A stretch of 64,000 nt of DNA from Roseibacillus sp. (lineage in GTDB: Bacteria > Verrucomicrobiota > Verrucomicrobiia > Verrucomicrobiales > Akkermansiaceae). The position numbers were made by a program, and so were the translations under genes. Positions 1 through 64,000 of the stretch are shown here, one piece after another (positions within the stretch are counted from its first letter, which is position 1; each line of letters starts with the position of its first letter). The stretch covers positions 96,001 through 160,000 of the forward strand of contig CBDEUM010000013.1 in NCBI GenBank assembly GCA_965242925.1. Reading direction: 5' to 3'. The notes beneath the pieces were generated by a model that ran no database searches, was not told the DNA's origin, and saw only the letters and a list, made by a program, of their open reading frames with translations.

Positions 1-1110
1 CACCAGCCCGTAGGCGCCAACCATCACCACCGGCTCCCATTCCTCAGGCTGCCAGTCCCCACCCATCCGGAAGCGCCCCAGGAAACTGTCAAAGCCCCGC
101 GACGGAAAGAGGTGGCCCGGCTCGATCAAGGGCAGGGCGTTGCCCAGCAGCACCAGCTGCAACCACCCGAAAAAACCCGTCGCCCACACCTTGCCAAGAA
201 GATGCGATTCCGCCCGCCGCCAGCGCCGCCATAACATCACCGTCATGGTCAGGATCAGCACCCCCTGCGACAACAAGGTGAACACCGCCTGCGGAAAATC
301 GAGATTGAAGAACTTCGCGCTGGGCAGGAGCTGCTGCAACGCCTGGGCGGTGGCCCCCGCATCCCGTGGAATCAGGTGCGGATAGCATTCCTCGAAGACC
401 GGCATGATGGTGAGGTACTTGAAGTAGGCCAGGCCGAACTTCGCCAGCTGCGGGATCACGGTGTAGAGCAGGAAGATCACTCCCATCGATACCAGGAAGG
501 CCCAGCGCTTGTTCTTCACCACCGTCCCCGCCAACAACCCGGTCAGGTGATACAGCACCCCCGCGGTGAAAAAGATTCCGTAAAGCTGCAACGCGGTGCC
601 CAGCGGCACCTGCCCACGCCACAGCGACCACAGGCTGAAGGGCATCGTGACCAGCACCAGCACGTACTCACGGATCGGCAGGCCGAACAGGTAGCCCAGC
701 ACCTTGGCCAGCGGCGACATCGGCGCCAGTCGCTGGTAGTCGAGCACGCCCTCGTCCGCCTCCGCCGTCATCCCACCGGCCACCTGCCCGGTTCCCAGCA
801 GGAACAGAATGACCCCCTGGAAAATGAGCAGCGCGATCAGCGGGGTGCGCTCCGCATCCACCAGGTCCATCCCCTCCCAGCGCAACATCCCCTGCCGGAT
901 GATGAAAAACAGGAATCCCGAAATCAGAAGCGAGATCAGCAGCCACAGCGAGAGGGCCCGCAACCGCAGGCGAGACCGGCAATACCGGCGAAAAATCGGG
1001 TTGACCCAGATCTTCCACGTCGGCGCCCCCAAACCCTGGAGGGGAGGCGGTTTCCCGGGCAGGGGAATTTCCGGACGCGGTCTGCTGGCTGCCTTCCCTT
1101 GTTCGTCCAT
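1..1110 (-). CDS. ABC transporter permease-like multi-pass membrane protein (3' end outside window)
   Basis: Manual translation from ATG at 1110 (TGATG overlap with upstream ATPase stop): MDEQGKAASRPRPE...NPIFRRYCRSRLR...GVLDYQRLAPMSPLAKVLGYLFG. Many hydrophobic segments; open to the window edge. Confidence 0.75.
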   Translation of the reverse strand, partial: MDEQGKAASRPRPEIPLPGKPPPLQGLGAPTWKIWVNPIFRRYCRSRLRLRALSLWLLISLLISGFLFFIIRQGMLRWEGMDLVDAERTPLIALLIFQGVILFLLGTGQVAGGMTAEADEGVLDYQRLAPMSPLAKVLGYLFGLPIREYVLVLVTMPFSLWSLWRGQVPLGTALQLYGIFFTAGVLYHLTGLLAGTVVKNKRWAFLVSMGVIFLLYTVIPQLAKFGLAYFKYLTIMPVFEECYPHLIPRDAGATAQALQQLLPSAKFFNLDFPQAVFTLLSQGVLILTMTVMLWRRWRRAESHLLGKVWATGFFGWLQLVLLGNALPLIEPGHLFPSRGFDSFLGRFRMGGDWQPEEWEPVVMVGAYGLV

Positions 1111-2066
1111 CATGCTTCCCGGTTCCCTTCCGCCACCTCCACGAGGATCTGCTCGAACGACGACCCGCGTGCCTCGAAGGTCTTCACCCGCAGGCCTGCC
1201 GACACCATGGCCGCCAGCAGATCCGCCTGGCCGTCGTTGTCGCCCTTGAATCCGAAACGCACCTCCTCCTCATCACTCTCCACGTCATGCACCTCCTCGC
1301 AGGCCGCAAGCCACGTCAGCAGACCATCCTGACCGTCGATCATCGTGACACACAGCTGCCGGTCCGACCTTCCCAGCTCACCCCGCACCTCGTCCTCGGT
1401 TCCCGACGACAGGATCCGCCCCTGGTTCATCACGCAGAGCAGTGAGCACATCTCCGCCAGCTCGCTCAGGATGTGCGAACTCACCAGCACCGTGGCCCCG
1501 TCCGCCGCCAGCTTCTGCAGGGCGAGGCGCAATTCCCGCCGCGACAGGGGGTCCAGTCCGCTCGCTGGCTCGTCGAGAATCAGGACCTGGGGCCGGTGCA
1601 GAAGCGTCTTGGCCAGCACCAGACGCTGGGTCTGGCCACGCGACAGTGCCTTGCACCACGCCTCGCGTTTATCCAGCAGATTGACGATTCCCAGACACTC
1701 CTCGACCCGCTCCCAGCGCGCTGTCCGCCCACCCAGCACGTGCGTGTCGGCATGAAAGTCGAGAAACTCCCACACCTTCAAATCCGAAGGCACCGGCGCC
1801 AAGTCCGGCATGTAGCCCATGATCCGCCGCGCTGCGGACGTCGACTCCAGCACGTCGTGGCCCGCCACCATCACCTCCCCGTAGGTCGGCTCCATCAGCG
1901 TCGCCAGCACCTTGAAGGTGCTCGTCTTCCCCGCCCCGTTCGGCCCCACCAGCCCGTATACCACCCCCCACGGAATCGACAGACTCACGTCATTCACCGC
2001 GATGAAATCACCGTAGTCGACCCGCAGGTCACGGATCTCGATCGCGCTCCCGGTCACCTCCCTCAT
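1110..2066 (-). CDS. ABC transporter ATP-binding protein
   Basis: Walker A GPNGAGKTS, signature LSRGQTQR, Walker B LILDEP, SSH switch. Confidence 0.95.
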   Translation of the reverse strand: MREVTGSAIEIRDLRVDYGDFIAVNDVSLSIPWGVVYGLVGPNGAGKTSTFKVLATLMEPTYGEVMVAGHDVLESTSAARRIMGYMPDLAPVPSDLKVWEFLDFHADTHVLGGRTARWERVEECLGIVNLLDKREAWCKALSRGQTQRLVLAKTLLHRPQVLILDEPASGLDPLSRRELRLALQKLAADGATVLVSSHILSELAEMCSLLCVMNQGRILSSGTEDEVRGELGRSDRQLCVTMIDGQDGLLTWLAACEEVHDVESDEEEVRFGFKGDNDGQADLLAAMVSAGLRVKTFEARGSSFEQILVEVAEGNREA

Positions 2067-3007
2067 CAGAAACCCGCGTCGTCAAGGAGGTCCCAGTCGC
2101 GCGGCAGCTCCAGGCCCATCCGCCGCATCTCACGCTCCGCCTCCAGTCGGCGCTCCTCCTGATACTCATTGTAACGATCCAGTTGATCCGGCCGCAACAC
2201 CCGGCGGATCGCTCCATCCCGCGCCCGCCCCTCCAGTCGATCGGTGTCCGCTCCCATCCCGTCAAATTCCATGCCGGGATCGTAAGCCCGCGACCCCCGC
2301 GCCATCACTGCGAACATCCCGTCCAGCTGGTCCTCGTCCAGATTCACCACCTCGTCGAGTCTGTGCAGCCGCCGGTTCGCCTCGTCCTGCACGCTGTCCA
2401 CCCGCCCCTGCAGGCGCTCCGCCTTGAATGCCGCCAGTTCCTCACTCTGAAGCCGGGTCTCCATGAAGGCCTCCAGACCGCGCTCCGAATCTTCGTTCAT
2501 CTCCATGACACGCACAAAATCCACGAATCCGGTCGTCTCACTGTTGATCATGTCATGGAAGGCCCGGGCATTCTCGTCCTCCCTCTTCCGGAACCACTCC
2601 TTCAACTCCACCTGCCCCTCGTCCGACAGGTGGTATTCCCGGGCATAGTGCCCCGCCAATGAGTCGAACCGCTCCTCCTGCTCCACCATCCGCATCCGGT
2701 CAAACAGGGGCGCCATGTCCCGCATCCACGGCTTCATCGTCCAGAAGACATCGTCGAGGCTCACATCCCGGCCCTCCCTGATGTCTTCTGCAATCGACCG
2801 AATGCCGTCCCGCACCGTCCGCCTGCTCCCCGGACCGTAGTTTGCCTCGTACCTGGACAACTCCCTCCGCGTCACCCGCAACTCACCCTGCAACTTCTCC
2901 ACCTTTTCCTCCGTCGACCCCTCTTCCGGCGGCATGCTCTGCTGAAACAGAATCGCCCCCACCACTCCCACCGCCAAGCCGATCACAAGCCCAAGATACT
3001 GGCGCAT
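2066..3007 (-). CDS. hypothetical protein with N-terminal membrane anchor and helical/coiled-coil body
   Basis: Start likely MRQYLGLVIGLAVGVVGAILF; stop overlaps the ATG of the ABC ATPase. Confidence 0.75.
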   Translation of the reverse strand: MRQYLGLVIGLAVGVVGAILFQQSMPPEEGSTEEKVEKLQGELRVTRRELSRYEANYGPGSRRTVRDGIRSIAEDIREGRDVSLDDVFWTMKPWMRDMAPLFDRMRMVEQEERFDSLAGHYAREYHLSDEGQVELKEWFRKREDENARAFHDMINSETTGFVDFVRVMEMNEDSERGLEAFMETRLQSEELAAFKAERLQGRVDSVQDEANRRLHRLDEVVNLDEDQLDGMFAVMARGSRAYDPGMEFDGMGADTDRLEGRARDGAIRRVLRPDQLDRYNEYQEERRLEAEREMRRMGLELPRDWDLLDDAGF

Positions 3008-3184
3008 GCGGCACCTTCCGCGATTTCCGGTCGAACACAAGGAACAAGACCCTCTCCATCTGGGCCGTACCCGAACCCGATGCAGGGCTTCCGCATCCTG
3101 TTTTAAATAGCCCACTACGCTCCCTCACCAAATCTCATCCGGCTGCCGAATTGACGCCCCGGTCCGGGCTCCCTATCCTTACCC

Positions 3185-3415
3185 GTGACATGCTCGAAAG
3201 GGCTCACTGTTCCGGGGATCAGACCGATTTCGCACCCCGGAAGGCCCCGGATCACTTTCAAGAACCTCGAAGTCCTGACCGAATACCTCGCTGAAGACGA
3301 TCTCCTCTACCAGGGCAGGCGCAGACGGATCATCCTCAGCGAACAAGGCTTCCACACCCCCGACGGCACTGATGGGGAGACCATTCAGGCCTCCAGGCGA
3401 ACCCCGGCACCCTGA
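3185..3415 (+). pseudogene. fragment of a glycoside-hydrolase-like (DUF5722-type) gene
   Basis: Protein-like stretch RITFKNLEVLTEYL...RRIILSEQGFHTPDG with no credible start or end; family recalled from the ILSEQGF motif, not searched. Confidence 0.4.
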
Positions 3416-3551
3416 CAGGAGGATCCGATACAGCCCCCCACGCACCCCCGGCCTGCCAGCCCGTTCCTAAGCCTTGAAGAAAAGGAAAAATCTGTCAGTC
3501 TCTCCTTGGAAATCCCAGTCAGGTTCTTCTGAAGGATTCTAAGCTTCTATC

Positions 3552-5084
3552 ATGGCACATCCCCAGATCATCCAAGGCGGCATGGGCATTGCCGTCTCCG
3601 ACTGGCGCCTGGCACATGCGGTGGCAAGAGAGGGAGCGATGGGCGTCGTGTCCGGCACTGCGATCAGCTCTGTGCTGGCGCGCCGGCTTCAGTTGGGGGA
3701 CATCGGTGGACACATGCGCCGCGCTCTTGAGCATTTTCCCGTACCCGAGATCGCTGAGGAAGTGCTCAACACGTATTACCGTGCCGGTGGCAAGGGGGCG
3801 GACGAGCCCTACAAACTGACACCGATGTACAAGATCAAGACCAGTCTTGCCGGACTCCGTCTGACGGTAGTGGCCAACTTCGCCGAAGTCTTCCTCGCCA
3901 GGGAAGGTCACGACGGCCAGGTGGGAATCAATTTCCTCGAGAAGATACAGTTGCCGCATCTAGCCTCCATCTACGGGGCGATGCTCGCGGGCGTCAACTA
4001 TGTGTTGATGGGAGCAGGAATTCCCCGTCAAATCCCCGGGGTTCTCGACAGTTTGAGCCAGCATCTGAAGTCGCGTTACAGGCTGGCCGTCGAGAATGAG
4101 CCGAGCGGCGAAGAGACCTACACGGAATTCGATCCGGCGGAAGTCATCGGGTTGCCTTCTGCCTTCCCGCTCTCGAGACCTTGTTTCATCGCCATCATCG
4201 CGTCGACGACGCTGGCGCTGTCCCTGTCTAAGAAAGCTTCAGGCTACGTGGACGGCTTCGTCATCGAGTACCCTGTCGCCGGTGGACATAATGCGCCGCC
4301 CCGAGGAAAGTTGCAGCTGAGCGAGCGGGGAGAGCCGATTTATGGACCGAAGGACGATGTGGACCTGGAGAAGATCGCCGCCATCGGGCGTCCCTTCTGG
4401 CTCGCCGGGGGATATGCTGACCCCGATCGCCTCGTTCGCGCAATGGAACTTGGGGCCACGGGGATCCAGGTCGGATCCGCCTTTAGCCTCTGCGAGGAAT
4501 CCGGCGTCGACCCTGCATTAAAACAGAGAGCCCTCGACAGCGTGAAGCAGAACGGCATCCGAGTCTCCACTGACGCCATCGCATCTCCGACCGGTTTTCC
4601 TTTCAAGGTCCTCCCCCTTGAAGACACCGCATCCGAGTTGGCCGTCTACGAGAAGCGTCCCCGAATCTGCGATCTCGGCTACCTGCGGGTGCTGGCCAAG
4701 TCCGGCGACGACAAGATCGTCTACCGTTGCGCAAGCGAACCGGTTGCCGCCTACGTGAAAAAGGGCGGTGATGAGGCTGCCTCAACGGGACGCAAGTGCC
4801 TGTGTAACGCGCTGCTGGCGAATGTCGGTCAGGCACAATTGCAGAAGTCAGGTTTCACCGAAACGCCACTGTTGACGTCGGGAGATGACGTCAACATGGT
4901 AACCCGTTTCCTCAGCGAGGGACGCACCTCCTACAAGGCCAAGCAGGTTCTCGATTTTTTACGTGCTCCAACCAAATCCAACGAAGCGGCGGCGGGAGAC
5001 GGGGACGTCCGACCCTTCGGCAGCCCGACTCGTAAATCCTTTGAAGTTGGGAGTTCCAATGGTCCATCAAATAACGCGTGCTGA
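3552..5084 (+). CDS. nitronate monooxygenase / 2-nitropropane dioxygenase-like FMN enzyme
   Basis: IIQGGMG start, AGGHNAPPRG, FWLAGG, GIQVGSAF, SPTGFPFKV, CDLGYLR and CLCNALLA motifs. Confidence 0.9.
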   Translation: MAHPQIIQGGMGIAVSDWRLAHAVAREGAMGVVSGTAISSVLARRLQLGDIGGHMRRALEHFPVPEIAEEVLNTYYRAGGKGADEPYKLTPMYKIKTSLAGLRLTVVANFAEVFLAREGHDGQVGINFLEKIQLPHLASIYGAMLAGVNYVLMGAGIPRQIPGVLDSLSQHLKSRYRLAVENEPSGEETYTEFDPAEVIGLPSAFPLSRPCFIAIIASTTLALSLSKKASGYVDGFVIEYPVAGGHNAPPRGKLQLSERGEPIYGPKDDVDLEKIAAIGRPFWLAGGYADPDRLVRAMELGATGIQVGSAFSLCEESGVDPALKQRALDSVKQNGIRVSTDAIASPTGFPFKVLPLEDTASELAVYEKRPRICDLGYLRVLAKSGDDKIVYRCASEPVAAYVKKGGDEAASTGRKCLCNALLANVGQAQLQKSGFTETPLLTSGDDVNMVTRFLSEGRTSYKAKQVLDFLRAPTKSNEAAAGDGDVRPFGSPTRKSFEVGSSNGPSNNAC

Positions 5085-5740
5085 AATCGAATCCGAAGGA
5101 ATCATCGGGTAAGAGTCAGTCCATTGGTACAAAAAGAAATGGTCCGCACCCATGGGTGGGATTTATCTCACTCCCCAGCGCATCGTTTTCATAAAGAGCC
5201 CGTCCGTGATTGGTGGCCTTATTAGAGCTCTCATTAACAGATCGGGATCTGTTCACGATATGCCTGTTGCCGAGATAGTGTCGTGCTCAAGGGCGAACAA
5301 CCACCCGGGCAAGATCACTCCTACTTCCATGGCATATGGCATCCCATGCCGCAATCAGGGCGGTCAATTTATCAAGGCATATCCTTGGAAAGATCGTTGA
5401 CTGCTCCCGGGCCTTCCTCCTCGTCTCCCAGGTCGACCTCGACCAGCAGCGCAGGCTCTTTGCGTGCCCTACTCCGCCCCGAACGTCCCAGGTCACCCTG
5501 GAGGATGCCAGAAATGCGAATGAGGCCGCGAGACCGCGGCATAACCCAAAACCCGGTCTTTTCTTCCCTTTATCAGGAGCAATAGGAAAGCGCTTAAAGC
5601 TCTTTTTCCCGCTCTTTTATTGGAATCGGCACGCCCTGCGGGCCCTCGCGGAACTTACCTCTTGCAATTTGGATCAATTAGGTCCAAACACCTCGCCCTC
5701 CCTGCGCCTAGCGGGGATCTTCAAATTAAGACTAGATATT

Positions 5741-5935
5741 ATGGCAACAGGTAAAGTAGCGCGTTTCTTCGATCAAAAAGGTTTTGGCTTCATTCAACCC
5801 GAAGGAGGCGGCAAGGATTTGTTCGTGCATATCAATGAAGTTGAAGGAGGCCAACTTCAGGAGGGTGACACAGTTGAGTATGAGGCCACTGAAGGTCCAA
5901 AAGGACCACAAGCTTCCAGCGTTAAGGTTGTTTAA
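5741..5935 (+). CDS. cspA: cold-shock protein (CSD family), 64 aa
   Basis: MATGKVARFFDQKGFGFIQPEGGGKDLFVHINE...GPKGPQASSV; RNP1 (KGFGFI) and RNP2 (LFVH) present. Confidence 0.93.
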   Translation: MATGKVARFFDQKGFGFIQPEGGGKDLFVHINEVEGGQLQEGDTVEYEATEGPKGPQASSVKVV

Positions 5936-6192
5936 CCTAATTCAGCCATCATTGATGGCTGCCCCCATTCCATTCACCGCAAATCAAACCCTTTTCCCGG
6001 GTTTGGCTGAGGTGCTTGCTGTTGCATTTTACTGCAACAGCTGCACCTCTGTTCGGGGGGGGCCCCATTCTTCAACCGTTACATTGTCACGGTTGCACGG
6101 GATCTCTCATCTTGAGCAACTGAGGAAGTGAGGCCATCAAGAGCCTCCACCCGGTAGTCCCCGGGCACCCAGGAGCAGAGGGTTAACCTCTC

Positions 6193-6226
6193 CCCCTCAA
6201 GCGGCATCACCCCTCAAGCGGCATCA
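6193..6226 (+). repeat. 17-bp perfect tandem duplication CCCCTCAAGCGGCATCA x2
   Basis: Read directly at 6193-6209 and 6210-6226. Confidence 0.9.
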
Positions 6227-6268
6227 TTGCCCTTGTGTGTGAAACCTCGTGCCGGACCTCAGAACCGC

Positions 6269-6592
6269 TCAACTTCGATCCTGAGATAATTCTGGGGGAC
6301 GGGACCACTGGTTCCCCAACTGCGCTGGCGGCCCCTGTTGATAGATCTGCACTGGTGGCATACCGCGGTGGGTAACGACTATCTCAGGCCCTCCTTCTTG
6401 TGGACGCGGAAGGAAAATATCAACGAACGCCCAGATCATCCAAGCCGGGAACAGAAACAGGAGAAGCACGAGGGCCAGGATCCAGTTCCGCCTGAAGGTC
6501 TGGATGACACCTCGTGCACAACAGCCCAGCAGAACCAGCAGGACGGACAACCCGATGACTATCGGACCCCGCTCTCCTTCTCCTGCCTCCAC
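6269..6592 (-). CDS. small hypothetical membrane protein
   Basis: Two hydrophobic stretches (IVIGLSVLLVLLGCC; WILALVLLLFLFPAWMIWAFVDIF) and a Pro/Gln-rich tail; GTG start uncertain. Confidence 0.5.
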   Translation of the reverse strand: MEAGEGERGPIVIGLSVLLVLLGCCARGVIQTFRRNWILALVLLLFLFPAWMIWAFVDIFLPRPQEGGPEIVVTHRGMPPVQIYQQGPPAQLGNQWSRPPELSQDRS

Positions 6593-6701
6593 GCTCAACG
6601 CAGGAGGTCCGGAAAGAGCGGCTGGAATTCTGCGCGAAGTGAAATGTTTCCTTGTGCGCTGGAGGACACGAGGGTCACGTTGACCTCGCTCCACCGCCCA
6701 T

Positions 6702-8411
6702 ATGAAAACCCTGTTCACCACTCTTGTCCTTTCCCTTACCAGCCTCCTGGTCCTCACTGCGGACGACCGGCCCAACATCATCCTCATCATGGTGGATGAC
6801 ATGGGGTTTTCGGACATCGGTTGTTATGGGAGTGAGATCCCCACCCCGCACCTCGATGCCCTCGCGTCCCGGGGGGCCCGATTCTCCCAGTTCTATAACA
6901 CGGGCCGCTGCTGTCCCACACGGGCCTCGCTCCTGACCGGCCTCTACTCCCACCAGGCCGGAGTGGGCTGGATGACTGCGGACCAGGGCCTGCCGGGCTA
7001 CCGCGGGCGGCTCACCGAACAGTGCCACACCATCGCGGAGGTTCTCGGCCGGGCCGGCTACTTCACCGCCATGACCGGCAAGTGGCACGTGGGTTACTCC
7101 GAGCAGGTCAATCCCACCGCCCGCGGTTTCCTCCGCAGCCTCAATCTCGACCAGGGAGGAGTGCACTTCTCCAACCAGACCGGCCGGATGGCGAGCCGCA
7201 AACTGTACTTCAACGGAAAGGAAATTGCCAGGGATGACCCACGTCTCTCTCCTCCGTGGTACGGATCCAATCTCTGGACCAGGCAGGGGATCCGCTTCCT
7301 TGACGAAGCCCGCACCGCCAACAAACCCTTCTTCTGGTACCTCGCCCATGTGGCGCCCCACTTCCCGTGCATGGCCCCGGAGGCGACCATTGCCAGATAC
7401 CGTGGCAAGTACCGTGCCGGATGGGATCAACTGGCCCGCGAGCGCCACGCCCGCCAGGTGGAATCCGGCCTGGTCGAGGCCAGCTGGAAGCCGGAATCCC
7501 GTCCCGCGCAAATCCCGGCCTGGAAGTCCCTGGGGGAGAAAGCCCAGGTGCGCTACGACGACATGATGGCCATCTACGCCGCCATGATCGAGGAGATCGA
7601 CAGAAACGTGGGGAAGCTGGTGGCCGCCCTCAAGAAACGGGAACAACTGGACAACACTCTCATCCTGTTTCTTTCCGACAACGGTGGAAACGCCGAAGCC
7701 GGCATCAAGGGGCGCTATGAGGGTAAACAACCGGGCGACTCGCATTCCAATGTCTTCATCGGACGGTGCTGGGCCCATCTCAACAACGTCCCCTTCCGCC
7801 AGTACAAGCACTACAATCACGAAGGCGGGATTGCCTCTCCGCTCATTGCCCACTGGCCGAACCGGATCTCTCCCCGCAAGGACTGGATCAGCACGCCCAC
7901 CCACCTCATCGACCTGATGGCGACCTGCGTCGATCTCGGAGCCGCGAGCTACCCAAAAAACCGCAAGGGCCGACCGGTTCCCGCCATGGCAGGGCAAAGC
8001 CTGCGCCCACTCCTCACCGGCAAGGGGGAATTCGCCAGGCGCCCCCTCTTCTGGGAACACGAGGGCAACGCTGCCATCCGGGTGGACGATGAGAAGCTGG
8101 TACGCCTCGGGGAGAAGGGTCGATGGGAACTTTACGACCTGGCTGCCGACCGCACCGAACAGCAGAACCTGGCCCCCCGACGGCCCGGGCGGGTAAAAGC
8201 CCTTGCCGCTCAGTGGGAGGAATGGGCCCAGCGTTGCCAGGTCCTCCCCAGGCCCAAGCCGAAGGCCAAGCCCAGGAACAAGCCCAGGAGCACGCCCAAG
8301 CCGAGGAAAGCCACCTCCCGGGTTCGTCCTTCCTTTTCCTCACCCGTGGTGGTCGGCGCGGAGTCGCCGGACCGTCCCGATTCGTCCTCCACCGGTGGTT
8401 CCGGCACCTGA
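6702..8411 (+). CDS. arylsulfatase (FGly-dependent), secreted; C-terminus uncertain
   Basis: Signal peptide, PNIILIMVDDMGFSD, CCPTRASLLTG, GKWHVG, SDNG, ELYDL. Confidence 0.93.
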   Translation: MKTLFTTLVLSLTSLLVLTADDRPNIILIMVDDMGFSDIGCYGSEIPTPHLDALASRGARFSQFYNTGRCCPTRASLLTGLYSHQAGVGWMTADQGLPGYRGRLTEQCHTIAEVLGRAGYFTAMTGKWHVGYSEQVNPTARGFLRSLNLDQGGVHFSNQTGRMASRKLYFNGKEIARDDPRLSPPWYGSNLWTRQGIRFLDEARTANKPFFWYLAHVAPHFPCMAPEATIARYRGKYRAGWDQLARERHARQVESGLVEASWKPESRPAQIPAWKSLGEKAQVRYDDMMAIYAAMIEEIDRNVGKLVAALKKREQLDNTLILFLSDNGGNAEAGIKGRYEGKQPGDSHSNVFIGRCWAHLNNVPFRQYKHYNHEGGIASPLIAHWPNRISPRKDWISTPTHLIDLMATCVDLGAASYPKNRKGRPVPAMAGQSLRPLLTGKGEFARRPLFWEHEGNAAIRVDDEKLVRLGEKGRWELYDLAADRTEQQNLAPRRPGRVKALAAQWEEWAQRCQVLPRPKPKAKPRNKPRSTPKPRKATSRVRPSFSSPVVVGAESPDRPDSSSTGGSGT

Positions 8412-9424
8412 TCACGGGACTCCTCCGCCAACACCGCCGTGTCCACTTCCCGCGCCTGTTCCGAATTCAACCGGAACCTGAGGGATTCCTTCTCAAGAGA
8501 TTTCAGGGATCTTTGCTTTCTTTTCTCTAGGGGGACCCCAGCAGACGGGACCACCTCGCCACTGCGACCTTTCGGTTTCGGCCCGCGATCCGCGCGGGAG
8601 AGATCCGCCTCCTCCTTCACCTCCGCCTGCGGATGCAGCGCCTGCCTCTTATCAGCGGCCCGCTCTGCCGCCGTCAGGGGAGCGGGAGCCGCCGCGGCCG
8701 GTCGGGAAGGAACCTTCGAGTCCAGTTCAGGAGTGCCGAGCAAGGCAGATGGCACTCCCCTTCCCTGCCCCGGCTTCTTCTCCCCGGGATCCTCGTCCGC
8801 TTTAACCTCCGCCGCCTCAGCCTTTCCGAGCAGATCGTCCTGAAACCGGTTGGCCTTCCCCCCAGAGAACCCCGAAGCCTCACCGAAGCTCGCCCCATCA
8901 GCATCCCGGGAGAAATAGAGATCACCGGAATCCGGGGTAATTGTATGGGTCTCCCCCACGAGCTGTTTCCCGTCATCCACTCCCCTGCCAGCCTCGCTGT
9001 CAAAAGCCACCCAGGGTCGGGTCAGCAAGGTCACCAAAAAGAGGGTGAGGACGAAACAGGCCGCCGCCGACCACATCACGCGCCGGCCGGCCCTGCGGAT
9101 GCGGCGCTCGCGGGAGCGCTCCCCGGTAGCTACGTCCATTCCCGGGATTTCTCCGGTGGGCCCGGCCAGCGCAAGCGCTTCCAGAAGCTGCAGCCTGCGC
9201 TCCGGGGCCAGCTTCCACTCCTTGTCATCCTCCCGAACCAGGGTCTCGCCCAGCAGTCCATGAAGGGACTCCAAGCGCTGCTTGAAGGCCCGGATCTCTG
9301 GCTGCTCAGCGACCATGCGCTCCAGTTCTTCGAGCTCCGACCCCGATGCCTCGCCCAGAACGAGGTCCACCACACGGGCCTCGATCCCGTCTTGAAGGTC
9401 GCCACTGTAGTTGTCGTCGCCCAT
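8210..9424 (-). CDS. anti-sigma-like membrane protein, probably truncated
   Basis: Directly downstream of an ECF sigma. N-terminal VDLVLGEAS...ELERMV helix region, one TM helix, then low-complexity sequence running about 200 bp into the sulfatase gene. Confidence 0.6.
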   Translation of the reverse strand: MGDDNYSGDLQDGIEARVVDLVLGEASGSELEELERMVAEQPEIRAFKQRLESLHGLLGETLVREDDKEWKLAPERRLQLLEALALAGPTGEIPGMDVATGERSRERRIRRAGRRVMWSAAACFVLTLFLVTLLTRPWVAFDSEAGRGVDDGKQLVGETHTITPDSGDLYFSRDADGASFGEASGFSGGKANRFQDDLLGKAEAAEVKADEDPGEKKPGQGRGVPSALLGTPELDSKVPSRPAAAAPAPLTAAERAADKRQALHPQAEVKEEADLSRADRGPKPKGRSGEVVPSAGVPLEKRKQRSLKSLEKESLRFRLNSEQAREVDTAVLAEESRDQVPEPPVEDESGRSGDSAPTTTGEEKEGRTREVAFLGLGVLLGLFLGLAFGLGLGRTWQRWAHSSH

Positions 9425-9429
9425 GTCCC

Positions 9430-10017
9430 CTATCCTTTCGCTCCCTCTACCCCCGCACGCCGCAGGGAATCAGCGAGGTCCTTCAAAGTGTAATGCAGCC
9501 GGTAACCCACGTTCCCGACACTCATGCCACTGCGCTGGCTGATCTGCTTGTAATTGAGTCCTTCGAAATACTTGAGCCGGAGGAGGAGCTGGTCGCGCTC
9601 GTCGAGGTCTCCCATGAGCATGTGCAGGATCCCAGCTGCCTCCATCTTACCGAGCACATCGTCAGAGGCCTCCCGTCCCATGTCCTTCCGGCCCGCACCC
9701 ATGCCGCCATCTCCGCCCGGATTGGTCGCATCCCCGTCCCCGATGCTCTCCTGGGTGGCAGGATCGGCAAGCGTCTCGCGTTTGTTGTCGCGAATATGGT
9801 TGTAGGCCCTGTTCCTTACACAGCGAAACAGCCAGGCGCGCGGTTGCCGGACCTCGTCCCAGTGCTGATGGAGACGCAGGAAGGCGTCCTGCACCAGGTC
9901 CTCGGCAACTTCCCGGCGTCCCACCAGGCCAAACGCGTAGCGCAGAAGCGGGGTCTCCTCCGCTTCGAATACCATTTCAAGGGAAGGCTTGGGCGCCTTG
10001 GGGGGCTCAGGGGACAT
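9430..10017 (-). CDS. ECF RNA polymerase sigma-70 factor
   Basis: AEDLVQDAFLRL, AWLFRCVRNRAYNHIRD; region 4 LKYFEGLNYKQIS...SVGNVGYRLH. Confidence 0.92.
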   Translation of the reverse strand: MSPEPPKAPKPSLEMVFEAEETPLLRYAFGLVGRREVAEDLVQDAFLRLHQHWDEVRQPRAWLFRCVRNRAYNHIRDNKRETLADPATQESIGDGDATNPGGDGGMGAGRKDMGREASDDVLGKMEAAGILHMLMGDLDERDQLLLRLKYFEGLNYKQISQRSGMSVGNVGYRLHYTLKDLADSLRRAGVEGAKG

Positions 10018-10324
10018 GGGAACCACGATGGCCACGACCACAGCCATCGACGGGAAGCATTGTAGACCTGAAACTGCCACCTGATTCCATCCTTTCTAGC
10101 CTTAAGACACTCCAAATGGACAAGCCTTGGAAAATTCCGGTCATTTTTGCCATCATTATGATCCCCAAGGCCGCAAAAAGGCCTTTCCGGAAGAACGTCC
10201 GACGGCCTGGGGGCCTGAAACAAACTCTCCCACGATGCTGAAAACAGCAGTGAATCCACGTATTCACCGGCACAAGACCCTCGACCTCCGGGCATTCCCA
10301 ACCTAAACAAATCGGCCCCCGCAG

Positions 10325-11965
10325 ATGTACTTCCTCAAGAAAATCTTTCAGCTCCGGGATAAAACCAATCCCAGCGCCGAGAAGCCGTTCCTCGACCACC
10401 TCGAGGATCTGCGGAAATGCATTACGCGTGTCGTTCTCACCCTGCTCCTTTCCACGGTGGTCTGCTTCATCTTCCGCAATGAGCTCATGGACATCATCCG
10501 GCGACCGGTTACCCAGGTTTGGGAAGAGGGACAGGAGAGTGCCTTGAAGGACACCGGGATTCTCCTCCAGGACTGGGAGAATGCCAAGAGCATCGCGGAA
10601 GGCTTTAATGAGCTGCGGCCCGAGGACCGCACCCACTACCTTGAAAATTACGAGAATCCCGAGGAGATCCTCAACAATATCCGGACCGTCAACCTCTTTC
10701 GTGCCGCCCTCACCTTCGAGAATGAGACGGAGCAACGGGAATTCATCGAATCGCACAGCGGCCTCGACGAGGCCTTGAGGAACAAGATCCTCGCCCTGAT
10801 AGAAGGCGAACCCAATCCCAAGTCCGACGCACGCGGTAAACTGGTCCTCATGCAGGCCCTCAAACCCACCGAAGGCTTCATGCTCTCCATCAAGCTCGCG
10901 TTCTTCGCGGGCATCGTGGTCTCCTTCCCCTTCCTGCTCTTCTTCATTCTGCAGTTTGTCCTGCCGGGCATGCATCAAACCGAGCGCAAGGCCCTCTGGC
11001 CCGCAATGGCCATCGGCTTCGGCCTCTTCCTCTCCGGGGTCTGCTTCTCCTACTACATCGTCCTGCCCAAGGTCCTTGAGTTCTTCCACGATTACAGCTC
11101 GGACATGGCGATCGAGAACGAGTGGCGCATCGGTTACTACATTTCTTTTGCCACCCAGTTCACCCTTATCTTCGGACTCAGCTTCGAACTCCCCGTTCTG
11201 GTCATGACCCTGGTAAAGCTGGGCATCCTCAACTGCGAAATGATGCGCCGCACCCGGGCCTACGCCATTCTGGCCATCTTCGTCATTGCCGCCCTCATCA
11301 CTCCCACCCCGGACGCCTTTACCCTCTGCCTCCTCGCAGGTCCCATGGTGATACTCTACGAGATCTGCATCTGGCTGGCCTACTTCCTGGAACGCAAGAC
11401 CTCCCGCCTTGAGGCTGAGGAAGAGAAAGAACGCATGGAACGCCTCCTTGAGATCAGGAAGCGCAAGGAGGAACTCGGCATTACAGACGAGGACGATGGA
11501 GACGATGACGACGATCCCCATGACCCCCACGAACCGGATGACCCCCACGAACCGGACGAGGGCAATGATCAGGGATTCAGCGGGGACGGTGAGAACGAAC
11601 ACGATCCCTATCACGACGAGCACGGCCACGGGACCGAGCACGACCATGAGGCGGAGGACTACCACTATCATACGGACGACGACTCCTTCCGTGCGGACCA
11701 GCATGAGGAAGGAGATCTCGGCTTCGGGGACGACGGCCACACCGGCGAGGAACCGGAGGATCAATCCGGGGAGAGCGACTCCCCGCCTGCTCACGACCGG
11801 GAGCAGCAGGGCTTCGACTTCCACGAAGAGGTCGACCCGGCCGACACCGGGGAGGAGCGGGAGAAAGAAGAGGAACATCTCGATCCCCAGCATCCCCCCG
11901 AGGAGATTCCGGACGAAGAGAGATACCGCGAACGGGACGATCCGGATAATCGCGACCAGGATTAG
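10325..11965 (+). CDS. tatC: twin-arginine translocase subunit TatC with loop insertion and acidic His-rich tail
   Basis: PFLDHLEDLR, FVLPGMHQTERK, FGLSFELPV, AALITPTPD, LYEICIW. Confidence 0.95.
   Translation: MYFLKKIFQLRDKTNPSAEKPFLDHLEDLRKCITRVVLTLLLSTVVCFIFRNELMDIIRRPVTQVWEEGQESALKDTGILLQDWENAKSIAEGFNELRPEDRTHYLENYENPEEILNNIRTVNLFRAALTFENETEQREFIESHSGLDEALRNKILALIEGEPNPKSDARGKLVLMQALKPTEGFMLSIKLAFFAGIVVSFPFLLFFILQFVLPGMHQTERKALWPAMAIGFGLFLSGVCFSYYIVLPKVLEFFHDYSSDMAIENEWRIGYYISFATQFTLIFGLSFELPVLVMTLVKLGILNCEMMRRTRAYAILAIFVIAALITPTPDAFTLCLLAGPMVILYEICIWLAYFLERKTSRLEAEEEKERMERLLEIRKRKEELGITDEDDGDDDDDPHDPHEPDDPHEPDEGNDQGFSGDGENEHDPYHDEHGHGTEHDHEAEDYHYHTDDDSFRADQHEEGDLGFGDDGHTGEEPEDQSGESDSPPAHDREQQGFDFHEEVDPADTGEEREKEEEHLDPQHPPEEIPDEERYRERDDPDNRDQD
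11522..11557 (+). repeat. 18-bp tandem repeat encoding DPHEPD x2 in the TatC tail
   Basis: GACCCCCACGAACCGGAT / GACCCCCACGAACCGGAC. Confidence 0.85.
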
Positions 11966-12053
11966 GCCCGGGCGACAAGTGACCTTCCCCTCCCGGGATC
12001 CCCTTCCACCGCCTTCAATGGCCCACTGCGCTCTCGTTCCTCGAGAATCCAAA

Positions 12054-12130
12054 TGGTCGGGACGACTGGATTCGAACCAGCGACCTCCTCACCCCCAGTG
12101 AGGCGCGCTACCAAGCTGCGCCACGTCCCG
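12054..12130 (-). tRNA. tRNA-Pro (anticodon GGG)
   Basis: CGGGACG acceptor stem, TGGCGCAGCTTGGTAGCGC D arm, CCTCA-CTGGGGG-TGAGG anticodon arm, GGTTCGAATCC T loop, encoded CCA. Confidence 0.97.
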
Positions 12131-12231
12131 ATGTTGGCTAATTTGGATGGGGCCAAGAGCCGCGCGCTGTGTAACCTGCCGCATTCGGCATTGGCAAGCC
12201 GCGATTTTCCTGCCATGTCCACCCGTTCATC

Positions 12232-13269
12232 ATGGAAGCCACCAAGGTCGCCATCCTGGGCGGAAGCGGCTATACCGGAATGGAGCTCGTCAGGCTCCTT
12301 CTGGGCCATCCCGCAGCGCAGATCACCGCCGCCACGTCCCGCAGCAATGCCGGAAGACGGATCGAGGAGGTATTCCCCAGGTTTTCCCAACTCCCAGGCA
12401 GCCAACTTCCCTTCATCGAACCCGATATGGAGGCGGTGGTGGCGAGCGGTGCTACTATTGCCTTTCTTGCCCTCCCTCATGGAGCAGCTGCGCAATATGC
12501 CACCGAATTGCTCGAAAAGGGCCTGCGCGTGATCGACCTGAGCGCCGACTTCAGACTGCGTGAAGCAGCCACATACGAGGACTTTTACGGCGAAACGCAC
12601 CCGGCGCCGGACCTCCTCACAACGGCGGTCTACGGACTGCCCGAAGTCCATGGGGAGGCCATTGCCGCCGCCCGTCTGGTGGCTTCTCCCGGTTGCTATC
12701 CCACCTCCATCCTGCTCCCCCTCATCCCGCTCCTGCGCGAGGGGTTGATTGACCCCGCCACCATCGTGGCGAACTCCCTGAGCGGAGTGAGCGGTGCCGG
12801 ACGCAAGTCCGACCTCGCCCTCCTTTTCGTGGAGTGCAACGAAAGCATGCGCGCCTACGGCCTTCCCAGGCACCGCCACCTGTCCGAAATCGAACAGGAG
12901 CTTTCCGCCGCCGCCCGAAAGAGCGTCACCATCACCTTCGTCCCCCATCTCATCCCTGTGAACAACGGGATCTGCACCACCACCACCGCGATGCTGCAGG
13001 GAGACCTCGCAAGCGTGGAACACGCCCTCCGTTCCACTTATGAAAACAGTTCTTTCGTTCGCTTGCTCGGAACAGGGGCCTGCCCTGATACTAAGAATGT
13101 GACCCACACGAACTTCATCGACATCGGCTGGCAACACGATGAACGCACTGGCCGGCTTCTCTTGCTGAGTGCGGAAGACAACCTTGGAAAGGGAGCGGCG
13201 GGTCAGGCCGTGCAAAGTTTTAATATCATGACCGGATTGCCGGATATGACGGGCCTGGGAACAGTTTAA
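12232..13269 (+). CDS. argC: N-acetyl-gamma-glutamyl-phosphate reductase
   Basis: GGSGYTGMEL, LALPHG, DLSADFRL, PGCYPT, SGVSGAGRK, DNLGKGAAGQA. Confidence 0.97.
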   Translation: MEATKVAILGGSGYTGMELVRLLLGHPAAQITAATSRSNAGRRIEEVFPRFSQLPGSQLPFIEPDMEAVVASGATIAFLALPHGAAAQYATELLEKGLRVIDLSADFRLREAATYEDFYGETHPAPDLLTTAVYGLPEVHGEAIAAARLVASPGCYPTSILLPLIPLLREGLIDPATIVANSLSGVSGAGRKSDLALLFVECNESMRAYGLPRHRHLSEIEQELSAAARKSVTITFVPHLIPVNNGICTTTTAMLQGDLASVEHALRSTYENSSFVRLLGTGACPDTKNVTHTNFIDIGWQHDERTGRLLLLSAEDNLGKGAAGQAVQSFNIMTGLPDMTGLGTV

Positions 13270-13287
13270 GGAGAAAGGAACGAACGG

Positions 13288-14532
13288 TTGGCGATAGCCT
13301 TCAAGAAAGTGAAAGGCGGCGTGTGCTCCCCGATCGGATTTTCGGGCGGCGCGGTAAGCTGCGGGATCAAGGATCCGGGAAATCCGCGCCTCGACCTCGC
13401 TCTCATTTACTCCAACCACCCCTGCGTCTCGGCCGGAACGTTCACCTCCAACCGGGTAAAGGCTGCACCGGTAAAGGTCACCCAGGCTCACCTCCGCACC
13501 CGTGAACTACGGGCCATCGTGGCCAACAGCGGCAACGCCAATGCCTGCACCGGGATCCCGGGGATTGAGGACGCCCGGACCATGGCCAAGGCGGTGGCCA
13601 CCACCCTGGACCTCCGGCAGCGCGAAGTGGGCGTATGCTCTACCGGAGTGATCGGCCTGCCGCTGCCAATGGACCGGATGAAGACGGGACTGGCCGGACT
13701 GGCCGATCACCTCAGCGCCAGGGGAGGCTCCGAGGTGGCCAGGGCCATCATGACGAGCGACACCACCGTGAAGGAGATCGCCATCAGCGCCACCGTGGGC
13801 GGAAGGAAGGTGCGCATCGGCGCCTGTGCCAAGGGGGCCGGCATGATCTGCCCGAGCATGGCCACCATGCTCTGCTTCGTCACCACGGATGCCAACATCA
13901 GCAAGGCCTGCCTGCAGAAGACTCTCCTGGAAGCGGTGGAGGGATCCTTCAACCGCATCTGTATCGACGGTGACATGAGCACCAACGACACGGTCCTGCT
14001 ACTGGCCAACGGACAATCCGGAGGCAAGCCCATCGCCCGTGGCAGCAAGGCCTGCCGCGAATTCAGCGAAGCCCTCCAGCATGTGCTCCTGGAACTTGCC
14101 AAGGCCTGCGTGCGCGACGGCGAACGCGTAAGCAAATTCGTCACCCTCGAAGTAGTCGGCGCATCCGTTTATCACGACGCCAAGAAGGTCGCGGAAGCGA
14201 TTGCCAAGTCAGCTCTCGTCAAGTCGTCCTGGAACGGCGACGACCCGAACTGGGGCCGCATCATCCACGCCATCGGTTACTCCAGGGCCCGCATCCGGGA
14301 AGAACTCATCGACATTTCCTATGATGGCAAACCGGCCTGCGAAGGTGGCCTGATGGCCAGGACTCCCATCAGGACCCTGCGGGACATTGCGGCCAAAAAC
14401 AGCTTCACCATCACGGTGAACCTCCATCTTGGCAAGGCCGACTATACCATCTATACCAGCGATATTTCCCCGGAGTACATCGATTTCAATCGCAGCGAGT
14501 ACTCTTACTGGAAGAATGCAGGAGTGGATTAG
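13288..14532 (+). CDS. argJ: bifunctional ornithine acetyltransferase / N-acetylglutamate synthase
   Basis: NSGNANACTG, STGVIG, AKGAGMICPSMATML, DGDMSTND, DPNWGRI; TTG start. Confidence 0.96.
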   Translation: MAIAFKKVKGGVCSPIGFSGGAVSCGIKDPGNPRLDLALIYSNHPCVSAGTFTSNRVKAAPVKVTQAHLRTRELRAIVANSGNANACTGIPGIEDARTMAKAVATTLDLRQREVGVCSTGVIGLPLPMDRMKTGLAGLADHLSARGGSEVARAIMTSDTTVKEIAISATVGGRKVRIGACAKGAGMICPSMATMLCFVTTDANISKACLQKTLLEAVEGSFNRICIDGDMSTNDTVLLLANGQSGGKPIARGSKACREFSEALQHVLLELAKACVRDGERVSKFVTLEVVGASVYHDAKKVAEAIAKSALVKSSWNGDDPNWGRIIHAIGYSRARIREELIDISYDGKPACEGGLMARTPIRTLRDIAAKNSFTITVNLHLGKADYTIYTSDISPEYIDFNRSEYSYWKNAGVD

Positions 14533-14577
14533 CACCCCATCTCCGGACGGATTTCGCTTCACTCGCCCGGGAGCCGG

Positions 14578-15387
14578 CTATGCTGGACGAACAGCACAGA
14601 ATCCATCCTTCCAGCTCACCCTGACCTCCACCCCGTAGCAGGCACTCAGTTGCTCCGGGGTGAGAATCTGGCGCTTCCTTCCATCGGCCAGGATCCGCCC
14701 CTTCTTCATCAGGACCACCCGGTCGATCTCGGGAGGAATTTCGCGCACATCGTGGGTGACGAGCATGACTCCCGTCCCGTTCCGCATGAGTGCGCGCACC
14801 ACCTCAATCAGATCCCAGGCCCCCGGAAGATCCAGGGAGGTGGTGGGCTCGTCGAAGATGAGCATCTCGGGTTCGTGCACGAGGGACCGGGCCAGGAGGA
14901 ACCGGCGGCGTTCACCGGAAGAGAGATCGCCATAGTCCCGCCACATCAGTTCGTGCACGCCCGCCGCCTTCATGGCCCTCCAGGCCCTGCGCTTCTCCGC
15001 CGCCGTGAACGTCTGGCCCCGCGTGATCCCGTAGGTCCCGTGCAATCCGGTGAGCACCACGTCGCTGGCCAGTTCGTCGTCGGCAAAGAGGCCATGCTGC
15101 TCCGGAGTGACCACCCCGATGTGCTCGCGCAGATCGTAAAGCGACCAGTAGTCCTCTCCGAAAAGCCGCGAACTGCCCTGGTCCGCAACAGGATGAATAT
15201 CCCCCGAGATCAGCGCCAGAAGCGTACTCTTGCCCGCACCGTTGGGGCCGAGGACAGCAACCTTCTCCCCGGTTTCGATCCGCAGGGACAGCCCGTCAAA
15301 AACCTTGTTGTCACCACGCCACACCGTGACGTTCTCCAACTCAAGCACAGGCGAACCCACCGCATGACCTCCTGCCCAGTTCACCAA
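14578..15387 (-). CDS. ABC ATP-binding protein (ModF-like / iron-complex type)
   Basis: GPNGAGKST, LSSGERRR, IFDEPT, VTHD. Confidence 0.9.
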   Translation of the reverse strand: MVNWAGGHAVGSPVLELENVTVWRGDNKVFDGLSLRIETGEKVAVLGPNGAGKSTLLALISGDIHPVADQGSSRLFGEDYWSLYDLREHIGVVTPEQHGLFADDELASDVVLTGLHGTYGITRGQTFTAAEKRRAWRAMKAAGVHELMWRDYGDLSSGERRRFLLARSLVHEPEMLIFDEPTTSLDLPGAWDLIEVVRALMRNGTGVMLVTHDVREIPPEIDRVVLMKKGRILADGRKRQILTPEQLSACYGVEVRVSWKDGFCAVRPA

Positions 15388-15553
15388 CCATGTTCCTTCT
15401 CATCATTCCACCTCTGGACTAGCTTTATGGTGAATGTCCGGACCCAGGCAACCGCAAAGCGTCCCGGGAGCTCTTTCCGAAGCCCTTCCTCCCCTTCGTC
15501 CCTGAATGATGACCTCGGTGGAATCCGCCATCTCATTCCGGCCCAGGCGCACT

Positions 15554-16864
15554 CTACCGGTCCCCCACCCGCTCCGAGATGCGGTCGAACTCACGCGCTG
15601 CAAACCTCAATACCAGATCCTCAAGGGCCTTATTCTTCAGGCGCGAAATCGACTCCACGCTGAATCCCTGCGCCACCAGCTGCCTGGCAATGTGCGGTTT
15701 GATGCCCCGGGCACGGAGATAGAAGATCTCACCTTCATCTATCATGGTCGAAGTGCTCCCGTGGGAGCACTTCACCTGGTCCGCGTTAATCTCCAGTCCG
15801 GGCATGGAATTTGCCTCTGCCGCCTCACTCATGAGCAGGTTGCGACAGGTCTGGTAGGCATCGGTCTGGTGCGCTCCGTCATCGACCAGGATGAGACCGG
15901 AAAAGACGGTTCGGCTCCCGCCGTAAAGCGTGTTCTTGTAGAGGAGATCAGAGTAGCTGCGCGCGCTGGCGTGATGCTGGAAGGTGCGCTGATCATACTC
16001 CTGCTTATCCCGTGCAATGCTCACCGAGAGCATGTCGGAACGGGCATTCTCTCCCTCCAGGCAACTGCGGGATTCCTGCCGGGCCCAGGCCGCCCCCGCA
16101 TTCAGGATGAATGATTTGGAGGTGGCATCGCGGGCAACGGTGGTGTTGCCCACCTGGATCATCCGGGCCTGGTCACAGAGGTCCTGCAGGGCCAGATACG
16201 TCAGTTGCGATCCCGGACCTGCCACCATGTCATTGACCGCGATGGTCCAGGAATTTCGGGCTCTGGTATCGGACTGAAAATAGTCGATCACCGTGACCCG
16301 GGCATTCCTGCCGGTCACCACCAGACTGTGAGGGAACGTGATGACGTGGTCGCCGGCAAGCCAGTGAAAGATCTCGATGGGATTCTCCACCACCACTCCA
16401 TCCGGCACGTAGATGAACATCCCGGAGGAGACGTGAGCCCGGTGAAGGGCGGCAAACTTGGCCGAGCCCAGTTGGTGATCGGACTTCATGAAATACTCCT
16501 GCACGAGGTCGGAGTGTTTTTCCAGGGCATGCCGCAGGGGCAGGCAAATGACCCCCTCGGGAAGATTGAGTTCCTGCTCGTTCAACCCGTCATTGAAGAA
16601 TCCTACCCGCGCCGCACGGTTCTCCAGTCCGCTGGCTCCGCGGTGCACCCCCATCGACTGCGGATCAGGAAGTTGTGCCCTCTCGAAGTCGAGATGCCCT
16701 AGGCTGGCAAAACGCCATTCCTCATCCCTGCGGGTCGGCATGGGCAACTCCTGAAAGCGGGCCCATCCGGCCTGCCGGGAGGCATTAAACCAGTCCGGCA
16801 CTCCGTCCAGCGGCCCTGGCGCCCGTTCCAGGGCGTTCCCTCGATCCAATATCGCTGTCATCAA
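15554..16864 (-). CDS. sufD: Fe-S cluster assembly protein SufD
   Basis: PTRRDEEWRF, QTDAYQTCRNLLMS, PGLEINADQVKCSHGST, FYLRARG. Confidence 0.95.
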   Translation of the reverse strand: MMTAILDRGNALERAPGPLDGVPDWFNASRQAGWARFQELPMPTRRDEEWRFASLGHLDFERAQLPDPQSMGVHRGASGLENRAARVGFFNDGLNEQELNLPEGVICLPLRHALEKHSDLVQEYFMKSDHQLGSAKFAALHRAHVSSGMFIYVPDGVVVENPIEIFHWLAGDHVITFPHSLVVTGRNARVTVIDYFQSDTRARNSWTIAVNDMVAGPGSQLTYLALQDLCDQARMIQVGNTTVARDATSKSFILNAGAAWARQESRSCLEGENARSDMLSVSIARDKQEYDQRTFQHHASARSYSDLLYKNTLYGGSRTVFSGLILVDDGAHQTDAYQTCRNLLMSEAAEANSMPGLEINADQVKCSHGSTSTMIDEGEIFYLRARGIKPHIARQLVAQGFSVESISRLKNKALEDLVLRFAAREFDRISERVGDR

Positions 16865-16902
16865 ATTCGGTCCATTGAAAACTGAACAGGAAACATGGGG
16901 CG

Positions 16903-18330
16903 CTATCCCACACTCCCTTCCATCTCCAACTCGATGAGACGCTTGAGTTCCACCGAGTACTCCATCGGGAACTCCCGCACCAGGTCATTGACGAAGCCGT
17001 TCACCGCCAAGCTCATGGCCTCGCCCTCACTCAATCCCCGTTGCTGCAGGTAGAACAACATTTCCTCGGAAACCTGAGAAACGCTCGCCTCGTGCTGGGT
17101 GGCGTGCTGGTTGCCCCGCACCGTGATGGCCGGGTAGGTATCCGTCCGGCTGTTGGTGTTGATCAGCAGGGCATCGCACTCCGTGTTGTTCCGACAACCC
17201 TTAAGGTGTTTGGGAATGTGAACCTGACCGCGGTAGGTCGAACGCCCCTCGCCCACCGAGATCGACTTGGAAACAACGTTGGAGGTCGTCTCGTCGGCAG
17301 CGTGAATCATCTTGGCCCCGGTATCCTGGTGCTGCCCTGAATTGGCGAGGGCAATCGAGATCACCTCGCCCCGCGCCCTGCGGCCCTTCATGACGACTCC
17401 GGGATACTTCATCGTGAGCCGGCTCCCGATGTTGCAATCGATCCAGCGCACTTCTGCGTTCTCGTGTGCGATCCCGCGCTTGGTCACCAGATTGAATACA
17501 TTGTCACTCCAGTTCTGCACGGTAATATACTGCAACTTGGCGTCCTTCATGGCCACCAGCTCAACCACCGCCGAGTGCAGGGTAGCGGTCTCGAACTTGG
17601 GGGCGGTACAGCCCTCCATATAAGTCAATTCCGAACCCTCGTCACAGATGATGAGGGTACGCTCAAACTGACCGAAGTTTTCGGAATTGATCCGGAAGTA
17701 GGCCTGCAGCGGATGCCGCACCTTCACTCCCTTCGGCACGTAGATGAACGACCCCCCCGAAAAGACCGCGCTGTTGAGAGCCGAAAACTTGTTGTCTCCG
17801 GTGGGAATCACCTTGCCGAACCACGGCCGGAAGATTTCCTCGTATTCCTTCAGGCCTTCCGTCGAGTTGACGAAGATGACCCCATCCTTTTCGATTTCCT
17901 CCTTCACGTTGGAGTAGGCCGCCTCGGAATCATACTGAGCCTCTACTCCCGCCAGAAAGGCCCTTTCCTGCTCCGGGATACCCAGACGCTCAAAGGTCTC
18001 CTTGATATCGTCGGGCACCTCGTCCCAGCTCCGGGTCGGCTTCGCCCCATCCGAAAGATAGTAGCGAATGATGTCGAAATCGATGTTCTCGAGATCCTTG
18101 GTGGCCCAGTGCGTGGGCATGGGTTTGGCCAGGAAGGTTTTGAGAGCCCTGTGCCGGAACTTCCGGACCCAGTCCGGATCCTCCTTCACATCGCAGATAT
18201 AGTCGATGGTGGCCGGGCTTAACCCGCGACCCGCATCATATTTGTGCGACTCGGGGTAGGAAAAGTCCCCCTTGCTCTGGTCGATATCAATCGCCACCTG
18301 TGTTCCGGAATCTAAGACTGCTTCACTCAT
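16903..18330 (-). CDS. sufB: Fe-S cluster assembly protein SufB
   Basis: [44 protein letters not shown]. Confidence 0.97.
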
Positions 18331-18354
18331 GATCTTCTCCCTTCATTCCCAGAT

Positions 18355-19110
18355 TTATCCCGCCACCGGCACTTCTTCCTTCAGGAAGTCGTAGCCCTTC
18401 TGCTCGAGCTCAAGGGCCAGCTCCTTGCTGCCACTGCGCACGATCTGGCCGTCCGCCAGTACGTGCACGTAATCCGGTTCAATATAGTCTAGCAGGCGCT
18501 GATAGTGGGTAATGACCAGAAAACCGCGTCCCGGCGAACGCATTGAGTTCACCCCGCTCGCCACCACCTTCAGGGCGTCGATGTCGAGACCGGAGTCGGT
18601 CTCGTCCATCACGCAATAGCCCGGCTCCAGCATCATCATCTGGAGCACTTCGTTGCGTTTCTTTTCGCCCCCCGAAAAACCTTCGTTAACCGAACGCGAG
18701 GTGAACCGCCGATCGATTCCCAGTTGGTCCATCTTCTCGTAGAGTTCCTTGTAGTAGACCACCGCATCAATCTCCTCGCCCTCCGGAAGACGCGCCTGGC
18801 GGGCAGCGCGGATGAAATTTGCCATGGTAACCCCCGGGACTTCCGCAGGGTACTGGAAAGCCAGAAAAAGCCCGGCCCGGCTCCGCTCGTCAATCCCGAG
18901 ATCGAGAAGATCCTCCCCATCCATGGTGACCGTCCCCCCCGTCACCTCGTAGTCCTCATGGCCGGCGATGACCTTGGCGAGGGTGGACTTGCCGGACCCG
19001 TTCGGTCCCATGAGCGCGTGTACTTCGCCGGCGGGAACTTCAAGGCTCAGGCCCTTGAGAATATCGTTGCCGTCAATGGCGGCTTGGAGATTTGTGATAA
19101 CCAGACTCAT
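18355..19110 (-). CDS. sufC: Fe-S cluster assembly ATPase SufC
   Basis: [51 protein letters not shown]. Confidence 0.97.
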
Positions 19111-19144
19111 CTTAAACTGGGCAGGAATAGGAGCAGGATGAAAA

Positions 19145-19588
19145 TCAGGACCCTTTGGGGAGGAATCCGCGGATTGTGAGCTCCAGCTCGCTCACCTCAG
19201 CGCCATTCGGCAGATCGAGGACATCAGTAATCTGGCAGCCATCCTTGAATGAAAGATCGTGAATCACTCCTGACTTCTTATCCTGGAAGTGGACATGGGG
19301 TGTCAGATTCACGCAGAAACGAGATGGCTCACGGTCGAAGTTTACCCGATTGATCAGCCCGTGGTCCACCAGGGCATCCAAGCAGTTGTATACCGTGGCC
19401 AGGGAGATACTGGGCATGTCTGCCTGAACCCGCCCAAAGACCTCGTTGGCAGTAGGATGGTCCCGGTTGTGGAGAAGGACACTGTAAACCTCCCGTCGCT
19501 GCTTCGTCATACGGAGCCCCTGCAGTTCGGGAGGGATCTCCTTCGCCGCAGTCGGTAGCGCTTCACCATCGTTGCCCAACATGCCCAC
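19145..19588 (-). CDS. Fur-family transcriptional regulator (PerR/Irr-like), first gene of the suf operon
   Basis: [32 protein letters not shown]; no C-terminal CxxC pairs. Confidence 0.9.
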
Positions 19589-19599
19589 AAGCTAGGTGG

Positions 19600-19645
19600 T
19601 TGAGACCAGTTCTCAAGACATAATTAGAACTATTCTAATTATGTC
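19600..19645. promoter_or_regulatory. tandem inverted-repeat operators upstream of the Fur-family/suf operon
   Basis: TTGAGA-N5-TCTCAA (19600-19616) immediately followed by the perfect 13-3-13 palindrome GACATAATTAGAA-CTA-TTCTAATTATGTC (19617-19645). Confidence 0.8.
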
Positions 19646-20039
19646 GGGGTGAGAAATGAGATTCTGCCGTATCGGTAGTGGGATGGGGTGGTCATAACGG
19701 GGAATTCCTGTCCCTGGGGTTCGTTACCGCAGAATGCATGGCGGCCACCGGACTCTTTGGAGCCGCACTCTCCCCCATCCCGATGGCTGAAAAATCGGGA
19801 AGGGGGAGGGATCGCAGGGACGGACCTGCCTGACCTGTCTGACCGCCCGGGAGCTCGTCAACATGATCTCGGGTCGCCCTGCGCTCTACCACTGTTGCTC
19901 TGATCATCCTCCCCATTGACCCACCCATCATTGAAGCCACTCATCTCATCTCGGGGGATGGGCTGAATCTCCGCCCTCATCGCTCTCCTTCCAGCCATCG
20001 CCACCACCTGCCTCAGCTCCTTTTCTGCGGCCCGGAGGG

Positions 20040-20642
20040 CTAATGCCCGCGCCAGAAGAGCACAGCGCATAGCAGGGTAAGCACTCCGTAAACCAGTCCG
20101 CTGAAGGTCAGGATACGCCAGCGGTTGTCGCTGGCTGTCGCCCAGGTTGCCAGATCGCGGAAGGTGTAGGGCATCCCCACCCAGAAGAGCCCCTTGGTGA
20201 GCAGAAGATAAGAGAAGATCGGGACCAGCAGTCGCGTGGCCGGATCCTTGTTGAAGGAGGCCGCCAGCAGCGGCCCGGTCACCATCAGGGCCAGCACTCC
20301 CAGAGCGCGCACGAAAAGAAACTCCTTCACATAAAGGACCATCCCCAGGAAGGCGATGGGGACGAAGAGGCGCAGCCACGGCTTCACCGCATTGAACTCC
20401 CCGATGTCCATGCTCAGGGAAGACAGCAAACCCATGTCATCCGGGGCAATGAGAAGCCAGAACCAGGACATACCCACCCCCAGAGTGTAGATTCCGGCGG
20501 CGTGGTGACGCGGCAGCTTGATGAGCCACTCCTTACACGCCTTCGCCTTCCAGGCCATCAGGCCATGAGCTACCAGGAGGTAGGCCGCCAGGGCGTAGCC
20601 CGCAACACTGAGGGGAATACTTTCGTAGGGATGCGGACCCAT
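20040..20642 (-). CDS. hypothetical integral membrane protein
   Basis: About 6 hydrophobic segments in 200 aa; ATG start, TAA stop. Confidence 0.8.
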   Translation of the reverse strand: MGPHPYESIPLSVAGYALAAYLLVAHGLMAWKAKACKEWLIKLPRHHAAGIYTLGVGMSWFWLLIAPDDMGLLSSLSMDIGEFNAVKPWLRLFVPIAFLGMVLYVKEFLFVRALGVLALMVTGPLLAASFNKDPATRLLVPIFSYLLLTKGLFWVGMPYTFRDLATWATASDNRWRILTFSGLVYGVLTLLCAVLFWRGH

Positions 20643-20761
20643 TTTCGTGCGCGCTAGCTACGCCAGCACCGGGGGCAGGTAAAGGGCAAAGGCGGGAATT
20701 CTACCCAAACTACCACCCGGCCGGAGCCTGAAATTGGATTTTGAGGCCGGGACATGTTTCT

Positions 20762-22193
20762 CTACGGCCCCGCTGCCGCCTTCCCAAAGAGGGTAAAGCC
20801 GGTGGAATCCTCGATTTTCACCTCGAAAATCTCCCCTGTCATGCGCTCGCGGTCGCCATCGAAAATGACGATCTTGTTTTGGGTGGTGCGCCCGCTCAGG
20901 CGCTCCTTGTTGGTCTTGCTGGGACCCGAGCAGAGGATCTCCTGGCGCGTGCCGATAAGGGCCGCATTCTTGGGGACCGCGATCTCACTCTGGATACGCA
21001 GCAGTTCCTGGTTCCGCTCTTCCTTCAACCGCTCCGGGAGTTGCCCGTCCATCTCAGCCGCAGGCGTGTTCTTCCGCTTGGAGTAACGGAAGATGAAAGC
21101 TGTTGTCGAACTGCAGGCGTTTCATGCAGTCGACCGTAGCCTGGAAGTCCTCTTCCGTTTCGGTCGGGAACCCGACGATAACATCGGTGGTGATTGCCAT
21201 GTTGGAGCGCACCGCCTTCATCTTCTCGCAGATCTCGATGAATTGCTCATTCCTGTAGGGGCGCCGCATCGCCCTGAGGATGCGATCGCTCCCGCTCTGC
21301 ATGGGAAAGTGAATATGCGAACAAAGCTTGGGAAGATAAGTGAAGGCCGCCACCAGATCGTCACGATAGCCGATGGGATGAGGCGAAGTGAAACGAATGC
21401 GTTTGATCCCCTCCACCTCATGAACTGCCTCGAGAAGCTGCACGAAGGGTGACTTGCCCTCGACTTTCCCGAATTCGGTACGCCCGTAGAGGTTCACGAT
21501 CTGCCCCAGGAGAGTCACTTCCTTGGTGCCCTGCTCCGCCAACTGTCTCACCTCCTCCACCACATCCGCAATGGGGCGCCCGCGCTCCTGCCCCCTCGTG
21601 TCGGGCACGATGCAGAAGCTGCAGCGCATGTTGCATCCCTGCATGATGGACACGAAGGCCGAGGGCTTCTTCCCTGCCGCCACATGATCCCGAATGGTGT
21701 TCTGGCTCCCCTCCTCCGCACCGGTATCCACCAGCTTCCCATTCCTGGTTCCTCCGCCCGGGATCCAGATTCCCTCCTCCTCGACGGTATGCCCCTCCAG
21801 GGACATCGAGGGATCATCCATCCTCTCCTCCATCCGTTTGCGCAGGATGTCATCCACGTAGCCAAAGACCCGGTGGTACTTTTGCGTCCCCACTACCAGG
21901 TCGAGATGGGGGACGCGCTCGAAGAGTTCCTCTCCCCGGCTCTGCGCCATGCAACCCATGAAACCGTAAACCACATGGGCCCGCTTCTCACGGTGCTTAC
22001 CCATCATTCCCATCTTGCCCAGGGCCTTCTGCTCAGCCTGGTCGCGCACCGAGCAGGTGTTGACCAGGATGGCATCGGCATCCTCTTCCGCACGGGTGAG
22101 GGTATAGCCTCCCTCCACGAACATCCGAGCAACCTGCTCGGAATCACGCTCGTTCATCTGTCATCCGTAGGTCTTGACGAATACTTTGGGCAC
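20762..22193 (-). CDS. miaB: tRNA i6A37 methylthiotransferase MiaB; in-frame TGA at codon 11 (candidate Sec) and a 1-nt frameshift near 21097
   Basis: GTG-PKVFVKTYG-TGA-QMNERDSE, NTCSVR, GCMAQ, radical SAM CNMRCSFC, RFTSPHP, TTDVIVGFP. The TRAM domain (GRTTQNKIV) is in the shifted frame 20762-21052. Confidence 0.93.
22117..22160 (-). promoter_or_regulatory. putative bacterial SECIS element of miaB
   Basis: After TGA (22163-22161): ATGAAC...TCCGAGCA-GGT-TGCTCGGA-T-GTTCGT, a perfect 8-bp upper stem plus a lower stem. Confidence 0.65.
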
Positions 22194-22352
22194 AACTCTC
22201 CCCGTGCATGCTGACGACGGGGCGGAACCCTTAGCGTCTCTGCCGCAAAAGATCAACCTTCGGCTTCCCTCGGCACCGATTGAAGCCGGAGCCGCAATCC
22301 ATGGCATAAGGAGCTCTTTTTCGGCCCTCCCTCGCCCCGGGTTTCTGCTACA

Positions 22353-23249
22353 GTGGCCGTGTTGGCTCCGCAAATCGACATTTTCATCCTCTACCTCGCC
22401 ACCGAGCGTGGGCTTTCGGATGCTTACCAGCTTTCCGTGCGACGCACCCTGGAGACACTCGCCGACTGGGCCCAGAAGCAGAAATTCGCCACCTGGCAGG
22501 ATCTTGGCATCGATTCTCTCAGGGAATTCCTCGCCCAACTGAAGAAGAAGGGCCTGGAGGCCTCCTCCCTCCGCATCGCAGTGGTTCATATCAAGATCTT
22601 CTTCCGCTTCCTTGCCGGCCGCAGCCTCATCGAGGACGATCCCGCCGAGCCTCTCCTTTCCCCCAGGACTGGAAGTCACCTGCCTGAGACACTTCACGAA
22701 TCCCAGATCGTAAGACTGCTGGAATCCATCGACCCCTCCAGGGCGCTCGGTCGCCGCGACCTCGCCATTTTGGAACTCTTCTACTCCTCCGGCCTGCGCC
22801 TCGCCGAAATCTGCTCCGCCCGATTGGAGACGCTGGACCTCGAGGATGGCTTCCTCAGAGTCACCGGCAAGGGCAACAAGACCCGCATCGTTCCGGTGGG
22901 TGGGCGGGCCCGTTCCGCCCTGGAAAGCTATCTGGCCAACGAGCGCCCCAAGCTTGTCAAGCGCCACACTTCCTCCGAGATCTTCCTCTCCGTGCGCGGC
23001 GGACCACTCGGTCCCGATCGTGTCCGGAAAATTGTGAAGGAACGCGCCCACCAGGCCGGGATCAAACAGAACATCTACCCGCACCTCCTGCGCCACTCCT
23101 TCGCCACCCACCTCCTCCAGAACGGAGCCGACCTGCGGGTGATCCAGGAACTGCTCGGGCACGCCGATATTGCCACCACTCAGATTTATACCCACGTCGA
23201 CGACCAGCTCCTGAGGAAGGTTCACCGCCAATTTCATCCCCGGGCGTGA
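22353..23249 (+). CDS. xerD: chromosomal tyrosine recombinase XerD/XerC type
   Basis: RDLAILELFYSSGLRLAE, GKGNKTRIVP, HLLRHSFATHLL, LLGHADIATTQIYTHV, ends HPRA. XerD versus XerC not resolved. Confidence 0.85.
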   Translation: MAVLAPQIDIFILYLATERGLSDAYQLSVRRTLETLADWAQKQKFATWQDLGIDSLREFLAQLKKKGLEASSLRIAVVHIKIFFRFLAGRSLIEDDPAEPLLSPRTGSHLPETLHESQIVRLLESIDPSRALGRRDLAILELFYSSGLRLAEICSARLETLDLEDGFLRVTGKGNKTRIVPVGGRARSALESYLANERPKLVKRHTSSEIFLSVRGGPLGPDRVRKIVKERAHQAGIKQNIYPHLLRHSFATHLLQNGADLRVIQELLGHADIATTQIYTHVDDQLLRKVHRQFHPRA

Positions 23250-23599
23250 CAGGCCTTTAGCCAGTGCCGGTGGAAACCATCATGGCTGCTCCTTCGTTCC
23301 CCTCGGGCCCTTCTTCCTCCTCGTCCTGCCTTGATCTACAACTCATGGCCGTAGCGGAACACGAACGCAGGGGGAGGGCGAAAGAGATCGCTCCGCTTCA
23401 CCGGTTGTCTGCCTTCCCTCCCGGGCCCTCCACCAGGTTACTGATCCTCCTCCACGAAAGAACCCTGATTGTGTATTCCCAAAGCCTGACGGTGGCCCGT
23501 TCCGTATAAGCCAAAATGGGTATAACTGGCGCCAATTGACCTCCGCGGCCGCTTGCACGGTCACGTGAGAAGATTAGAATAAAATCTCTCCACTTCGCT

Positions 23600-26500
23600 T
23601 TGGAGATTCACCCCATGACCTCCAACCCCCACCGGCCGCTCCTTACCCGGGCAGCGGCACCTCTCTCCCGCCCCCCCGCATGGACCGGTTGGCTCCTGGC
23701 CCTCGTCATGATCTCCCTTCCGGCCGCGGGACAGCTCGTCATTAACGAGATTGTCGCCAACAACAAGAACACGATCGATGATGTGGATGGCGAATCGTCA
23801 GACTGGATCGAGATCCTCAACACCGGATCCCAGCTTAATCTCGGTGGCTACAGCCTGACCGACGACCCGTCCGTGCCCGGGAAGTGGAGCTTCCCGGGAG
23901 GCCAGTTCCTCGGTCCCAACTCCTATCTCGTTGTCTTCGCCTCCGGCAAGGACCGCGCCGTCCTGGGCCAGCAGTTGCACACCAATTTCTCCCTCGAATC
24001 CGACGGCGAGTATCTCGCCCTGTGCGATCCCGGCGGAACCGTGATTCACGAGTTTGCACCGTCCTTCCCCAGCCTCAAACGCGATATCGGGTACGGGATC
24101 GGCAACGACGGAACCCTCGGATATCTCTTCCCTGCCACTCCCAATAGAGCCAATGGAAACCATCTCACTGGATTCGTGGCGGACACGGTCTTCTCTCACC
24201 AGCGCGGGTTCTACGACGATCCCATCGAGGTCATCATCAGCTCCACCACCCCGGGCGTCAGCATCCGTTACACCACGAACGGACGGGAGCCAACCCCCAG
24301 GCATGGACAGATCTATACCCGTCCCGTCACTATCAACTCCACCACCGTCCTGCGCGCGGTGGCCTACAGGCCGGACATGGTTCCCACCAACGTGGACGCC
24401 AAGAGTTACCTCTACAGCCAGGACATTATTGAGCAGAGTGACATGATCGGTTCAGTGGTGAACTCCATAACCTATCGCAACGAGATTCAATCTGCTCTCA
24501 AGGAGATTCCCGTCGTTTCGCTTTCCTTCAATCCGACTGACCTGTTCAGTGCCAGCGGGATCCATAATCTCCCCAATCTCAGCGGCAGCACGAGCGAGCG
24601 CGACGCACACTTCGAGTTCTTTGATCCCTCCAACCCTGACGCCTCGACTCAGGAGCCGGCTGGAATCCGCATCCATGGCGGAAACGCCCGGCGGCACCCC
24701 AAGAAAAACTTCCGGCTCTATTTCCGCTCCGACTACGGCAAGACCCGCCTCGATCACAATCTCTTCCCTGAATCTCCGGTCGACAGCTTCAAGAGCATCC
24801 TTTTGCGTGGTGGGGGCCACGACGCGTGGACCTACCGTGACGACTGGGACAATGCCAGTTTCATCCGGAACGAATTTCTCCACCGCCTGCAGCAGGACAT
24901 GGGGCAGCCTTCCCCCTATGGCCGCATGGTAAGCCTTTTCCTCAACGGCGACTACTGGGGAGTCTACGAGTTGCAGGAATTTCCCCATGAACACTTCAAT
25001 GCCGCCCACCATGGTGGAGACCCGGAAGACTGGGACGTCATCAAGCACGGTGCCGAGGTGGAAGCCGGTGATCTGATCGCCTGGAACGAGTTGATCAACA
25101 TGGCCGAGAACGGTATCGAGTCAGATTCCGACTATGCCGCCATCCAACGGTTCATCGACATCGACAATTTCGCCGATGCGATGATCCACCGCATCTGGTC
25201 CAGCGACGAAGACTGGCTGGCACCTGCCACCCGTAACGGCCAGCCCATCTCCACCTTTTCAGACGACAAGAACTGGTACGTCGCGCGCAGGAGCCGGAAC
25301 GGCGAGGAACCCTTTATCTTCTACAGTTGGGACGCTGAAATGTCGATGGGCATCCCCTTCTCACGCAACGAGGCCACCGGTGGCACCAATCCGCCGAGCT
25401 GGGAGAATGACTTCACCCAGGTGGACAATCCGGATTCGCCCGGCATCATCTACGATGCCCTCCGCCGGCATCCCGAGTTTCAACTCCACTTTGCCGACCG
25501 TCTGCACAAACACATGTTCAACAAGGGGGCTCTGTCCCTGCGACACCTGCAGGGCCTCTGGGATCGCCTGGTAGATACCGTTCACTCCCCCATTGTGGGC
25601 GAATCAGCACGCTGGGGACTCGATAGCTGGACCGGCGCCACCCGACGCTCTCCCTATACCAGGAATACGCAGTGGATCCCCGCAGTCAACTGGGTGCGCT
25701 CCCGGTTTCTCGTCAACCGTAGCACCACCGTCCTCGCTCAATTTAAGGCAGTGGATCTCTATCCCGATGTAGTGGCTCCCAGGCCTTCTCTTCAGGACAC
25801 TCTTTTCCCCTCACCGGTCAACCTTACCCTCACGACCACCTCCCCCGGGTCCAACATCTACCTCACAACGGACGGAGCGGACCCACGGCTCCCGAGCACG
25901 CAGGGGATTGTCTCCTTAGTGACGAGCGACCACCCGGTACAGGCCCATGTGCCCACTCAGGCCAGCAATGCGGAGATCGGAGAGAGCTGGCTCCAGGTCG
26001 CCGACCCCTCCAACATCGACGACTGGGTGACCGGTCCCAACGGAGTCGGTTTCGAGCGGTTCCCCGCCAGCAATCCCAGCTACGACGAACTCATCCAGAC
26101 GGAGCTCACCGACATGTATGGCCTCAACCCGTCCGCCTATATCCGCTACAGGTTCACCATTCCCGACCAGGCCACGATTGACTCCCTCAGCTCGCTCATC
26201 CTGCGCATCCGTTATGACGATGGCTTCGTGGCCTATCTGAATGGCGTCCAGATCGAGTCCCGTAACGTCGGCAATGCTCTCTGGAATTCTGCTGCTTCCA
26301 CAAGTCACCGCGACACCGATGCGTTCAACTACGCGGCATTCGATCGGTCCAGCGATATTCAGTTCCTGCAACCCGGGGAAAATATCCTCGCCATTCACGG
26401 GTTCAATCGCACCTCCGGCAGCAGCGACTTCCTGATCCAGGCCGTACTGGAAGGCGACACAGGCGAACCCGGCGGCACGGTGGCACCCTCTGCCCGGATC

Positions 26501-27547
26501 TACGACGGGGCCATGTCCCTGGACCAGACCACGCGACTCAAGGCCCGTACCCGCCGCGCCGACGGAACCTGGTCGGCCCTTCTCGATATCCTCTACCGGA
26601 TCGGCACCCCGGCCTCCTTCGACAATCTCAGGATCACGGAGATCCACTACCATCCCACCGATCCTGTCACCGAGGCCGAACTGGCTCTTTCTGATTCCGA
26701 CAACGATTTCGAGTTTCTTGAACTGCAGAACGTGAGCGATGGCGACATCGATCTCAGCCTCTGCAGGTTCGACCAGGGAATCGACTTCCAGTTTCAGCCC
26801 GGAACCAATCTTCCAGCAGGTCAGAGGGCACTTCTCGTAAACAACCGGGAAGCCTTCCTCTCCCGTTACGGCCCATCGGTGGAACCTGCTATTTTCGGCG
26901 AATTTGGCAGCAACACCAATCTCTCGAACAAAGGGGAACGCCTCGCCCTGGAGGACGCTCTGGGGGAAAAGATTTTCAGCTTCCCCTACGACGACAAGGC
27001 ACCCTGGCCGATACCGCCCGACGGCGAAGGGCCCAGCCTGGTTCTCGTCGATCCTCTCGGCACCCCGGAGGAGGAATTGGATGAGGGATCCCGCTGGCGA
27101 ACATCCCACCTCGACCACGGCGCACCCGATCTCGACGACGACTGGTCCTACCAGCTCTGGATCCGCGCGTTCTACGGTCCGCTCGCAGCCAGCGATCCCC
27201 TTCTCACTGATCCCCATCTTGTTCCCGGTCCGGGAGGACTCAGCAACTTCATGCTTTACGCCCAGGGCTACGACCTTGGTGCCACTCCAGCCCACCAGTT
27301 GAGCATTGTGGCGGTGGATGACCTCAATGGCTCCGACTACCTGACCCTTACCTATCAGCTGCGGGCCGATCTCGCAGGTGCAACCGTGACGGTCGAGGTG
27401 AGTGAAGACCTCCAGACCTGGAGCCCGGACGTCGCGCTGATCTCAAAGGAGGAAAATGGTGATGGCACCAACACCATCACCGTCCGGGATGCCCAGCCTG
27501 TCAAAGCCGGGAGGGACCGCTACATCCGAGTGCGCATCGGAGAGTAG
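23600..27547 (+). CDS. secreted lamin-tail-domain / CotH-kinase-like / FN3-associated protein
   Basis: INEIVANN...DWIEILN and ITEIHYHP...FEFLEL (LTD); IRYTTNGREP; GGNARRHPKKNFRLYFR and FYSWDAEMS (CotH-like). Confidence 0.85.
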   Translation: MEIHPMTSNPHRPLLTRAAAPLSRPPAWTGWLLALVMISLPAAGQLVINEIVANNKNTIDDVDGESSDWIEILNTGSQLNLGGYSLTDDPSVPGKWSFPGGQFLGPNSYLVVFASGKDRAVLGQQLHTNFSLESDGEYLALCDPGGTVIHEFAPSFPSLKRDIGYGIGNDGTLGYLFPATPNRANGNHLTGFVADTVFSHQRGFYDDPIEVIISSTTPGVSIRYTTNGREPTPRHGQIYTRPVTINSTTVLRAVAYRPDMVPTNVDAKSYLYSQDIIEQSDMIGSVVNSITYRNEIQSALKEIPVVSLSFNPTDLFSASGIHNLPNLSGSTSERDAHFEFFDPSNPDASTQEPAGIRIHGGNARRHPKKNFRLYFRSDYGKTRLDHNLFPESPVDSFKSILLRGGGHDAWTYRDDWDNASFIRNEFLHRLQQDMGQPSPYGRMVSLFLNGDYWGVYELQEFPHEHFNAAHHGGDPEDWDVIKHGAEVEAGDLIAWNELINMAENGIESDSDYAAIQRFIDIDNFADAMIHRIWSSDEDWLAPATRNGQPISTFSDDKNWYVARRSRNGEEPFIFYSWDAEMSMGIPFSRNEATGGTNPPSWENDFTQVDNPDSPGIIYDALRRHPEFQLHFADRLHKHMFNKGALSLRHLQGLWDRLVDTVHSPIVGESARWGLDSWTGATRRSPYTRNTQWIPAVNWVRSRFLVNRSTTVLAQFKAVDLYPDVVAPRPSLQDTLFPSPVNLTLTTTSPGSNIYLTTDGADPRLPSTQGIVSLVTSDHPVQAHVPTQASNAEIGESWLQVADPSNIDDWVTGPNGVGFERFPASNPSYDELIQTELTDMYGLNPSAYIRYRFTIPDQATIDSLSSLILRIRYDDGFVAYLNGVQIESRNVGNALWNSAASTSHRDTDAFNYAAFDRSSDIQFLQPGENILAIHGFNRTSGSSDFLIQAVLEGDTGEPGGTVAPSARIYDGAMSLDQTTRLKARTRRADGTWSALLDILYRIGTPASFDNLRITEIHYHPTDPVTEAELALSDSDNDFEFLELQNVSDGDIDLSLCRFDQGIDFQFQPGTNLPAGQRALLVNNREAFLSRYGPSVEPAIFGEFGSNTNLSNKGERLALEDALGEKIFSFPYDDKAPWPIPPDGEGPSLVLVDPLGTPEEELDEGSRWRTSHLDHGAPDLDDDWSYQLWIRAFYGPLAASDPLLTDPHLVPGPGGLSNFMLYAQGYDLGATPAHQLSIVAVDDLNGSDYLTLTYQLRADLAGATVTVEVSEDLQTWSPDVALISKEENGDGTNTITVRDAQPVKAGRDRYIRVRIGE

Positions 27548-27638
27548 GCGCAGGAATTGTGACCCCTGCCGCACCGAATGACTGTCACCGGTCAAAACCC
27601 GTTGCCACTGCCTGTCGGGGCGGTATGCTGAGGGAGGG

Positions 27639-28586
27639 ATGAGCGAAACACCGGCGGTCCAGGTCAGCAGCCTCGTGAAGGACTTCCGGGGGTCCTTCGG
27701 CCGCGGGATGATCCGAGCCGTGGACGATGTCTCCCTTCAAATCGCCCCTGGCGAGGTTTACGGGCTCATCGGTCCCAACGGTTCGGGGAAGTCGACAACC
27801 ATGAAGGCTCTCCTTGGCCTGGTGACCCCTACCTCCGGCACCTGCGCCATCTTTGGGCGGGACTCTTCCAAGGTGGACTCGCGTCAGGAGGTCGGCTTTC
27901 TGCCCGAGAACCCCTACTTCTATAAACACCTCAACGGTGAAGAGACCATCCGATTCTACGGCAAGCTCTGCGGCATGCGGGGAAGATCCCTCCGGGAGCG
28001 CACCGAGGAACTCCTTGAACTTGTCGACCTGCAGGATGCCCGCAAGCGGCGCCTGGGGGCCTACTCCAAGGGCATGCTCCAGCGCATCGGCCTGGCCCAG
28101 GCCCTGGTGCAGGATCCGCGCCTTCTCATTCTCGACGAACCGACCGCCGGGGTCGATCCCATCGGTTCGCGCCAGATCCGCGACCTCATCTTCAATCTCA
28201 AGGAACGCGGCTTCACCGTCTTCCTCTGCTCCCATCTCCTCGAGCAGGTGCAGGAGGTGTGCGACCGAGTGGGAATCATTCACAAAGGGACCCTCGTGAA
28301 GGAAGGTCGTCTGGAAGAACTCATTTCCATCGAGGACCAGACCGAGATCATCCTGCGCAACGCCACCCCGGATCTCCTTCACAGGATCCACGAACTGGCC
28401 GATCAGGAAGAAGGCGTCGACCTTGTCCGCAGCGGCAACCCCCGCACCACCCTGGAGCGACTGTTCCTCCGCGAAACGGTTCAGCGGGACGCAAAGGCGG
28501 ACCCGGGGAGCGGAACGGGACAGGGAAGTCCGGCGGACGGAGGACCGGACGGATCCAACAGCGACACCGAAAAAGAATCCCCATGA
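27639..28586 (+). CDS. ABC transporter ATP-binding protein
   Basis: [29 protein letters not shown]. Confidence 0.95.
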   Translation: MSETPAVQVSSLVKDFRGSFGRGMIRAVDDVSLQIAPGEVYGLIGPNGSGKSTTMKALLGLVTPTSGTCAIFGRDSSKVDSRQEVGFLPENPYFYKHLNGEETIRFYGKLCGMRGRSLRERTEELLELVDLQDARKRRLGAYSKGMLQRIGLAQALVQDPRLLILDEPTAGVDPIGSRQIRDLIFNLKERGFTVFLCSHLLEQVQEVCDRVGIIHKGTLVKEGRLEELISIEDQTEIILRNATPDLLHRIHELADQEEGVDLVRSGNPRTTLERLFLRETVQRDAKADPGSGTGQGSPADGGPDGSNSDTEKESP

Positions 28587-29518
28587 GTCGCCACCCGCAC
28601 TCCACGCCCCTCTTCTCCTGCAGCCGCATCTGGATCATCGCGGGCAACACCTTCACGCATCTCATGCGCATGAAGGTCTTCTATTTCCTGCTCGTCTTCG
28701 TGTTGATCTGGCTCGGGTTGAATGTCTTCAAACTTCCCCACACCGCCGGACCGGAAAGTGTGGGCGGCGAGGAGCTCCGGCTCCTGAAGGCCCCGCTGGT
28801 GGGAACAATGAAGCTCTTCGCCATCATCATCGGGATCGTAGCGACCGCTCTCCTTATCCCGCGTGACGTGGAAGACCGCACGCTCTACACCATCCTGGCC
28901 AAACCAGTCCCGCGGCTCGATTACCTCCTCGGCAAACTCTTTGGCGTTCTCCTCCTCATTCTGGCCGGGTTGACAGTCATGACCCTGCTTCTTGATGCCG
29001 TCCTCTGGTATCGTACTCAGGGGATCCTCACCGAGTTCGACAAGATCGCCAGTATCCTGATCGAACAGCAGCAATGGACAGTGGAAGACAGCCAGGAAGC
29101 CAGGGCGGAACTCCTGAGCCACGGGGTGACGTGGGGCCTGCAGGGAGCCATCCTGGTTATCTTCTTTGAAGCGGCCATCATCGCCGCCCTCGCCCTCCTC
29201 GTCTCCACCTTCTCAACCAGTACACTTTTCACCGTGGTCATTTCCACCCTGTCCTACTTCATCGGGAACTTCATCGCCGACGGTCTGGACCACTGGCAGG
29301 GATCTTCCGGGATCGGCGAAGGGAGCCTCGGAGACCTCTCGGCCAGAGCCCTCTTCGTCGCCTTCCCGGATTACCGCCCCTTCAAGATCGTCGACGAAGT
29401 GCTGGCAGGCCAGATCTTCCCCCCTGACATTCTCGGCAGCCTCGCCCTCTCCACGGGCCTGTATGTGGGCCTTTACGTCGTCCTGAGCTGGTTTATCTTC
29501 ACCTACAAGGAGATCTAG
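28583..29518 (+). CDS. ABC-2 type permease
   Basis: ATGA overlap with the ATPase; IPRDVEDRTLYTILAKPVPRLDYLLGK motif; multiple TM segments. Confidence 0.88.
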   Translation: MSRHPHSTPLFSCSRIWIIAGNTFTHLMRMKVFYFLLVFVLIWLGLNVFKLPHTAGPESVGGEELRLLKAPLVGTMKLFAIIIGIVATALLIPRDVEDRTLYTILAKPVPRLDYLLGKLFGVLLLILAGLTVMTLLLDAVLWYRTQGILTEFDKIASILIEQQQWTVEDSQEARAELLSHGVTWGLQGAILVIFFEAAIIAALALLVSTFSTSTLFTVVISTLSYFIGNFIADGLDHWQGSSGIGEGSLGDLSARALFVAFPDYRPFKIVDEVLAGQIFPPDILGSLALSTGLYVGLYVVLSWFIFTYKEI

Positions 29519-29555
29519 GGAGGTCTGACCTCTGGCTGCAAGAATCGGGAACCCA

Positions 29556-30620
29556 GTGAAACTCTTCTGCAATCTCTCCGTGGTGCTGGCCGCCGTCATC
29601 CTGACCGGCTTCCTCCGGCGACCCTTCGATGACCGTCTGGCGGAAGACATGCAGGAGCGCAATCTTCTTCCTCCCCCCATCGCGTTGGATACCCGCGAGG
29701 AACTGGGACAGACCGCCCTCGCCATCGCCCTGGGAGGTCTGCGTCCGCTGGTGGCTGCGATGACCAATATCCAGGCTCACGGCCACTGGGAGGAACAGGA
29801 CTGGCACGAACTCGAACAGAGCTACAAGACCATCGTGGCGCTCCAGCCACGCATACGCTACTACTGGGATGCAGGCAGCTGGCACCTCTACAGCAATGCC
29901 TACGCCGACTACGCGGACAGACCCGGACTGAGCGAAGGACGCCGCAAGAGAAAGCAGCAGGAATTCTTCGAGAAGGGCATCGCCTTCCTTGAACGTGGAG
30001 TGGAACAGAACCCCCGGGACTGGCGTCTCTGCCACCTGCTCGGGAACGCCCTCAGTGCCAACTGGCGTCCGCAGAACCTCGAGCGCGCGGTGGAATGCTT
30101 CGAGCGGGGTCATACCGAGAGCGGTGCCGCACAACTGCAGCGAAATCACGTTTACTGCCTGTCTCGCATCCCGGAACGCAAGACGGAGGCCTGGGAAGCG
30201 TGCCGCAGAATGTGGGACAAGGAGGGGAACCGCCGTTACAACACACCGCAGACCATCTTTTTCGCTCTGCAATCGTGGGCAGGCGAGACCACCTACAGCA
30301 TGGAGGAAATCCTGGGATCCCGCATGGCAGCGGCACAGAAACTTCCTGACTACTGGTTCCGGCAGGTCGAAGGCTTTCCCATGGACGGGGTGGCTGAGAC
30401 GATTAATCAACTCTGCGAGGAATTCGAGGTCCCCAGTCACCTCCACCCCCTCACTTTTCCTCCCGGGAAGACCTTTGATCACGATCCCTCCACCCGGAAA
30501 CCCTACCCCCTGCACCCCGTGACGGGCGAACCCCGCACGAAAACCTGGCGCAGCATCTGGATGAATCGGCCTCGCGATACCTATCGGACGTATCTGCGGT
30601 CAGTGCAGGCGAAGCGGTAG
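29556..30620 (+). CDS. hypothetical protein with TPR-like helices, operonic with the ABC pair
   Basis: ALGGLRPLVA, LQPRIRYYWDAGSWHLYSNA, KGIAFLERGVEQNP. Confidence 0.75.
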   Translation: MKLFCNLSVVLAAVILTGFLRRPFDDRLAEDMQERNLLPPPIALDTREELGQTALAIALGGLRPLVAAMTNIQAHGHWEEQDWHELEQSYKTIVALQPRIRYYWDAGSWHLYSNAYADYADRPGLSEGRRKRKQQEFFEKGIAFLERGVEQNPRDWRLCHLLGNALSANWRPQNLERAVECFERGHTESGAAQLQRNHVYCLSRIPERKTEAWEACRRMWDKEGNRRYNTPQTIFFALQSWAGETTYSMEEILGSRMAAAQKLPDYWFRQVEGFPMDGVAETINQLCEEFEVPSHLHPLTFPPGKTFDHDPSTRKPYPLHPVTGEPRTKTWRSIWMNRPRDTYRTYLRSVQAKR

Positions 30621-30714
30621 AATTCCACCCGGGGCCTCATCCGGCCCGAACCTTTCACTCGACAGGCTTTCGACCCGTTTCTATTCCTTGCCTCCCGCTG
30701 CGGCGGGAGACGAC

Positions 30715-31437
30715 ATGCGAATCGCTCTCTTTGGGGACATACATGCCAATCTGGAGGCTCTGAATGCCGTTCTGGAGGATGCTGCCAGCCAGGACTGCAC
30801 GGACCGGGTCTGTCTTGGCGATATCGTGGGCTACAATGCCAATCCCGGAGAGTGCCTGGATTTGATCCGGGAGATGGAATGCCCGGTGGTGAAAGGAAAC
30901 CATGACGAGGACGCCAGCGGTGATCACTGCCTCGAAACCATGAATCCGATCGCCGCCACCGCCCTGGAGTGGACCCGTGAACAACTCTCCGACGAGCAGC
31001 GGAAGTGGCTGCGTACCCTGCGCATGGTCCGGCAGGTTTCCGCCTTCACTATGGTGCACTCCACCCTCGATCAACCGCAGGCCTGGAATTACGTCACCAA
31101 CAAGTTCGATGCCATGTCGAACTTCTCCTACCAGTTCACTCACGTCTGCTTCCATGGTCACACCCACGTTCCCCGCGTCTTCGTGAAGGACAAACGCGTT
31201 CGCGAAGTGGTGGCTGAACTCGTCGAGGTGGAGGAAGACTTCAAGTACTTCATCAACGTCGGCTCGGTGGGCCAGCCGCGCGACGGCGATCCACGGGCCT
31301 GCTACGCCATCTACGACGTCCCCAGGAATCTCATTATCTTCCGCCGGGTCGACTACGACCGCAAGACGACCCAGCAGAAGATCCTGGACGCCGGCCTGCC
31401 CCCCAACCTGGCAGAGCGGCTCTCTGATGGGAGATAG
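30715..31437 (+). CDS. metallophosphoesterase (calcineurin-like)
   Basis: GDIHAN, LGDIVGY, GNHD, HGHTH, INVGSVGQPRDGDPRA. Confidence 0.93.
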   Translation: MRIALFGDIHANLEALNAVLEDAASQDCTDRVCLGDIVGYNANPGECLDLIREMECPVVKGNHDEDASGDHCLETMNPIAATALEWTREQLSDEQRKWLRTLRMVRQVSAFTMVHSTLDQPQAWNYVTNKFDAMSNFSYQFTHVCFHGHTHVPRVFVKDKRVREVVAELVEVEEDFKYFINVGSVGQPRDGDPRACYAIYDVPRNLIIFRRVDYDRKTTQQKILDAGLPPNLAERLSDGR

Positions 31438-31506
31438 CAGCGTTCTTACGACCCTCTTGCTGAAGGACACCCCCTGACAGGAATCACCAGTCCCGCATGA
31501 GCGGCG

Positions 31507-32736
31507 TTATCTCCGCCGTGGAACCAGCGGATTGCGCGGAATCCGCGGACGGTTGTCCGGGGCACGCTTGAAGGGATCGGGGTTCTTCCCCTCCGGCGGA
31601 ATGAGATCCTTCTTCCTCTGCGCCTCCGCTTCCTTTTCCTTCATGATCCTGAGCTGCTCCTTGAAATGGAGGGCCAGTTTCTTCATCCGCTCGTGGTCGC
31701 CGAGGGCGATCTCTGCCTGGCGGGTCCCGCGGTGGGCTTCACTGAGGGCCAGATAATCACCAGCCAGTCTCTGGCAGAGTGGGATGGTGTGGCCCTTGGC
31801 CTCCTCCCGCAGGAGCACGCGATGCGCCGCCAGCGCCTTGACCTCCGCGCCTACCCGCCCTCCTTTCTCAAGCTTGGTCACCAGGGCCCTCACGCGAGCT
31901 TCTGCCTCCTCCCCAAGCGCCCGGAGATACGGGGCCTTCTCCAGATCACGGAAGGCCACCCACTGGTCCACGAGGTTCGGCTTCCCCTTGATCTCGTCGA
32001 TACGCCTGTTCACCCACTCTTCGGCCGCAATCTGGTGATCTCCCTTCGGATTGGCTTCGATCTCCAGCCACTGGCGCAGGGCCGACGATCCATTCTCGGG
32101 AAAACGGTGCCCCAGTCCATGCCAGGTCTCGAACGTGGTCCGTGCCCCCAACGGCCGATAGTGAACGAGGGCCCGCAATGCGAAGGGATAGGTCTCATCC
32201 TGCCGCCCGACCCCGACAAAGAGGGACTTGGGGCCGCGGAACTTCGCGGGCTTCCTGATGAGAAACTGGTGACCCGCTCCCAGGATGACGGCCCCGGCCA
32301 GCCCGGGATCGTGCTGCAGGAGAAACCCTGCCATCCAACCTCCCTTGCTGAAACCCGCCACGTAGCAGCGCCTGGGATCGAGGTTCCACTTGGCCGCAAG
32401 ATGCCGCCGGGTGGAGGAAAAAATGAGGGACTCCTTCTCGATGTATTCCGCAGTGGCCGGCAGGTTTCCTTCCTGCGTGTAGGTCATGCCCACCACGATC
32501 CAGTCCTGGTCCTGCGTATGAGCCTGGATCAGCTCGGTGGTGGGTCGGCCCCCTGTCCCGTGATAGTAGAAGATCGCAGGCCATTTGCGGTCCGGACTGT
32601 AGTTCCCGGGAAGGACCACCTGCACGCGTTCCGCCAGCTGGGGAAAACCCAGTTCGAGACGCTTGGGCGCGCTGTGCACCATCCCGACAGTGAGGGACAG
32701 GGCAGGGAAGAGCGCCAGAGAGGCCTTGATCCGCAT
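31507..32736 (-). CDS. secreted alpha/beta-hydrolase-like protein
   Basis: Signal peptide, YYHGTGG, nucleophile elbow GFSKGG, GLGH. Confidence 0.75.
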   Translation of the reverse strand: MRIKASLALFPALSLTVGMVHSAPKRLELGFPQLAERVQVVLPGNYSPDRKWPAIFYYHGTGGRPTTELIQAHTQDQDWIVVGMTYTQEGNLPATAEYIEKESLIFSSTRRHLAAKWNLDPRRCYVAGFSKGGWMAGFLLQHDPGLAGAVILGAGHQFLIRKPAKFRGPKSLFVGVGRQDETYPFALRALVHYRPLGARTTFETWHGLGHRFPENGSSALRQWLEIEANPKGDHQIAAEEWVNRRIDEIKGKPNLVDQWVAFRDLEKAPYLRALGEEAEARVRALVTKLEKGGRVGAEVKALAAHRVLLREEAKGHTIPLCQRLAGDYLALSEAHRGTRQAEIALGDHERMKKLALHFKEQLRIMKEKEAEAQRKKDLIPPEGKNPDPFKRAPDNRPRIPRNPLVPRRR

Positions 32737-32870
32737 GGCTTGAGCGAAAGGAGAGAAGAGAATCACCGATTCTAGATCCACCCCGCCCTGGAGCAACGTT
32801 CATCTTTCCAGCCACCGGGCGGCACCCGGCAGGGATGGTGATTGTTCCATTCCCGTGCTATGCATCCCCC

Positions 32871-33290
32871 GTGCTTGAGGTCGTCTGTGCCATCATCCTT
32901 CGTGACCACGAGATCCTGCTCTGCCAACGGGCTCCCGGACAGCATCTGGCCGGACACTGGGAATTCCCCGGCGGCAAGGTGGAAGAGGGTGAGGAAGCGG
33001 CCGCCGCCCTGCAGCGGGAGATCCGCGAGGAACTCGATTGCACGGTCGAGGTCGGAGAGGCGCTCCCCCCCATTGAACACCACTACCCCGCTCTCTCCCT
33101 GCGCCTGCAGGCCTTCCCCTGTCGCCTCGTCCCGTCATCCCCGGAACCGCAGGCCCTGGATCATGCTGCCATCCGGTGGATGCCCCTGCAGGAAGTGGAG
33201 AGCCTTTCGCTGGCAGGAGCGGACTACAGGCTCTGGGTCAAGGCGCGTGAGATCATTGAGGGGGAAATCCAACGGTCAGGCTCCGGGTAA
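32871..33290 (+). CDS. MutT/NudG-like NUDIX hydrolase
   Basis: WEFPGGKVEEGEEAAAALQREIREEL Nudix box. Confidence 0.92.
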   Translation: MLEVVCAIILRDHEILLCQRAPGQHLAGHWEFPGGKVEEGEEAAAALQREIREELDCTVEVGEALPPIEHHYPALSLRLQAFPCRLVPSSPEPQALDHAAIRWMPLQEVESLSLAGADYRLWVKAREIIEGEIQRSGSG

Positions 33291-33429
33291 TCCCAAACCT
33301 GCGATCCTCGGACCCACGGAGATTACTGCTCTCCCTTCCCTCCACCACATGCCGTTCGCTACCCAAGAAGAAGGCCGGTGAGCGAACTCACCGGCCTTGC
33401 TGCTGAAATTATTTCTTGAATCTACTCGG

Positions 33430-34179
33430 TTAGCGACGGCGCCGGAAGAGAACGAAAAGTCCTCCAAGGCTCAGAAGCAGGGAGCTCGGCTCCGGAACGA
33501 GGAGCGATCCCCAGTCGTTGCCATTGCCATCGCTGTCGAAGACCGCTAGGCCAGCACTGGCGCCGAAACCAGGAGTGTAACCGATACCACCGAAGTCACC
33601 AGCACCGCCATTGCTTCCGGCGGCATTGTATCCGAAACCGATGTCAGCCGCGGACTGGGCGCCACCACCGTCTTCCGTGAAGACGACATGGGCGTTAAAC
33701 CAACCACCTCCACCGAAGGCGTAGACAGCGTTGCTGCGCTGGTTCCAACCGGTGTTCTGGTGGGTAGCCCCGGCATCACCACGTGCGGTGAGGTCAGTGT
33801 TGCTCGTGATCGGAGTGATGTTGACCTGAACGCGGTCATCATAGTTCTCAGTGAAGGAGAACGATCCGTCGCTATCGTAAAATTGGAAAGTGACAACGAT
33901 GTCGTGGTGGTCACCGCTCAAGTCGATGACACCAGCACCAGGCTCGCGATCGATGTCGATACCGGCGTCGGTCAGGACACCACCAACACCGCCGGCATCC
34001 ACTGTAGCTACTCCGGTAGCAATCACAGAGAGGTCGTTAGAGGGCGTCTCGCCAGTGAAGTCAGCTCCGGGGAGATTATTGGTCCGAAGGTAGAGCGCTT
34101 GATTGGGCGTCCAGATTCCAGCACCAAGAGCAGATGCCAGAGAAAGAGGAACGAGGGGAAGCAGGGCTTTCAGTTTCAT
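33430..34179 (-). CDS. PEP-CTERM surface protein with a divergent PA14-like domain
   Basis: Signal MKLKALLPLVPLSLASALG; C-terminus VPEPSSLLLSLGGLFVLFRRRR; FTENYDDRV and FTEDGGGAQS motifs. Confidence 0.88.
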   Translation of the reverse strand: MKLKALLPLVPLSLASALGAGIWTPNQALYLRTNNLPGADFTGETPSNDLSVIATGVATVDAGGVGGVLTDAGIDIDREPGAGVIDLSGDHHDIVVTFQFYDSDGSFSFTENYDDRVQVNITPITSNTDLTARGDAGATHQNTGWNQRSNAVYAFGGGGWFNAHVVFTEDGGGAQSAADIGFGYNAAGSNGGAGDFGGIGYTPGFGASAGLAVFDSDGNGNDWGSLLVPEPSSLLLSLGGLFVLFRRRR

Positions 34180-34508
34180 TTCTATTTTTCGTAGTAGGTT
34201 TTTGAAATAAAAGGCGTTGTGACCTTTCAGCGGTACCATTCCACACCCTTCCCGGGGATTAGTTAAGAACTAAATGACGAAAATTTCATTTATTTTGGTA
34301 ACAACAATTATCCCTTGGGATTAGTAGATTATCCATCAAATCCAGAGGACTGAAATCCCCGGCTCCGGGACCGTGACCCAGGGGACGTAGATAAGGCTCC
34401 GCAGCCACTGATTCCCAACTGCACCCACCCGGGTTTTCCCCTCAGAAACAGGCCTCATACGAACTTTTTCACATTGCCAAGCCCTCGCTTGTCCGAGATC
34501 GTTCCCCC

Positions 34509-37500
34509 ATGGCGCAAGCAAGACGAAAGGGCATTCGGAACGAGTTATTCCGGCGTGCCATCCGAACCGCAGGTTCTGCCTTCCTCCTTACCATGATGGG
34601 CTGTTCGGACGATTCTGCTGAAAAACACCCACCAGACGAGGCGGATTCACCTGCCGCGGCAGAAAATACGCCCTTTACCTTCAAGGTCCAGAGCGACCGG
34701 GAGCGAGAGGAGCTCGCCCAGCGCGAAAAAGAGTTCGATCCCAGCAACGATGGCTGGGAGAGCGAGGCCTTCCATGGGGAGATCACCTCCCAGCTCAAGT
34801 TGCTGGCAGAATCCCTGTCGTTGGACGAGCCCCCCGGGATTCTCAGCCCGGATGCGGCCTCCTCGATCCTGCGACCCGCCAATCTGGTGCCTGTATTCCA
34901 GCGCCACGGCATGAATATCCTGCGTGCCCCCTCCCCGGCCGACTCTCCTGCCGGCCCCCTCGCGGATCAGCTGAAGGCCCTCGCTGCCTCTCTCCACCGC
35001 GAGGGAGCCGATGTCTCGGTCCGGTTCAAGCAATTCCGCGTCCGTCCCCCGGCAGAGGGTGGAGAGAGTCCCTCAAGCACCGTGCTCTACAAGGCCAGGG
35101 CCTCCAGCCCGTCCGGGGAACGCGTCCAGAACGCCACCTGGGGCATCGAGTGGGTCTACTCCCCTGCCACCTCCACCTACTTGATCAAGACCGTCCGCCC
35201 GAGCGACTTCGAGGAGATCGAGCTGCCGGCTTCTCCGGAGATCGCCACCACCGAGGACACCCATGCGCTCTTCCGGGACCGCACCGGTGATCTCATCGAT
35301 CGCCTCCCGCGGGGCGACTTCATTCACTGGGGTGCCAACGAACTCTCCGTCCGCGGCCTCTACCAGAATGGACGCGCCCTCATTGGACTCGCGGTAGCCG
35401 ACGCCAACGGGGACGGAATCGACGACGTCTTCGCTCCGCAATCCCGAGATCTTCCCAACCTGTTCTTCCTCTCCCAGCCCGATGGAAGTCTCCGGGAAGT
35501 GGCGGCCCGGTCAGGGCTCGACTGGCTGGACGAGACCACTGTCTCGCTCTTCGCCGACTTCGACAACGACGGCGACCAGGACCTCGTCGCGGCAACCCGC
35601 CAGCGTCTTGCCTTTCACGAGAATACCGATGGATCCGGCCTGAATTTCAAGCGGATCCTGGAGCTGCCCCAGAGCGACACCTCCTCCCTCGCAGCTGCCG
35701 ACTATGATGGCGACGGGCTCCTCGATCTTTTCGTGTGCAATTACCTGAGCAGCGTGGGGAATGAGGCGGTCACTCTCTCCGATGCGATCTACAACGCCCT
35801 CGATGGTGGTTCGAACCTGCTCTACCGCAATGAAGGTTCGCTGAAGTTTACCGACGTTACGGAAGCAGTGGGTATGCACGTGGATGCAACCCGGTTGAGC
35901 CTGGCGGCCTCCTGGGAAGATTTCGACAACGACGGGGATGTCGACCTCTACGTGGCCAACGACTTTGGACCGAACTGTCTCTACCGCAACGACAAGGGCA
36001 AGTTCACCCAGATCGCCAAGGAGGTGGGGGCGGACGATCCTTCCTTCGGAATGTCGATCACCTGGGGTGATATCAACCGTGACGGACTGATGGACGCCTG
36101 CATCTCCAACATGTTCTCCGCAGCCGGGAACCGCGTGACCGCCCAGCCCAAGTTCGAACAGGATCTCACCGAGGGACTGGATGCCAAGCGCATCGCCTAC
36201 CTCGCACGTGGCAACACCCTCCTCGTCAACCAGGGTGGAAAACTCTTCCAGGAACGCAGTGCCCAGGCCGGTGTGGTCAACACCCAGTGGACCTGGGGAA
36301 CGCTTTTCGGCGACTTCGACAACAGTGGCGATCTCGACATGATGGCCATGAACGGCTACATCACCGGACCGGTGGTCGATGACTTGTGAAGTTTTTACTG
36401 GCGGCAGGTCCTGCCGGAATCAGGAACAAAGAGTCCCTCGCGCGATCAACTTGAAATCTACCTGCGGGAGGGGCGTTCCCTCAGCGGCCGGGAGCGCAAC
36501 GCCCTCTTCTTCAATACCGGCACCGGAAACAGACGCTTTGCGGACGTGTCATCGATCTCCGGGATCGACCAGGACGGCGATGGGCGCGGCCTCTGCCTCA
36601 CGGACTGGGATGCCGACGGCGACCTCGACGCCTGGGTAAGCAACCGGACGGCCCCCACCATACAGGTCTTCGAAAACCGCTGGGGTTCCCAGGCGGGAGA
36701 TTTCATCGCCCTCAACCTGCAGGGCACCAAGGCTAACCGCGATGCCGCCGGGGCACGCGTGACACTGCTGCTCAAGGGACAGGAACAGGCCCCTCTCACC
36801 CGCACCGTGCATCTCGGGGAAGGGTTCCAGAGCCAGTCCTCCAAGCGCCTGCACTTCGGCCTTGGAAAGAACGCCACGATTTCCTCCGTGACCGTGCGCT
36901 GGCCGGGACCGTCCCATGCCACCGAGACGTTCTCAGGCGTGGAGATCAACAAATTCCACCTCCTGGTGGAGGGCTCCGGCCAGGCCAGGGTCCTGCAACC
37001 CCGGGGAGCCAAGTTCGTGACTCCCGAGAATGCGGTTGTGAAGCCGGAGGAACGGATCAAAAGGCCGGAGAGCAGCAACAGCATCCTGCTCCCCACCCGT
37101 CAGCTCTTCCCCAAACTCCACTATCGTGATCTTGCCACCGGCAAGACCATGATCGGAGCCACTTCCGGCAAACCCACCCTCCTTCTTCTCTGGCACCCGT
37201 CCTGCGCCATGTGTTTCGAGGAACTGTCCATGTTCACCGGGGAAGCCGACAAGATTCGCCGCCTCGGCATTGAGATCCTGGCCACCACGGCCGAACCGGC
37301 GGAGGATGAGGATCCCGATGATGCCGCCAGCATCATCTCCAAGACCGGCTTCCCCTTCACCGTCGGCTTCACCGCCGGGGAAGTGGTCGAACGCATGCTG
37401 GTACTTCACCGTCACCTCTTCTACAGTCCCTACCATCTGAGTGTCCCCACCTCCTTTCTCCTCGACAAGGATGGGCGCATGGCTGCGATCTACCGGGGTG

Positions 37501-38276
37501 CAATCGATCTCAAAGAGTTAGAGGAGCACCTCAAGGCTCTCGCCATCCCCGACAAAGAACTCCTCTCCCGGATCCGCCCCTTCGAGGGTAGCCGGTTCGA
37601 ACCAGCCATGGGGCCGCGGCCCTCGGTCCTCATTAAGACTTACGTCGAAAACCAGATGCCCGACGAAGCCGAGCGCGTCTTCATCGCAAGCATCGAGAAC
37701 GAGTCGATCAGGGACCAGAGCAATGAGATCATGGCCACCCTGGGGCAGAGTTACTTCCTGCAGAAAAAGTTTGCCGAGGCCAAGCCGCTCTTCGAGCAGG
37801 TGGTGAAGCGTGATCCCAGGGACGCCAAGTCCCGTAACACCCTCGCCGCCATCTGCCTGAAGGACGGAAACATGGTCGAGGCCAAGCGTCTGTGGCGGGA
37901 GGCCTCTGACCTCGAGGAGGATTTCTCAGCTCCCCGTTTCAATCTCGGCAAGCAACTCATGAAGGAGCAGCGGACTGCGGAGGCCATGATCCTCTTCCTC
38001 GAATACTGGGTCCTCGAGCCCGATTCCCCGGACGCCCACAATTACCTCTCCATGGGCTACCTCCGTGGTCGTGAGTTCGCCAAGGCCGAGATGCACCTCA
38101 AGCGCCTCATCGAACTGCGCCCCGACGATGGCATCGCCTACACCAACCTGGCCAAGGTCTACCTCGCCCTCCGCAATGTCGCCGCCGCCCGGGACATCAT
38201 CACCCGCGGGCTCCAGATCGAGGGGATCGACCCGCGCAGTCGGCAGGCCCTCCAGCAGTTGAGCGAACGTCTGTGA
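34509..38276 (+). CDS. FG-GAP + ASPIC/UnbV + thioredoxin-like (CxxC) + TPR protein; in-frame TGA at 36387 (candidate Sec627), 1255 aa if read through
   Basis: ORFs 34509-36389 and 36546-38276 share a frame with no other stop between them: DDL*SFYWRQV...GRSLSGRERNALFFN. Also DxDxDGDxD repeats, GEGFQSQS, WHPSCAMC and TPRs. Confidence 0.8.
36390..36426 (+). promoter_or_regulatory. putative SECIS element
   Basis: CGGCAG-GTC-CTGCCG stem-loop (36402-36416) on a CTGG/TCAG lower stem; GGT apex 17 nt after the TGA. Confidence 0.7.
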
Positions 38277-38299
38277 CCATCGGCCCTTCCGGTCGGAAT

Positions 38300-38334
38300 G
38301 GCGGTGGAGTCCTCAGGGCTCCACCACCTTTTTG
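38300..38334 (+). terminator. intrinsic terminator
   Basis: GGTGGAGTCC-TCA-GGGCTCCACC followed by ACCTTTTT. Confidence 0.75.
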
Positions 38335-38584
38335 TTTCCGGGGCGCGGGTTCACAGCTTCATGCCGGAGAGATTGATCCCGCTCTGTTCCCACCAGCGGA
38401 TGTCATCCGCTCAGGCTGACACTTCCATCAGATGGAATATCAAACGATACGATATTCAATTCCATTGAACCCTTTTAAAGTAATTCATACATACTACCGG
38501 AATCTAGGTTGTTCGCTGGTTCCCAATCCCCCACCGGGAATCCCAGCAGCACAAAAACTCCAATCAAAACCCACCCACATCTCT

Positions 38585-41500
38585 ATGAAGCTGCACCTTC
38601 GCTTATTCCCCACGCTGCTCTGTGCGGCCCTTATCTCTCCGCTTCTGCTCGCGCAGCACACCCCCGAGAGTCTTCTCCTCCGCCGCACGGACGGTCTCAA
38701 CGTCGGCGGCGACGACTTCACCGGCGCCCTGCCCGAGAACGCCGACCAGGCTGCTCCCTTCGGCGAACTGGACGATCCCAATTCCAGTCTCATTACCGCC
38801 CTTGATGTCGACCTCGAACCCGGAAACGGGGGCATCGATCTCCTTGGTGACAACTACGATCTCGCCTTCATCTTCCAGCTCTACGATGCCGACGGCGTCT
38901 TCGCCTTCACCGAGAACTTCGACGACCGCGTCTTCTCCTTCACCGAAAACTCAAGATCGTGGCTACTCCGATCGGCGGCTCTGACAACCTGACCGCCACC
39001 GGGGCACCCCTCCAGCACAGCGATCTGGGCTGGGACACCCGCACCTACGCCAACTTCGACTTTTCTGCCGAGGGCGGCGGCGGCTGGTTCAACGTTGATA
39101 TCTGGCTCACCGAGGACGGGGGCGGTGCCCAGTCCGCCGCTGACATCGGCTTCGGTTACTTCAATGGCACTTCTTCCAACACCGCCGACTTCGGCGGCAT
39201 CGGATATGCCAGCACCTTGGGAATCAGCAGCGGGGCTCCCGCGGTCTTTGACACCGACGCCAACGGCCAGAGCTGGGGCGCTTACCTCGCCGGCTTCGAT
39301 CCCAATCTCGACAGCGACGGCGATAGCATCCCTGACGGCTACGAGTTGCAGTATTTCCCCGGGGACCTGAGCCAGCTTGGACCCGGCGACTTCGACGGCG
39401 ATGGAGTGAGCGATCCCGACGAGTACATCGACGGGACCGATCCCACTGTAGCGGACGCCGACAATGACGGCTCCAACGACGGCCAGGAAAAGGCTGCCGG
39501 CACCGATCCCTCCGATCCCGACAGCGACGGCGACGGCCTGCTTGACGGGGCGGAAACTGGCACCGGTGTATTCGTTGACGCCAACAACACCGGCACCGAT
39601 CCGCTCGATTTCGACAGTGACGACGATTCGATCGGAGACGGGACCGAGGTTGCTGCCGGATTCGATCCCAATGACCCTGCCTCCCATCCGAACGTAAGCA
39701 CAGCCAACCACAGATCGGAAAGGGTTCTCTACCGCCGGACGGACAACCTCCCCGGAGCGGACTTCACCGGGGCCCTGCCAGAGAACATTGACCAGGCCGC
39801 CCCCTTCGGAGAACCGGAGGACCCGGACTCTTTCCTCCTCGAGGCGATCAATGTGGACCAGGAGCCAGGGAGTGGGGGCGTTGACCTCACCGGCGACAAC
39901 CACGACCTCGCCTTCATCTTCCAGCTCTATGACGCCGACGGCGTCTTTGCCTTCACCGAGAATTATGACGACCGCGTCAAGATCGTGACCACCCCGATTA
40001 GCAGTTCCACCAACCTCGAAGCCAGCGGAGCAGCGGTCCAGCACACCGATGTGGGCTGGAACACCCGCAGTTTCGCCAACTTCGACTTCGGGGAAGGGGG
40101 CTGGTTCAACGTCGATATCTGGTTCAGCGAGGACGGAGGCGGCGCCCAGTCCGCGGCCGACATCGGCTTCGGCTACTACAACGACTCCTCGACCAATACC
40201 ACCGACTTCGGCGGCATCGGCTATGCCAGCACCTTCGGAGTAAGCAGCGGGGCCCCCGCGGCCTTTGACACCGACGGCAATGGCCAGAGCTGGGGTGTCT
40301 ACCTCGACAGCTTTGATCCCGAAATCGACACCGACGGCGACAGCATCCCCGACGGGTACGAGTTACAGTTGTTCCCCGGGGACCTGACCCAACTCGGATC
40401 CGGCGACTTCGATGGCGACGGGCTCAACGACCTGGAGGAATACAGTGGAGGGACCGATCCCACCGACACCGACACCGATGGTGACGGCCTGCTGGACAAC
40501 GTGGAAACCGGGAGCGGCACCTTTGTGGACTCCAACGACACCGGCACCGATCCTCGCTATGCCGACACCGATGGAGACGGCCTGAGCGACGGTGCGGAGA
40601 GCAACAGCGGCACTTTCGTCGATGCCAACGACACCGGCACGAATCCTCTGGAGACGGATTCCGACAGCGACGGCTGCCCTGACGGCGTGGAAGTTGCCCT
40701 GGGCGGGGATCGGGATCCCAACGGCGCGGACGGCCCGGGAGCCAATTCCACCTCCTATGTGCAGCCCTTCGACGGCTTCCCCAACGGTACCACCGACCTG
40801 TGCGATGGCAGCCAGATCGGAAGCAACAACGGCCCGGCCTCCATCCAGAATGACCAGCTCCGCCTGTCCCAGGATGGGACTGGAAGCACTCACTCGTCAT
40901 TCCGGATCCCGGCCCTCAACGGCTCCGCTGACGCCTGGACCATGACCTTCGACTACACCATCACCGCCGGTGGGGACCCGGCAGATGGCTTCGCCATTTC
41001 CTACGGGGCCATCCCCCCACTCACCAACCCCACCGGGGCCGCCACTGACGATGCCAACGGCGCGGGCGAGGAAGCCTGGAGCACCGCCATCCCGTGGCTC
41101 TCGGTGGAGGTCGATACCTATGACAACGGAGCAGGAGAAGGGGGCGTCAATGTGGCAACCAACACCACCGCCCACCCGGATCTGACCTTCATCCCCGGTC
41201 GGCCCATTGCCAGCGGAGAAACGCGAACCGGGACCGTGACGATCGCCTGGGACGGCAATGCCGGAACCCTCAGCGCCAACATCACCGGCCTGGTCAACCC
41301 GGTTGAGATCGTGGACCTGTCCATTCCGGACTTCACCGCCGACGACTCCTACATCTGGGCCATCAATGCCCGGACCGGGGGAGCGCACGAAACCGTCCTG
41401 ATCGACAACATGTCCGTCTCCACCACCACCACTGACGTCCACAACTTCGTGGTCTCCAATGATGACAGCGGGGCTAACCTCGACTTTGAGTGGAACAGCT

Positions 41501-42183
41501 TCGCTTCCGAAGTCTACACCGTGGTGAGCTCCACCGATCCGGCAGCGGACGGCCCACCCGAGACCTGGACCCCCGTGGCCGGACTGCAGAACCTGGGTGC
41601 CACCGTGCCGTCCAACACACACAGCATCCCGAATCCAGGCGATCCGCTGCGTATCTACCGTCTCCTGGCCGGGCCGGTTCCGGCCCTCTTCTCCGACGAC
41701 TTCGAGTCGGGAGCCGGAGACTGGACCGCCCTGGTCAATGATCCCGGTGGCAACACCCAGTGGGAGTTGGGCGCCCCGGTCGGTTCCACCGGGCCGCTTA
41801 CTGGCGCGGAGGATTCCGCCACCGCCTGGTGCACCAACCTGGGCGATTACGGAACCGACTCCGACATTTCCCTTCGCTCACCTGCCATTGACCTGACTGG
41901 TGTGCCCGGAGCGGTCCTGAGCTTTGAGGCCTTCCGGGATGCGGATGGATTCGGCGACACTGCCGAGGTGCGCTTCCTACGCGCCGCCGACCAGGTGCCG
42001 CTCGGGGCATCCGTTGCCCTCGACATGACCGCCTTCGACTCCGACTTTGAAACGATCGAGATTCCGGTCGCCGCCGCAGCCATCGGGGAAACCGTCATCA
42101 TCGAGTTCAACTTCGTCAGTGACAGTAGCGCAGACGCCTTCAGCGGTCTCACCATTGACAACGTCAGCGTGAGTGCCAACTAG
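38585..42183 (+). CDS. large secreted protein (2 PA14-like domains, TSP3-like DxDxDG repeats, legume-lectin-like domain, C-terminal beta-sandwich), frameshifted by a 20-nt insertion at 38931-38950
   Basis: Signal peptide MKLHLRLFPTLLCAALISPLLLA; internal duplicated domain; ADGFAISYG...VEVDTYDN; FSDDFESG...SPAIDLTG. Confidence 0.8.
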
Positions 42184-42212
42184 GCACCCGCCCAAGTGCA
42201 ACTCTCACCCTG

Positions 42213-42250
42213 AGGCGGTGGAGCCATCCGGCTTCACCGCCTTTTCTTTT
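42213..42250 (+). terminator. intrinsic terminator
   Basis: AGGCGGTGGAGCC-ATCC-GGCTTCACCGCCT then TTTCTTTT. Confidence 0.85.
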
Positions 42251-42293
42251 CCAGTCCCACGCCCCGGATTGGCGAATCCCGGGATGGTCCCGC

Positions 42294-43499
42294 TCAACCC
42301 TCCCTTTCCCGCGGCAGGCGCGCAGTCAGGACCACCGCCGCGCACACAAACCCGGCACTCGCCCACAGACAACCCGACAATCCCGCCCACAGGTAGAGCA
42401 AACCGGAAAGCAGCGTTCCCACCAGACGCCCCCCGGCATTGGCCATGTAGTAAAACCCCACATTGAGGGCCACCTTGTCGGAATCCGTATAGGCCAGGAT
42501 CAGGTGGGAGTGCACTGCCGAGTTCACCGCGAAGACGACTCCAAACACCGCAAGACCAACCAGCACCATCACCACCACCTGAAAGTCCAACTGCACTGCC
42601 AGGGCCAGGGCTCCCGTCACCAGGGCCAGCATCCCCACCCACCCCAGGGCGGCCCGCTCCCCGCCACGCTTCAGCAAGCCCGGAGTAGCCGCCTGGATCA
42701 ACCCGTAACCGATGACCCACGCCGCCATGAACCCGCCCACCGCGGCAAAACTCCATCCCAGCCTCTCCTTGAGGAAGACCGGCAGCCCCACCACAAACCA
42801 GATATCACGCGAACCGAAGAGAAAGAATCGTGCCAGGGAGAGGAGGTTGATTTCCCGGCTCTTGGAAAACAACTGGGTGAACTTCACCTTCTCCTTCGAC
42901 CTGCCCAGATCCTGCCGCAGACTCACCATCCCTCCCACCAGCAACAGGAGGAGGCCACCCGCCATCACCCAAAGGGCCATCACGAACCCAAGCCACTCCA
43001 GGAGAACACCTCCGGCGAGGAAGCCCACCCCTTTCAGGGCGTTCTTCGATCCGGTCAGAACGGCCACCCACTTAAAGAGGGCCCGTCCCGCTGTGGCCTC
43101 TCCTTCTCCCTCGGGAACAAGTAACTTGACCGCACTCTTCGCGCTCATCTTGGTCAAGTCCTTCGCCACCCCGGAAAGCGCCTGGGCCGCCATCACGTAG
43201 CCCACCGAAAAAAGCACCACCCAGTGCTGCTGCACCAGCGAAAGGGCCACCAGGGCCACGATCTGTGCACCCAACCCGGCAAAGAGAGTCACCTTCAACC
43301 CCACCCTCGACCCGATCCAGCCGCCCAGGAGATTGGTCACCAGTCCACAGAATTCATAAAGCAGGAACAGGAAGGCCAACTGGACCGGCGAGTAACCCAG
43401 GGCATGAAAGTGCAGCAGGACCAGCATGCGCAACGCGCCATCGGTCAGGGTGAATCCCCAATAGGACGCCGTGACGATCGTGTAATTGCGTATATCCAT
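42294..43499 (-). CDS. arsJ: organoarsenical efflux MFS transporter ArsJ
   Basis: YWGFTLTDGALRMLVLLHF, SGVAKDLTKMSAKSAVK, LTGSKNALKG, NVGFYYMANAGGRL; directly follows gapdh. Confidence 0.93.
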   Translation of the reverse strand: MDIRNYTIVTASYWGFTLTDGALRMLVLLHFHALGYSPVQLAFLFLLYEFCGLVTNLLGGWIGSRVGLKVTLFAGLGAQIVALVALSLVQQHWVVLFSVGYVMAAQALSGVAKDLTKMSAKSAVKLLVPEGEGEATAGRALFKWVAVLTGSKNALKGVGFLAGGVLLEWLGFVMALWVMAGGLLLLLVGGMVSLRQDLGRSKEKVKFTQLFSKSREINLLSLARFFLFGSRDIWFVVGLPVFLKERLGWSFAAVGGFMAAWVIGYGLIQAATPGLLKRGGERAALGWVGMLALVTGALALAVQLDFQVVVMVLVGLAVFGVVFAVNSAVHSHLILAYTDSDKVALNVGFYYMANAGGRLVGTLLSGLLYLWAGLSGCLWASAGFVCAAVVLTARLPREREG

Positions 43500-43535
43500 C
43501 CTCCCGTAGCGTGTTCGAAATGTGCTGATCCCACG

Positions 43536-44543
43536 CTACGACAAGGAACGCGCCACCCTGGCCGCCAGCTCCATGAGGCGGCACGCATAGCCAAGCTCGT
43601 TGTCATACCACACCAGCACCTTCAATTGGGTTCCATCGTTCACCATGGTGGCCGGTCCATCCACAATTCCGGAACGGACATCATTGACGAAATCCGCGGA
43701 GACCAGGGGCTTCTCTTCAAACCCGAGAATTCCCTTCAGTTCCCCCTCGGAAGCCTCCCTCAGGAAACCGTTCACTTCCGGTGCACTGGTCTCCCGTGCA
43801 AGTTCGAAGACGCAGTCCGTCAGGCTGGCATTGAGGAGCGGCAGGCGCACTGCCAGACCGTTCAGTTTCCCTTCCAGTTCGGGATAGATCATCGTGATCG
43901 CGGTGGCCGATCCCGTGGTGGTGGGGATGAGGGAATTGAGCGCCGAGCGCGCCCGCCGGAAATCCTTGTGAGGTGCATCCACCACCACCTGGGTATTGGT
44001 CACATTGTGCAGGGTGGTGATCAGGCCGTGCACGATTCCAATCTTCTCCTGGATCACCTTCACCACGGGAGCAAGGCAGTTTGTCGTGCACGAGGCCGCG
44101 GTCACCAGGTCGTGCCGGGCCGGATCGTAGAGCCGGTCGTTGCAGCCCATCACAATATTGAGCGCCTCCTTGACCGGGGCCGCCACCACCACCTTGCGCA
44201 CGCCACCATCGAAATATGGCTGCAGCACCTCCCTGCTGCGAAAGGCTCCTGAACTTTCCACCACCAGGTCAATCCCCATGCCCGCCCAGTCCACTTCGCC
44301 CGGGGTCGGCTTCTCGCTGAAGCTGACTTCCTTCCCCTCCACCACGAACCGATCCTCCTCCGCCTGGATGCCACGATCCCAGCGTCCGTGTACCGTATCG
44401 TACTCCAGAAGGTGCGCCGCCAACTTGCAGCCGCCCTTGAGCTCGTTGACATGGACAATTTCGAGGTCCTCGTCGTCCCAGCCTACCCTGAGACCCAGGC
44501 GACCCATCCGCCCGAAGCCGTTGATTCCCACCCGTATGCTCAT
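43536..44543 (-). CDS. gap: ArsJ-associated glyceraldehyde-3-phosphate dehydrogenase
   Basis: [36 protein letters not shown]; lies between arsR and arsJ. Confidence 0.95.
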
Positions 44544-44567
44544 CGTTGCTCCGTGTTCATGTTTGCT

Positions 44568-44903
44568 TCAGCAACAGGACTCGGCCTTGCCGAGACGCCT
44601 CGAATTCGAAAGACAAAGTTCCGGGCGTCCCTGGCAGCAATCCTCCGTCAGGAAATCCATCAGTTCGCGAAAGCCGGAAACGCGCACTCCATAGAATATC
44701 ACCCGGCCCTCCCGCTCCGCCTCGATCAAACCCGACCGGCTGAGCTCCTTGAGATGGAACGAGAGCGTCGGCTTGGGTAGTTCCAGCCGCTCCGCCAGCT
44801 CCCCCGCACAGAGCCGCCCCAGGGACACCAGCAAACGGAAGACCTCCAGCCGGGACGGATGCGCAAGGGCGGTCAGTGCCTGCACCGCTTGATTTATTTC
44901 CAT
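44568..44903 (-). CDS. arsR: ArsR/SmtB family repressor
   Basis: ALAHPSRLEVFRLL, TLSFHLKELSRSGLI, FLTEDCCQGRPELC, terminal CC. Confidence 0.92.
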   Translation of the reverse strand: MEINQAVQALTALAHPSRLEVFRLLVSLGRLCAGELAERLELPKPTLSFHLKELSRSGLIEAEREGRVIFYGVRVSGFRELMDFLTEDCCQGRPELCLSNSRRLGKAESCC

Positions 44904-44916
44904 AGTTCTAGAAATA
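44895..44916. promoter_or_regulatory. putative ArsR operator overlapping the arsR start codon
   Basis: TATTTC-N10-GAAATA inverted repeat in an AT-rich patch. Confidence 0.6.
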
Positions 44917-45212
44917 CAAAAATATAATCCTGCGGACAAGACTTAATACGGTATCCAGATCGACATTCCACTTGCCGTGAGTTCGCGTGCATTGGCAGAA
45001 AGCGATGCCGCCCCCGGTGAGTGGGATCACAATCAGGCAGGGTCACTCTCCCGGTTCCGCCACCCCTGGCCATCGGGACACACCCTCCACCGCCAGGACT
45101 CCGACTCTCCTCCTCCCCTTGGCAGGATCCCCGCACACCTCCCCTTCCACCTCGGCAACCCCTGCGGATTCTGCTGCTGGCACCAGCACAAATCCTTCCC
45201 GGCATGATGAGA

Positions 45213-48200
45213 TCACCGTGATTGGGCTATCGTCACAATGTTGTCCGTATCTGCCCTGACTTGGTGAGTCGACTCGCTCCCGTCCGGCCAGCGGACCGAA
45301 AGCTCCATATCCCTTCCGGGCCGTGCGAAGCACAGGAGGCCTCCCGAGCGGGTGGAATATCCCCCCCCAACCTGTTGCTCCCGCAATTGATGGCCCAGCC
45401 GGACCCTTGCACCAACCGCTTGCGGGTTGCCCTTGGTTCCCACCAGGCGCACCCTCAGCGGCAGCTTGCCGCCACGACGGAGGAAGGTCATCACGGGCTC
45501 CTCATTGATTCCGAAGACCAGATCCAAACGCCCGTCCGTATTGAGATCCACCACCGAAAGGCTCTTCCCGGCCCCGGGAACCTCGACTCCACTGGCAACA
45601 GGTGCAACAGGAGTAAACTGCCCCCCTCCGTCATTGAGCAGGACCTGGCCCAGGCCGCCGTCCATCCGCCCGGTCTCACGTTGGGGGCTGAAGGAATTCT
45701 GTGCCAGGACGGCGTCAAGGTCTCCGTCTCCATCGAGGTCCTCCAGCACCACACCGTAGGACGGTGCAATCTGTGCGATACGTGGCAGGGAACGCCACGT
45801 GAAGACGGCACTGCCGTCGTTGACCAGGATTCCACTCTCAAGGACATTTGCCTCCCGTCGCAGGGACTTTGACAGCCGGAGATCACTATAGATGTCATCC
45901 AGAACCGCACTGGCAAAGTTGTGGAAGGTCTCTAGTTTCACATCAAGAAAGGGCATCGCGTCGCGCGAACAACTGAAACCCCGCCGGGGAAGAAGGCGGC
46001 CTTCCGTATCATACTTGGCCTCCACGAGGTGGGACTTCCCACTTCCGTCGAGATCGCCGTAGTAGATCAACTCAGGGGATTCCGGGCTCGCCTTGTATTT
46101 TGAGTTCAGGCCGTTGTTGGTCACAAGGTAGTCGAGGTCGCCATCACCATCGATGTCTCCGCCTGCAATCCCGTTCCACCAACCCAGCCGGTCAGCGAGC
46201 TGGGACTCCGCGGTTCGATCGACGAGGACTCCCTCTTCGTTCCGAAAATAGCGCACCGGTCCCCACTCAACAGTAAGCAGAAGGTCACTCCAGCCATCAT
46301 CGTCAACATCCGACCAGAGGGCCCCGGTCACCATCCCGACCTCGTCCGCCCCGGGGAACTGCTCCGGGCCGGCCGGCACGAATGTTCCGTCCGTGTTGAT
46401 GAGCAGGTGACTCGGTGGAGCGAGGGGAAAGCTCCCCGGCACCACCCGCCCTCCAACGAAGAGATCAAGGTCACCGTCCCGGTCAAAGTCTCCCGCCGCC
46501 ACCGGCCCGGAACTGGTGCGAAAATCGGGAAGCGCTCCCTTCCCCGCGGGAGAAAGACCTCCCCGACCGTCGTTAAGATAGAGACGGTCACGATAGCTGA
46601 CGTGACCCTCCGCCTCTTCCACTCCACCACTCGCCACGAAAAGGTCCCGATCGCCGTCGCTGTCCGCGTCAAAGAACAGAGCTCCCAGGTCCTCCGCCCC
46701 GGCATCAGCAGCAAGCGCCTCCACTTCACCGACAGAGAACCGGCCATCACCCCCGTTGAAGTGAATCTGCCCTGGATATCCCCGGGATCCTCCGAGAAAG
46801 AAATCCTCATCCCCATCACCATCGAGATCGCCCCAGGCCACACAGGGACCCTGCTGTGAGAGTTTGTTGGGCAAGAGCGGCTGCCGGGAAAAATCGTCAA
46901 AAGGCTGCTCCCGGTGGATCGCGGTGGAAAGATGATCCGACCGCTCAAACAGGACCGGAAGAGCCGAATCAGCCGGGGGATCCGGCTGCCCGACCGGCTC
47001 GGTAATCAAGTGGTAATGATCAGCCTCGAGATCCGTGAGAAGCTGACGCGTCCCTCCGGGCCAGAGAATCTCGATCCTGTCAATGGTCCTCGCCGATCCC
47101 AACCCGAAGCAGGCGGCGGTATCACTGGCGGAGAGCCAGCCCCGCGCGGCGGTTACGAAGCGGGTCTGCTTACCCATCGCGGTTGTCACCGTAATAGTGG
47201 CTCCCAACCCGTCCCGGTTGCTTGCCCGGCCCATCAATTTGATCACCACACGATGAGTGTCGGCAACCCGGTTGCGATAGAGCGTGACCGGTTCCCCCGC
47301 ATTGCTGACGGCCAGATCCGGATCTCCATCACCATCAAAATCGGCACTGGCAGCACCGAAACTCACGCCAAGATGTTCCAGCCCCCACTCCGCACCGGCT
47401 GATTTGAACTTGAGATCTCCCAGGTTCCGGAAGGCCATGTTCTTTTCCTTCCGCAACGGTTTCTCAAGCCAGAACCTGGCATACTCGGGGGTCCCCGGCT
47501 GCAGGTTCTTCCTGGAATAATCGGAGAGGTCGCTGTTCATGTTGTCGCGCATTACCCCGTTGGTCACGTAGATATCAGCGCGCCCATCCTGGTCGTAGTC
47601 CTCAATACGCGGCGTCCACGTCCAGTCCGTGCTCGCCAGCCCGGCAAGGAAGGCGGCCTCCCGAAACCGTCCTGTGCCTGAGTTGAGGAGCAGCGCATTG
47701 CGCATGTACTGCCGTGGCTCGGGCCACTCAAGGAACCAACCCATGTCGTCCATGTTCCCCATCATCACCTTCTCCCGGTAATGCGAGCTCGCCGACATGT
47801 CGGAAGCGAAGAGATCAAGCAACCCGTCATTGTCGAGATCACCGACATCGCTTCCCATTGAGAACCAGGGCGTATGGGGCACTGCTTCCCTCGCGACATC
47901 CTCAAATGTGCCATCTCCACGGTTACGGTAGAGCATGTCAGGCCCCGTGAAATCGTTGGACACATAGAGGTCCGCGTCTCCATCGGCATCATAGTCAATC
48001 CAGGTAGAGGACAGCGTGAAGTAAGCACCCTTGATCCCCGCCACCCTGGAGACATCAACGAACTGCCCGCCGTCATTACGGAAGAGCCGATCACGCTGCC
48101 CCGCCTCCACACGCTGCGCCTTGTCCCCGGGCTTTATCAGGATTTCCCAGTACTCGCTCAGCTCGGGAATTACCACCGGGATTTCCTTTCCGTCACTCTC

Positions 48201-48911
48201 CCGGGGGACGAACTTCACCCTGAAGTCCGTTCCCGGTGGAGGTGCCACCGCAGTGGTCGCAAGGTAGCCGTCAAGATCGCCGTCATTATCAATATCCGTG
48301 AAGCTCATCATCATGCTCCCGCCATTGAAGTCGAGGCCCACCTCCGCGGCCCGGTCGACAAACCTTCCCGTGCCGTCATTTATGTAGAGCTTGTTGGGCC
48401 GGGTATAGCCACAGGCGTAGAGATCGAGATCTCCGTCATCGTCAATATCGACGAAACTCGCACCGGTTCCCCAGAAGCCCGGATCGGAGACCCCGGACGC
48501 CTTGGTCACATCTTCAAACTTAAATCCTCCCGTGTTTCGGTAGAGCCGGTTGCCCCCCGAGGGACTGGTAATGTAGAGATCCGGCAACCCGTCGCCATCA
48601 TAGTCACCCGCGCAGATCCCCCCGGAGGGATTGAGGAAGATGAACTCCTTGAGGACGCTGGCCGGGTCATCCCAATGCATGCCGTAGTCAATTCCCGTCC
48701 GCCCGGCCGGGAGCGCCTCAAAGAGGGCCTCCCCCTCGGCCCGGACCGCACGGACCGGGAGAGGTCGGGATTCGACGGTCCCTGGTGCCGGGGCCACCCC
48801 ACCGCGATCAGGATCCGGGCCGGCAGATGTTCCTGCCGGTTTGTCGCAACCCGCCACCACGAGCACCAGGGGTATCGCTGCACCAGCAAGCAGGTGGGAA
48901 ATCGGATTCAT
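45213..48911 (-). CDS. CRTAC1-like FG-GAP/ASPIC-UnbV lipoprotein with two beta-propeller sets
   Basis: Lipobox VVAGC, many DxDxDGDxD repeats, SMGSDVGD, STDWTW, NRDGLGA...RGWLSAS. Confidence 0.88.
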   Translation of the reverse strand: MNPISHLLAGAAIPLVLVVAGCDKPAGTSAGPDPDRGGVAPAPGTVESRPLPVRAVRAEGEALFEALPAGRTGIDYGMHWDDPASVLKEFIFLNPSGGICAGDYDGDGLPDLYITSPSGGNRLYRNTGGFKFEDVTKASGVSDPGFWGTGASFVDIDDDGDLDLYACGYTRPNKLYINDGTGRFVDRAAEVGLDFNGGSMMMSFTDIDNDGDLDGYLATTAVAPPPGTDFRVKFVPRESDGKEIPVVIPELSEYWEILIKPGDKAQRVEAGQRDRLFRNDGGQFVDVSRVAGIKGAYFTLSSTWIDYDADGDADLYVSNDFTGPDMLYRNRGDGTFEDVAREAVPHTPWFSMGSDVGDLDNDGLLDLFASDMSASSHYREKVMMGNMDDMGWFLEWPEPRQYMRNALLLNSGTGRFREAAFLAGLASTDWTWTPRIEDYDQDGRADIYVTNGVMRDNMNSDLSDYSRKNLQPGTPEYARFWLEKPLRKEKNMAFRNLGDLKFKSAGAEWGLEHLGVSFGAASADFDGDGDPDLAVSNAGEPVTLYRNRVADTHRVVIKLMGRASNRDGLGATITVTTAMGKQTRFVTAARGWLSASDTAACFGLGSARTIDRIEILWPGGTRQLLTDLEADHYHLITEPVGQPDPPADSALPVLFERSDHLSTAIHREQPFDDFSRQPLLPNKLSQQGPCVAWGDLDGDGDEDFFLGGSRGYPGQIHFNGGDGRFSVGEVEALAADAGAEDLGALFFDADSDGDRDLFVASGGVEEAEGHVSYRDRLYLNDGRGGLSPAGKGALPDFRTSSGPVAAGDFDRDGDLDLFVGGRVVPGSFPLAPPSHLLINTDGTFVPAGPEQFPGADEVGMVTGALWSDVDDDGWSDLLLTVEWGPVRYFRNEEGVLVDRTAESQLADRLGWWNGIAGGDIDGDGDLDYLVTNNGLNSKYKASPESPELIYYGDLDGSGKSHLVEAKYDTEGRLLPRRGFSCSRDAMPFLDVKLETFHNFASAVLDDIYSDLRLSKSLRREANVLESGILVNDGSAVFTWRSLPRIAQIAPSYGVVLEDLDGDGDLDAVLAQNSFSPQRETGRMDGGLGQVLLNDGGGQFTPVAPVASGVEVPGAGKSLSVVDLNTDGRLDLVFGINEEPVMTFLRRGGKLPLRVRLVGTKGNPQAVGARVRLGHQLREQQVGGGYSTRSGGLLCFARPGRDMELSVRWPDGSESTHQVRADTDNIVTIAQSR

Positions 48912-48966
48912 TGCTCTCGTGGAGTGGAGCCTGCCACCCTGTCAGCAGGGTGGCAACCATAGCTGT

Positions 48967-49005
48967 AAAAAGGGCAACACCCGCCACGGAAGATCCGGGC
49001 GGGTG
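48967..49005 (-). terminator. probable intrinsic terminator after the PEP-CTERM gene
   Basis: CACCCGCC/GGCGGGTG stem with inner CGGA/TCCG; T-run follows on the minus strand. Confidence 0.6.
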
Positions 49006-49031
49006 CTGAAAGGAAAAACTGCTGCCTCTCT

Positions 49032-49925
49032 CTACTGAGAGCGGCGCCTCCGGAGGAGAAATGCGAAACCGGTAAGACCCAGCAGACTGAAAACGGCTGG
49101 CTCCGGGATCACACTATCCGCTCCCAGTGCGATACTCGCATCGACAAAGGACTGATCCGCCGCGTTATCCCAGATGCGGAACTCCTCGAAGGTCCCGTCG
49201 AGGGTGCCATCATTGATCCAGGTCGAGCGACCGAGCCAGGTGTTGACATCATTGATGTCCCCCAGAGTCCGAGGGGCAACTCCGTCAACAGTCACGTGCT
49301 CACCATTGCGCCAGTAATTGATGACGCTCTGGGTTCCGTCACCTTCTACCGAAACGGCAAAGTGAAAGATCTCACCAAAGGTGGTATTCAAATTCGAGTC
49401 CAGGGTCGTGACCCCACCGCCGCCCGGATCCTCATTACGCCATTCAATCCGTTGCTGGTTGTAGTTCCCTCCACGGGAAGCCGACAGCATGAGGTAATCG
49501 CGTCCGTCCGTACCGCCGCCGTTGGTATTGCCGGGACCTGTGATCTCACCAGCCGCCGGGTCTCCCTGAGTGCTGCCAATATCGAAAATCCGCGTCCAGC
49601 CTCCACCACCACTTGAGTCAACCGAGACCCAACCTTCAAGAGTCACGGTGGAATGGACCGAGAGCAGGTTATTGGGGAGGTCGCCGTAGGCTGCCCGCCC
49701 GTTCATTGAGTCCCCCCCGGGAAGATCAAGTCCCGTCCCGGTGAAGTTGGCGCCGTCACCCCGGACGAATCCAGTTGCTCCTCCGACAGAATCCACAAAG
49801 GCGGACCCATCGGCAGCTGAGCCCGCAGCTTCGTTGAAGCTCCAGCGATGGATGAGCGCCGAGGATCCCGGAAGGACCGTGCTGGCAAGAAGTGCCAGGG
49901 GAAGGAAATGTCTGTGCGTTTTCAT
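49032..49925 (-). CDS. PEP-CTERM protein with a LamG-like domain
   Basis: Signal peptide, LIHRWSFNE, TLEGWV, WLGRSTW, EEFRIWD; C-terminus IPEPAVFSLLGLTGFAFLLRRRRSQ. Confidence 0.9.
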   Translation of the reverse strand: MKTHRHFLPLALLASTVLPGSSALIHRWSFNEAAGSAADGSAFVDSVGGATGFVRGDGANFTGTGLDLPGGDSMNGRAAYGDLPNNLLSVHSTVTLEGWVSVDSSGGGGWTRIFDIGSTQGDPAAGEITGPGNTNGGGTDGRDYLMLSASRGGNYNQQRIEWRNEDPGGGGVTTLDSNLNTTFGEIFHFAVSVEGDGTQSVINYWRNGEHVTVDGVAPRTLGDINDVNTWLGRSTWINDGTLDGTFEEFRIWDNAADQSFVDASIALGADSVIPEPAVFSLLGLTGFAFLLRRRRSQ

Positions 49926-50028
49926 GATGTATCCTCTGGGCTTATTGCCCAGATGGGACGAATAGCTCATTCCACCAATTTCTCGGACCCAGTCAACAGA
50001 AAATGTAACTCATGCAGTTCTCAGCAAT

Positions 50029-52479
50029 TCATGAACTTTCACTAATGTAATGTAGTTTTTGGGTCTCGAGATTCTCGAGCACCTGGATTTTCCCTGAAGG
50101 CCAGCGGATCGTGAGCCGATCCACTTGCTTGGCCGAACCCAGGCCAAAGTGAATGGAGTTACTGGCCTGGGAGCGGTAGGAATTCACCGGGAATTGATGT
50201 CGCACGATCAGGCGGCCCCCTGCCTCCGCCACCAGGCGGGCGCCGATCCCATGCCGGTTGCTGGTCGTCCCGCGCAAACGAACTGCAACCCAGTTTCCTG
50301 CTGGAAAACGGTTCTCGAATATAAGGACCGCACCTCCTCCCGTCTGGCGCACAATCAGTTCCTGCCGCCCATCTCCCTCAAGATCAGCGGCGACACAGGC
50401 CCGGGCATCTCCATCGCTGTCTGCGCCGGTCAGGTGACTGATCTCAAGGAAGCTCTCTCCTTCCATACTGAGAAAAGCCCGGTTCCTCTCATAGCTGCTC
50501 AGATTATTCTCCCAGTTGATCCTGAAGGGATCCTCCACCCAGAATTCTCCCAATGAAGGATCGGGAGCGCCAGGACAACTGGCAGTAGCTGAGCGGTTAA
50601 ATGGTTGTGACACGACAACCTGCCAGAGACAACTTCAGCCATCGGGCTTGCCCCGTTCCTGGCTGATGAATCCTGCGGTCGCGTAGAGGTCGAGCCAACC
50701 GTCATTGTTGAAGTCCGCCAGGCACGGTCCCCACGCCCATCCAACCGCGTTTACTCCCATCACGGTTCCAACCGGGGAGAATCGTTCTCCTTCCTGCCCG
50801 AGGTAGAGCTGGCTCCCATCAACCAGTCGTTCGAGTTTCCGGACCACCTGCCTGTCATATTCTCCCGGGGGAATATTGCCCATGACCCGCTGCCCGGCCT
50901 TGGAATACATTTCCCCGATATAAAGATCGGAGTAGCCATCGTTGTTGATGTCTCCCGCTGTCATTCCCATTGAACCAAAATCGGTTGGCGCCTCGTTCAG
51001 TTCCTTCCCCTGGAATTGTCCATTCGGACCATTGAGCAGCAGGATTCCATCTCCAAACTCGTCGATTACATAAAGGTCCGGCCTCAGGTCATCGTTTGCA
51101 TGGAACCAAACTGCGTTGCTGGTCGAACGCTGACCGCCATCGAGAGGCGCCCCATTGGTCGCATCCTCAAATTGCCAGCCCCCGACATTCCGCAGCAACT
51201 GGTTGTTGGCCAGCTTGCCTGCCTTGCCGTCAATCCAGGATCCCGATTTGAACCCGCCTCCTGCTCCCCGGGTGACATAGAGGTCGACCTTTCCATCGAG
51301 GTCGTAATCTGCCAGCGAAATCCCGGTGGGTTTCACCTGAGTTTTTTCCAGAACCTGCTCCCGGGTGCTGGTCTTGAATTCTTCCCGCGACATCCCGATC
51401 AGAAAGGAGGTCAGGTTGCTGCGCTCCGTGATGTCCTGAAAAAAACGACCGTTCAGATTACGGTAGAGGCGGTAGCCATCCGGATGGTGGGCAATGCCGT
51501 GGATGAGATCCTCCCAGCCGTCGCCATCCAGATCGACAAAAGCCGCAAAGCCCCCTCCCAGGTGACCACGTATGCCCAGGGCCTGCGTCCCTTCCCGAAA
51601 CAATCCCCGCGGCTGGCCGACGAAAAAGCGTGAACCCCGCATGTCGGTCACGAAGAGGTCATGGCGCCCATCGTTGTTGAAATCACAAAGGTAAACTCCG
51701 CCCGTGTTCATCACCCTCCGGTTACGGGGCTCCTTCCAGTTATCCCAGAAGAGAGCATTGTTGATTCCGCGCCCGGCAGCTACTTCGGTCATGAGAGGCT
51801 CCCTGGCATGCCCAAGCACCGCACGTGTCACATGCATGGAGACAAGCCACCCCGGGGTCGCCAGCCGCTCCTCGTTCAAGGCCGAGACTCCGAACTGAAA
51901 AAAGAGGGTGAGCTCTCCCCGTGATCCTGCCGGACCCTCCGCGAACACCTCGATCTTTCCAGTCCCGGACCAGGGTCCCCCGGGGTTGTCCCGCTCCTCC
52001 GGAGAGAGCGTGATGACATGAGTCCGCAACGTGAGATCGGCGCGCCCGCTCTGATCGAGTTCAGCCAATCTTCCCAGGATCCAGTCGGTAATCCCCTCCC
52101 GCTCGACACGCCGCGATTGACTGCTGCCAACCTCTTCGCGCACCGCAAGGATACCAGCTTGGAAGGATTGGCCTTTTCCGGCAGCTGGATGCAGTCCCTT
52201 GAACCCGGGAGCAAGGATATCAACCAACTTCTGGCGGTTCCGTGACTGCAAGGCTTCTGCAATCTGGGAAAACCCAATCTCCTTCAGGAGATTGGCACGA
52301 TGCTCGGCATCCCATATGTAACTCCGTCCCTCCTCACTGATGAGCCTGGGCGGATCGTCCGGCTCCCGGGCCACGCGATCGCTCTCATCCTTCTCGGAAC
52401 AGGAGCAAAGGAGCAGGGCCACCACCCAGCAGGGTGCTGCCCTTGCCGCGGGGAACTCCGTCATCGGTCCGGGCATCAC
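50029..52479 (-). CDS. FG-GAP + ASPIC/UnbV lipoprotein; in-frame TGA at 50637-50635 (candidate Sec615, U-x-C), 816 aa if read through
   Basis: ORFs 50635-52479 and 50029-50613 share a frame, joined by KPDG*SCLWQVV. Lipobox-like LLLCSC; NLSSYERNRAFL; NRHGIGARL...NSYRSQ...HFGLG. Confidence 0.78.
50603..50634 (-). promoter_or_regulatory. putative SECIS element
   Basis: After the TGA: AGTTGT-CTCT-GGCA-GGT-TGTC-GTGTC-ACAACC. Folds either with a GCAGGT apex or as GGTTGT-CGTGTC-ACAACC. Confidence 0.55.
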
Positions 52480-52808
52480 CTCTTTCCCTCCGTATCACCA
52501 CTCCCAGCCAGCCTCGGACAGTGGCCCGGCGATGTTGTCTCCATCGAAATCGAGAGACCTTCTCCCGACGATCTGCCCCGGTGGCCCGAAACTTTACCCA
52601 ACGACCCCGGCGCCGGGGTCCCCGGACAGCACCCCGCGAGGACGATGCGTCGGAGGAGACTGAAAGGGATGGCCATCATGAAGACTAACAGTCGCCCGAC
52701 TCCCCCCGCAAGTCTGTAAGCCCGGCGCATCAACGCCCTGGAAAGAACCCCGTATCAGGGGTGTCGGACCATCAATTCCTCTGGTTGACGGGGACGACAG
52801 GGTATGAA

Positions 52809-52836
52809 TTGACCCCTCTCCAAACCGTGGTATGGT
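52809..52836 (+). promoter_or_regulatory. sigma70-like promoter implying a leaderless transcript
   Basis: TTGACC-N16-TATGGT with upstream TG; ATG lies 7 nt after the -10. Confidence 0.55.
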
Positions 52837-52843
52837 TCCCGCC

Positions 52844-53269
52844 ATGCTCCGCAGAGTATCAGGTTCCGGATTTGCCATCGCGATGATCCTTCTCATCGCG
52901 CTGCGGATTCCTGCCTTCGCCTTTTGCGCGTGCGACCAGCAGGTCATTCTCAACAATGGTGCCTGCTGCCCGGATCAACCGACCGCCCAGGCTCAGGAGT
53001 GCGGTTGCTGTCCGGCCGAGACCGCTGCCAGGAGCGAACCCTGCCGGGACTGCGTGATCGTTATTTCCCTCAATCCCGGCGACTTCAACTGGTCTGCCGA
53101 CAGTTCCCGGGCCAAACGCGTTGAGGAAGCCCCTCCGGTGCTCCGGGCCGGTTTCCAGGACGATCTGCGCCCGGACCTTTCCCGCGCTTCTCTCCACGGT
53201 TCCATCCGTGGCTCTCCGCCCTTGGAACCGTTTCCGGTCCTCCTGCAGATCCAGGTCCTGAGACTTTGA
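52844..53269 (+). CDS. Cys-rich leader protein (DUF2946/CzcI-like) with C-terminal RGSPP
   Basis: Signal/TM segment, CAC, CC, CGCC, CRDC, then HGSIRGSPP near the C-terminus. Confidence 0.65.
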   Translation: MLRRVSGSGFAIAMILLIALRIPAFAFCACDQQVILNNGACCPDQPTAQAQECGCCPAETAARSEPCRDCVIVISLNPGDFNWSADSSRAKRVEEAPPVLRAGFQDDLRPDLSRASLHGSIRGSPPLEPFPVLLQIQVLRL

Positions 53270-53393
53270 GACCCGCGCGGCCGACAGCGCTGCTGTCGTG
53301 ACCCCGATGTGCTGCTGCTCCCGGCAGCACTGCGCCCGCGCATTGACCGATAGAACCCCGGTCTCCCCCAGTCTCCAACCGCAGGACCATTCC

Positions 53394-54821
53394 ATGACTC
53401 TCGAGAAACTCACCTCCCTTCAGGATCCCAATCCGAAATCGCCTCCTTCCGGCGGGAGACGGCTGCCCGCCGCTCTCCTTCCCATCGGCCTGCTCCTCGC
53501 CTTCATGGCGATCTTCGGGCTGATGTTCGGTTCACGGCTCCTTCCCGTCACCGAAGTGCGCACCGCCCCCGTCATTGCGCTCCGCATCGCTGCCGGAAAG
53601 AACGAGGTGCCGGGTTCCGATTCCTCCCTTCCGGCTCCATCCGGCCAGGGCAAACTCCTCTTCCAATCCTCCGGATGGGTCGAACCGGACCCCTACATCA
53701 TCAATGTCCCCACCCTCGTCAGCGGAGTGATCAGGGAGGTGCTGGTCCTGGAGGGCCAAAGCGTCAAGAAGAACGACGTTCTTGCCACCCTGATCGATGA
53801 TGACGCCAAACTAGACGTTCAGGAAGCCACCCACGCCATTGCCACTCTCGACGCCACCCAGGTCGCCCACTGCGCCCAGCTCCCGGTTCTCAATGCCGAG
53901 ATGCACGCCGTGCAGCAACGGATCAAATCCGAAAAGGCCCTGCACGCCGAACTGCTCGACACAGCCACCCGCCTGGCCTCGATCCCGCCGGGATCCGTAT
54001 CCGCCCAGGAGGTCCGTCAGGCACAGCTCAAGGTTGACGCCCAGAAGGCGGTCATCGACGAAACTACCGCAAACCTTGCCGGTGCGCTCGCCAAGATCAA
54101 CAAGGTGGATCTCGAACGGATCACGGTGAATGCAAGAATCAGGGCCGCTCAGACCGAACTCGCCCGCAGACAACTCGCCCTTGAGCGGACCGTGATCAAG
54201 GCTCCCATCGATGGCATTGTTCTCCATCTCCACGCCGCACCGGGAAAAAAACGAATGCTGGAGAGCGACGATCCCTCCAGCGCCCTCATCGTTGAGCTCT
54301 ACGAACCCGGGAAGTTGCAGGCCCGTATCGATGTCCCCCTCACGGAAGCCGCCTCTCTGCAGATCGGGCAGCCGGTCATTCTCACCACCGACCTCCTCCC
54401 CGACGTCAGGTTCAAGGGAGAAGTAACCCGCATCGTGGGCGAGGCCGACCTGCAGCGCAACACTCTCCAGACCAAGGTCCGCCTTCACGAGCCCGACGTC
54501 CGCCTGCGTCCTCAGATGCTGGTACGCGCCGAGTTCTACCCGGGTGGAAATGCCGATTCTGAAACCAGCCCCTCCAGTGACGGACCGCGCCTCGCCATCT
54601 TCGCGCCGGAGGAAGCCCTCTTCGATCGTTCGCAGAGCTCGGCCCGGGGCTGGATCGTCGAGGACGGCCGCGCGCGGCTTCGGACTCTCAAGGTGGGTTC
54701 CGAAAAGCGCGAGCAACACCTCCGGATCATCGACGGCCTTCGCCCCGGCGATCAGGTTATCCTGCCGCCCTTCGGGGACCTGGAGGAAAACCAGCGTGTC
54801 AGAATCACCAATCCCTCCTGA
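53394..54821 (+). CDS. efflux periplasmic adaptor (membrane fusion protein)
   Basis: TM anchor, SGWVEPDP, VLVLEGQSVKK lipoyl halves, coiled coil, IKAPIDG, LRPQML. Confidence 0.9.
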   Translation: MTLEKLTSLQDPNPKSPPSGGRRLPAALLPIGLLLAFMAIFGLMFGSRLLPVTEVRTAPVIALRIAAGKNEVPGSDSSLPAPSGQGKLLFQSSGWVEPDPYIINVPTLVSGVIREVLVLEGQSVKKNDVLATLIDDDAKLDVQEATHAIATLDATQVAHCAQLPVLNAEMHAVQQRIKSEKALHAELLDTATRLASIPPGSVSAQEVRQAQLKVDAQKAVIDETTANLAGALAKINKVDLERITVNARIRAAQTELARRQLALERTVIKAPIDGIVLHLHAAPGKKRMLESDDPSSALIVELYEPGKLQARIDVPLTEAASLQIGQPVILTTDLLPDVRFKGEVTRIVGEADLQRNTLQTKVRLHEPDVRLRPQMLVRAEFYPGGNADSETSPSSDGPRLAIFAPEEALFDRSQSSARGWIVEDGRARLRTLKVGSEKREQHLRIIDGLRPGDQVILPPFGDLEENQRVRITNPS

Positions 54822-54853
54822 GGGCCAAGCTCGATCAACACCCCCGTTTTCAC

Positions 54854-55549
54854 GTGTCCACCTCCCTCATCCAGATCCGCAATCTGACCAAGTCCTTCCG
54901 CAAGGGCTCCAACCTCATCACGCCCCTGGAGAACCTGAGCCTCGACGTTTCCCGGGGCGAGTTTCTCGCCCTCATGGGACCATCCGGTTCCGGGAAGACC
55001 ACCCTGCTCAATCTCATCGCCGGCATTGACACTCCCAGCAGCGGGGAACTCATCATCGACGCACAGGACCTGGGGGCCCTTTCCCGTGCCGAACTCACGA
55101 GGTGGCGTTCCCTGCAGGTGGGCTATATTTTCCAGCTCTACCACCTCGTCCCGATCCTCTCCGCTTACGAGAACGTCGAACTTCCCCTGCTTCTGCAATC
55201 CCTCAGCCGCATCCAGCGCCGGACCCGGGTGGAAACCGCCCTTGAACTCGTGGGCCTCTCCGACCGGTCCCACCACCGGCCGGCCGAACTCTCCGGTGGC
55301 CAGGAACAACGTGTCGCCATCGCCCGGGCCATCGTGCACGATCCCGGACTCCTCGTGGCCGATGAACCCACGGGAGATCTGGACGGAGAATCCGCGGGCT
55401 CCGTACTCGACCTCCTCCGTTCCCTTTCCCGTGATCACGGCAAGACCATCGTGATGGTCACTCACGATCCCAGGGCCGCCGCGGTGGCGGACCGCACCCT
55501 CCACCTTGACAAGGGTCAACTCGTCACTCCCGAACCGGCACACAGATAA
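54854..55549 (+). CDS. MacB/LolD-type ABC ATPase
   Basis: [37 protein letters not shown]. Confidence 0.95.
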
Positions 55550-55565
55550 ACAGAATCCCGGTCCC

Positions 55566-56699
55566 ATGCTTTCCCTCGCTCTCAAGAACATCTTCCGCCA
55601 CCGCCTGCGTTCCTTCCTCACCATGGCAGGGGTGGCAGCCGGCATGTTTCTGTTCACCGCGGTGGAAACCATGCAGTATTCCCTGGCCCGGGTCACCAGG
55701 GCCGGGGCCGACGACACCACGCTGGTCGTCTACCGGGAAAACCGCTTCTGTCCCGCAACCTCCCGCCTCCCGGAACACTACCTCCCCACCATCGAAAAGA
55801 TCGAGGGCGTGCGCGAAGTCATTCCCATCCAGATCGCAGTCAACAACTGCGGGGCCAGCCTCGATGTCATCACCTTCCGCGGAGTCCCCGTCGAAACCCT
55901 GCGCAGGTACAACCCCGATCTGAGCATGGTCGCTGGTTCCTTCGAGAACTGGGCCAGACGCTCGGACGCCGCACTCGTGGGACAGACCTTCGCCCAACGC
56001 CGCGGACTCAGGACCGGCGACAGTTTTGAGGCGGTTGGCATCAACGTCCACGTCGCCGGCATCATCCAGTCGGAAGAGAGTCAGGACAACAACGTCGCCT
56101 ATGTCCACCTGCCCTTCCTTCAGCAGGCCTCCAACGTGGGACTGGGAACCGTCACCCAATTCAACGTCAAGGTCGATTCCGCCGATCTTCTCGACCCGGT
56201 GGCCCGGAAAATTGATGCCACCTTCCAGGCCGACTCACAGCCCACGGCCACCCGTCCGGAGAAGGCCTTCTTTGCCGAGACCGCCAAGCAGATGATCGAA
56301 CTCATCGGCTTCACCCACTGGCTCGGACTGGGAGCGGTGGCCGCCGTCCTGGGACTGGTTGCCAATGCCGTCCTGCTCATCGTGCGCGGCCGCGTCAGGG
56401 AAACCGCCGTCCTGCAGGCCCTCGGGTTTTCCCGGTTCCGCATCGCCAGCCTTGTCGCCACCGAGGGTCTGCTCCTCGGACTCATGGGTGGCGCCCTGGG
56501 AGTAGTCTCCGCCTTCCTCTTCCTGCATTGGCAATCCTACACCCTGGGCAATGAGGGTCTCACCCTCGCCATCACTCCGAGCCCGGCTGTCCTCCTCAAG
56601 GGTCTCCTGGTCGCATTTGTCCTCGGCCTGGGCGCCTCTCTCTACCCCGCCTGGCGCGCCTCCCGCCAACCCCTCGTCGAATCCCTCAACACTGCCTGA
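55566..56699 (+). CDS. FtsX/MacB-type ABC permease
   Basis: KNIFRHRLRSFLT, periplasmic domain, RVRETAVLQALGF, YPAWRASR. Confidence 0.9.
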   Translation: MLSLALKNIFRHRLRSFLTMAGVAAGMFLFTAVETMQYSLARVTRAGADDTTLVVYRENRFCPATSRLPEHYLPTIEKIEGVREVIPIQIAVNNCGASLDVITFRGVPVETLRRYNPDLSMVAGSFENWARRSDAALVGQTFAQRRGLRTGDSFEAVGINVHVAGIIQSEESQDNNVAYVHLPFLQQASNVGLGTVTQFNVKVDSADLLDPVARKIDATFQADSQPTATRPEKAFFAETAKQMIELIGFTHWLGLGAVAAVLGLVANAVLLIVRGRVRETAVLQALGFSRFRIASLVATEGLLLGLMGGALGVVSAFLFLHWQSYTLGNEGLTLAITPSPAVLLKGLLVAFVLGLGASLYPAWRASRQPLVESLNTA

Positions 56700-56733
56700 C
56701 CCCTGAAACTCCAGCCCTGACTGGCTTCTCCCC

Positions 56734-57882
56734 ATGCTCCCCATCACCTACGCCATCCGGAATCTCTTCCGCGACCCTGGCCGCCTCTTCCAGACGGTGG
56801 CCGGCAGCGCGTTGGTGGTCCTCCTCGTGATTGCGGCCATCGCCCTCAATCATGGCATGGAAGAGGTGCTGCAGACTTCCGGGTCGAGTACGAACGTGAT
56901 TCTGGTGGGAGCGGGCAGCGAGGAGAGCGTGGAACGCTCTGAAGTCCATCTCGATGCGGAAGCCGCCGCCGCCACCGCCGTCCCCGGCCTGGCTCGTCCT
57001 CTCGGCAGCACCGCTGCCTCCGGCGAGATTGTCTACATGGCACCCCTCAAACTCGCGGGGGGGCAGGAGCAGCCTTCCCTCCTCCGTGGCGTCACTGAAA
57101 AGGCTCTCCTGGTCCACAACCGCGTGCGTCTTCTTGAAGGCTCGTTTCCACGACCCGGAGAGGTGATGGTGGGGCGTCTTCTGCACCGGCGCTTCGGGGT
57201 TCCGTCCCACGATCTTGCCCCCGGCAAACGCCTCTCCTTCGGCCGGACTGCATTCACGATCTCCGGTGTCTTCGAGGCCTCCGGGACCGTCCTCGAATCG
57301 GAAGCCTGGTTCGACCGCAACGACCTTTCCACCCTCACCCAGCGCGACACGCTGTCCGCCATCTATCTTCGCCTCGACGACGCCGAATTCGACGATGTCC
57401 ACGTCTTCACCCTCCAGCGGAACGATCTCGAACTCTCTGCCATCCGGGAGGATCTCTACTACGAGAAACTGAGCGTCTTTTACGCTCCCATCCGGGCCAT
57501 GATCTGGATCACCACCGCTCTCGTCGGGGCGGGCGCCCTCTTTGGAGGACTCAATACCCTCTACGCCGCCTTCGCCTCACGCATCCGCGAGATGGCCACC
57601 CTGCAATGCCTCGGCTACACCCGGCGCGCCCTCCTTCTCTCCTTCATCCAGGAGTCTCTCCTCGCCACCCTCAGCGGCTCCCTGATCGCCTTCACCCTGG
57701 CGCTGGTTCTCCTGGATGGCCGCAGCATCCCCTTCTCCCTGGGCACCTTCACCATCGAACTCACTCCCGCCATCATTCTCGCCGGGCTCGCCACCGGGGT
57801 GGGCCTTGGAACGCTCGGCACGCTCCCCCCCGCGCTGCGGTGTCTCAAGCCCTCCCTGCCCGTTGCTCTCCGCTCCTCCTGA
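56734..57882 (+). CDS. FtsX/MacB-type ABC permease (second subunit)
   Basis: YAIRNLFR, NTLYAAFASRIREMATLQCLGY, PPALRCLK. Confidence 0.9.
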   Translation: MLPITYAIRNLFRDPGRLFQTVAGSALVVLLVIAAIALNHGMEEVLQTSGSSTNVILVGAGSEESVERSEVHLDAEAAAATAVPGLARPLGSTAASGEIVYMAPLKLAGGQEQPSLLRGVTEKALLVHNRVRLLEGSFPRPGEVMVGRLLHRRFGVPSHDLAPGKRLSFGRTAFTISGVFEASGTVLESEAWFDRNDLSTLTQRDTLSAIYLRLDDAEFDDVHVFTLQRNDLELSAIREDLYYEKLSVFYAPIRAMIWITTALVGAGALFGGLNTLYAAFASRIREMATLQCLGYTRRALLLSFIQESLLATLSGSLIAFTLALVLLDGRSIPFSLGTFTIELTPAIILAGLATGVGLGTLGTLPPALRCLKPSLPVALRSS

Positions 57883-57893
57883 CCCTCAGCCCC

Positions 57894-58973
57894 ATGGCCT
57901 CCTGCTGCTCCAAATCCGAACCCGAACAACCGGACCAGTCCCCCTGCTGCGCCCCCGGGCGGAAGATCGACTGGCTCTTCTGGACCTGCCTGGTGGTGGT
58001 CGCTGGAGCCTACCTTGCTCAGTTGTTCTTCCACCGCTCCCTCGCCGGCTCCCGCCTTGGTGACTTCACCCACGGCGCCTTCGAAATGACGAACAGGATG
58101 TGGTGGGGCATCCTCTTCGGCGTCGGCGCGATGGGCCTGATCGGGATGATCCCGCGCGAGTTCATCACCGCCATCCTCGGGCCGGGCGGACGATTCTCCG
58201 GCATCCTCCGCGCCTGCGGGGCCGGACTCCTCCTCGACCTCTGCAACCACGGCATCCTGATGGTGGGCATGAAACTCTATGAACGGGGTGCCTCTCTCGG
58301 CCAGGTCTTCGCCTTCCTCATCGCCAGCCCCTGGAACTCCCTTTCCACCACTCTCATTCTCATCGCCCTCATCGGCCTCCCGTGGACGCTCACCATCATC
58401 GCCCTTTCCGCCGTGATCGGCATAACCACCGGGCTCATCACCGAGTTTCTTGTGCGGATCGGCTCCCTTGCTCCCAACCCCCACCAAAAGGATCTGCCCC
58501 CCGACTTTCAGTTCTGGCCGACTGCCAGGCATCGTTACGCAGCGGCCACTTTTGACCGCGCCTTCTTCCGGGATCACACCAGGCGGGCCCTGGCGGAATC
58601 CCGCATGATCGTACGCTGGATCCTTCTGGGCGTCGTTCTCGTCGCAGTCCTCCGGGCCATCTTTGATCCCTCGACTTTTGCCCAGTGGTTTGGTCCTACG
58701 GTGGCCGGACTCGCTCTCACCTTCCTCGCCGCCACTGTCATTGAGGTCTGCTCCGAAGGCTCCAGCCCCCTGGCCGCCGATCTTCTCACCAGGGCAGGGG
58801 CCCCCGGGAACGGCTTCGCCTTTCTCATGGCGGGCGCAGCCACCGATTACACCGAAGTCCTGGCCCTCCGCGAGACTACCAGGTCCTGGAAGCTCGCCCT
58901 CGCCCTTCCCCTGCTGGCCTCTCCCCAGATCCTGATCATCGCCTGGCTCCTCAACCAACCGCTGCCTCTCTAG
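57894..58973 (+). CDS. ArsP/DUF318-family permease
   Basis: N-terminal MASCCSK...PCC; paired motifs DLCNHG and EVCSEGS; GASLGQVFAFLIASP; GNGFAFLMAGAATD. Confidence 0.82.
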   Translation: MASCCSKSEPEQPDQSPCCAPGRKIDWLFWTCLVVVAGAYLAQLFFHRSLAGSRLGDFTHGAFEMTNRMWWGILFGVGAMGLIGMIPREFITAILGPGGRFSGILRACGAGLLLDLCNHGILMVGMKLYERGASLGQVFAFLIASPWNSLSTTLILIALIGLPWTLTIIALSAVIGITTGLITEFLVRIGSLAPNPHQKDLPPDFQFWPTARHRYAAATFDRAFFRDHTRRALAESRMIVRWILLGVVLVAVLRAIFDPSTFAQWFGPTVAGLALTFLAATVIEVCSEGSSPLAADLLTRAGAPGNGFAFLMAGAATDYTEVLALRETTRSWKLALALPLLASPQILIIAWLLNQPLPL

Positions 58974-59011
58974 GCAGTTCCAACAAAACCTCCCAATTCA
59001 ACCAAAGCGAC

Positions 59012-59593
59012 ATGACCATGAAATCCAATTCCCTCCTCCTCACCATCCCACTCTCCCTCGCCCTGATATCCTGCGACAGCAGCAACAGGGATGCAGACAA
59101 GGACAAGAGTCCGGACGACTCCGCTCCGCATGCCCTCTCCGCGGTTCTTCTCACCGAACCCCCGGAGGATGCAGTTACCATCACGGAAGCTCGTCAAAAC
59201 CCGGCCCCCGGAACCAAGGTCATCCTCTCCGGCAAGGTGATGGGCAACGAGAACCCGATCATCAAGTCCCGCGCTCTCCTGACTCTCGGGGACCCTGCCA
59301 AGATAACCTCCTGTGACCTGGTTCCCGGCGACGAATGCCCAACCCCCTGGGATGTCTGCTGTGACGACCCGGATGTGGTTACCGCCAGCATCGCCACCAT
59401 CCAGGTCCTCGACGAACAGGGCAAGCCACTCAAGGCCGGGTTGCGGGGACTCGGCGGCCTGAAGGAACTCAGCTCCCTTGTCGTGGTGGGCGAGGTGGCG
59501 GAGGGATCCAGCGAAAACAATTTCCTGATCAACGCCACCGGCATCCACGTTGCCATGGCGGAAGCTACGAAGGAAAACGCGGCCAAACAGTGA
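59012..59593 (+). CDS. hypothetical lipoprotein with a Cys cluster
   Basis: Lipobox LALISC; SCD...ECPTPWDVCCDD. Confidence 0.8.
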   Translation: MTMKSNSLLLTIPLSLALISCDSSNRDADKDKSPDDSAPHALSAVLLTEPPEDAVTITEARQNPAPGTKVILSGKVMGNENPIIKSRALLTLGDPAKITSCDLVPGDECPTPWDVCCDDPDVVTASIATIQVLDEQGKPLKAGLRGLGGLKELSSLVVVGEVAEGSSENNFLINATGIHVAMAEATKENAAKQ

Positions 59594-60955
59594 TCAGGAC
59601 CCCCTCCATCCTCGCGCTTGTTTCTGCGCTTCTCGTCTCCTGTGCGCAACACCGTGCCCGGCAACAGCCCCGGGAGGTGTTCCAGCGCGGAGAGGAGTGG
59701 AAGCATGCGCCCTCCTGGGCCAGTGCCTCCCTGCGTCAGGATTGGTGGAAGTCCTTCCGCGACTCCCGGCTCAATTCCCACCTCGTCACCTCGCTCGCCC
59801 ACAATCCCGGGCTCCGCGTCCTGAGCACCCGCCTGGAACGTGCCCGCGCCCAGACCGGGCAGGCTCGCGCCGCGGCCTGGCCGTCCATCAATCTCAGCAG
59901 TGGCCTCGTCTTCGGCAACGAACAAACGCGCATGACGCGGTTCTCGCCCACCGATCTCGAACCATGGGCCAGCACGGGATCCGTTTCATGGGAACTTGAT
60001 CTCTTTGGGCGGCTCCACGCCGGCACGCGATCCGCCCGGGAAGCCGAGCAGGCCGCCTTCTGGGATCTCCACGCCGGCCGCCTGCTCGTGGCCACCCGGG
60101 TGGTCGACGCTCACTTCCGCGCCCTCCGTCTTAACGAAGAGCGTTCCCTGATCGCCGATTCCATTGCTGCCAACAGGAAAATCGTGGAAGTCCGGCGGGA
60201 GAGAAAAAAGGCCGGCCTGCTCTCCGATACCGAACTGCTCCGGCACGAAGCCGAACACGAAAGTCTCACGCGTACCCTTCTCGATCTTGACCGCTTGCGT
60301 GGCCTCGCGCACCTGCAACTCGAGACCCTCTGCGGTGGGAAGCTCCCTGCCCCGCACCTCCAGCCGCCTCGCTGCCATCCGCACCCCCCCCCTGCCCATG
60401 CGCACCACCTCCGCGGTCATGACCAGACGCCCCGATCTTCTGGCAGCGGAATCCCGGGTACGCTCGGCCTTTCAGCTCGAGGAATCGGCCCGCCTGCACC
60501 TTCTGCCTTCCCTCACTCTCGGCGCGGGAGCAAGTGGCGAAAGCGCCTCCCTCCTCTCCGGGTTCCGCGAGTGGACAGCCTCCGTCGGTCCCCAGCTCGA
60601 CATTCCCATTTATGATCCCCGGCGTCTCGCCTCGGTGGATGTGCGCCGTGCCGCGACCGACGAGGCCGCGGCGCTCTACCGCCGCAAGGCCCTTCTTGCC
60701 TTCCAGGAGGTGGAAGGATCCTACCTCAACCTGGCCAGCCGACACCGCCAGCTGCAGATTGCCCAACGTGAAGTGACGGCCCTTGAAAAGGTGCGCGAAA
60801 ACACCCTGGCCACCTTTGATAATGGCATTGTCTCTCTCATCGAACTCCTCGAAAGCGAGAGGCGCAGTCTTGAGGGAAAACGACAGAGACTGGCCCTCCG
60901 GCACGCTCTCCTGAGGGATCATCTCGCCCTCATTCGCGCCCTCGGAGGGGGCTAA
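59590..60955 (+). CDS. TolC/NodT-family outer-membrane efflux lipoprotein, frameshifted near 60340-60370
   Basis: LLVSC, DWWKSFRDSRLN and SWELDLFGRL in ORF 59590; RRPDLLAAE and AFQEVE continue in ORF 60164-60955. Confidence 0.82.
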
Positions 60956-61036
60956 GACCCCCGCAAATCCCCATGTATTTCCCCGCAATCAGGATTTCCC
61001 CACCCCCTCACACCGCGTTGCGCGGCGGAAATCCCC

Positions 61037-61065
61037 TTGTCGAAAGGAAACTCCAAAAGTATGTT
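61037..61065 (+). promoter_or_regulatory. sigma70-like promoter implying a leaderless transcript
   Basis: TTGTCG-N17-TATGTT, with GTG 6 nt downstream. Confidence 0.55.
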
Positions 61066-61071
61066 GGAGAC

Positions 61072-61512
61072 GTGCGCCGCGTGGCCAACACCCTCCTCCT
61101 CTTCTTCCTCTCGACCGGGTTACTCCTGCCGAACACCCCGGCGCGGGCTCACGAAGTGACCTGTCACGGCGACGATTGCACAACCCATCTGATCATTGAT
61201 CACCACGAGGTCACCCCTCCCGCCGAGTGTCCCTGCGACCATGATCACGACCCTGCTCCCGGGGAGGACATTCCCCTCGACCACGAGGGGACCAGCCCTC
61301 AGGACCAGCACGAGGAGGATGACTGCCCTCTCCACGGTCACGAACATCATCATCATAACTGCGTGTGCACGGCAGTGAGCGCCTTTGGCATCATGGACGA
61401 GCATGCCCTCGCCCTGCATCCTCCCTTTACAGCTCATCTTATCGCTGGGGGAGAGCCAATTTTTATTCCGGACCCACCGGTCAGCCTGCTTGACCGGCCT
61501 CCCTGCCACTAG
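61072..61512 (+). CDS. His/Cys-rich leader protein (CzcI-like) ending LLDRPPCH
   Basis: Signal peptide MRRVANTLLLFFLSTGLLLPNTPARA; CPCDHDHD; CPLHGHEHHHHNCVC; DRPP at the C-terminus. Confidence 0.7.
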   Translation: MRRVANTLLLFFLSTGLLLPNTPARAHEVTCHGDDCTTHLIIDHHEVTPPAECPCDHDHDPAPGEDIPLDHEGTSPQDQHEEDDCPLHGHEHHHHNCVCTAVSAFGIMDEHALALHPPFTAHLIAGGEPIFIPDPPVSLLDRPPCH

Positions 61513-61681
61513 CGGACCCCGGTCCGCCAGGCCTCCCACATGCGGCACGATTGCTTGCCGGGATGCCTCTCTTCTTCCGTCCCGCACGGCGCCTGCGGAC
61601 TGACCGGGAATGCACCCTCCACTCTTCGACCTCCCGGAGTTTCTCCGGTATCGCTCTATTTCCATTTCAACCTTCGTCCTC

Positions 61682-62918
61682 ATGAACAGACTCTTCCTCC
61701 TCACGATCACCGCCGTCGCCCTGACGGTCTCCGGACTTGTCCCCGCCCGGGGGGCCTCCTCCGGCCTGATCGTGACCTTCGACAACATTCCTCACCGTGT
61801 CCGCCGCGACAATCCGCACCTCGCCGCAGCCCGTCTGCGTATCCAGGAGGCCATCGGTCGCATGCAGCAGGCCGGACGCCGCAGCAATCCCCAGCTGGAA
61901 GGCGGCTTTGCACGAAACGGAACACGCGAGGGCTCCGTCGAGATCTGCCCTCTCCCAGCGCTTTCCCATCACCAACCGCCTCCAGCTCGAAAAGAACATC
62001 TCCGCCATAGAACTGAAGGCTGCCGAAGCCGAAGTAAGGGAGGTGGAGCGCCTGCTGGTCGGCAGGGCCCGCCACGCGCTGGTCGAAGTCCTCACCTTCC
62101 GGCAACGACGATCCCTCCTCAGGCAACAGGCCGCGGTTTCCGCCAAACTGGCCGAATTCATCAAGCAAGCCGCCGAGAAGGGAGAGGAATCTCCCATCGA
62201 TGCGGGTCAGGCCAGGCTGGAAGCGGCCCGCTTCTCCAACGAGATCCGGCAACTGCAGGCCACTGAGACCGCCGCCATCGCAACAATCAAGCCTCTCCTC
62301 GGCATGAACGTCGGTGATGTCCTCAATGTCAGTGGCTCTCTCCCCAAGGCCATCCTGCCTCCCCCTTCCCTCTCGCCCGACCGGCGTCCTGATTACCAGG
62401 CTGCCCAGCTCGCCGCACATGCGGCTGCCAAGAACATCGAACTGGAAAAGGCGCGGCGCTACGAAGACATCGAAGCCGGCCTGGCCGCTGGACTGGAACG
62501 CAGTGAAGACGTCCCCGAAGGGTTCGAGAACGAAGCCGTTGTCGGTCTACGCTTCAAACTGGCCCTCCCTTTCTGGAACAGAAATGAGGGCAATATCTGG
62601 ACTGCCCAGGCCCGGGCCACCCGCAAGGAGAAGGAGAGCGTCGCACTCGCCCACCGTATTCGACACGAGGCCCACGGCAGTCACAGGGAAATGGCGGAGT
62701 GGATCAAGATATTGCAGGAGATCACCGGCAACCTCCTTCCCCTCGCCGCTGAGCAGGCCCAGGCCGCTGAATCCGCCTATCGCGAGGGATTGGCGGACCT
62801 CCCCACCGTGCTACGGGCTCGGGAACAGGAACTCAAGCTGGCCGACTCCCGCATCGAGGCCCTCCGTAGTTTTCACCTCGCCCGCATCCGCTTCGAAACC
62901 GCCATCGCCAGACCCTGA
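61682..62918 (+). CDS. CzcC-like TolC-family outer-membrane protein, +1 frameshift near 61946
   Basis: NPHLAAARLRI...NPQLE; removing one T restores VEIALSQRFP; LPFWNRNEGNI; AYREG. Confidence 0.82.
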
Positions 62919-62930
62919 CCCCACGCCATC

Positions 62931-64000
62931 ATGAAGAGCCGAGCATTACTTTCCCTGGCCACGCTCATGCTGCCCCTTGCCGCAGCCCAGGAAGAACACG
63001 GACCGGCGGAGGATCTTTTCCGTATCCGTCTGGACGAATCCGGTATCCAGAACCTGCGTATCGAAACGGTCGCGGCCGAGGAACGGGACTTTGAGACCAC
63101 TGTCTTTGCCATTGGCCGGATCGAAGAGATCCCCTCCCGGCACTCCGTTCTCTCCTCCCGCATCCCCGGACGGGTGGTCGAACTCAATGCCTTCGTAGGA
63201 GATCAGGTCGAAGCCGGCCAGATTATCGCCCGGATCGAGAGCCGCCAACCGGGAAACCCGCCCCCCACCATCCCGCTCAAGGCCCCCCAGTCCGGCCTCG
63301 TCATCAGCTCCCACGTGCGGATCGGCGAACCAGTGGAGCCGGACAGGGAACTGCTCGATATCTCTGATCGTAGCACCATGTGGGCGGTGGCCAAGGTGCC
63401 GGAGAACGCAGCTGCCCAGGTAAAGCCCGGGAGCAAGGCGCGCCTTCGCATCCCCGCCCTCGGAGATGAGATCCTTCCTGTTACCATGCTGCGCTACGGC
63501 ACCAGCGCCGACCGTCAAGCCGGGACCCTCGAGGCCATCTTCGAAATCGAAAACAAGGAGAAGAAGCTGCAGCCGGGAATGCGGGCCGAGTTTTCCCTCA
63601 TCATCAGTTCGCGACCGTCCGTGCTCGCCATCCCGCGAACAGCGGTCCAAGGCCCTCCGACCAAACGCGTGGTCTTCATCGAGGACTTCGATCTCGACAA
63701 CGTATACGTCCGCGGCCCCGTCGTCCTGGGCGAACAGAACGATCAGTACGTCGAAGTCATCAATGGCCTTTTCCCGCAGGACAAGGTCGTCACCCGCGGA
63801 GCCTACTCGCTCAGCTTCGCCACCGAAGATGGTATGTCCCTGAAGGAGTATCTTGATACCTCCCACGGTCACGAACACAACGAGGATGGTTCAGAGCTGA
63901 CCGGGGAGCAGAAGGCGGCCCAGTCCACGGAAGTCCGGGGGGATCACGACCACGGGGCTGATCACTCCCATCCCTCGATCTATCTCAGGATCTATGCCGG
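62931..64000 (+). CDS. CzcB-like RND periplasmic adaptor (3' end outside window)
   Basis: Manual translation MKSRALLSLATLML...FETTVFAIGRIE...SRIPGRVV...IESRQPGNPPP...LQPGMRAEF...HGHEHNEDG. Confidence 0.85.
   Translation, partial: MKSRALLSLATLMLPLAAAQEEHGPAEDLFRIRLDESGIQNLRIETVAAEERDFETTVFAIGRIEEIPSRHSVLSSRIPGRVVELNAFVGDQVEAGQIIARIESRQPGNPPPTIPLKAPQSGLVISSHVRIGEPVEPDRELLDISDRSTMWAVAKVPENAAAQVKPGSKARLRIPALGDEILPVTMLRYGTSADRQAGTLEAIFEIENKEKKLQPGMRAEFSLIISSRPSVLAIPRTAVQGPPTKRVVFIEDFDLDNVYVRGPVVLGEQNDQYVEVINGLFPQDKVVTRGAYSLSFATEDGMSLKEYLDTSHGHEHNEDGSELTGEQKAAQSTEVRGDHDHGADHSHPSIYLRIYA

Follow-up and report, generated by a model that had tools for sequence, protein, structure and literature searches.

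The window analyzed here, a 64,000-nucleotide stretch of a Roseibacillus sp. contig, harbors three genes with an in-frame TGA, at positions 22163, 36387, and 50637. All three TGAs are very probably selenocysteine (Sec) codons decoded by SelB and a SECIS hairpin, placing Sec in MiaB and, with a proposed redox role, in exported FG-GAP proteins. The original prediction that UGA is read as Sec through a downstream SECIS is supported by the Sec machinery of the genome, the conserved TGA, the alternation with Cys in miaB, covariation, and independent contigs; the three TGA positions, the hairpin sequences, and the loop distances of 26, 17, and 14 nt were also as described. From these sequence data, we infer actual Sec insertion at the three TGAs. 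In E. coli fdhF-type genes, the SECIS lies inside the ORF, 3' of the UGA, and is bound by SelB. The genes described here are similar in having a hairpin with a GGU-led apical loop a few codons past the UGA, and differ in their host proteins, MiaB and FG-GAP/UnbV_ASPIC. SelB with Sec-tRNA(Sec) would decode the UGA when the ribosome reaches the hairpin a few codons 3', which would be the ordinary bacterial mechanism applied to two families off the usual lists.

The search for the Sec machinery proposed along with the prediction recovered selB (287.5 bits vs. a cut-off of 242) and selD of Sec type (366.6 bits) in profile searches of this genome, and tRNA-Sec with the anticodon UCA was identified by both ARAGORN and Rfam (59 bits vs. 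a gathering score of 47). The selD gene itself contains an in-frame TGA (SSCAG-U-ASK). No match to selA was found in this 90%-complete assembly; selA was present in 18 of 19 congeners and is missing only from this assembly. Among 41 relatives, all genomes with TGA-type miaB possessed selA with the sole exception of the present genome (G000), which is also the only one among those lacking selA to have the miaB TGA. In this genome, selD and fdhA have the hairpins CGCGCA-GGUCC-UGCGCG and GUCGCC-GGUCU-GGCGGC, respectively, after their Sec codons, and the GGU, counted from the U of UGA, occupies nt 21–23 in FG-GAP, 22–24 in fdhA, 30–32 in miaB, and 36–38 in selD. FG-GAP TGAs from records with the labels Planctomycetota and Acidobacteriota likewise precede GGU-type loops. 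Hence, the motif is a general bacterial one and not organism-specific as had been suggested. Elsewhere, TGA functions as a normal stop, as had been stated, and is the commonest one (3533 TGA, 1597 TAG, and 1074 TAA among stops of frames of at least 200 codons). It is very improbable that a standard amino acid (Cys, Trp, Gly, or Arg) enters at the UGA through near-cognate or suppressor decoding, with a hairpin that only stimulates read-through and no part for selenium. The many residues tolerated at the FG-GAP position in sense-codon homologs would suit such read-through; against it stand the occurrence of TGA forms in genomes with selA, selB, selD, and tRNA-Sec, the match in loop motif and spacing to selD and fdhA of the same genome, the use of TGA as the main stop codon, and Cys as the sole alternative observed at the miaB position.

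The miaB gene (tRNA i6A37 C2-methylthiotransferase; 20762..22193, minus strand) starts with GTG at 22193 and stops at 20764..20762. It matched the equivalog TIGR01574 with 360 bits (cut-off 355.3) and is present as a single copy (sole match at E ≤ 1e-40). The UPF0004 and Radical_SAM domains were detected, with the TRAM domain in a shifted frame (20762..21052). The GTG aligns with an ATG in relatives, and 10 codons precede the TGA at codon 11 (22161..22163, minus strand; KTYG-U-QMNERD). The 358-codon frame upstream of the TGA does not belong to miaB; it runs antisense to a XerC/D-type recombinase gene (22353..23249, plus strand). The protein resembles Cys-type MiaB (TIGR01574; Bacteroides uniformis 7mjv–7mjz) in its UPF0004, radical-SAM, and TRAM domains, the CxxxCxxC motif, and two of the three N-terminal Cys, and differs in that UGA encodes the position of the first N-terminal cluster ligand. 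The UGA corresponds to the first Cys of the auxiliary-cluster triad (TYG-C-QMN) and, in alignment, falls on the Cys within KLFIETYGCQMN of PDB 7mjv. According to a passage of a review (PMC5372745), the auxiliary cluster is ligated by three N-terminal Cys. Sec11 may thus substitute for the first of these on the auxiliary [4Fe-4S] cluster, a ligation that we infer from the alignment.

Codon 11 was TGA at 12 and Cys at 8 of 20 congener loci, and in a larger set of 34 loci, 23 were TGA and 11 were Cys (TGT/TGC); Cys was the only alternative seen. Among the 150 family-level miaB matches listed, 71 contained one TGA by manual count, and TAA or TAG never replaced it. The proposed TGA/Cys pairing was therefore found in miaB; in the FG-GAP family, Cys is rare or absent. 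The putative SECIS of miaB is a two-part hairpin (22117..22153, minus strand; upper stem UCCGAGCA / UGCUCGGA) with a GGU loop. It lies within the minimum-energy fold (−19.7 kcal/mol, z = −2.8), and only 1 of 200 shuffles was as stable. In 20 distinct Sec forms, 90.7% of cells were paired, compared with 28–39% when the 3' partners were slid. The GGU was present in 23/23 Sec forms and was replaced by AGU in 4/11 Cys forms; similarly, the upper helix was paired in 90.6% of Sec forms vs. 72.7% of Cys forms, and the lower helix was retained to an equal degree in Cys forms. Covariation was modest (13–15 of 500 shuffles matched the observed values) because the sequences are 90% alike.

Were the TGAs genuine stops, MiaB would begin at an ATG two codons later with two N-terminal cluster Cys, and each FG-GAP gene would split into a pair, the first encoding a propeller protein and the second, with a restart 3' of the TGA, a UnbV/thioredoxin/TPR protein. 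Gene callers annotate the loci in this manner: of the 120 MiaB clusters most similar in the database, 52 are Cys forms, 63 begin with MN..., and 5 begin at a later position, the Sec-type entries beginning two codons past the TGA, and ∼38 FG-GAP database proteins of 690–880 aa start 20–30 residues past theirs. However, the peptide MP[KR]VFIKTYG in the 10 codons before the miaB TGA is preserved through synonymous changes, and the supposed ATG start is part of the universal QMN motif, which is also present in Cys forms. In the FG-GAP family, the stretch SFFWRQVV directly after the TGA, the most conserved of the region, is in frame and lies 5' of any called restart, the downstream halves would be devoid of a signal peptide, and among the 150 matches listed in relatives, 146 had exactly one TGA, 4 had none, and TAA or TAG was never seen. 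Genuine termination is thus very improbable.

It is scarcely credible that the TGAs stem from errors in sequencing or assembly or mark recent pseudogenes, even though at least one real error occurs within miaB itself. A one-base insertion in a short homopolymer (21094..21097) frameshifts the 3' end and splits miaB in the assembly. The extra base, near 21095–21096, is apparent in alignment to two congeners; the long contigs X2 and X4 are one base shorter at 21095/21096, and database proteins of 464 aa with 99–100% identity include the TRAM domain. The frameshift accordingly reflects either a minor variant or an error of the assembly. The assembly also contains near-duplicate contig ends (C28/C37), one of them frameshifted. 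The TGA, however, recurs at this codon in dozens of other genomes, each gene has a single stop and is otherwise intact, and the metagenome contigs X2, X4, and X15 span the miaB TGA and are identical there, X2 and X4 being independent marine metagenome contigs from two other studies.

The second TGA lies in a gene (34509..38276, plus strand) encoding, with read-through, a protein of 1255 residues with an FG-GAP propeller, UnbV_ASPIC, thioredoxin-like (AhpC-TSA), and TPR domains, as seen from Pfam matches to FG-GAP_3, UnbV_ASPIC, AhpC-TSA, and TPR families. Its lipobox-like N-terminus, judged by eye, predicts export. The proposed Sec627 (36387..36389, plus strand; VVDDL-U-SFYWRQV) is followed by the candidate SECIS CGGCA(G)-G(G)UC(C)-UGCCG (36402..36416, plus strand), which lies within the minimum-energy fold and is thermodynamically ordinary (z = −0.14).

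The FG-GAP/UnbV_ASPIC family is expanded in this genome, with 13 TGA sites corresponding to 11 distinct genes. A third paralog in the window (45213..48911) lacks the entire Sec-motif loop. The family motif is DL-U-SFFWRQVV followed by the hairpin GCGRCA-GGUCG-UGUCGC; the peptides encoded before and after the TGA are conserved in the same frame, and the TGA persists across paralogs that are ∼30% identical and records labelled as several phyla. In the family alignment (A4), of which the second hairpin of the window is a member, 78.3% of the hairpin cells were paired and the covariation score was 0.181 vs. 0.094, neither value being reached in 500 shuffles; each of the six standard pair types occurred at pair 18–28. 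When metagenomes were scanned blindly for DNA encoding FFWRQVV, a stem of at least 5 bp in fixed register was present in 19/21 TGA vs. 3/99 sense forms. A register-free stem of at least 5 bp did not separate the two (21/21 TGA vs. 54/86 sense forms; median energies −9.3 vs. −8.7 kcal/mol). At the Sec position, around 39 full-length, motif-containing database homologs had S, A, G, E, D, Y, N, R, Q, or M and none had Cys, while the 99 sense forms of the scan included N (40), S (18), A (14), G (7), and C (2). As only two clear Cys forms (L069 and L160) were seen, the family is unlike a classic Sec/Cys pair.

The third gene (50029..52479, minus strand), defined by Pfam and translation, encodes an FG-GAP propeller/UnbV_ASPIC protein of 816 residues with read-through, predicted to be exported and devoid of the thioredoxin-like domain. 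Orthologs with 97, 94, 64, and 51% identity each contain one TGA. The putative Sec615 (50635..50637, minus strand; GKPDG-U-SCLWQVV) is followed two residues later by a Cys (50629..50631), forming a UxC motif (DG-U-S-C-LWQVV), and U-[SP]-C is retained in G014, G037, and one MAG record. The hairpin originally drawn here, GGCA-GGU-UGUC (4 bp including G.U), was rejected, being outside the minimum-energy fold (z = −0.04) and short of a 5-bp stem. The RNAalifold consensus of the four orthologs gave GGUUGU-CGUGUC-ACAACC (50603..50620, minus strand; nt 18–35 from the U of UGA), with pair 20–33 occurring as U-A, U.G, C-G, and a broken G/A in the four sequences. The true SECIS is probably this other stem.

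The chance level was estimated from stops ending frames of at least 200 codons, counting GGT-led loops with a stem of at least 5 bp located 8–34 nt past the stop. Such hairpins followed 0.36–1.0% of these stops in the genome; where the frame stayed open for under 60 codons past a TGA, they numbered 13 of 2199. The claim of a hairpin after each TGA thus stands for miaB and the second site, which exceed this background; the third hairpin, mis-drawn, does not exceed it.

The original view that both families fall outside the classic Sec set was correct in part. No paper on Sec-MiaB was found in the literature, and of the two families, only MiaB appears to lie beyond published work. Four ASPIC/UnbV FG-GAP Sec candidates with genes split by UGA were listed earlier, three of them positive in bSECISearch, and the closest hit has G instead of Cys at the Sec position (Kim et al., 2016; PLoS One, PMC4807772, Table S9). 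The domain family and the UGA-split genes are common to both studies; beyond what that table lists are the 11-gene expansion, the cross-phylum spread, the conserved motif and hairpin, and the link to CxxC.

The Sec of the FG-GAP proteins, in the conserved loop that separates propeller and UnbV domain, may be a redox-active residue that a thiol partner recycles. At the second site, the partner would be the CxxC (C-A-M-C, residues 899–902; 37203..37214, plus strand) of the fused thioredoxin-like domain, and at the third, the Cys two residues downstream of Sec (U-S-C). CxxC was present in 38/38 Sec-type C-terminal database fragments vs. 4/39 sense-codon forms, in which mostly the first Cys is lost. 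Non-Sec CRTAC1/ASPIC-UnbV proteins (NCBI "CRTAC1 family protein") share the FG-GAP_3 repeats and UnbV_ASPIC domain, and many also the thioredoxin-like and TPR tail and the DLxSFFWRQVV loop; they differ in the sense codon (S, A, G, N, E, and others) at the Sec position as well as in the CxxC. It is possible, though unlikely, that Sec is inserted outside a Sec-thiol relay, serving in metal binding or as a tolerated residue where the WRQVVS coding sequence folds SECIS-like. Sense forms vary at this position and hardly ever have Cys there, some of them have a similar hairpin (e.g., TGGCGGC-AGGTG-GTCGCCA), and one Sec paralog (C22:99699) has neither CxxC nor UxC. A relay is favored by the joint retention or loss of Sec and CxxC, by the U-S-C in both Trx-less Sec paralogs of this genome, and by the persistence of TGA at such low paralog identity and in several phyla despite single-base routes to tolerated residues.

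Databases at present cut the Sec-type FG-GAP proteins in two. If the assignment is true, a radical-SAM methylthiotransferase producing ms2i6A37 in tRNA would be a selenoprotein with an Se-Fe bond, and this marine verrucomicrobial genome would encode a selenium-containing tRNA-modifying enzyme together with members of a large family of exported selenium proteins.

Translation of all three genes confirmed the original observation that each contains an in-frame TGA beyond which the protein continues. In miaB (gene 1, reverse strand), the TGA is located at 22163..22161 between KTYG and QMNERD. Gene 2 (34509..38276, forward strand), encoding an FG-GAP/UnbV_ASPIC protein with a thioredoxin-like tail, carries it at 36387..36389 between VVDDL and SFYWRQV, and gene 3 (52479..50029, reverse strand), encoding an FG-GAP/UnbV_ASPIC protein without the tail, carries it at 50637..50635 between GKPDG and SCLWQVV. 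An in-frame UGA was found at the same codon in orthologs of miaB and of the FG-GAP genes, with the frame open beyond it. TGA was also correctly described as a normal stop elsewhere; it is the commonest ordinary stop in the Roseibacillus genome (G000), and hence UGA is not globally reassigned. Judged from these sequence comparisons, the TGAs are almost certainly real selenocysteine (Sec) codons read by a known mechanism, in two families overlooked by catalogues and annotation pipelines. Of the two, MiaB is chemically the more surprising, and the propeller family is genomically the larger.

The Sec machinery was recovered in part. SelB scored over its profile cut-off, tRNA-Sec was detected by two methods, and selD was found with an in-frame TGA of its own (SSCAG-U-ASK), but no TIGR00474 or PF03841 match to selA was obtained in the 42 contigs of the 89.87%-complete genome. 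As selA occurs in 18 of 19 congeners and is missing only from G000 and one 70%-complete genome, its absence is read as an assembly gap. A formate-dehydrogenase-like gene at G000:C22:63568 (+), so named from its motif alone, has an in-frame TGA in CSRA-U-HAPTVAGL followed by the hairpin GUCGCC-GGUCU-GGCGGC, and appears to encode a classic selenoprotein. Counted from the U of UGA, GGU lies at nt 36-38 after the selD Sec codon and at nt 22-24 after that of fdhA. The hairpin had been proposed to be an organism-specific SECIS, a view that does not hold, as the selD and fdhA Sec codons are likewise followed by the GGU(C) loop, which is the general bacterial SelB-type loop. A crude genome-wide scan combining a GGT-apex hairpin with GC3 recovered nine FG-GAP sites and fdhA but missed miaB, selD and site 3, and it is thus no census of selenoproteins.

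Gene 1 was identified as miaB by TIGR01574 (360 bits against a cut-off of 355.3, with the frameshifted tail excluded) and contains the UPF0004 and Radical_SAM domains, the TRAM domain being encoded in another frame (20762..21052). One extra base near 21095-21096, in a short homopolymer at window positions 21094-21097, puts the 3' end out of frame. This frameshift reflects either an assembly error or a minor variant, because contigs from two public marine metagenome runs of other studies (X2 and X4) both lack one base at 21095/21096 and database proteins of 464 aa, 99-100% identical, include the TRAM domain. The assembly therefore holds consensus errors. Whether the TGA could be an artefact of the same kind was assessed by aligning contigs of the metagenome runs to window positions 20700-22300. 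The long X2 (2965 nt) and X4 (3483 nt) contigs, as well as a contig from an RNA library (X15), span the miaB Sec codon with no difference there, and the TGA is accordingly real. One further X4 contig leaves the window at 22160, exactly at the Sec codon, reads TGC on the coding strand and has related but diverged N-terminal sequence upstream, showing that a Cys-type relative is present alongside the Sec type.

Upstream of the miaB TGA, a long open frame that seems to extend miaB proved to be antisense to a recombinase gene, and miaB starts at GTG 22193, ten codons ahead of the TGA. The recombinase gene, of the XerC/XerD tyrosine type (22353-23249, +), is divergent from miaB, and its antisense strand yields a spurious ORF of 358 codons. 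A large secreted-looking protein with Lamin-tail, CotH kinase and chitobiase C-terminal domains, unrelated to the Sec finding, is encoded at 23600-27547 (+).

In an alignment with the solved Bacteroides uniformis MiaB, the miaB UGA falls on the Cys of TYGCQMN, the first of three N-terminal cysteines, which according to a review (PMC5372745) ligate the auxiliary [4Fe-4S] cluster. Two of these three MiaB cluster cysteines are kept in gene 1, the first position being the UGA codon; decoding of this UGA as Sec would give a ligand set of Sec plus two Cys. At the level of the bacterial family (Akkermansiaceae), miaB is present in 190 of 201 genomes, and by our own count one TGA occurs in 71 of the 150 miaB matches listed, with 41 further matches outside this list; the UGA form is thus found in about half of the family's species among the matches listed. 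Congeners with a match covering the codon comprised 12 TGA and six TGT/TGC forms. The TGA/Cys pairing suggested as a check was clear for miaB, as the 34 loci read had 23 TGA and 11 Cys codons at exactly the same position. Among the 41 relatives searched, the miaB TGA occurred only in selA-positive genomes, G000 itself excepted. The peptide encoded by the ten codons upstream of the TGA is kept through synonymous changes, and the ATG two codons after it, which gene callers use as the start, belongs to the universal QMN motif; both features are evidence for translation through the codon. The nearest 120 database MiaB clusters included 63 that begin at MN..., five that begin farther downstream, and 52 Cys forms.

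A GGU-apex hairpin had been claimed after each TGA. Its sequences and distances were right for all three sites, but the site-3 stem is weak. The miaB hairpin has a stem in two parts, capped by a GGU loop. Across 20 distinct Sec forms, the share of paired cells is 90.7% against 28-39% in slid controls, with one compensatory exchange (C-G to U-A); as the sequences share 90% identity, the covariation signal is modest. In the Cys forms, the apical helix is preserved to a lesser degree (72.7%) and GGU is AGU in 4 of 11, and the lower helix says little since it is kept equally well in Cys forms. At window position 22128 (+ strand), contigs of the X1 and X15 runs, like most congeners, show an A>G polymorphism by which an A-U pair in the upper stem becomes A.C, and the stem therefore tolerates one mismatch. 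The site-3 stem as first drawn is GGCA-GGU-UGUC, whereas RNAalifold run on four orthologs gave the consensus GGUUGU-CGUGUC-ACAACC (nt 18-35), one pair of which appears as U-A, U.G and C-G in three lineages but is disrupted in the fourth. With four sequences, this alternative hairpin is a lead, not a demonstration.

Genes 2 and 3 matched FG-GAP_3 (PF13517) with 124 and 112 bits and UnbV_ASPIC (PF07593) with 65.5 and 64.4 bits, respectively, and gene 2 also contains an AhpC/TSA thioredoxin-like domain and TPR repeats. A search with gene 3 yielded 541 matches, spread over 26 of the 41 related genomes; among the 150 matches listed, 146 had exactly one TGA, four had none, and TAA or TAG was present in none. 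G000 itself has 13 TGA sites corresponding to 11 distinct genes, two being near-duplicates on other contigs. The near-identical pairs (C12:51079 / C17:49805 and C28:4493 / C37:896, with the C37 copy frameshifted 53 codons past the TGA) suggest strain heterogeneity or redundancy among the contigs of the bin (contamination 3.18%). All the FG-GAP TGAs of G000 are placed within the loop motif D-L-U-S-F-[FY]-W-R-Q-V-V, and the N-termini of most of these Sec genes are lipobox-like by eye. The TGA form also occurs in named records, whose labels are Verrucomicrobiales, Roseibacillus, Akkermansiaceae, Acidobacteria, Pyrinomonadaceae, Phycisphaerae, Pirellulaceae and a Dehalococcoidia MAG. A third FG-GAP/UnbV_ASPIC paralog in the window (45213-48911, -; 1232 aa) has no TGA, its whole Sec loop being deleted; it adjoins the site-3 gene, with a 312-aa ORF lacking a Pfam match (49032-49970) between them.

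In this family, the TGA is followed by the hairpin GCGRCA-GGUCG-UGUCGC, whose GGU occupies nt 21-23. In an alignment of 23 sequences from G000, its relatives and named genome records, 78.3% of the cells pair, a value reached by 0/500 shuffles, and the covariation score was 0.181 vs 0.094 (0/500 shuffles), with 4 of the 23 sequences in a one-base-shifted register and scored as unpaired in this test. The wobble base of the Arg codon pairs with the first base of the post-VV codon, and all six standard pair types were observed. Single-sequence thermodynamics gave no support for hairpins 2 and 3.

As a control for the hairpin merely reflecting the peptide, metagenome contigs were scanned blindly for DNA coding for FFWRQVV. 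The scan returned at least 120 loci, among which 21 had TGA two codons before the first Phe codon (x of DL-x-SFFWRQVV) and 99 had a sense codon. Of the 21 TGA forms, 19 had a fixed-register stem of at least 5 bp, vs 3 of the 99 sense forms, the remaining two TGA forms having stems of 6-10 bp in another register. A register-free measure separated nothing, as any stem of at least 5 bp was found in 21/21 TGA forms vs 54/86 sense homologs, and the median hairpin energy was likewise uninformative (-9.3 vs -8.7 kcal/mol). Since the fixed register discriminates and the register-free measure does not, the TGA forms are marked by uniform hairpin position and sequence, not by stability. A similar stem occurs in a few sense forms, several of them Asn forms (e.g., TGGCGGC-AGGTG-GTCGCCA); such stems might represent either a relic SECIS or a pre-adapted one.

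The residue at the Sec position of the sense forms was variable. Cys was absent from this position in the 39 full-length database homologs with the motif, which had S, A, G, E, D, Y, N, R, Q or M there, G having also been recorded at the homologous residue (Kim et al., 2016; PMC4807772). In the metagenome scan, among at least 99 sense forms, N was found in 40 (mostly AAC), S in 18, A in 14, G in seven and C in two. TGA/Cys pairing was therefore limited for the FG-GAP family: two clear Cys forms (loci L069 and L160) were found, both from a divergent subfamily that lacks the WRQVV motif, and most non-Sec homologs carry other residues. A comparison of 80 loci (nine TGA vs one Cys with the motif) gives no frequency, as its second search pattern specified Cys at the Sec position and was biased against TGA. 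The thioredoxin-like CxxC (mostly WASWCxxC) was kept in 38 of 38 database proteins that start just after the TGA, i.e., Sec C-terminal halves, vs 4 of 39 sense forms, the others having SxxC, AxxC, SxxS or no such domain. Eight of the 11 Sec genes of G000 have CxxC. Two without the thioredoxin-like domain, gene 3 included, have a Cys two residues past Sec (U-S-C), kept as U-[SP]-C in orthologs, and one has neither. At site 2, the thioredoxin fold matched PF00578 with 27.9 bits (cut-off 26), its CxxC being C-A-M-C at residues 899-902; site 3 has no such domain. This distribution fits the loss of a putative Sec-thiol redox couple as a unit, and on this favoured reading the arbitrary residues of the non-Sec homologs would be due to that loss.

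ASPIC/UnbV FG-GAP candidates appear in Table S9 of Kim et al. (2016; PMC4807772). Among the openly accessible papers listed in the literature search, judged by title and abstract, nothing beyond that paper was found on an FG-GAP/UnbV Sec family, and no report of a Sec-containing MiaB. A wider reading, offered tentatively and held to be somewhat doubtful, is that marine Akkermansiaceae-type Verrucomicrobia may be selenium-dependent twice. The sole MiaB would have a Sec-ligated [4Fe-4S] cluster in its sulfur-inserting auxiliary site, and a dozen or more extracytoplasmic lipoprotein propellers would have one Sec apiece, wired to CxxC or a vicinal Cys, for selenium-based redox on an external substrate. 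The propeller Sec would not derive from Cys; a tolerant position in the loop would have acquired it, since the adjoining coding sequence already had a SECIS-like fold.

Annotation systematically presents the genes of both families as truncated or split, an error that affects pseudogene counts and selenoproteome surveys. If the propeller proteins do contain Sec, bacterial selenoproteomes of several phyla would gain many genes per genome, and the Sec-CxxC pair would provide the first mechanistic handle for the functionally obscure CRTAC1/ASPIC-UnbV family. If Sec is indeed located on the auxiliary cluster of MiaB, it would represent a natural experiment in Fe-S/Se chemistry; ms2i6A37 tRNA modification, and hence the decoding of UNN codons, would be tied to selenium supply, linking the selenium nutrition of abundant marine bacteria to the fidelity of their translation.

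Follow-up and report, generated by a model that had tools for sequence, protein, structure and literature searches.

Organization of the miaB locus

The window analyzed is a stretch of 64,000 nucleotides from Roseibacillus sp. (assembly GCA_965242925.1, contig CBDEUM010000013.1, positions 96,001 to 160,000), and the coordinates below count from its first letter. Its minus strand carries the gene for MiaB, the tRNA i6A37 C2-methylthiotransferase, with the following features.

20762..22193, minus strand: miaB gene; begins with GTG at 22193 and ends with TAG at 20764-20762, read through a TGA at codon 11 and across an extra T at 21096-21098
22163-22161, minus strand: in-frame TGA, miaB codon 11; proposed selenocysteine at the position of the first auxiliary [4Fe-4S] cluster ligand
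22117..22153, minus strand: full stem-loop with a 7-bp lower stem formed by 22153-22147 with 22123-22117
22124..22142, minus strand: upper stem-loop, proposed bacterial SECIS; an 8-bp stem capped by the apical loop GGU, beginning 18 nt downstream of the UGA
22053..22055, minus strand: codon of Cys47 in NTCS (NTCSVR); second auxiliary-cluster ligand, intact
21951..21953, minus strand: codon of Cys81 in GCMA (GCMAQ); third auxiliary-cluster ligand, intact
21612..21635, minus strand: radical SAM motif CxxxCxxC, CNMRCSFC; Cys187, Cys191 and Cys194, intact
21096-21098, minus strand: T-run (TTT) with one extra T that shifts the frame; private to this assembly

The 5′ end of the gene reads GTG-CCC-AAA-GTA-TTC-GTC-AAG-ACC-TAC-GGA-TGA-CAG-ATG-AAC on the minus strand, which corresponds to VPKVFVKTYG-TGA-QMNERDSE. 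The auxiliary-cluster motif of MiaB proteins is Cys-X35-36-Cys-X32-33-Cys in the UPF0004 domain, and the spacing in the product, U11-X35-C47-X33-C81, fits this motif provided that the UGA is decoded as selenocysteine (Sec) or Cys. Codon 11 aligned with Cys27 of the Bacteroides uniformis MiaB structure 7MJV, and residues 3-12 matched the Pfam UPF0004 model from its first position. The original prediction had placed the TGA at the first auxiliary ligand of a MiaB whose remaining auxiliary ligands and CxxxCxxC motif are intact, and both the motifs and the alignment bear this out. The part of the protein before the frameshift (residues 1-380) alone scored 360 bits against the MiaB equivalog model TIGR01574 (cut-off 355.3), with a further 74.6 bits from the piece that follows. 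The UPF0004 domain spans residues 3-102 and the Radical_SAM domain residues 181-355; TRAM is located in the C-terminal piece that follows the extra T. The gene is the single miaB in the genome, and the lone paralogue is 32% identical.

The TGA codon recurs in related bacteria

Loci were compared in 30 relatives, 29 of which were readable at codon 11: 13 possess TGA, seven TGT and nine TGC. Among the 18 readable genus-mates the codon is TGA in 12, TGT in five and TGC in one. Within a 201-genome sample of the family, a single in-frame TGA was present in 71 of the 150 orthologues listed and counted by hand, with 42 further orthologue rows lying outside this count; the TGA-bearing genes are otherwise open over about 445-480 codons. 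When TGA-bearing genes from five further genera were fetched, the triplet was at codon 11 in all 28. Overall 69 orthologues were read at this position, 41 with TGA and 28 with TGT or TGC. Thus, the conserved TGA that the original prediction had proposed to look for in related miaB genes recurs at codon 11 in seven genera, the other orthologues specifying Cys, and the scenario in which all close relatives carry TGC or TGT does not apply. One relative (G197) contains an additional TAA further into the gene.

Well-supported branches account for at least 11 flips of codon 11 between TGA and Cys, and the best tree implies 17. These flips also can be read as weak constraint on the residue, which counts against a Sec reading.

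The distribution was examined more widely by pattern searches. A metagenome scan returned at least 119 stretches, and 80 loci were fetched: 48 were of the same gene type, 31 were chance matches and one (L184) belonged to a different miaB lineage. A phylum-wide search had matches in 0/400 other genomes, of which 369 were outside the family and 31 inside, the latter mostly from one genus that lacks selA. Hence the sample yielded no Sec-MiaB beyond the family. Global reassignment of TGA was considered and rejected, as TGA still terminates miaB in three of eight relatives.

A constrained hairpin follows the TGA codon in TGA forms

The perfect 8-bp hairpin that had been noted downstream of the TGA is UCCGAGCA-GGU-UGCUCGGA, with its 5′ arm at 22142-22135, the loop at 22134-22132 and the 3′ arm at 22131-22124. 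The eight pairs yield -11.7 kcal/mol when folded alone, and the loop may be drawn alternatively as the 5-nt AGGUU, in which an A-U pair closes it. The 47 nt from the UGA folded at -18.9 kcal/mol compared to -10.96 +/- 2.43 kcal/mol in 200 shuffles (z -3.27), one of which folded as well. The rules for bacterial SECIS elements, as published (PMC13188914), comprise an apical loop of 3-9 nt, a stem of 4-16 bp, a G within the first two nucleotides of the loop, a distance of 16-37 nt from the UGA and a minimum free energy of -7.5 kcal/mol or lower. With its 3-nt GGU loop, 8-bp stem, 26-nt spacing and folding energy, the hairpin conforms to all four bSECIS rules. An Rfam search at E <= 10 produced no match on the hairpin and two chance hits elsewhere in 21900-22400.

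Synonymous codon diversity in the TGA forms was 0.227 at codons 17-22 versus 0.571 in the rest of the gene, and none of 219 windows was as low (minimum 0.419). The corresponding values for the Cys forms were 0.468 and 0.544. All 41 TGA forms use GAG at codon 19 and CAG at codon 20, whereas Gln20 is encoded by CAG in 16 of the 28 Cys forms; the codon for Gln12 varies freely in both groups. By this measure, the hairpin codons are under synonymous-site constraint in the TGA forms only. The hairpin itself, scored as a GGT loop on a stem with at least seven of eight pairs, occurs in 40/41 TGA forms versus 7/28 Cys forms, and its retention in the latter means that the hairpin alone is no proof of decoding. 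Of 11 phylogenetically independent pairs, five to seven showed the hairpin tracking the TGA and none showed the reverse (median sign-test p 0.016).

The alignment of the 41 TGA forms had 93% of cells paired in the upper helix and 87% in the lower helix; sliding the 3′ partners of the whole 15-pair structure gave 29-40%. Compensatory changes, for which the original prediction had proposed a search, do occur, including at one upper-stem pair, but covariation is weak: both partners change in only two of 15 pairs, one such pair being C-G in 18, U-G in 12 and U-A in seven sequences. The observed covariation score was reached by 21 of 500 shuffles and the observed percentage paired by 34 of 500. The structure is clearly conserved. 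As the covariation is weak, the hairpin rests mainly on conservation, and because these controls are not decisive and the upper stem contributes only one compensatory pair, reliance is placed on the synonymous-site constraint.

Selenocysteine machinery is encoded in the genome

The genome encodes tRNA-Sec with the anticodon tca, SelB (287.5 bits, cut-off 242) and a Sec-type SelD (366.6 bits) whose gene contains one in-frame TGA. An 8-bp hairpin also follows the TGA in selD: its loop is GUC and it has a CAGGU apex in common with the miaB hairpin. Searches of this assembly, which is 89.9% complete, with TIGR00474 and PF03841 did not find selA. Of 19 genus-mates 18 carry the gene, as do 69 of the 71 TGA-bearing genomes of the family, and its absence here therefore is likely to reflect incompleteness of the assembly. 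At genus level selA occurs in all seven genera with TGA-miaB, as well as in genus g31 and one g21 genome in which miaB is of the Cys type.

Decoding of the TGA codon

Across codons 2-10 of the 41 TGA forms all nine third positions are variable compared to three of 18 first or second positions, and the upstream peptide M/VPKVFIKTYG is constant apart from five single-residue variants. Judged by this pattern, the nine codons upstream of the TGA evolve like coding sequence, as the part downstream does too. The pattern bears directly on termination and restart, by which the UGA would end a 10-residue leader and ribosomes would restart at the AUG of codon 13 to produce a shortened MiaB that lacks the first ligand. 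An ATG does lie 3 nt after the TGA, and public gene calls use it: the Met13-start translations of eight of eight relatives are on record letter for letter. However, the canonical N-terminus PKVFIKTYG is maintained by purifying selection upstream of the TGA, all 41 TGA forms stay in frame across the TGA, and the shortened protein would be without part of the conserved UPF0004 core and, as the original prediction had pointed out for a downstream Met start, without one of the three cluster ligands. Restart also would leave unexplained the constrained GGU hairpin, the prevalence of selA among TGA-bearing genomes and the fact that TGA-miaB was seen only in genera with selA. Termination and restart consequently is viewed as very improbable.

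Read-through that does not involve selenium is equally hard to credit. Here a near-cognate tRNA for Trp or Cys, or a suppressor, would decode the UGA and place an ordinary residue at position 11, which would accord with the ease with which the codon switches between TGA and TGT, as if Cys were acceptable there. Trp cannot ligate an Fe-S cluster, and the SECIS-type hairpin is selectively maintained only in company with TGA. In addition, among the two top-scoring tRNA candidates the only one with a tca anticodon is tRNA-Sec, and TGA itself terminates miaB in three of eight relatives.

The authenticity of the TGA was assessed with assembled Logan contigs, rather than raw reads, of four public runs from four studies, comprising three DNA or probable-DNA libraries and one RNA library (records spanning the TGA site: 18, 23, 8 and 15). 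One of the runs, X1, may be the source sample. TGA was present at 22161-22163 in the contigs of all four with no alternative letter, which supplies the support from sequencing runs that had been sought for the codon. Contig X15 of the RNA library covers the TGA region, although this does not prove transcription. At 22264-22272 a 1-base indel sets the assembly apart from all four runs, so that indel differences do occur in it. The TGA is not an error of this kind, as it is present in the contigs of 4/4 runs and the same codon recurs in genus-mates and in orthologues across the family.

The frameshift is a separate matter. The 1-nt frameshift that the original prediction had located near 21097 is real in the window sequence, which reads AGC-TTT-C at 21101-21095, one T more than the AGC-TTC of the nearest relative, and breaks the frame after FDNS. 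Relatives read AGC-TTC-ATC at the site (FDNSFIFRYSKR). The only X2 and X4 contigs that span it have one base fewer at 21095/21096, and X1 includes variants with one base fewer. As the extra T is absent from relatives and from two independent assemblies, the frameshift probably is an assembly error: the extra T most likely represents a homopolymer error in the assembled sequence or else a minor variant, instead of a property of the gene. A programmed +1 frameshift at 21097 was rejected on the same grounds. Were the frameshift in the window real, this particular miaB copy would be broken. The caution that sequencing error or pseudogenization could also account for the TGA does not stand, as only the frameshift is confined to the window. 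Thus, a broken gene or sequencing artefact, suggested by two lesions in one gene and by the nearby indel, is the least credible explanation of all given the TGA in 4/4 runs and in 71/150 of the listed family orthologues that are otherwise open, and the status of the gene as the only miaB in the genome.

Overall the conserved TGA, the Cys orthologues, the coding-type evolution upstream, the SECIS-type hairpin and the Sec machinery support selenocysteine at the first auxiliary-cluster ligand. On this evidence there is high confidence that the gene in the window is a functional miaB in which codon 11 is a selenocysteine codon. Very probably, Sec takes the place of one of the three auxiliary-cluster cysteines in MiaB of this bacterium and of dozens of related species.

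A proposed role for selenium in MiaB

In the proposed mechanism, the stem-loop that starts 18 nt after the UGA, with its apical GGU 26 nt from the codon, would recruit SelB with Sec-tRNA(Sec). Selenocysteine then would be inserted where all other MiaB proteins have the first of the three UPF0004-domain cysteines, the residues that hold the auxiliary, sulfur-donating [4Fe-4S] cluster. With Sec as the first ligand, the cluster is predicted to be held by one selenium and two sulfur ligands. We infer from the sequences the actual insertion of Sec, the ligation of iron by Sec and an effect on catalysis.

More speculatively, and with considerable doubt, the selenolate may not be neutral and could alter the redox potential of the auxiliary cluster, the release of sulfur and the rebuilding of the cluster at each turnover. 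Levels of ms2i6A37 on UNN-reading tRNAs of these marine bacteria then might track selenium supply, a tie that the original prediction had suggested for ms2i6A formation, and a regulatory loop linking selenium status to decoding could exist: MiaB synthesis would need tRNA-Sec, and i6A37 is the type of substrate on which MiaB acts. tRNA-Sec is described as carrying i6A37 in E. coli (PMC5699536). If this proposal is correct, the TGA-TGT switches that recur among very close species would be an adaptation to local selenium availability.

Comparison with known systems

Neither MiaB nor any methylthiotransferase appears among the 119 prokaryotic selenoprotein families and subfamilies in Table 1 of the 2026 catalogue. 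Literature on MiaB or methylthiotransferases together with selenoproteins, judged by titles and the starts of abstracts, included no report of a Sec-MiaB. If the interpretation holds, MiaB would constitute a new selenoprotein family, the first known among tRNA-modification enzymes and among methylthiotransferases. It also would provide a natural selenium-ligated Fe-S cluster in an enzyme whose auxiliary cluster is a debated source of sulfur. Public records start TGA-bearing miaB genes at Met13 or later, and hence the N-terminus and a cluster ligand are lost from the annotation.

Radical SAM enzymes that contain Sec are represented in entries of the catalogue by TIGR04167 (rSAM_SeCys) and TrsS (NF045646). 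These are different families in which the Sec position also differs, being GxxU in TIGR04167 according to the catalogue. Both models were absent from the 22 NCBIfam families that matched the miaB product at E <= 0.001.

Selenocysteine is located at the cluster site in HesB-like, HdrA, VhuD/FrhD and CopZ-family selenoproteins. The catalogue entries for these proteins, including the 2Fe-2S-binding CopZ family, likewise have Sec replacing a Cys that belongs to a metal or cluster site. However, their folds and functions are unrelated to those of MiaB, and none modifies tRNA or possesses a sacrificial sulfur-donor cluster. Genes with a SECIS element inside the open reading frame, such as selD and fdhA, resemble the miaB locus in having a UGA aligned with the Cys of homologues, a stem-loop just downstream in the coding region, conformity with the bSECIS rules and Sec machinery in the genome. 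In contrast to the redox-active UxxC/CxxU residue of those selenoproteins, the Sec proposed here would be an Fe-S ligand.

The nearest comparison is with Cys-type MiaB (TIGR01574; Bacteroides uniformis 7MJV-7MJZ). The UPF0004, radical SAM and TRAM domains are shared, as are the CxxxCxxC motif and the second and third auxiliary cysteines at equal spacing, and the equivalog cut-off is exceeded by the protein described here. The latter differs in a lineage-specific insert (about residues 108-166) that separates UPF0004 from the radical SAM domain and did not align to 7MJV, and its gene carries UGA and a SECIS-type hairpin in place of TGY at the first ligand. The proposal is testable as Rubritalea and Roseibacillus species of this family are in culture, and closely related Sec and Cys forms of MiaB would allow the two to be compared directly.

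Replacement of the first auxiliary-cluster cysteine of MiaB by an in-frame TGA

The gene for the tRNA i6A37 methylthiotransferase MiaB was resolved in the window with the following elements and neighbors.

22193 down to 20762, minus strand: miaB open reading frame system (MiaB-type methylthiotransferase)
22163-22161, minus strand: in-frame TGA, codon 11
22142-22124, minus strand: upper stem-loop, perfect 8 bp, UCCGAGCA-GGU-UGCUCGGA, with a 7-bp lower stem
22353-23249, plus strand: tyrosine recombinase (Phage_integrase and SAM-like N domain, XerC/D-like), divergent neighbor of miaB
20040-20642, minus strand: protein of 200 aa with no match in Pfam, located between miaB and the Fur-family regulator
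19145-19588, minus strand: Fur-family regulator, downstream of miaB

With TGA written as U, the first 380 codons begin VPKVFVKTYG-U-QMNERDSEQVARMF. This part, which precedes a frameshift, alone scored 360 bits on the MiaB equivalog model TIGR01574 (cut-off 355.3), and the piece after the frameshift (AFIFRYSKRKNTPAAEM...), which includes the TRAM domain, scored a further 74.6 bits. Pfam assigned residues 3-102 to UPF0004 and residues 181-355 to Radical_SAM. When the protein was aligned with MiaB of Bacteroides uniformis, whose structure is solved (7MJV), residue 11 corresponded to Cys27, Cys47 to Cys63 and Cys81 to Cys97. The original prediction thus placed the TGA accurately at the first auxiliary ligand, and was also right that the remaining motifs are intact, as Cys47, Cys81 and the complete radical SAM motif C187-X3-C191-X2-C194 are present. 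The spacing U11-X35-C47-X33-C81 is that of the CysX35-36CysX32-33Cys motif, which the text of a review describes as binding the UPF0004 [4Fe-4S] cluster in all methylthiotransferases (PMC5352715). The genome possesses a single miaB, the sole paralogue being 32% identical.

Independent assemblies retain the TGA, but not the frameshift

Logan contigs, which are assembled sequences rather than raw reads, from four public runs, one from each of four marine or seawater metagenome studies (three DNA or probable DNA libraries and one RNA library) were compared with the window over 20700-22300. Runs X2 and X4 are independent assemblies and X1 is perhaps the source sample. Contigs spanned the TGA in all four runs (X2 record 18, X4 record 23, X1 record 8 and X15 record 15) with no alternative letter at 22161-22163, and the codon is therefore borne out at contig level.

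The 1-nt frameshift that had been raised as a caveat is present in the window, but is absent from relatives and from X2 and X4. At the frameshift the window has AGC-TTT-CAT-C and the nearest relative AGC-TTC-ATC; within the 20 leading rows of the alignment, all 17 relatives that extend this far have FDNSF or FDNAF followed by I/V-FRYSKR. The sole spanning contigs of X2 and X4 are one base shorter at 21095/21096, as are short variant contigs of X1 at 21095-21099. The frameshift thus amounts to a single additional T within a T-run and is private to this assembly; its simplest explanation is a homopolymer error or a minor variant. It carries no information on the TGA. In intergenic sequence upstream of miaB (22264-22272) the contigs of all four runs also were one base shorter than the window, a second 1-base indel which suggests indel errors in the window assembly.

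The TGA recurs at the same codon in related genomes

Orthologues of miaB were found in 39 of 41 genomes (40 relatives and the genome of the window). Among 30 fetched loci, 29 were readable and had TGA (13), TGT (7) or TGC (9) at exactly the same codon. Within the genus, 12 of 18 readable genes had TGA, five TGT and one TGC; the TGA is conserved at its position, so the relatives do not uniformly carry cysteine codons. A sample of 201 genomes of the family yielded miaB in 191 at E <= 1e-100, and one in-frame TGA was counted by hand in 71 of 150 orthologues among the matches listed, distributed among genera, again for the matches listed, as g24 23/23, g29 17/22, g25 12/16, g28 5/8, g22 2/2 and g1, the genus of the window, 12/18. 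Forty genes from five further genera were chosen deliberately, 28 flagged for TGA and 12 without; the TGA lay at the codon of the first cluster cysteine in all 28. As loci were chosen, the ratio of 41 TGA forms to 28 Cys forms (TGT or TGC at this codon) in the working set is not a prevalence.

Judging by the names of relatives and of identical proteins, the group belongs to the marine Verrucomicrobiales/Akkermansiaceae (Roseibacillus, Rubritalea and 'Akkermansiaceae bacterium'). A stricter TGA pattern was found in none of 400 other genomes of a phylum-wide sample, of which 369 belong to other families. In metagenomes, a scan for TAYGGNTGACARATGAAYG retained at least 80 loci, of which 48 were of this gene type, 31 were chance matches and one, L184 (a 259-nt locus), represented another miaB lineage (MKKLYIKTYG-TGA-QMNVYDSARMADLL...), with TGA at the same cysteine codon and a different downstream hairpin. 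This single instance may reflect an independent second origin of Sec-MiaB, or it may be erroneous. Separately, the miaB of one family genome (L071, G197) has TAA after ~237 codons in addition to the TGA; either this copy is broken or the assembly is in error.

In the gene tree the TGA state was scattered through one clade of the family, with at least 11 changes between TGA and Cys on well-supported branches and 17 on the best tree, some of which divide nearly identical genes (branch lengths 0.016 and 0.013). Cys forms nested among TGA forms in the genus have TGT, one step from TGA, and retain the hairpin; distant Cys forms have TGC and have lost it. The pattern would fit a selenocysteine (Sec) ancestor with repeated Sec-to-Cys replacement, possibly with reversions to Sec while the SECIS, the hairpin directing Sec insertion, persists.

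The N-terminus upstream of the TGA evolves as coding sequence

Global reassignment of TGA is rejected, as miaB itself terminates with TGA in three of eight relatives. Initiation downstream of the TGA, at the annotated start Met13, is argued against by the evolution of codons 2-10: among the 41 TGA forms, all nine third positions varied compared to three of 18 first and second positions, the peptide M/VPKVFIKTYG was maintained throughout with five single-residue variants, and conservation extended upstream to the ATG or GTG start and not before it. The pattern is the signature expected of a translated N-terminus in frame with the rest of miaB, and counts against a start at Met13.

A constrained hairpin follows the TGA

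The perfect 8-bp hairpin that had been predicted downstream of the TGA was confirmed, and its properties were compared with the bacterial SECIS consensus. The 47 nt from the UGA folded at -18.9 kcal/mol (z = -3.27 versus 200 shuffles, one of which folded equally well).

Bacterial SECIS consensus, as set out in the text of PMC13188914, and the miaB hairpin
Apical loop: required 3-9 nt; miaB GGU (or AGGUU closed by A-U)
Upper stem: required 4-16 bp; miaB 8 bp
G in first two loop positions: required, usually G[G/U]; miaB G then G
UGA-to-loop spacing: required 16-37 nt; miaB 26 nt
MFE: required <= -7.5 kcal/mol; miaB -11.7 kcal/mol

Across the 41 TGA forms, 93% of upper-helix cells were paired; for the whole 15-pair structure with 3' partners slid the value was 29-40%. 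Compensatory change was detected at one pair of this helix, which varies on both sides (C-G 18, U-G 12, U-A 7) through a synonymous Ser codon change coupled to an Arg-to-Gln replacement, but overall covariation was weak, the observed score being matched by 21 of 500 shuffles. Constraint on synonymous sites is the stronger signal. Codon diversity at codons 17-22 of TGA forms was 0.227 versus 0.571 elsewhere in the gene, with none of 219 windows as low; the values for Cys forms were 0.468 versus 0.544. The codons for Glu19 and Gln20, which contribute bases to the stem and the initial G to the GGU loop, were GAG and CAG in 41 of 41 TGA forms, and that for Val21, which gives the loop G and U, was GTT in 36, GTG in three and GTC in two. 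Of the 28 Cys forms, 16 had CAG and 12 had CAA for Gln20. The Gln12 codon varied freely in both sets.

The hairpin (at least seven of eight pairs and a GGT loop) was present in 40 of 41 TGA forms versus 7 of 28 Cys forms, these seven being close kin of TGA forms. On a quick-method tree built without the first 90 nt after the codon, 11 phylogenetically independent contrasts associated the hairpin with TGA in 5-7 and the reverse in none (median p 0.016). Distant Cys-type genes (L040-L050 and others) tend to fold a different hairpin, CGCGAC...GUCGCG, at codons 16-22 across R-D-S-E-Q-V-A; the N-terminal coding region of miaB may be structure-prone even without UGA.

Selenocysteine machinery accompanies TGA-containing miaB

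The genome of the window encodes tRNA-Sec (anticodon tca, 59 bits, with ARAGORN in agreement), selB (287.5 bits, cut-off 242) and selD (366.6 bits), itself with one in-frame TGA.

G000:C14:573853-574776: selD (L017), Sec-type selenophosphate synthetase, in-frame TGA as CAG-U-ASK

No selA was found in this 89.9% complete assembly with TIGR00474 and PF03841. The gene was present in 18 of 19 genus-mates, one of which (G019) has two matches, and in 99 of 201 genomes of the family sample: g1 18/19, g2 1/1, g22 2/2, g24 23/23, g25 22/23, g28 9/9, g29 22/22, g31 1/1 and g21 1/23, with none in g3, g5, g6, g20, g26 and others of the sample. All seven genera with TGA-containing miaB are selA-bearing, and selA occurred in 69 of 71 TGA-bearing genomes, the exceptions being that of the window and one 83% complete genome.

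Proposed decoding and comparison with known systems

The codon and the structure, their conservation and their presence alongside the Sec machinery are observed, and the UGA at codon 11 of miaB is very probably read as Sec. By analogy with established bacterial Sec decoding, SelB-GTP-Sec-tRNA(Sec) would bind the GGU hairpin and supply Sec when the UGA occupies the A site. On homology, Sec11 would then ligate one iron of the auxiliary cluster, which structural work on B. uniformis MiaB reportedly identified as the sulfur source of the methylthio group. Candidate roles for selenium are in cluster redox potential, oxygen tolerance or rebuilding of the cluster after sulfur donation.

Public annotation of TGA-containing miaB has missed the Sec. 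In eight of eight cases, the translation of a relative's gene from Met13 had an exactly identical entry in the collections of NCBI, JGI, ENA or Tara, under the name MiaB or 'MiaB/RimO family'. Of the RefSeq MiaB records for two cultured Rubritalea species, one (450 aa) begins at the residue equivalent to Met13 and the other (P0052, 441 aa) further downstream, with MFTEGG... at the Met24 equivalent; the mis-annotation here takes a second form. A Cys-type Roseibacillus protein has the N-terminus MPKVFIKTYGCQMN.

The text of a selenoprotein catalogue, including its Table 1, does not mention MiaB, methylthiotransferase, TIGR01574, TIGR00089 or PF00919 (PMC13188914), and MiaB is likewise absent from the text of a 2022 review (PMC9312934). 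Literature linking MiaB or methylthiotransferases with selenoproteins, as covered by the search, concerned only i6A in tRNA-Sec or unrelated topics; the supplements of large-scale screens for selenoproteins could hold an unnamed prediction. The radical SAM entries in the text of the catalogue are TIGR04167 and TrsS (PMC13188914), and the window MiaB matches neither model. The miaB hairpin has a counterpart in the selD hairpin of the same genome, which lies 33 nt after its UGA, comprises 8 bp with a GUC loop and whose apex, ...GCAGGUC..., resembles that of miaB. In the E. coli fdhF SECIS, a G and a U in the loop are exposed for SelB.

Follow-up and report, generated by a model that had tools for sequence, protein, structure and literature searches.

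The window analysed here, a 64,000-nucleotide stretch of DNA from a marine Akkermansiaceae MAG, contains two open reading frames on the forward strand, one of 626 aa with an ATG start (34509..36389) and one of 576 aa with a GTG start (36546..38276), which lie in the identical frame and are separated in it solely by the TGA at 36387-36389. Translation of 34509-38276 with this TGA read as selenocysteine (Sec, U) gave a single open reading of 1255 residues with U627 and a terminal TGA, in which the peptides DDL-U-SFYWRQV, GRSLSGRERNALFFNTG, TDWDADGDLD, and SCAMC were all found. The original prediction held that the two called ORFs make up one 1255-aa protein which standard annotation would split, and public gene calls do split the gene at the TGA, with database proteins that either end exactly at ...DDL or begin just downstream. 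The features of the locus are collected in Table 1; the neighboring genes in the window provided no functional clue, most of them having no Pfam family.

Table 1. Features of the locus, in window coordinates, with the basis of each assignment.
Feature	Coordinates	Strand	Basis
Whole gene: putative FG-GAP / UnbV_ASPIC / thioredoxin-like / TPR selenoprotein	34509..38276	+	ORFs, translation, Pfam
N-terminal signal, lipobox-like …SAFLLTMMG-C32 (cleavage before C32); predicted lipoprotein export	34509..34604	+	sequence, regex lipobox
FG-GAP beta-propeller, about residues 290-740, Sec site inside	35376..36728	+	Pfam, PDB 9etn
In-frame TGA, candidate U627 in motif DDL-U-SFYWRQV	36387..36389	+	translation, homologue comparison
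52 inter-ORF codons, taken as coding for the joined protein; earliest start candidate downstream GTG 36546	36390..36545	+	substitution pattern
SECIS-like hairpin core CGGCAG-GUC-CUGCCG, 6 bp, loop GUC	36402..36416	+	folding, covariation
UnbV_ASPIC, residues 746-816	36744..36956	+	Pfam PF07593, 65.5 bits
Thioredoxin-fold domain, ResA/TlpA type, residues 873-992	37125..37484	+	Pfam, Foldseek
CxxC, C899-A-M-C902	37203-37214	+	translation
TPR repeats, residues 1066-1237	37704..38219	+	Pfam TPR_19, TPR_2, TPR_16 and others
Terminal stop TGA	38274-38276	+	translation

The interval between the two ORFs comprises exactly 52 codons, as predicted, and comparison with five orthologues showed an excess of synonymous over non-synonymous changes within it (e.g., 20 vs 10 and 21 vs 9), the same pattern as in the flanking coding sequence. 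The interval could also be aligned to uninterrupted homologues that have no TGA, and all homologues examined continue in the same frame past the TGA. These results indicate that the 52 codons are evolving as coding sequence under purifying selection, and together they support the reading of both ORFs as one protein. That gene callers split the sequence here, and that a GTG start is available at 36546, would fit a genuine stop between two genes, one for an FG-GAP protein of 626 aa and one, with its own start, for a UnbV/thioredoxin/TPR protein of 576 aa; we regard this arrangement as very improbable given the coding-like intervening codons and the continuous frame, and given that the split would cut the propeller.

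The domain content places the protein in the CRTAC1 family, with FG-GAP_3 (124.1 bits) and FG-GAP (44.9 bits) followed by UnbV_ASPIC, all above the Pfam gathering scores, and relatives carry the NCBI name “CRTAC1 family protein.” The propeller region spans the TGA and the downstream TDWDADGDLD, in agreement with the position first proposed for the TGA. The redoxin-like CAMC motif was likewise recovered, within LWHPSCAMC, where the CxxC follows W-x-x-x as in thioredoxin-fold reductases, and the Pfam domain AhpC-TSA surrounds it (27.9 bits vs a cut-off of 26). NCBIfam held no specific family for the protein and returned TPR and weak ResA matches alone; membership in the ResA subfamily (NF002854) was rejected, the score of 26.4 bits falling far below the cut-off of 170, so that the domain is ResA-like in fold only. 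At the N-terminus, the lipobox-like motif makes export as a lipoprotein plausible: Cys occupies the C32 column in 20/28 Sec forms, and a regex lipobox was present in 16/28 full-length Sec forms. The envelope location of the original prediction thus stands as a plausible sequence-based inference, and the gene product is probably a lipoprotein that combines a CRTAC1-like FG-GAP/UnbV_ASPIC part with a ResA/TlpA-type thioredoxin domain and TPR repeats.

Structural comparison identified relatives of both halves of the protein. In a model of residues 540-1010 (mean pLDDT 68.5), the segment around the Sec had pLDDT <50, and the model is therefore uninformative on the Sec environment, whereas block means in the thioredoxin-fold part were mostly 82-92, with dips to 60-76. 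A Foldseek search with the thioredoxin-like domain model matched ResA, StoA, and TlpA (TM 0.65-0.77, normalised to target). These extracytoplasmic thiol-disulfide reductases have W-x-x-x-C-x-x-C and a superposable fold in common with the C-terminal redox domain, which here, unlike in ResA, TlpA, and StoA, is embedded in a protein of 1255 aa. The architecture of an FG-GAP propeller plus UnbV_ASPIC is shared with cartilage acidic protein 1 (CRTAC1; murine PDB 9etn; sequence E 2.1e-16, Foldseek E 7.7e-11), although CRTAC1 is not a selenoprotein and has neither a thioredoxin nor a TPR part. In the HMMER alignment to 9etn, the segment with the Sec motif (query residues 249-386) is skipped.

Within this genome (G000), 13 genes have the TGA at one and the same column of the alignment (DL-U-S-x-x-W-R-x-V), as do orthologues and paralogues in 22 related genomes; of the 41 related genomes searched, 23 contain TGA forms, with 12-13 paralogues per genome. 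Orthologues at 71-99% identity have the identical single in-frame TGA, and TGA plus hairpin are kept among paralogues down to about 30% identity. Of the 62 matches listed from the 41 genomes, 42 have the TGA; the other 20 comprise 9 that do not extend over the site and 11 at ≤38% identity, so that every listed match covering the site at ≥39% identity has exactly one TGA. TAA or TAG at the site, the outcome originally named as evidence for a true stop, was looked for and found in none of the homologues listed; a stop that is always TGA, together with a conserved hairpin confined to the TGA forms, further argues against two separate genes. Phycisphaerae, Myxococcales, and metagenome contigs provided additional TGA forms. 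When 301 genomes were sampled evenly across the phylum, only 6 had a match to the motif family at E ≤ 1e-15, and no informative non-TGA forms were gained. Five loci (L052-L056) were without the motif.

A lone in-frame stop in a MAG could also mean that the gene has recently become a pseudogene or that the assembly or sequencing is at fault, readings that we consider extremely improbable because 23 genomes and numerous independent metagenomes share the TGA. Moreover, 14 runs contained half or more of the words sampled, and two RNA-library contigs extend across the site, no change being listed for them at the TGA; the coverage of these contigs is patchy and they may derive from DNA, and therefore they were not counted as proof of expression, nor do they bear on how the TGA is decoded.

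In the fdhF-type Sec decoding of Escherichia coli, SelB acts together with an in-ORF SECIS hairpin located just 3′ of the UGA. The present locus resembles this system in having a UGA, a short fixed gap, and a stem-loop with apical G and U, as well as SelB, tRNA-Sec, and SelD in the genome; it differs in encoding an unrelated protein, in its short helix (6-bp core), and in the mostly non-Cys residues that non-Sec homologues have at the site. The hairpin begins 12 nt past the UGA, and although its apex had been placed 17 nt after the TGA, the loop was measured to begin 18 nt past the last TGA base; the predicted hairpin itself proved real. Folds of minimum free energy for the orthologue group included an extra outer helix at about 36391-36427. 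As a single sequence the hairpin folded no better than chance (z = 0.69; 148 of 200 shuffles folded as well), and its significance was therefore taken from homologue comparison only. Among 36 distinct TGA forms, 35 pair at at least 5 of the 6 fixed positions and 24 at all 6, whereas the 13 non-TGA homologues with the same encoded peptide pair at 2-5 of these positions and never at all 6. The Val codon in the loop is GTC in 28/36 TGA forms vs 1/13 non-TGA forms, and the loop reads GGTCG in 25/36 TGA forms. In the fixed register 92.6% of cells pair, compared with at most 68.5% in slid controls, and changes on both sides of the helix occurred in 13 cells, a number reached by 0/500 shuffles, although these changes fall mainly in one base pair and in related sequences. 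RNAalifold recovered the same helix, while an Rfam scan of 36300-36520 returned chance-level matches only and no matching family. The element thus appears to be a stem-loop with a conserved apical loop and covariation, as expected for a bacterial selenoprotein gene.

The machinery for Sec insertion is largely present in G000, which encodes SelB with beta-barrel and winged-helix domains, a tRNA-Sec (59 bits, anticodon tca), and a SelD that itself carries Sec in the motif G-U-A-S-K. We did not find selA in this assembly, which is 89.9% complete; it was over the cut-off in 18/19 other genomes of the genus, including one (G008) whose orthologue of the gene is 99% identical. Across the 41 genomes, selA was present in 21/23 with TGA forms vs 4/18 without.

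Based on the same-column conservation of the TGA, the fixed-register hairpin, and the Sec machinery, the TGA at 36387-36389 is very probably a Sec codon. The best explanation, to which we assign a probability of roughly 90%, is a single gene for an exported CRTAC1-like protein of 1255 residues in which the UGA is decoded as Sec. Decoding would follow the standard bacterial route, with SelB carrying Sec-tRNA(Sec) binding the hairpin, which begins 12 nt past the UGA and has a GGUC-like apical loop; the hairpin itself is encoded by the conserved peptide W-R-Q-V-(V/L)-(S/A/P). The support for Sec decoding is comparative throughout.

At the Sec column, non-TGA homologues have mostly S, A, G, N, E, or D, and also Y, R, Q, or M; relatives tolerate almost any small or acidic residue at this position. 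The Acidobacteriota homologues also have non-Cys residues there. Cys was found in 0/34, 0/13, and 4/42 members of three homologue sets, the four probable Cys forms (P0183, P0199, P0212, and P0239) being singleton metagenome proteins known as protein only, and a metagenome scan for the contig of P0199 did not recover it but yielded two more TGA forms instead. Such scarcity of Cys among the sequences compared is unusual for a catalytic Sec. The original prediction had named the lack of a Cys counterpart as grounds for its refutation, and the counts come close to that outcome; we did not take them as a refutation because the remaining evidence favors Sec.

The variability of this column within an otherwise strongly conserved motif, together with the rarity of Cys, is what would be expected if Sec were inserted without a catalytic role and the UGA and SECIS served mainly as a selenium-dependent gate, with the full-length protein (propeller, UnbV, thioredoxin, and TPR parts) produced only if Sec-tRNA is available and a truncated propeller fragment released if it is not. 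Also in keeping with a gate, the peptide W-R-Q-V-V-S/A is conserved in TGA and non-TGA forms alike, so that its codons constitute a ready-made near-hairpin, and one non-TGA form reaches 5/6 pairs. We nevertheless judge a gate to be unlikely: the truncated product would be an incomplete propeller, keeping the TGA in 12-13 paralogues per genome would be costly for gating alone, and the distribution of cysteines in the Sec forms, described next, points to Sec chemistry.

The CxxC is retained in 28/28 and 27/28 Sec forms vs 3/22 and 12/22 non-Sec forms, most of the latter having a decayed CxxC. One clade of 20 non-Sec forms holds the decayed CxxC, and two other non-Sec forms (P0011 and P0020) retain it; the association between Sec and CxxC is one that reflects few evolutionary events. 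A quick tree of the family was midpoint-rooted, and therefore no direction of Sec gain or loss was drawn from it. A second pattern concerns the position two residues after the Sec. Cys occurs there in 0/45 Sec forms with a downstream CxxC, while of the 14 Sec forms without one, 9 have U-S-C and 1 has C-x-x-U, such that U-x-C is confined to forms without the thioredoxin-like domain. Two domain-less Sec forms (L156 and L170) have no Cys nearby. The complementarity of U-x-C and fused CxxC and the retention of the CxxC in Sec forms are consistent with a redox-active Sec.

The original prediction went further in proposing that the CxxC domain could recycle the Sec, and the support for this is comparative, namely the CxxC retention, the U-x-C pattern, and the ResA/TlpA-like domain model. 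In the mechanism that we propose, to which we give about even chances, the Sec would be a redox-active residue on the propeller, and the fused CxxC domain would resolve the selenenyl-sulfide or oxidised Sec. The CxxC domain, as in ResA/TlpA, may take its electrons from a membrane reductant, and in paralogues without the thioredoxin domain the vicinal Cys (U-S-C) may do the job of the CxxC. Rather more doubtful is a broader proposal, that the family represents a distinct extracytoplasmic type of selenoenzyme in which the Sec lies on a beta-propeller, not in a thioredoxin fold, and is serviced by a fused CxxC or a vicinal Cys. The Sec would have arisen at a non-Cys site by way of the WRQVVS/A near-SECIS, and, given the 12-13 paralogues per genome and the sel genes that adjoin family members in one complete genome, marine Verrucomicrobiota would use the Sec trait chiefly for this family and would retain it for that reason.

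Members of the domain family to which this gene belongs have been listed as selenoprotein candidates in one supplementary table (Table S9 of a 2016 PLoS One paper, PMC4807772). As given there, each candidate had been annotated as a pair of genes divided by an in-frame UGA, 3/4 of them gave a positive bSECISearch result, and the closest non-Sec match was an acidobacterium with Gly at the site, in agreement with the non-Cys residues in the Acidobacteriota homologues above. In the parts of that paper available to us, the words FG-GAP and UnbV do not occur in the main text, nor do we find there any report of the conserved motif, of covariation in the hairpin, of the relation between CxxC and U-x-C, of Verrucomicrobiota as hosts, or of marine Akkermansiaceae genomes with 12-13 copies each. 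Table 1 of Zhang et al. (2026, AEM), which covers 119 prokaryotic selenoprotein families, has no FG-GAP, UnbV_ASPIC, or CRTAC1 entry, and the text of that paper nowhere uses the words FG-GAP, ASPIC, VCBS, propeller, or TPR. Our search for literature linking selenoprotein or selenocysteine to FG-GAP, ASPIC, CRTAC1, or UnbV returned unrelated papers or, for UnbV, none.

If the Sec reading is correct, the context of the residue is unusual, namely an exported CRTAC1-family propeller of the calcium-binding type for which Cys homologues are very few, and the complementarity of U-x-C and fused CxxC offers a concrete chemical hypothesis for its function. The family would suggest a selenium demand in abundant marine heterotrophs. 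Since gene callers cut every family member in two, the annotation of hundreds of large exported proteins would be corrupted in marine Verrucomicrobiota, Planctomycetota, and other hosts, and their selenoproteomes would be understated by a dozen genes per genome.

We regard the target gene as an uncatalogued, mis-split selenoprotein gene, and put the probability that its TGA at 36387-36389 is decoded as selenocysteine (Sec) at roughly 0.9. Decoding would follow the usual bacterial route, as in fdhF. Read-through translation of the two open reading frames gives one protein of 1255 residues, in which this TGA (U627) is the sole interruption and the terminal stop is also TGA; the single continuous gene of the original prediction is thus borne out, and all peptides quoted with it were found in the translation. 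As had been expected, public gene calls cut the gene in two: the database protein P0035 (19 member sequences) ends in …GFITGPVEDDL, and the starts of several ~700-aa "tetratricopeptide repeat proteins" lie just past the TGA site. Over the 52 codons 3' of the TGA, synonymous changes outnumber non-synonymous ones in comparison with five orthologues (e.g., 20 vs. 10), as in the flanking coding sequence. The N-terminus, …SAFLLTMMG followed directly by C32, is a putative lipobox-like export signal; among 28 Sec forms (family members with an in-frame TGA at the motif site), 20 have Cys at the C32 column and 16 fit a simple lipobox pattern, which none of 22 non-Sec forms does.

Features of the target gene, its neighbors and the Sec machinery (window positions unless a locus or residues are named)
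Feature	Location	Strand	Remarks
ORF 1 of target gene	34509..36389	+	626 aa; same frame as ORF 2
ORF 2 of target gene	36546..38276	+	576 aa; same frame as ORF 1
FG-GAP_3/FG-GAP repeats	target protein		Pfam
UnbV_ASPIC	residues 746-816		Pfam
AhpC-TSA thioredoxin-fold match	residues 873-992		Pfam; marginal, 27.9 bits vs. cut-off 26
TPRs	residues 1066-1237		Pfam
186-aa ORF	38432-38992		between target and TSP3-repeat genes
Large protein with bacterial TSP3 repeats	38959-42183	+	gene after Sec form, 186-aa ORF between
Third paralogue	45213-48911	-	1232 aa; FG-GAP_3 272 bits; UnbV_ASPIC
Second family member	50029-52479	-	in-frame TGA 50635-50637; motif PDG-U-S-C-LWQVVV (U-x-C)
SelD of G000	L009:1471-2520	+	contig C14
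G033, first Sec form	L183:2336-5815		L183 is G033:C1:4455000-4474999
G033, Laminin_G_3/TSP3 protein	L183:5944-8904	+	gene after first Sec form
G033, Pyr_redox_2-SelD fusion	L183:8968-11244		
G033, SelB	L183:11231-13162	-	
G033, SelA	L183:13175-14719	-	
G033, second Sec form	L184 (G033:C1:4475000-4487000)		about 10 kb beyond the L183 sel genes

Thirteen genes of G000, the genome holding the window, are 30-47% identical to the target and have a TGA aligned to one column of D-L-[TGA]-S-x-x-W-R-x-V-V. When 41 related genomes were searched in six frames, 26 gave family matches, with exactly one TGA in each orthologue (71-99% identity) and each paralogue (40-53% identity) covering the site; the TGA-free rows were paralogues of at most 35% identity or partial matches stopping before the site. 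In five genomes taken in detail, 42 of 62 rows contained one TGA (13, 12, 11, 5, and 1 per genome), while 9 of the 20 TGA-free rows lacked site coverage and 11 were at most 38% identical. Termination by TAA or TAG at this site, the outcome that the original prediction had set against itself, was seen in none of the homologues examined. Beyond the related genomes, TGA forms occur in one Phycisphaerae MAG, one Myxococcales MAG and metagenome contigs. Within G000, the family genes of contig pairs C12/C17 and C28/C37 are identical or near-identical around the TGA, the open frame of one gene in each pair being shorter (706 and 708 aa); recent duplication or redundancy in the assembly may explain these pairs.

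The target hairpin (c36402-g36416; 6 bp, loop GUC) taken alone is not better than shuffled sequence (z = 0.69). Numbering from the T of TGA (position 1), we scored pairs 15-31 through 20-26 in 36 distinct TGA forms: all six are formed in 24 and five in 11, the lone outlier (locus L041) having a pairing register shifted by one nucleotide. Thirteen non-TGA homologues encoding the same S-F-F-W-R-Q-V-V peptide have 2-5 pairs each, and none has six. The hairpin loop is GGTCG in 25 of the 36 TGA forms, and its Val codon is GTC in 28 of 36 vs. 1 of 13 non-TGA forms. Across the 36-sequence alignment, 92.6% of cells are paired, compared to at most 68.5% with the 3' arm slid, and two-sided changes occupy 13 cells, a number reached by 0 of 500 shuffles. 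Most of this covariation lies in a single pair (AU 12, GU 11, GC 9, CG 2, UG 1), which joins the silent third base of an Arg codon with the first base of an S/A/P codon; RNAalifold independently predicted the inner four pairs. These results are good, not overwhelming, evidence that the hairpin is specific to TGA forms, given related sequences and a short helix. A non-TGA locus from an Acidobacteriota MAG (L081, N at the site) has another 10-bp hairpin, UUGGCGGCAG-GUU-GUUGCCAAG, in its MFE fold, which may be chance or a relic.

The 4.58-Mb, 42-contig G000 assembly (89.9% complete, estimated contamination 3.18%), whose contig C13 holds the window, encodes SelB (GTP_EFTU, Beta-barrel_SelB and two SelB winged-helix domains), tRNA-Sec (Rfam 59 bits; ARAGORN SeC, anticodon tca) and a SelD whose own gene has one in-frame TGA, making it a selenoprotein (…SSCAG-U-ASKLG). 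Searches with TIGR00474 and PF03841 found no selA in this assembly, likely due to its incompleteness since selA exceeds the cut-off in 18 of the genus's 19 other genomes. Of the 41 genomes, 23 have TGA forms, and selA was found in 21 of these vs. 4 of the 18 without, a co-occurrence that is descriptive only because related genomes are not independent; the two TGA-form genomes in which selA was not found are G000 and a 70%-complete one. G033, a complete one-contig genome from this order, has only two TGA family genes, and they lie on either side of the Sec machinery, a linkage not seen in the other genomes looked at. The stretch is present in many seawater and marine metagenome runs. RNA-library contigs from four libraries cover parts of 35800-37000, and two (36332-36481 and 36342-36542) span the TGA with no change listed at 36387-36389; these give only a weak hint of expression, because such libraries can contain DNA.

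The residue at the Sec site of non-TGA relatives was Cys in 0 of 34 motif-bearing database proteins (S, A, G, E, D, Y, R, Q, or M instead) and in 0 of 13 genomic loci, mostly Acidobacteriota (N, S, A, G, D, or E). Exhaustive searching with a profile yielded 42,707 matches at E <= 0.001; the best 150 included 146 new proteins, 42 of them with the motif, of which four had Cys (P0183, P0199, P0212, and P0239, all unnamed singleton metagenome protein predictions) and the others S, E, N, D, A, M, or Q. The Cys counterparts anticipated by the original prediction thus turned up in this last set and in neither of the others, and given these counts they are probably real but rare. Such rarity, atypical of catalytic Sec residues, is the family's main oddity.

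A fast alignment of 28 full-length Sec forms with 22 non-Sec forms shows the first and second CxxC cysteines of the thioredoxin domain kept in 28 and 27 of the 28 Sec forms vs. 3 and 12 of the 22 non-Sec forms. This association reflects few events, since 20 non-Sec forms make up one clade in a quick midpoint-rooted tree and non-Sec P0011 (R) and P0020 (Y) retain CxxC. A better contrast is offered by position U+2 in 63 distinct Sec forms. All 45 with CxxC 256-287 residues downstream are non-Cys at U+2. Among those without it (13 complete forms plus L146), nine have U-S-C, L157 has C-D-L-U, L058 has CxxS instead, L156 and L170 have neither downstream CxxC nor a nearby Cys, and L027, an orthologue, has an ORF that stops 208 residues past U. 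Within one G000 subfamily, the contig-12 form has U-S-N and an AhpC-TSA domain with WCVAC, and the contig-34 form has U-S-C and ends after UnbV_ASPIC. The CxxC and U-S-C patterns are evidence that Sec would be chemically active despite rare Cys homologues, and the odds are about even that the fused CxxC domain, or the vicinal Cys in domain-less forms, resolves oxidised Sec. At L152, L167, L169, and L176 (G003, G006, G002, and G008) two family genes lie adjacent on opposite strands, namely a U-S-C form that lacks the thioredoxin domain and extends 212-215 residues past U, and a U-S-D form that extends 374 residues past U and has a thioredoxin domain with CAVC. A structure model covering residues 540-1010 has confident UnbV and thioredoxin parts, with pLDDT <50 in the Sec segment; murine CRTAC1 (9etn) is the top PDB match of this model, followed by ResA, StoA, TlpA and related extracytoplasmic thiol-disulfide reductases.

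Literature searches returned nothing relevant on selenoproteins of the FG-GAP/UnbV_ASPIC family. The closest non-Sec match of the same-family candidates listed in Table S9 of Kim et al. (2016; PMC4807772) has Gly at the site, and the words FG-GAP and UnbV are absent from its main text. The 119 families in Table 1 of the 2026 review by Zhang et al. (PMC13188914) include no such entry, and the deep-Sep paper (PMC12013277) contains no occurrence of FG-GAP, ASPIC, VCBS, Verrucomicrobi, Planctomycet or repeat. Compared to the literature, the very few Cys homologues, the location of Sec on a propeller and the dozen copies per genome are unusual.

The window holds a second family member of 817 residues (FG-GAP/UnbV_ASPIC, without the thioredoxin or TPR part), with its own hairpin 3' of the TGA (GGUUGU-CGUGUC-ACAACC). 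The third paralogue has neither TGA nor the S-x-x-W-R motif at the aligned site (…NSDL-S-DYSRKN). A TSP3-repeat gene follows the Sec form in both the window and G033, and may be its conserved neighbor.

Follow-up and report, generated by a model that had tools for sequence, protein, structure and literature searches.

A short CRTAC1-like FG-GAP/UnbV_ASPIC propeller protein of Roseibacillus sp. with an in-frame UGA that is probably decoded as selenocysteine

The window analyzed here is a stretch of 64,000 nucleotides from Roseibacillus sp. (contig CBDEUM010000013.1, positions 96,001 to 160,000). The gene at 50029..52479, on the minus strand, starts with a GTG at 52479 and runs for 816 codons to a terminal TGA stop at 50029-50031. 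Its frame is interrupted only once, by a TGA at codon 615 (50635..50637), the proposed selenocysteine (Sec) codon. With translation table 11 the gene is split into an ORF at 50635-52479 (614 aa, ending in ...GKPDG) and another at 50029-50613 (194 aa, GTG start), and when read through the TGA it gives WGPCLADFNNDGWLDLYATAGFISQERGKPDG-U-SCLWQVVVSQ. The cysteine at +2 (Cys617, codon TGT at 50629..50631, minus strand) completes a U-S-C motif and is a candidate resolving cysteine. The original prediction, made from the DNA letters and their open reading frames, had described an FG-GAP/ASPIC gene broken by TGA at this position; the single frame, the one internal TGA and the read-through peptide are as it had them. 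Protein conservation extends over both flanks of codon 615, and alignments to a paralog and to uninterrupted homologs run across it. The gene almost certainly encodes one 816-residue exported propeller protein, the short form of a CRTAC1-like FG-GAP/UnbV_ASPIC selenoprotein.

The protein begins with an N-terminal export signal and possible lipobox (residues 1-27, ...VVALLLCSC; 52399..52479, minus strand). This N-terminus (...VVALLLCSCSEKD) was read by eye, which is the sole basis of the lipoprotein call. Orthologs have either a lipobox or an N-terminal hydrophobic anchor, and the lipoboxes of paralogs and relatives are clearer (e.g., LLLAGC and AICGC). The product is probably exported and held by a lipid anchor. 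An N-terminal alpha/beta domain follows (residues 49-232; 51784..52335), with confidently modeled helices and strands, over which the Pfam search found no family. The FG-GAP beta-propeller region (residues ~255-720; 50320..51717), with its Dx[DN]xDG Ca loops, is delimited by Pfam and by the strand pattern of the model, and the UnbV_ASPIC domain (residues 744-808; 50056..50250) matches PF07593 at 64.4 bits for a cut-off of 23.4. FG-GAP_3 (1.6e-32, 112.4 bits) and FG-GAP (5.4e-19, 68.1 bits) are also above their cut-offs. With FG-GAP repeats followed by UnbV_ASPIC, the protein fits the CRTAC1 / ASPIC-UnbV FG-GAP propeller family. The AlphaFold2 model has a mean pLDDT of 90.1 and a pTM of 0.90, with values below 50 at residues 1-17 and 22-40. 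Its closest PDB match in Foldseek is mouse CRTAC1 (9etn_A; E 5.9e-23, TM 0.71 on the target, 632 alignment columns), which the family profile also matches (E 2.2e-25). A phmmer search of the PDB sequences with the protein itself gave 0 matches, CRTAC1 being reached only by family profile and fold search. In the model, DSSP assigns a helix to residues 615-624 (codons 616-624 at 50608..50634, minus strand), placed after the last Dx[DN]xDG loop of the propeller. Residue 615 is its first residue, and pLDDT is 90 and 92 in the 10-residue blocks spanning 611-630.

Two paralogs lie in the same window. The long one (34509..38276, plus strand) has 1255 codons and combines FG-GAP repeats and UnbV_ASPIC with an AhpC/TSA-like thioredoxin-fold domain, carrying a CAMC motif (codons 899-902, 37203-37214), and TPR repeats. 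Its only internal TGA is codon 627 (36387-36389, ...VVDDL-U-SFYWRQV), followed by the hairpin CGGCAG-GUC-CUGCCG (36402-36416). FG-GAP_3, FG-GAP and UnbV_ASPIC score above cut-off in both this protein and that of 50029..52479, and both genes end with TGA. The original prediction had placed the two internal TGAs at equivalent sites and suggested aligning them: BLASTP aligns the proteins over 581 columns with 30% identity (E 5e-54), and both codons fall in one column. The motif LS(S/G)xERN, said to follow in both, is also found there, with NLSSYERN aligned to SLSGRERN. The neighboring FG-GAP/UnbV_ASPIC paralog (45213..48911, minus strand; 1232 aa) has no such TGA, and the segment that holds Sec in other paralogs is gapped out of its alignment.

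The same column carries TGA throughout the family. It is shared by all 13 stop-bearing paralogs of the genome, including 50029..52479, and the stop at this column is TGA in 34/34 unique sites when the source genome is combined with loci L019-L048. A pooled pattern screen of the source genome and relatives gave TGA at 41/41 distinct family sites; these counts come from paralogs and relatives, samples that are not independent of one another. A 42nd site of that screen (G000 C4:31746) was an unrelated chance match and was dropped from the counts. The alignment-based locus search yielded mostly members of the broad FG-GAP/ASPIC family. Among the 70 named loci whose match spans the column, only 8 had a stop, which was TGA in every case. 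By hand count, ~137 of the ~150 matches listed from 41 related genomes have exactly one TGA, and none of the ~150 has a different stop. The codon is kept in orthologs of 50029..52479 at 97, 96, 80, 70 and 51% identity, and 18 of 19 same-genus genomes have between 8 and 39 matches to the query, the remaining genome having none.

A quite different reading is that the TGA is a true stop in a conserved split gene, from which a propeller of 614 aa and, starting at GTG 50613, a C-terminal piece of 194 aa would be made separately. Table 11 does yield two ORFs, the GTG is only 7 codons past the TGA, and both halves are stored as separate proteins in databases. A region-restricted protein search retrieved mainly truncated N-terminal halves; its one informative addition among homologs that span the column was P0172. 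Database proteins end at ...PDG in 90 of the 150 best representatives and in 50 of 65 further matches, which indicates that gene callers cut the family at the Sec column. An annotated 589-aa protein of Fuerstiella marisgermanici (P0179), for example, ends at ...ERGKPDG. Against a split, the stop is never TAA or TAG, and the stretch S-C-L-W-Q-V from the TGA to the GTG is conserved and aligns without a break with uninterrupted, non-Sec homologs. Residues 615-624 are modeled as one confident helix of a single fold, GTG 50613 sits inside the loop of the conserved hairpin described below, and the genome has a Sec machinery. Split homologs with varied stop codons had been named in the original prediction as the observation that would count against it; no homolog has another stop, and the residues from TGA to GTG are conserved. 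We consider the split gene very improbable. The claim of conserved recoding, originally drawn from two diverged paralogs, now extends to a column common to 13 paralogs, to TGA at 41/41 sites and to a genome with Sec machinery.

That machinery includes a tRNA-Sec (59 bits; called SeC by ARAGORN, anticodon tca), selB (287.5 bits, above cut-off) and selD (366.6 bits), the latter in a frame that itself has one in-frame TGA. Neither TIGR00474 nor PF03841 found selA in the source assembly, which is 89.87% complete; searches of 12 other genomes of the genus recovered the gene in 11. Elsewhere in the source genome TGA serves as an ordinary stop. In stop-to-stop frames 300 codons or longer, the terminators are TGA in 1846 cases, TAG in 978 and TAA in 608, and the median in-frame extension past the stop is 38, 35 and 34, respectively. 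The genome-wide list of stops with long in-frame extensions is too noisy to define a selenoproteome, and served only to compare the three stops. The TGA could also be a recent pseudogene lesion or sequencing error, a site of readthrough by an ordinary tRNA, or a sign of genome-wide UGA reassignment. A fresh nonsense mutation would indeed look like a single in-frame stop; however, the same codon recurs in the orthologs down to 51% identity and in 113 distinct genes among the matches listed, and this conservation across orthologs and distinct genes excludes a recent lesion. The use of TGA and the extensions beyond it are the same as for TAA and TAG, and the downstream hairpin is under constraint as RNA, both of which count against this group of explanations. 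Together these explanations are even less credible than a split gene.

The RNA element in question is a SECIS-like hairpin, GGUUGU-CGUGUC-ACAACC (50603..50620, minus strand), whose 5′ arm is at 50615-50620, loop at 50609-50614 and 3′ arm at 50603-50608. Its stem starts 14 nt after UGA 615, and its CGUGUC loop 20 nt after. A second fold, with a 4-bp GGCA/UGUC stem, begins ~11 nt past the UGA. Two folds had originally been put forward, and both are present in the sequence; the one first offered as the alternative, with its CGUGUC loop at 20 nt, is the conserved and covarying one. As a SECIS candidate the 4-bp hairpin was set aside, being invariant among 6 close orthologs and therefore carrying no information, and the 6-bp stem is preferred because it covaries. 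The hairpin was surveyed with a 35-nt pattern that imposed nothing on the 3′ arm, giving at least 119 stretches with 113 unique sequences among the matches listed. Since this pattern demanded the TGA, the +2 Cys codon and the loop, the conservation of these three cannot be counted from the set. In the stem, all pairs form in 104 of the 113 unique sequences and 5 of the 6 pairs in the other 9, so that 98.7% of the cells are paired among the matches listed. Within that same set, pair 20-33 is C-G in 109 sequences and U-A in 3, and pair 21-32 is U-A in 108 and C-G in 5. Two of the six stem pairs, 20-33 and 21-32, thus undergo compensatory changes among the matches listed, and neither the observed number of double changes nor the covariation score was reached by any of 500 shuffles of that set. 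The stem of 50029..52479 is itself one of the compensatory variants. Free third codon positions are 93-96% conserved inside the stem, versus 36-57% at four-fold-free third positions outside. This sequence comparison shows that the downstream hairpin is constrained at the RNA level.

Folding energy tells less. The bare hairpin folds alone at -5.4 kcal/mol (z = -1.98), and the 63-, 64-, 40- and 38-nt stretches fold no better than shuffled sequences, so thermodynamics alone cannot carry the SECIS claim. The downstream folding suggested in the original prediction gives a conserved 6-bp hairpin, with an unremarkable energy (z of -0.29 over 63 nt and -0.62 over 40 nt). At the gathering threshold, Rfam finds only tRNA-Pro in the whole window, and no SECIS family. 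Taking the codon, the hairpin and the machinery together, we estimate the probability that UGA615 is decoded as selenocysteine at roughly 0.9.

The residues that replace Sec and those that accompany it bear on its role. In 25 non-Sec family representatives among the best 150, the column holds E in 6, D in 6, A in 5, S in 4, and C, V, L and G in 1 each. Cysteine is rare, with one more Cys form outside these 25; examples are P0071 (PDG-C-N-C-V-W) and P0172 (DT-C-SHFWRQVV). Cys homologs are usual for redox selenoproteins, and their rarity in this family speaks against a plain Cys-like redox role. A +2 Cys is found at 8 distinct sites, all of them in short forms without a CxxC thioredoxin-like tail; of the 33 sites without a +2 Cys, 27 are in long forms whose CxxC lies 200-360 residues downstream. 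In 74/74 U-x-C genes selected by the pattern and with a flank reaching the stop, among the matches listed, the end comes 194-237 codons after U. The U-x-C pair of the original prediction is therefore a conserved feature of the short tail-less subfamily (8/8) and does not extend to the long paralogs, which have U-S-F/V. Among six long homologs in which the column holds E, S or A, five have lost the CxxC, and the long Cys homolog P0172 retains a CAPC and a strong Redoxin/AhpC-TSA match. Since the +2 Cys occurs only at sites without the tail, and most sites without the +2 Cys have the CxxC tail, two ways of recycling selenium are suggested. The +2 Cys is also kept in 5 of the 11 short homologs that have a residue other than Sec or Cys at the column, and may thus act independently of Sec.

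From these patterns we infer a scheme in which the SelB/Sec-tRNA(Sec) complex would bind the hairpin 14 nt downstream of UGA615, selenocysteine would be inserted, and the ribosome would make one 816-residue protein rather than halt after ...KPDG. After export, Sec615 at the start of its helix would act as a redox-active selenolate on an extracytoplasmic substrate. Recycling in the short form would go by way of a selenenylsulfide with Cys617, and in the long paralogs it would fall to the fused thioredoxin-like CxxC domain. We give this redox-recycling model of Sec615 even odds. Alternatively, Sec may be inserted without being a Cys-like redox catalyst, and serve as a metal or substrate ligand or as a structural helix cap, or the UGA may mainly work as a selenium-dependent switch between the 614-aa and full-length products. 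Helix N-caps are often S, D or E. A role of this kind would suit a column that in non-Sec homologs is mostly E, D, A or S, with Cys in 1 of 25 and in one more, and a residue that opens a helix in the model; the persistence of the +2 Cys in short homologs without Sec or Cys points the same way. It fits poorly with a CxxC tail that accompanies Sec or Cys but has been lost from 5 of 6 long homologs having E, A or S, or with a +2 Cys found exactly where the tail is missing, and the ~13 costly Sec codons kept per genome argue for a chemical need. We regard a non-redox role as unlikely, though far less so than a split gene.

Returning to redox recycling, a broader proposal can be made tentatively, at somewhat less than even odds: CRTAC1-like propellers may form a new class of extracytoplasmic selenoenzymes in which Sec is not replaceable by Cys and selenium is recycled by a vicinal Cys or a fused CxxC domain. 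They may account for a large part of the selenoproteins of marine Verrucomicrobiota and Planctomycetota, and tie cell-surface chemistry to selenium supply. Each lineage in such a class would either retain Sec or give up the site entirely for E, D, A or S. If the selenocysteine reading itself holds, a large and widespread protein family is routinely cut in two by gene callers, the FG-GAP/ASPIC family is missing from bacterial selenoprotein inventories, as far as the portions consulted go, and the selenoprotein count of Verrucomicrobiota and Planctomycetota rises sharply. An exported beta-propeller would join the structural classes that use Sec, the vicinal Cys and the fused thioredoxin domain would offer a natural experiment on the recycling of extracytoplasmic selenolates, and the CRTAC1 fold, still poorly understood, could be approached through a bacterial protein.

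In the literature covered, the family has surfaced once before. Four S9 Table rows list members of this domain family in which an in-frame UGA divides what is annotated as two genes, with a SECIS found by bSECISearch in 3 of the 4, and with G, a non-Cys residue, in the closest non-Sec homolog (2016, PLoS One, PMC4807772). The main text of that paper mentions neither ASPIC nor FG-GAP, and the four supplementary rows, in the parts of the source covered, come without alignment, structure, distribution or function. The gene 50029..52479 differs from them in belonging to another lineage (its nearest named relatives are Akkermansiaceae or Verrucomicrobiales) and to the short U-x-C subfamily. New relative to these rows are the expansion of paralogs, the covariation in the hairpin, the position of Sec at a helix start, and the pattern of tail versus +2 Cys. 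A literature search returned no relevant paper tying selenoproteins to FG-GAP, ASPIC or UnbV among the matches listed. The main texts of PMC9312934, PMC13188914, PMC13326102, PMC12013277 and PMC2398784, and the supplements of PMC12013277 and PMC13326102, do not mention the family in the portions covered.

Three known systems can be compared. In the general bacterial scheme, as given in the part of the source consulted, an in-frame UGA is immediately followed by a stem-loop in the coding region, and tRNA-Sec, SelB, SelD and SelA take part (PMC9312934). The gene 50029..52479 resembles SelB/SECIS recoding, whose archetype is E. coli fdhF, in having a UGA and then a stem-loop inside the coding region. 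It also resembles fdhF and other bSECIS elements in spacing and loop, the latter starting 20 nt past the UGA and including GU; the hairpin of fdhF is longer than this 6-bp stem. Unlike in fdhF, the host protein is an exported beta-propeller rather than a cytoplasmic molybdoenzyme, and the pairing of SelB with the hairpin is putative. With mouse CRTAC1 (cartilage acidic protein 1, 9etn), the 816-residue protein shares an FG-GAP propeller and an ASPIC domain. It differs in its sequence (16% identity) and its extra N-terminal domain, and the long paralogs differ in their thioredoxin-like and TPR domains. The profile alignment to 9etn has no matched stretch over the region of the Sec-bearing helix, no sign was seen that CRTAC1 is itself a selenoprotein, and a literature search for a CRTAC1 propeller crystal structure found no paper describing 9etn, by title and abstract opening. 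Finally, the modeled protein resembles thioredoxin-fold oxidoreductases (AhpC/TSA-Redoxin/TlpA) and selenoproteins in its predicted chalcogen at a helix start with a candidate resolving Cys nearby, and the long paralogs share with AhpC/TSA-type oxidoreductases an AhpC/TSA-like CxxC domain. Unlike in thioredoxin-fold selenoproteins, the Sec of 50029..52479 lies outside a thioredoxin fold, in a U-x-C rather than a CxxC, CxxU or UxxC motif. As the 816-residue protein has no thioredoxin-like Pfam domain and its motif is U-S-C, it is not itself a thioredoxin-fold redox selenoprotein; by analogy, it may nevertheless work in a similar way.

The gene under study is called under translation table 11 as two reverse-strand ORFs, one of 614 aa (50635-52479, ending in ...ATAGFISQERGKPDG) and one of 194 aa with a GTG start (50029-50613). 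Both lie in one frame, and only a single TGA (50635-50637) stands between them. When this codon, number 615, is read through, the gene (50029-52479) yields an 816-codon product, ...KPDG-U-SCLWQVVVSQPF..., whose terminal stop is a second TGA at 50029-50031. The long paralog on the forward strand (34509-38276) also has a single internal TGA (36387-36389, codon 627), in the context ...VVDDL-U-SFYWRQV.... In BLASTP the two proteins are 30% identical over 581 columns (E 5e-54), with both TGA codons in the same alignment column and an LS(S/G)xERN motif following in each, just as the original prediction of two diverged FG-GAP/ASPIC paralogs broken at an equivalent site had described. Pfam domains FG-GAP_3, FG-GAP and UnbV_ASPIC are found in both, and the long paralog additionally carries an AhpC/TSA-like domain and TPR repeats. 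Taking together the evidence set out below, we put the probability that TGA 615 is read as selenocysteine (Sec) at about 93%.

Some 1.1 kb further downstream, and in the same orientation, lies a 1232-aa FG-GAP/UnbV_ASPIC paralog (45213-48911) with no internal TGA, thus Sec and non-Sec members of the family sit side by side. In tblastn alignments of the non-Sec paralogs, this one included, the Sec-bearing segment of the others is a gap. Directly downstream of the gene is a 312-aa ORF (49032-49970, reverse strand) without a Pfam match at E <= 1e-4; its end, ...PEPAVFSLLGLTGFAFLLRRRRSQ, resembles a PEP-CTERM sorting tail. On the other side, and divergently oriented, an HlyD-type membrane-fusion protein, an ABC ATPase and a MacB/FtsX-type permease follow one another (53298-56699, forward strand), which looks like a MacAB-like efflux operon.

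If these were genuinely split genes, the stop at the column would be expected to vary. A tblastn search of the window's genome with the C-terminal 290 residues finds 13 paralogs with a stop at the column; all 13 stops are TGA, each the sole internal stop of a long frame. Matches occur in 27 of 41 related genomes and, within the genus, in 18 of 19 (8 to 39 matches each). Of roughly 150 matches listed from related genomes, a hand count gives about 137 with exactly one TGA; the remainder have no stop at all, and no other stop codon was seen among them. The TGA is kept in orthologs of 97, 96, 80, 70 and 51% identity. It accounts for 34/34 unique sites when these are pooled, for all eight stops among 70 named loci with a match spanning the column, and for 41/41 distinct family sites collected by a pooled script, so that conserved recoding is upheld over split genes with varied stops. 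A 42nd site returned by the script was an unrelated chance regex match and was dropped. Searched against 1.84 billion cluster representatives, the protein gives 29,992 matches at E <= 1e-3, and 90 of the best 150 stop exactly at query residue 613 or 614 (...PDG); in a second search, 50 of 65 are likewise truncated. Judging from where they end, these representatives are proteins cut by gene callers at the TGA codon. Those from the second search include NCBI entries named "VCBS repeat-containing" and "FG-GAP repeat domain-containing", one of them belonging to the cultured Fuerstiella marisgermanici. Around the TGA, the sequence is identical within each of two pairs of Sec paralogs, one on contigs C12 (TGA 51078) and C17 (49804), the other on C28 (4492) and C37 (strand-specific position 128251). 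The C37 copy stops after 685 codons, where that on C28 runs to 1283. Recent duplication, breakage of one copy or redundancy in the assembly, whose estimated contamination is 3.18%, may account for the pairs.

Downstream of the UGA, the sequence GGUUGU-CGUGUC-ACAACC forms a hairpin whose stem starts 14 nt and whose loop starts 20 nt after the codon. This is the fold that had been put forward as an alternative to a short-spaced SECIS, and it is the one that is conserved and covaries. The bare hairpin has a folding energy of -5.4 kcal/mol (z = -1.98); for longer stretches around it the energy is no better than that of shuffles, so energy proves nothing here. A 35-nt pattern, fixing D-G-TGA-x-Cys-x-Trp and the loop GTCGTGTC and leaving free the 3' arm and half of the 5' arm, was scanned against 185,579 species genomes. 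It finds at least 119 stretches, those listed being labelled mostly Planctomycetota and Verrucomicrobiota, with one Dehalococcoidia. Among the 113 unique sequences in the matches listed, all pairs of the 6-bp stem form in 104 and five of six in the other nine; 98.7% of cells are paired, and sliding the partner by 1 to 3 columns brings this down to 17-63%. In this same set, pair 20-33 is C-G in 109 and U-A in 3, pair 21-32 is U-A in 108 and C-G in 5, and pair 23-30 is U-A in 105 and U-G in 8; none of 500 shuffles reaches the observed double-change count or covariation score. In the window itself the stem, GGUUGU/ACAACC, belongs to the U-A variants: one arm carries an Ala to Val change, and the other answers it with a synonymous CAG-to-CAA change. 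Among the matches listed, free third codon positions in the stem are 93-96% conserved; conservation is 36-57% at the four-fold-free third positions of flanking codons and 79% at the two-fold Cys codon. Because the pattern required them, conservation of the TGA, the Cys codon and the loop cannot be counted from this set, and these features rest on independent sets of 34, 8 and 41 sites. In the long family, direct reading of the sequences without formal count gives CGGCA-GGUCG-UGUCG as the commonest hairpin, with variants CGCCA...UGGCG, GCGCAC...GUGCGC, GAGCAC...GUGCUC and CAGUGUG...CACACUG. Two loci with the PDG-U-x-C motif and the hairpin are labelled Alcaligenaceae (L135) and Candidatus Paceibacterota (L144) MAGs; their sequences look of planctomycete type, and we suspect mis-binned contigs.

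The window's genome (4.58 Mb, 42 contigs, 89.87% complete) encodes a tRNA-Sec (59 bits; called SeC, anticodon tca, by ARAGORN), selB (287.5 bits, above cut-off) and selD (366.6 bits; C14:573853-574776, forward strand, locus L017). The selD match contains one in-frame TGA, and SelD is itself probably a selenoprotein. No selA was found in this incomplete assembly with models TIGR00474 and PF03841; since 11 of 12 other genomes of the genus searched have it, its absence is probably an assembly gap. TGA does not serve as a general sense codon here: long frames end in TGA 1846 times, TAG 978 and TAA 608, and in-frame extensions after TGA are no longer than after other stops (medians 38, 35 and 34 codons).

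An AlphaFold2 model from a 56-sequence alignment (mean pLDDT 90.1, pTM 0.90) places residue 615 as the first of helix 615-624. After a disordered N-terminus (residues 1-40) comes an alpha/beta domain (residues 49-232; 51784-52335, reverse strand), a long helix followed by a multi-stranded sheet. It has no Pfam family, is confidently modelled and is conserved in the subfamily alignment. A beta-propeller and a C-terminal beta-sandwich complete the fold. The mouse CRTAC1 crystal structure 9etn_A is by far the best PDB match (E 5.9e-23, TM 0.71 on target, 16% identity), with lectins, PL11 lyases and integrin propellers far behind, and the family profile also finds it (2.2e-25); however, CRTAC1 has no profile-matched stretch over the Sec-bearing helix region. 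By eye, the N-terminus reads ...VVALLLCSC; paralogs and relatives show LLLAGC, AICGC or hydrophobic anchors at theirs. These N-termini suggest export and lipid anchoring.

The predicted U-x-C pair stands for the short forms and fails as a family feature, long paralogs reading DL-U-S-F/V-[FY]-W-R-Q-V-V. A +2 Cys occurs at 8 of 41 distinct Sec sites, in two sequence types (PDG-U-x-C and VDL-U-S-C), all short, ending 200-223 codons after U and having no CxxC. Among the 33 sites without it, 27 are long with a CxxC 200-360 residues downstream, three are long without CxxC, two are cut by the locus end and one is short. Among the matches listed, 74 pattern-selected U-x-C genes have a flank that reaches the stop, and all of them end 194-237 codons after U. 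Conversely, where a long homolog has E, S or A at the column, both CxxC and a thioredoxin-like Pfam match above cut-off are missing in five of six cases; P0172, a long homolog with Cys there, keeps CAPC and has strong Redoxin and AhpC-TSA matches. A further Cys lies some 17-24 residues after U, in the coil that follows the Sec helix, its exact position varying slightly. It is present in all eight full or partial Sec short forms aligned (the window's, L020-L024, L049 and L050) and in fragments P0075 and P0118, and absent from 11 homologs with neither Sec nor Cys, from the Cys form P0071 and from fragments P0111 and P0140.

Because of this orderly pattern and its converse, we propose that Sec615 would act as a redox-active selenolate at the helix start, recycled by Cys617 in the short form, while in long paralogs Sec would be recycled by the fused CxxC domain. 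This redox model, with its role for U-x-C, is plausible, at roughly even odds. A plain Cys-like role would seem to be counted against by the residues at the column, which in 25 motif-keeping representatives spanning it are E (6), D (6), A (5), S (4) and C, V, L and G (one each), by the finding of only two Cys forms in all across the two homolog searches, and by the +2 Cys being kept in 5 of 11 short homologs with neither Sec nor Cys. From these residues, it would appear that either Sec is not replaceable by Cys here, or the role is not redox. All these samples, those on the CxxC tail included, are small and share descent, which makes the patterns associations and not tests.

The terms FG-GAP, ASPIC, CRTAC and UnbV are absent from the main texts and searched supplements of BSepDB (PMC13326102) and deep-Sep (PMC12013277), and from the main texts of two reviews (PMC9312934, 2022; PMC13188914, 2026) and of the GOS study (PMC2398784); the supplements of these last three could bear on the question. 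The main text of Kim et al., 2016 (PMC4807772) likewise lacks ASPIC and FG-GAP. Its S9 Table holds four entries from this domain family, each annotated as two genes, with G as the homologous residue and a SECIS marked in three of the four. The family belongs to a known kind of system, in which it has been flagged before but not catalogued.
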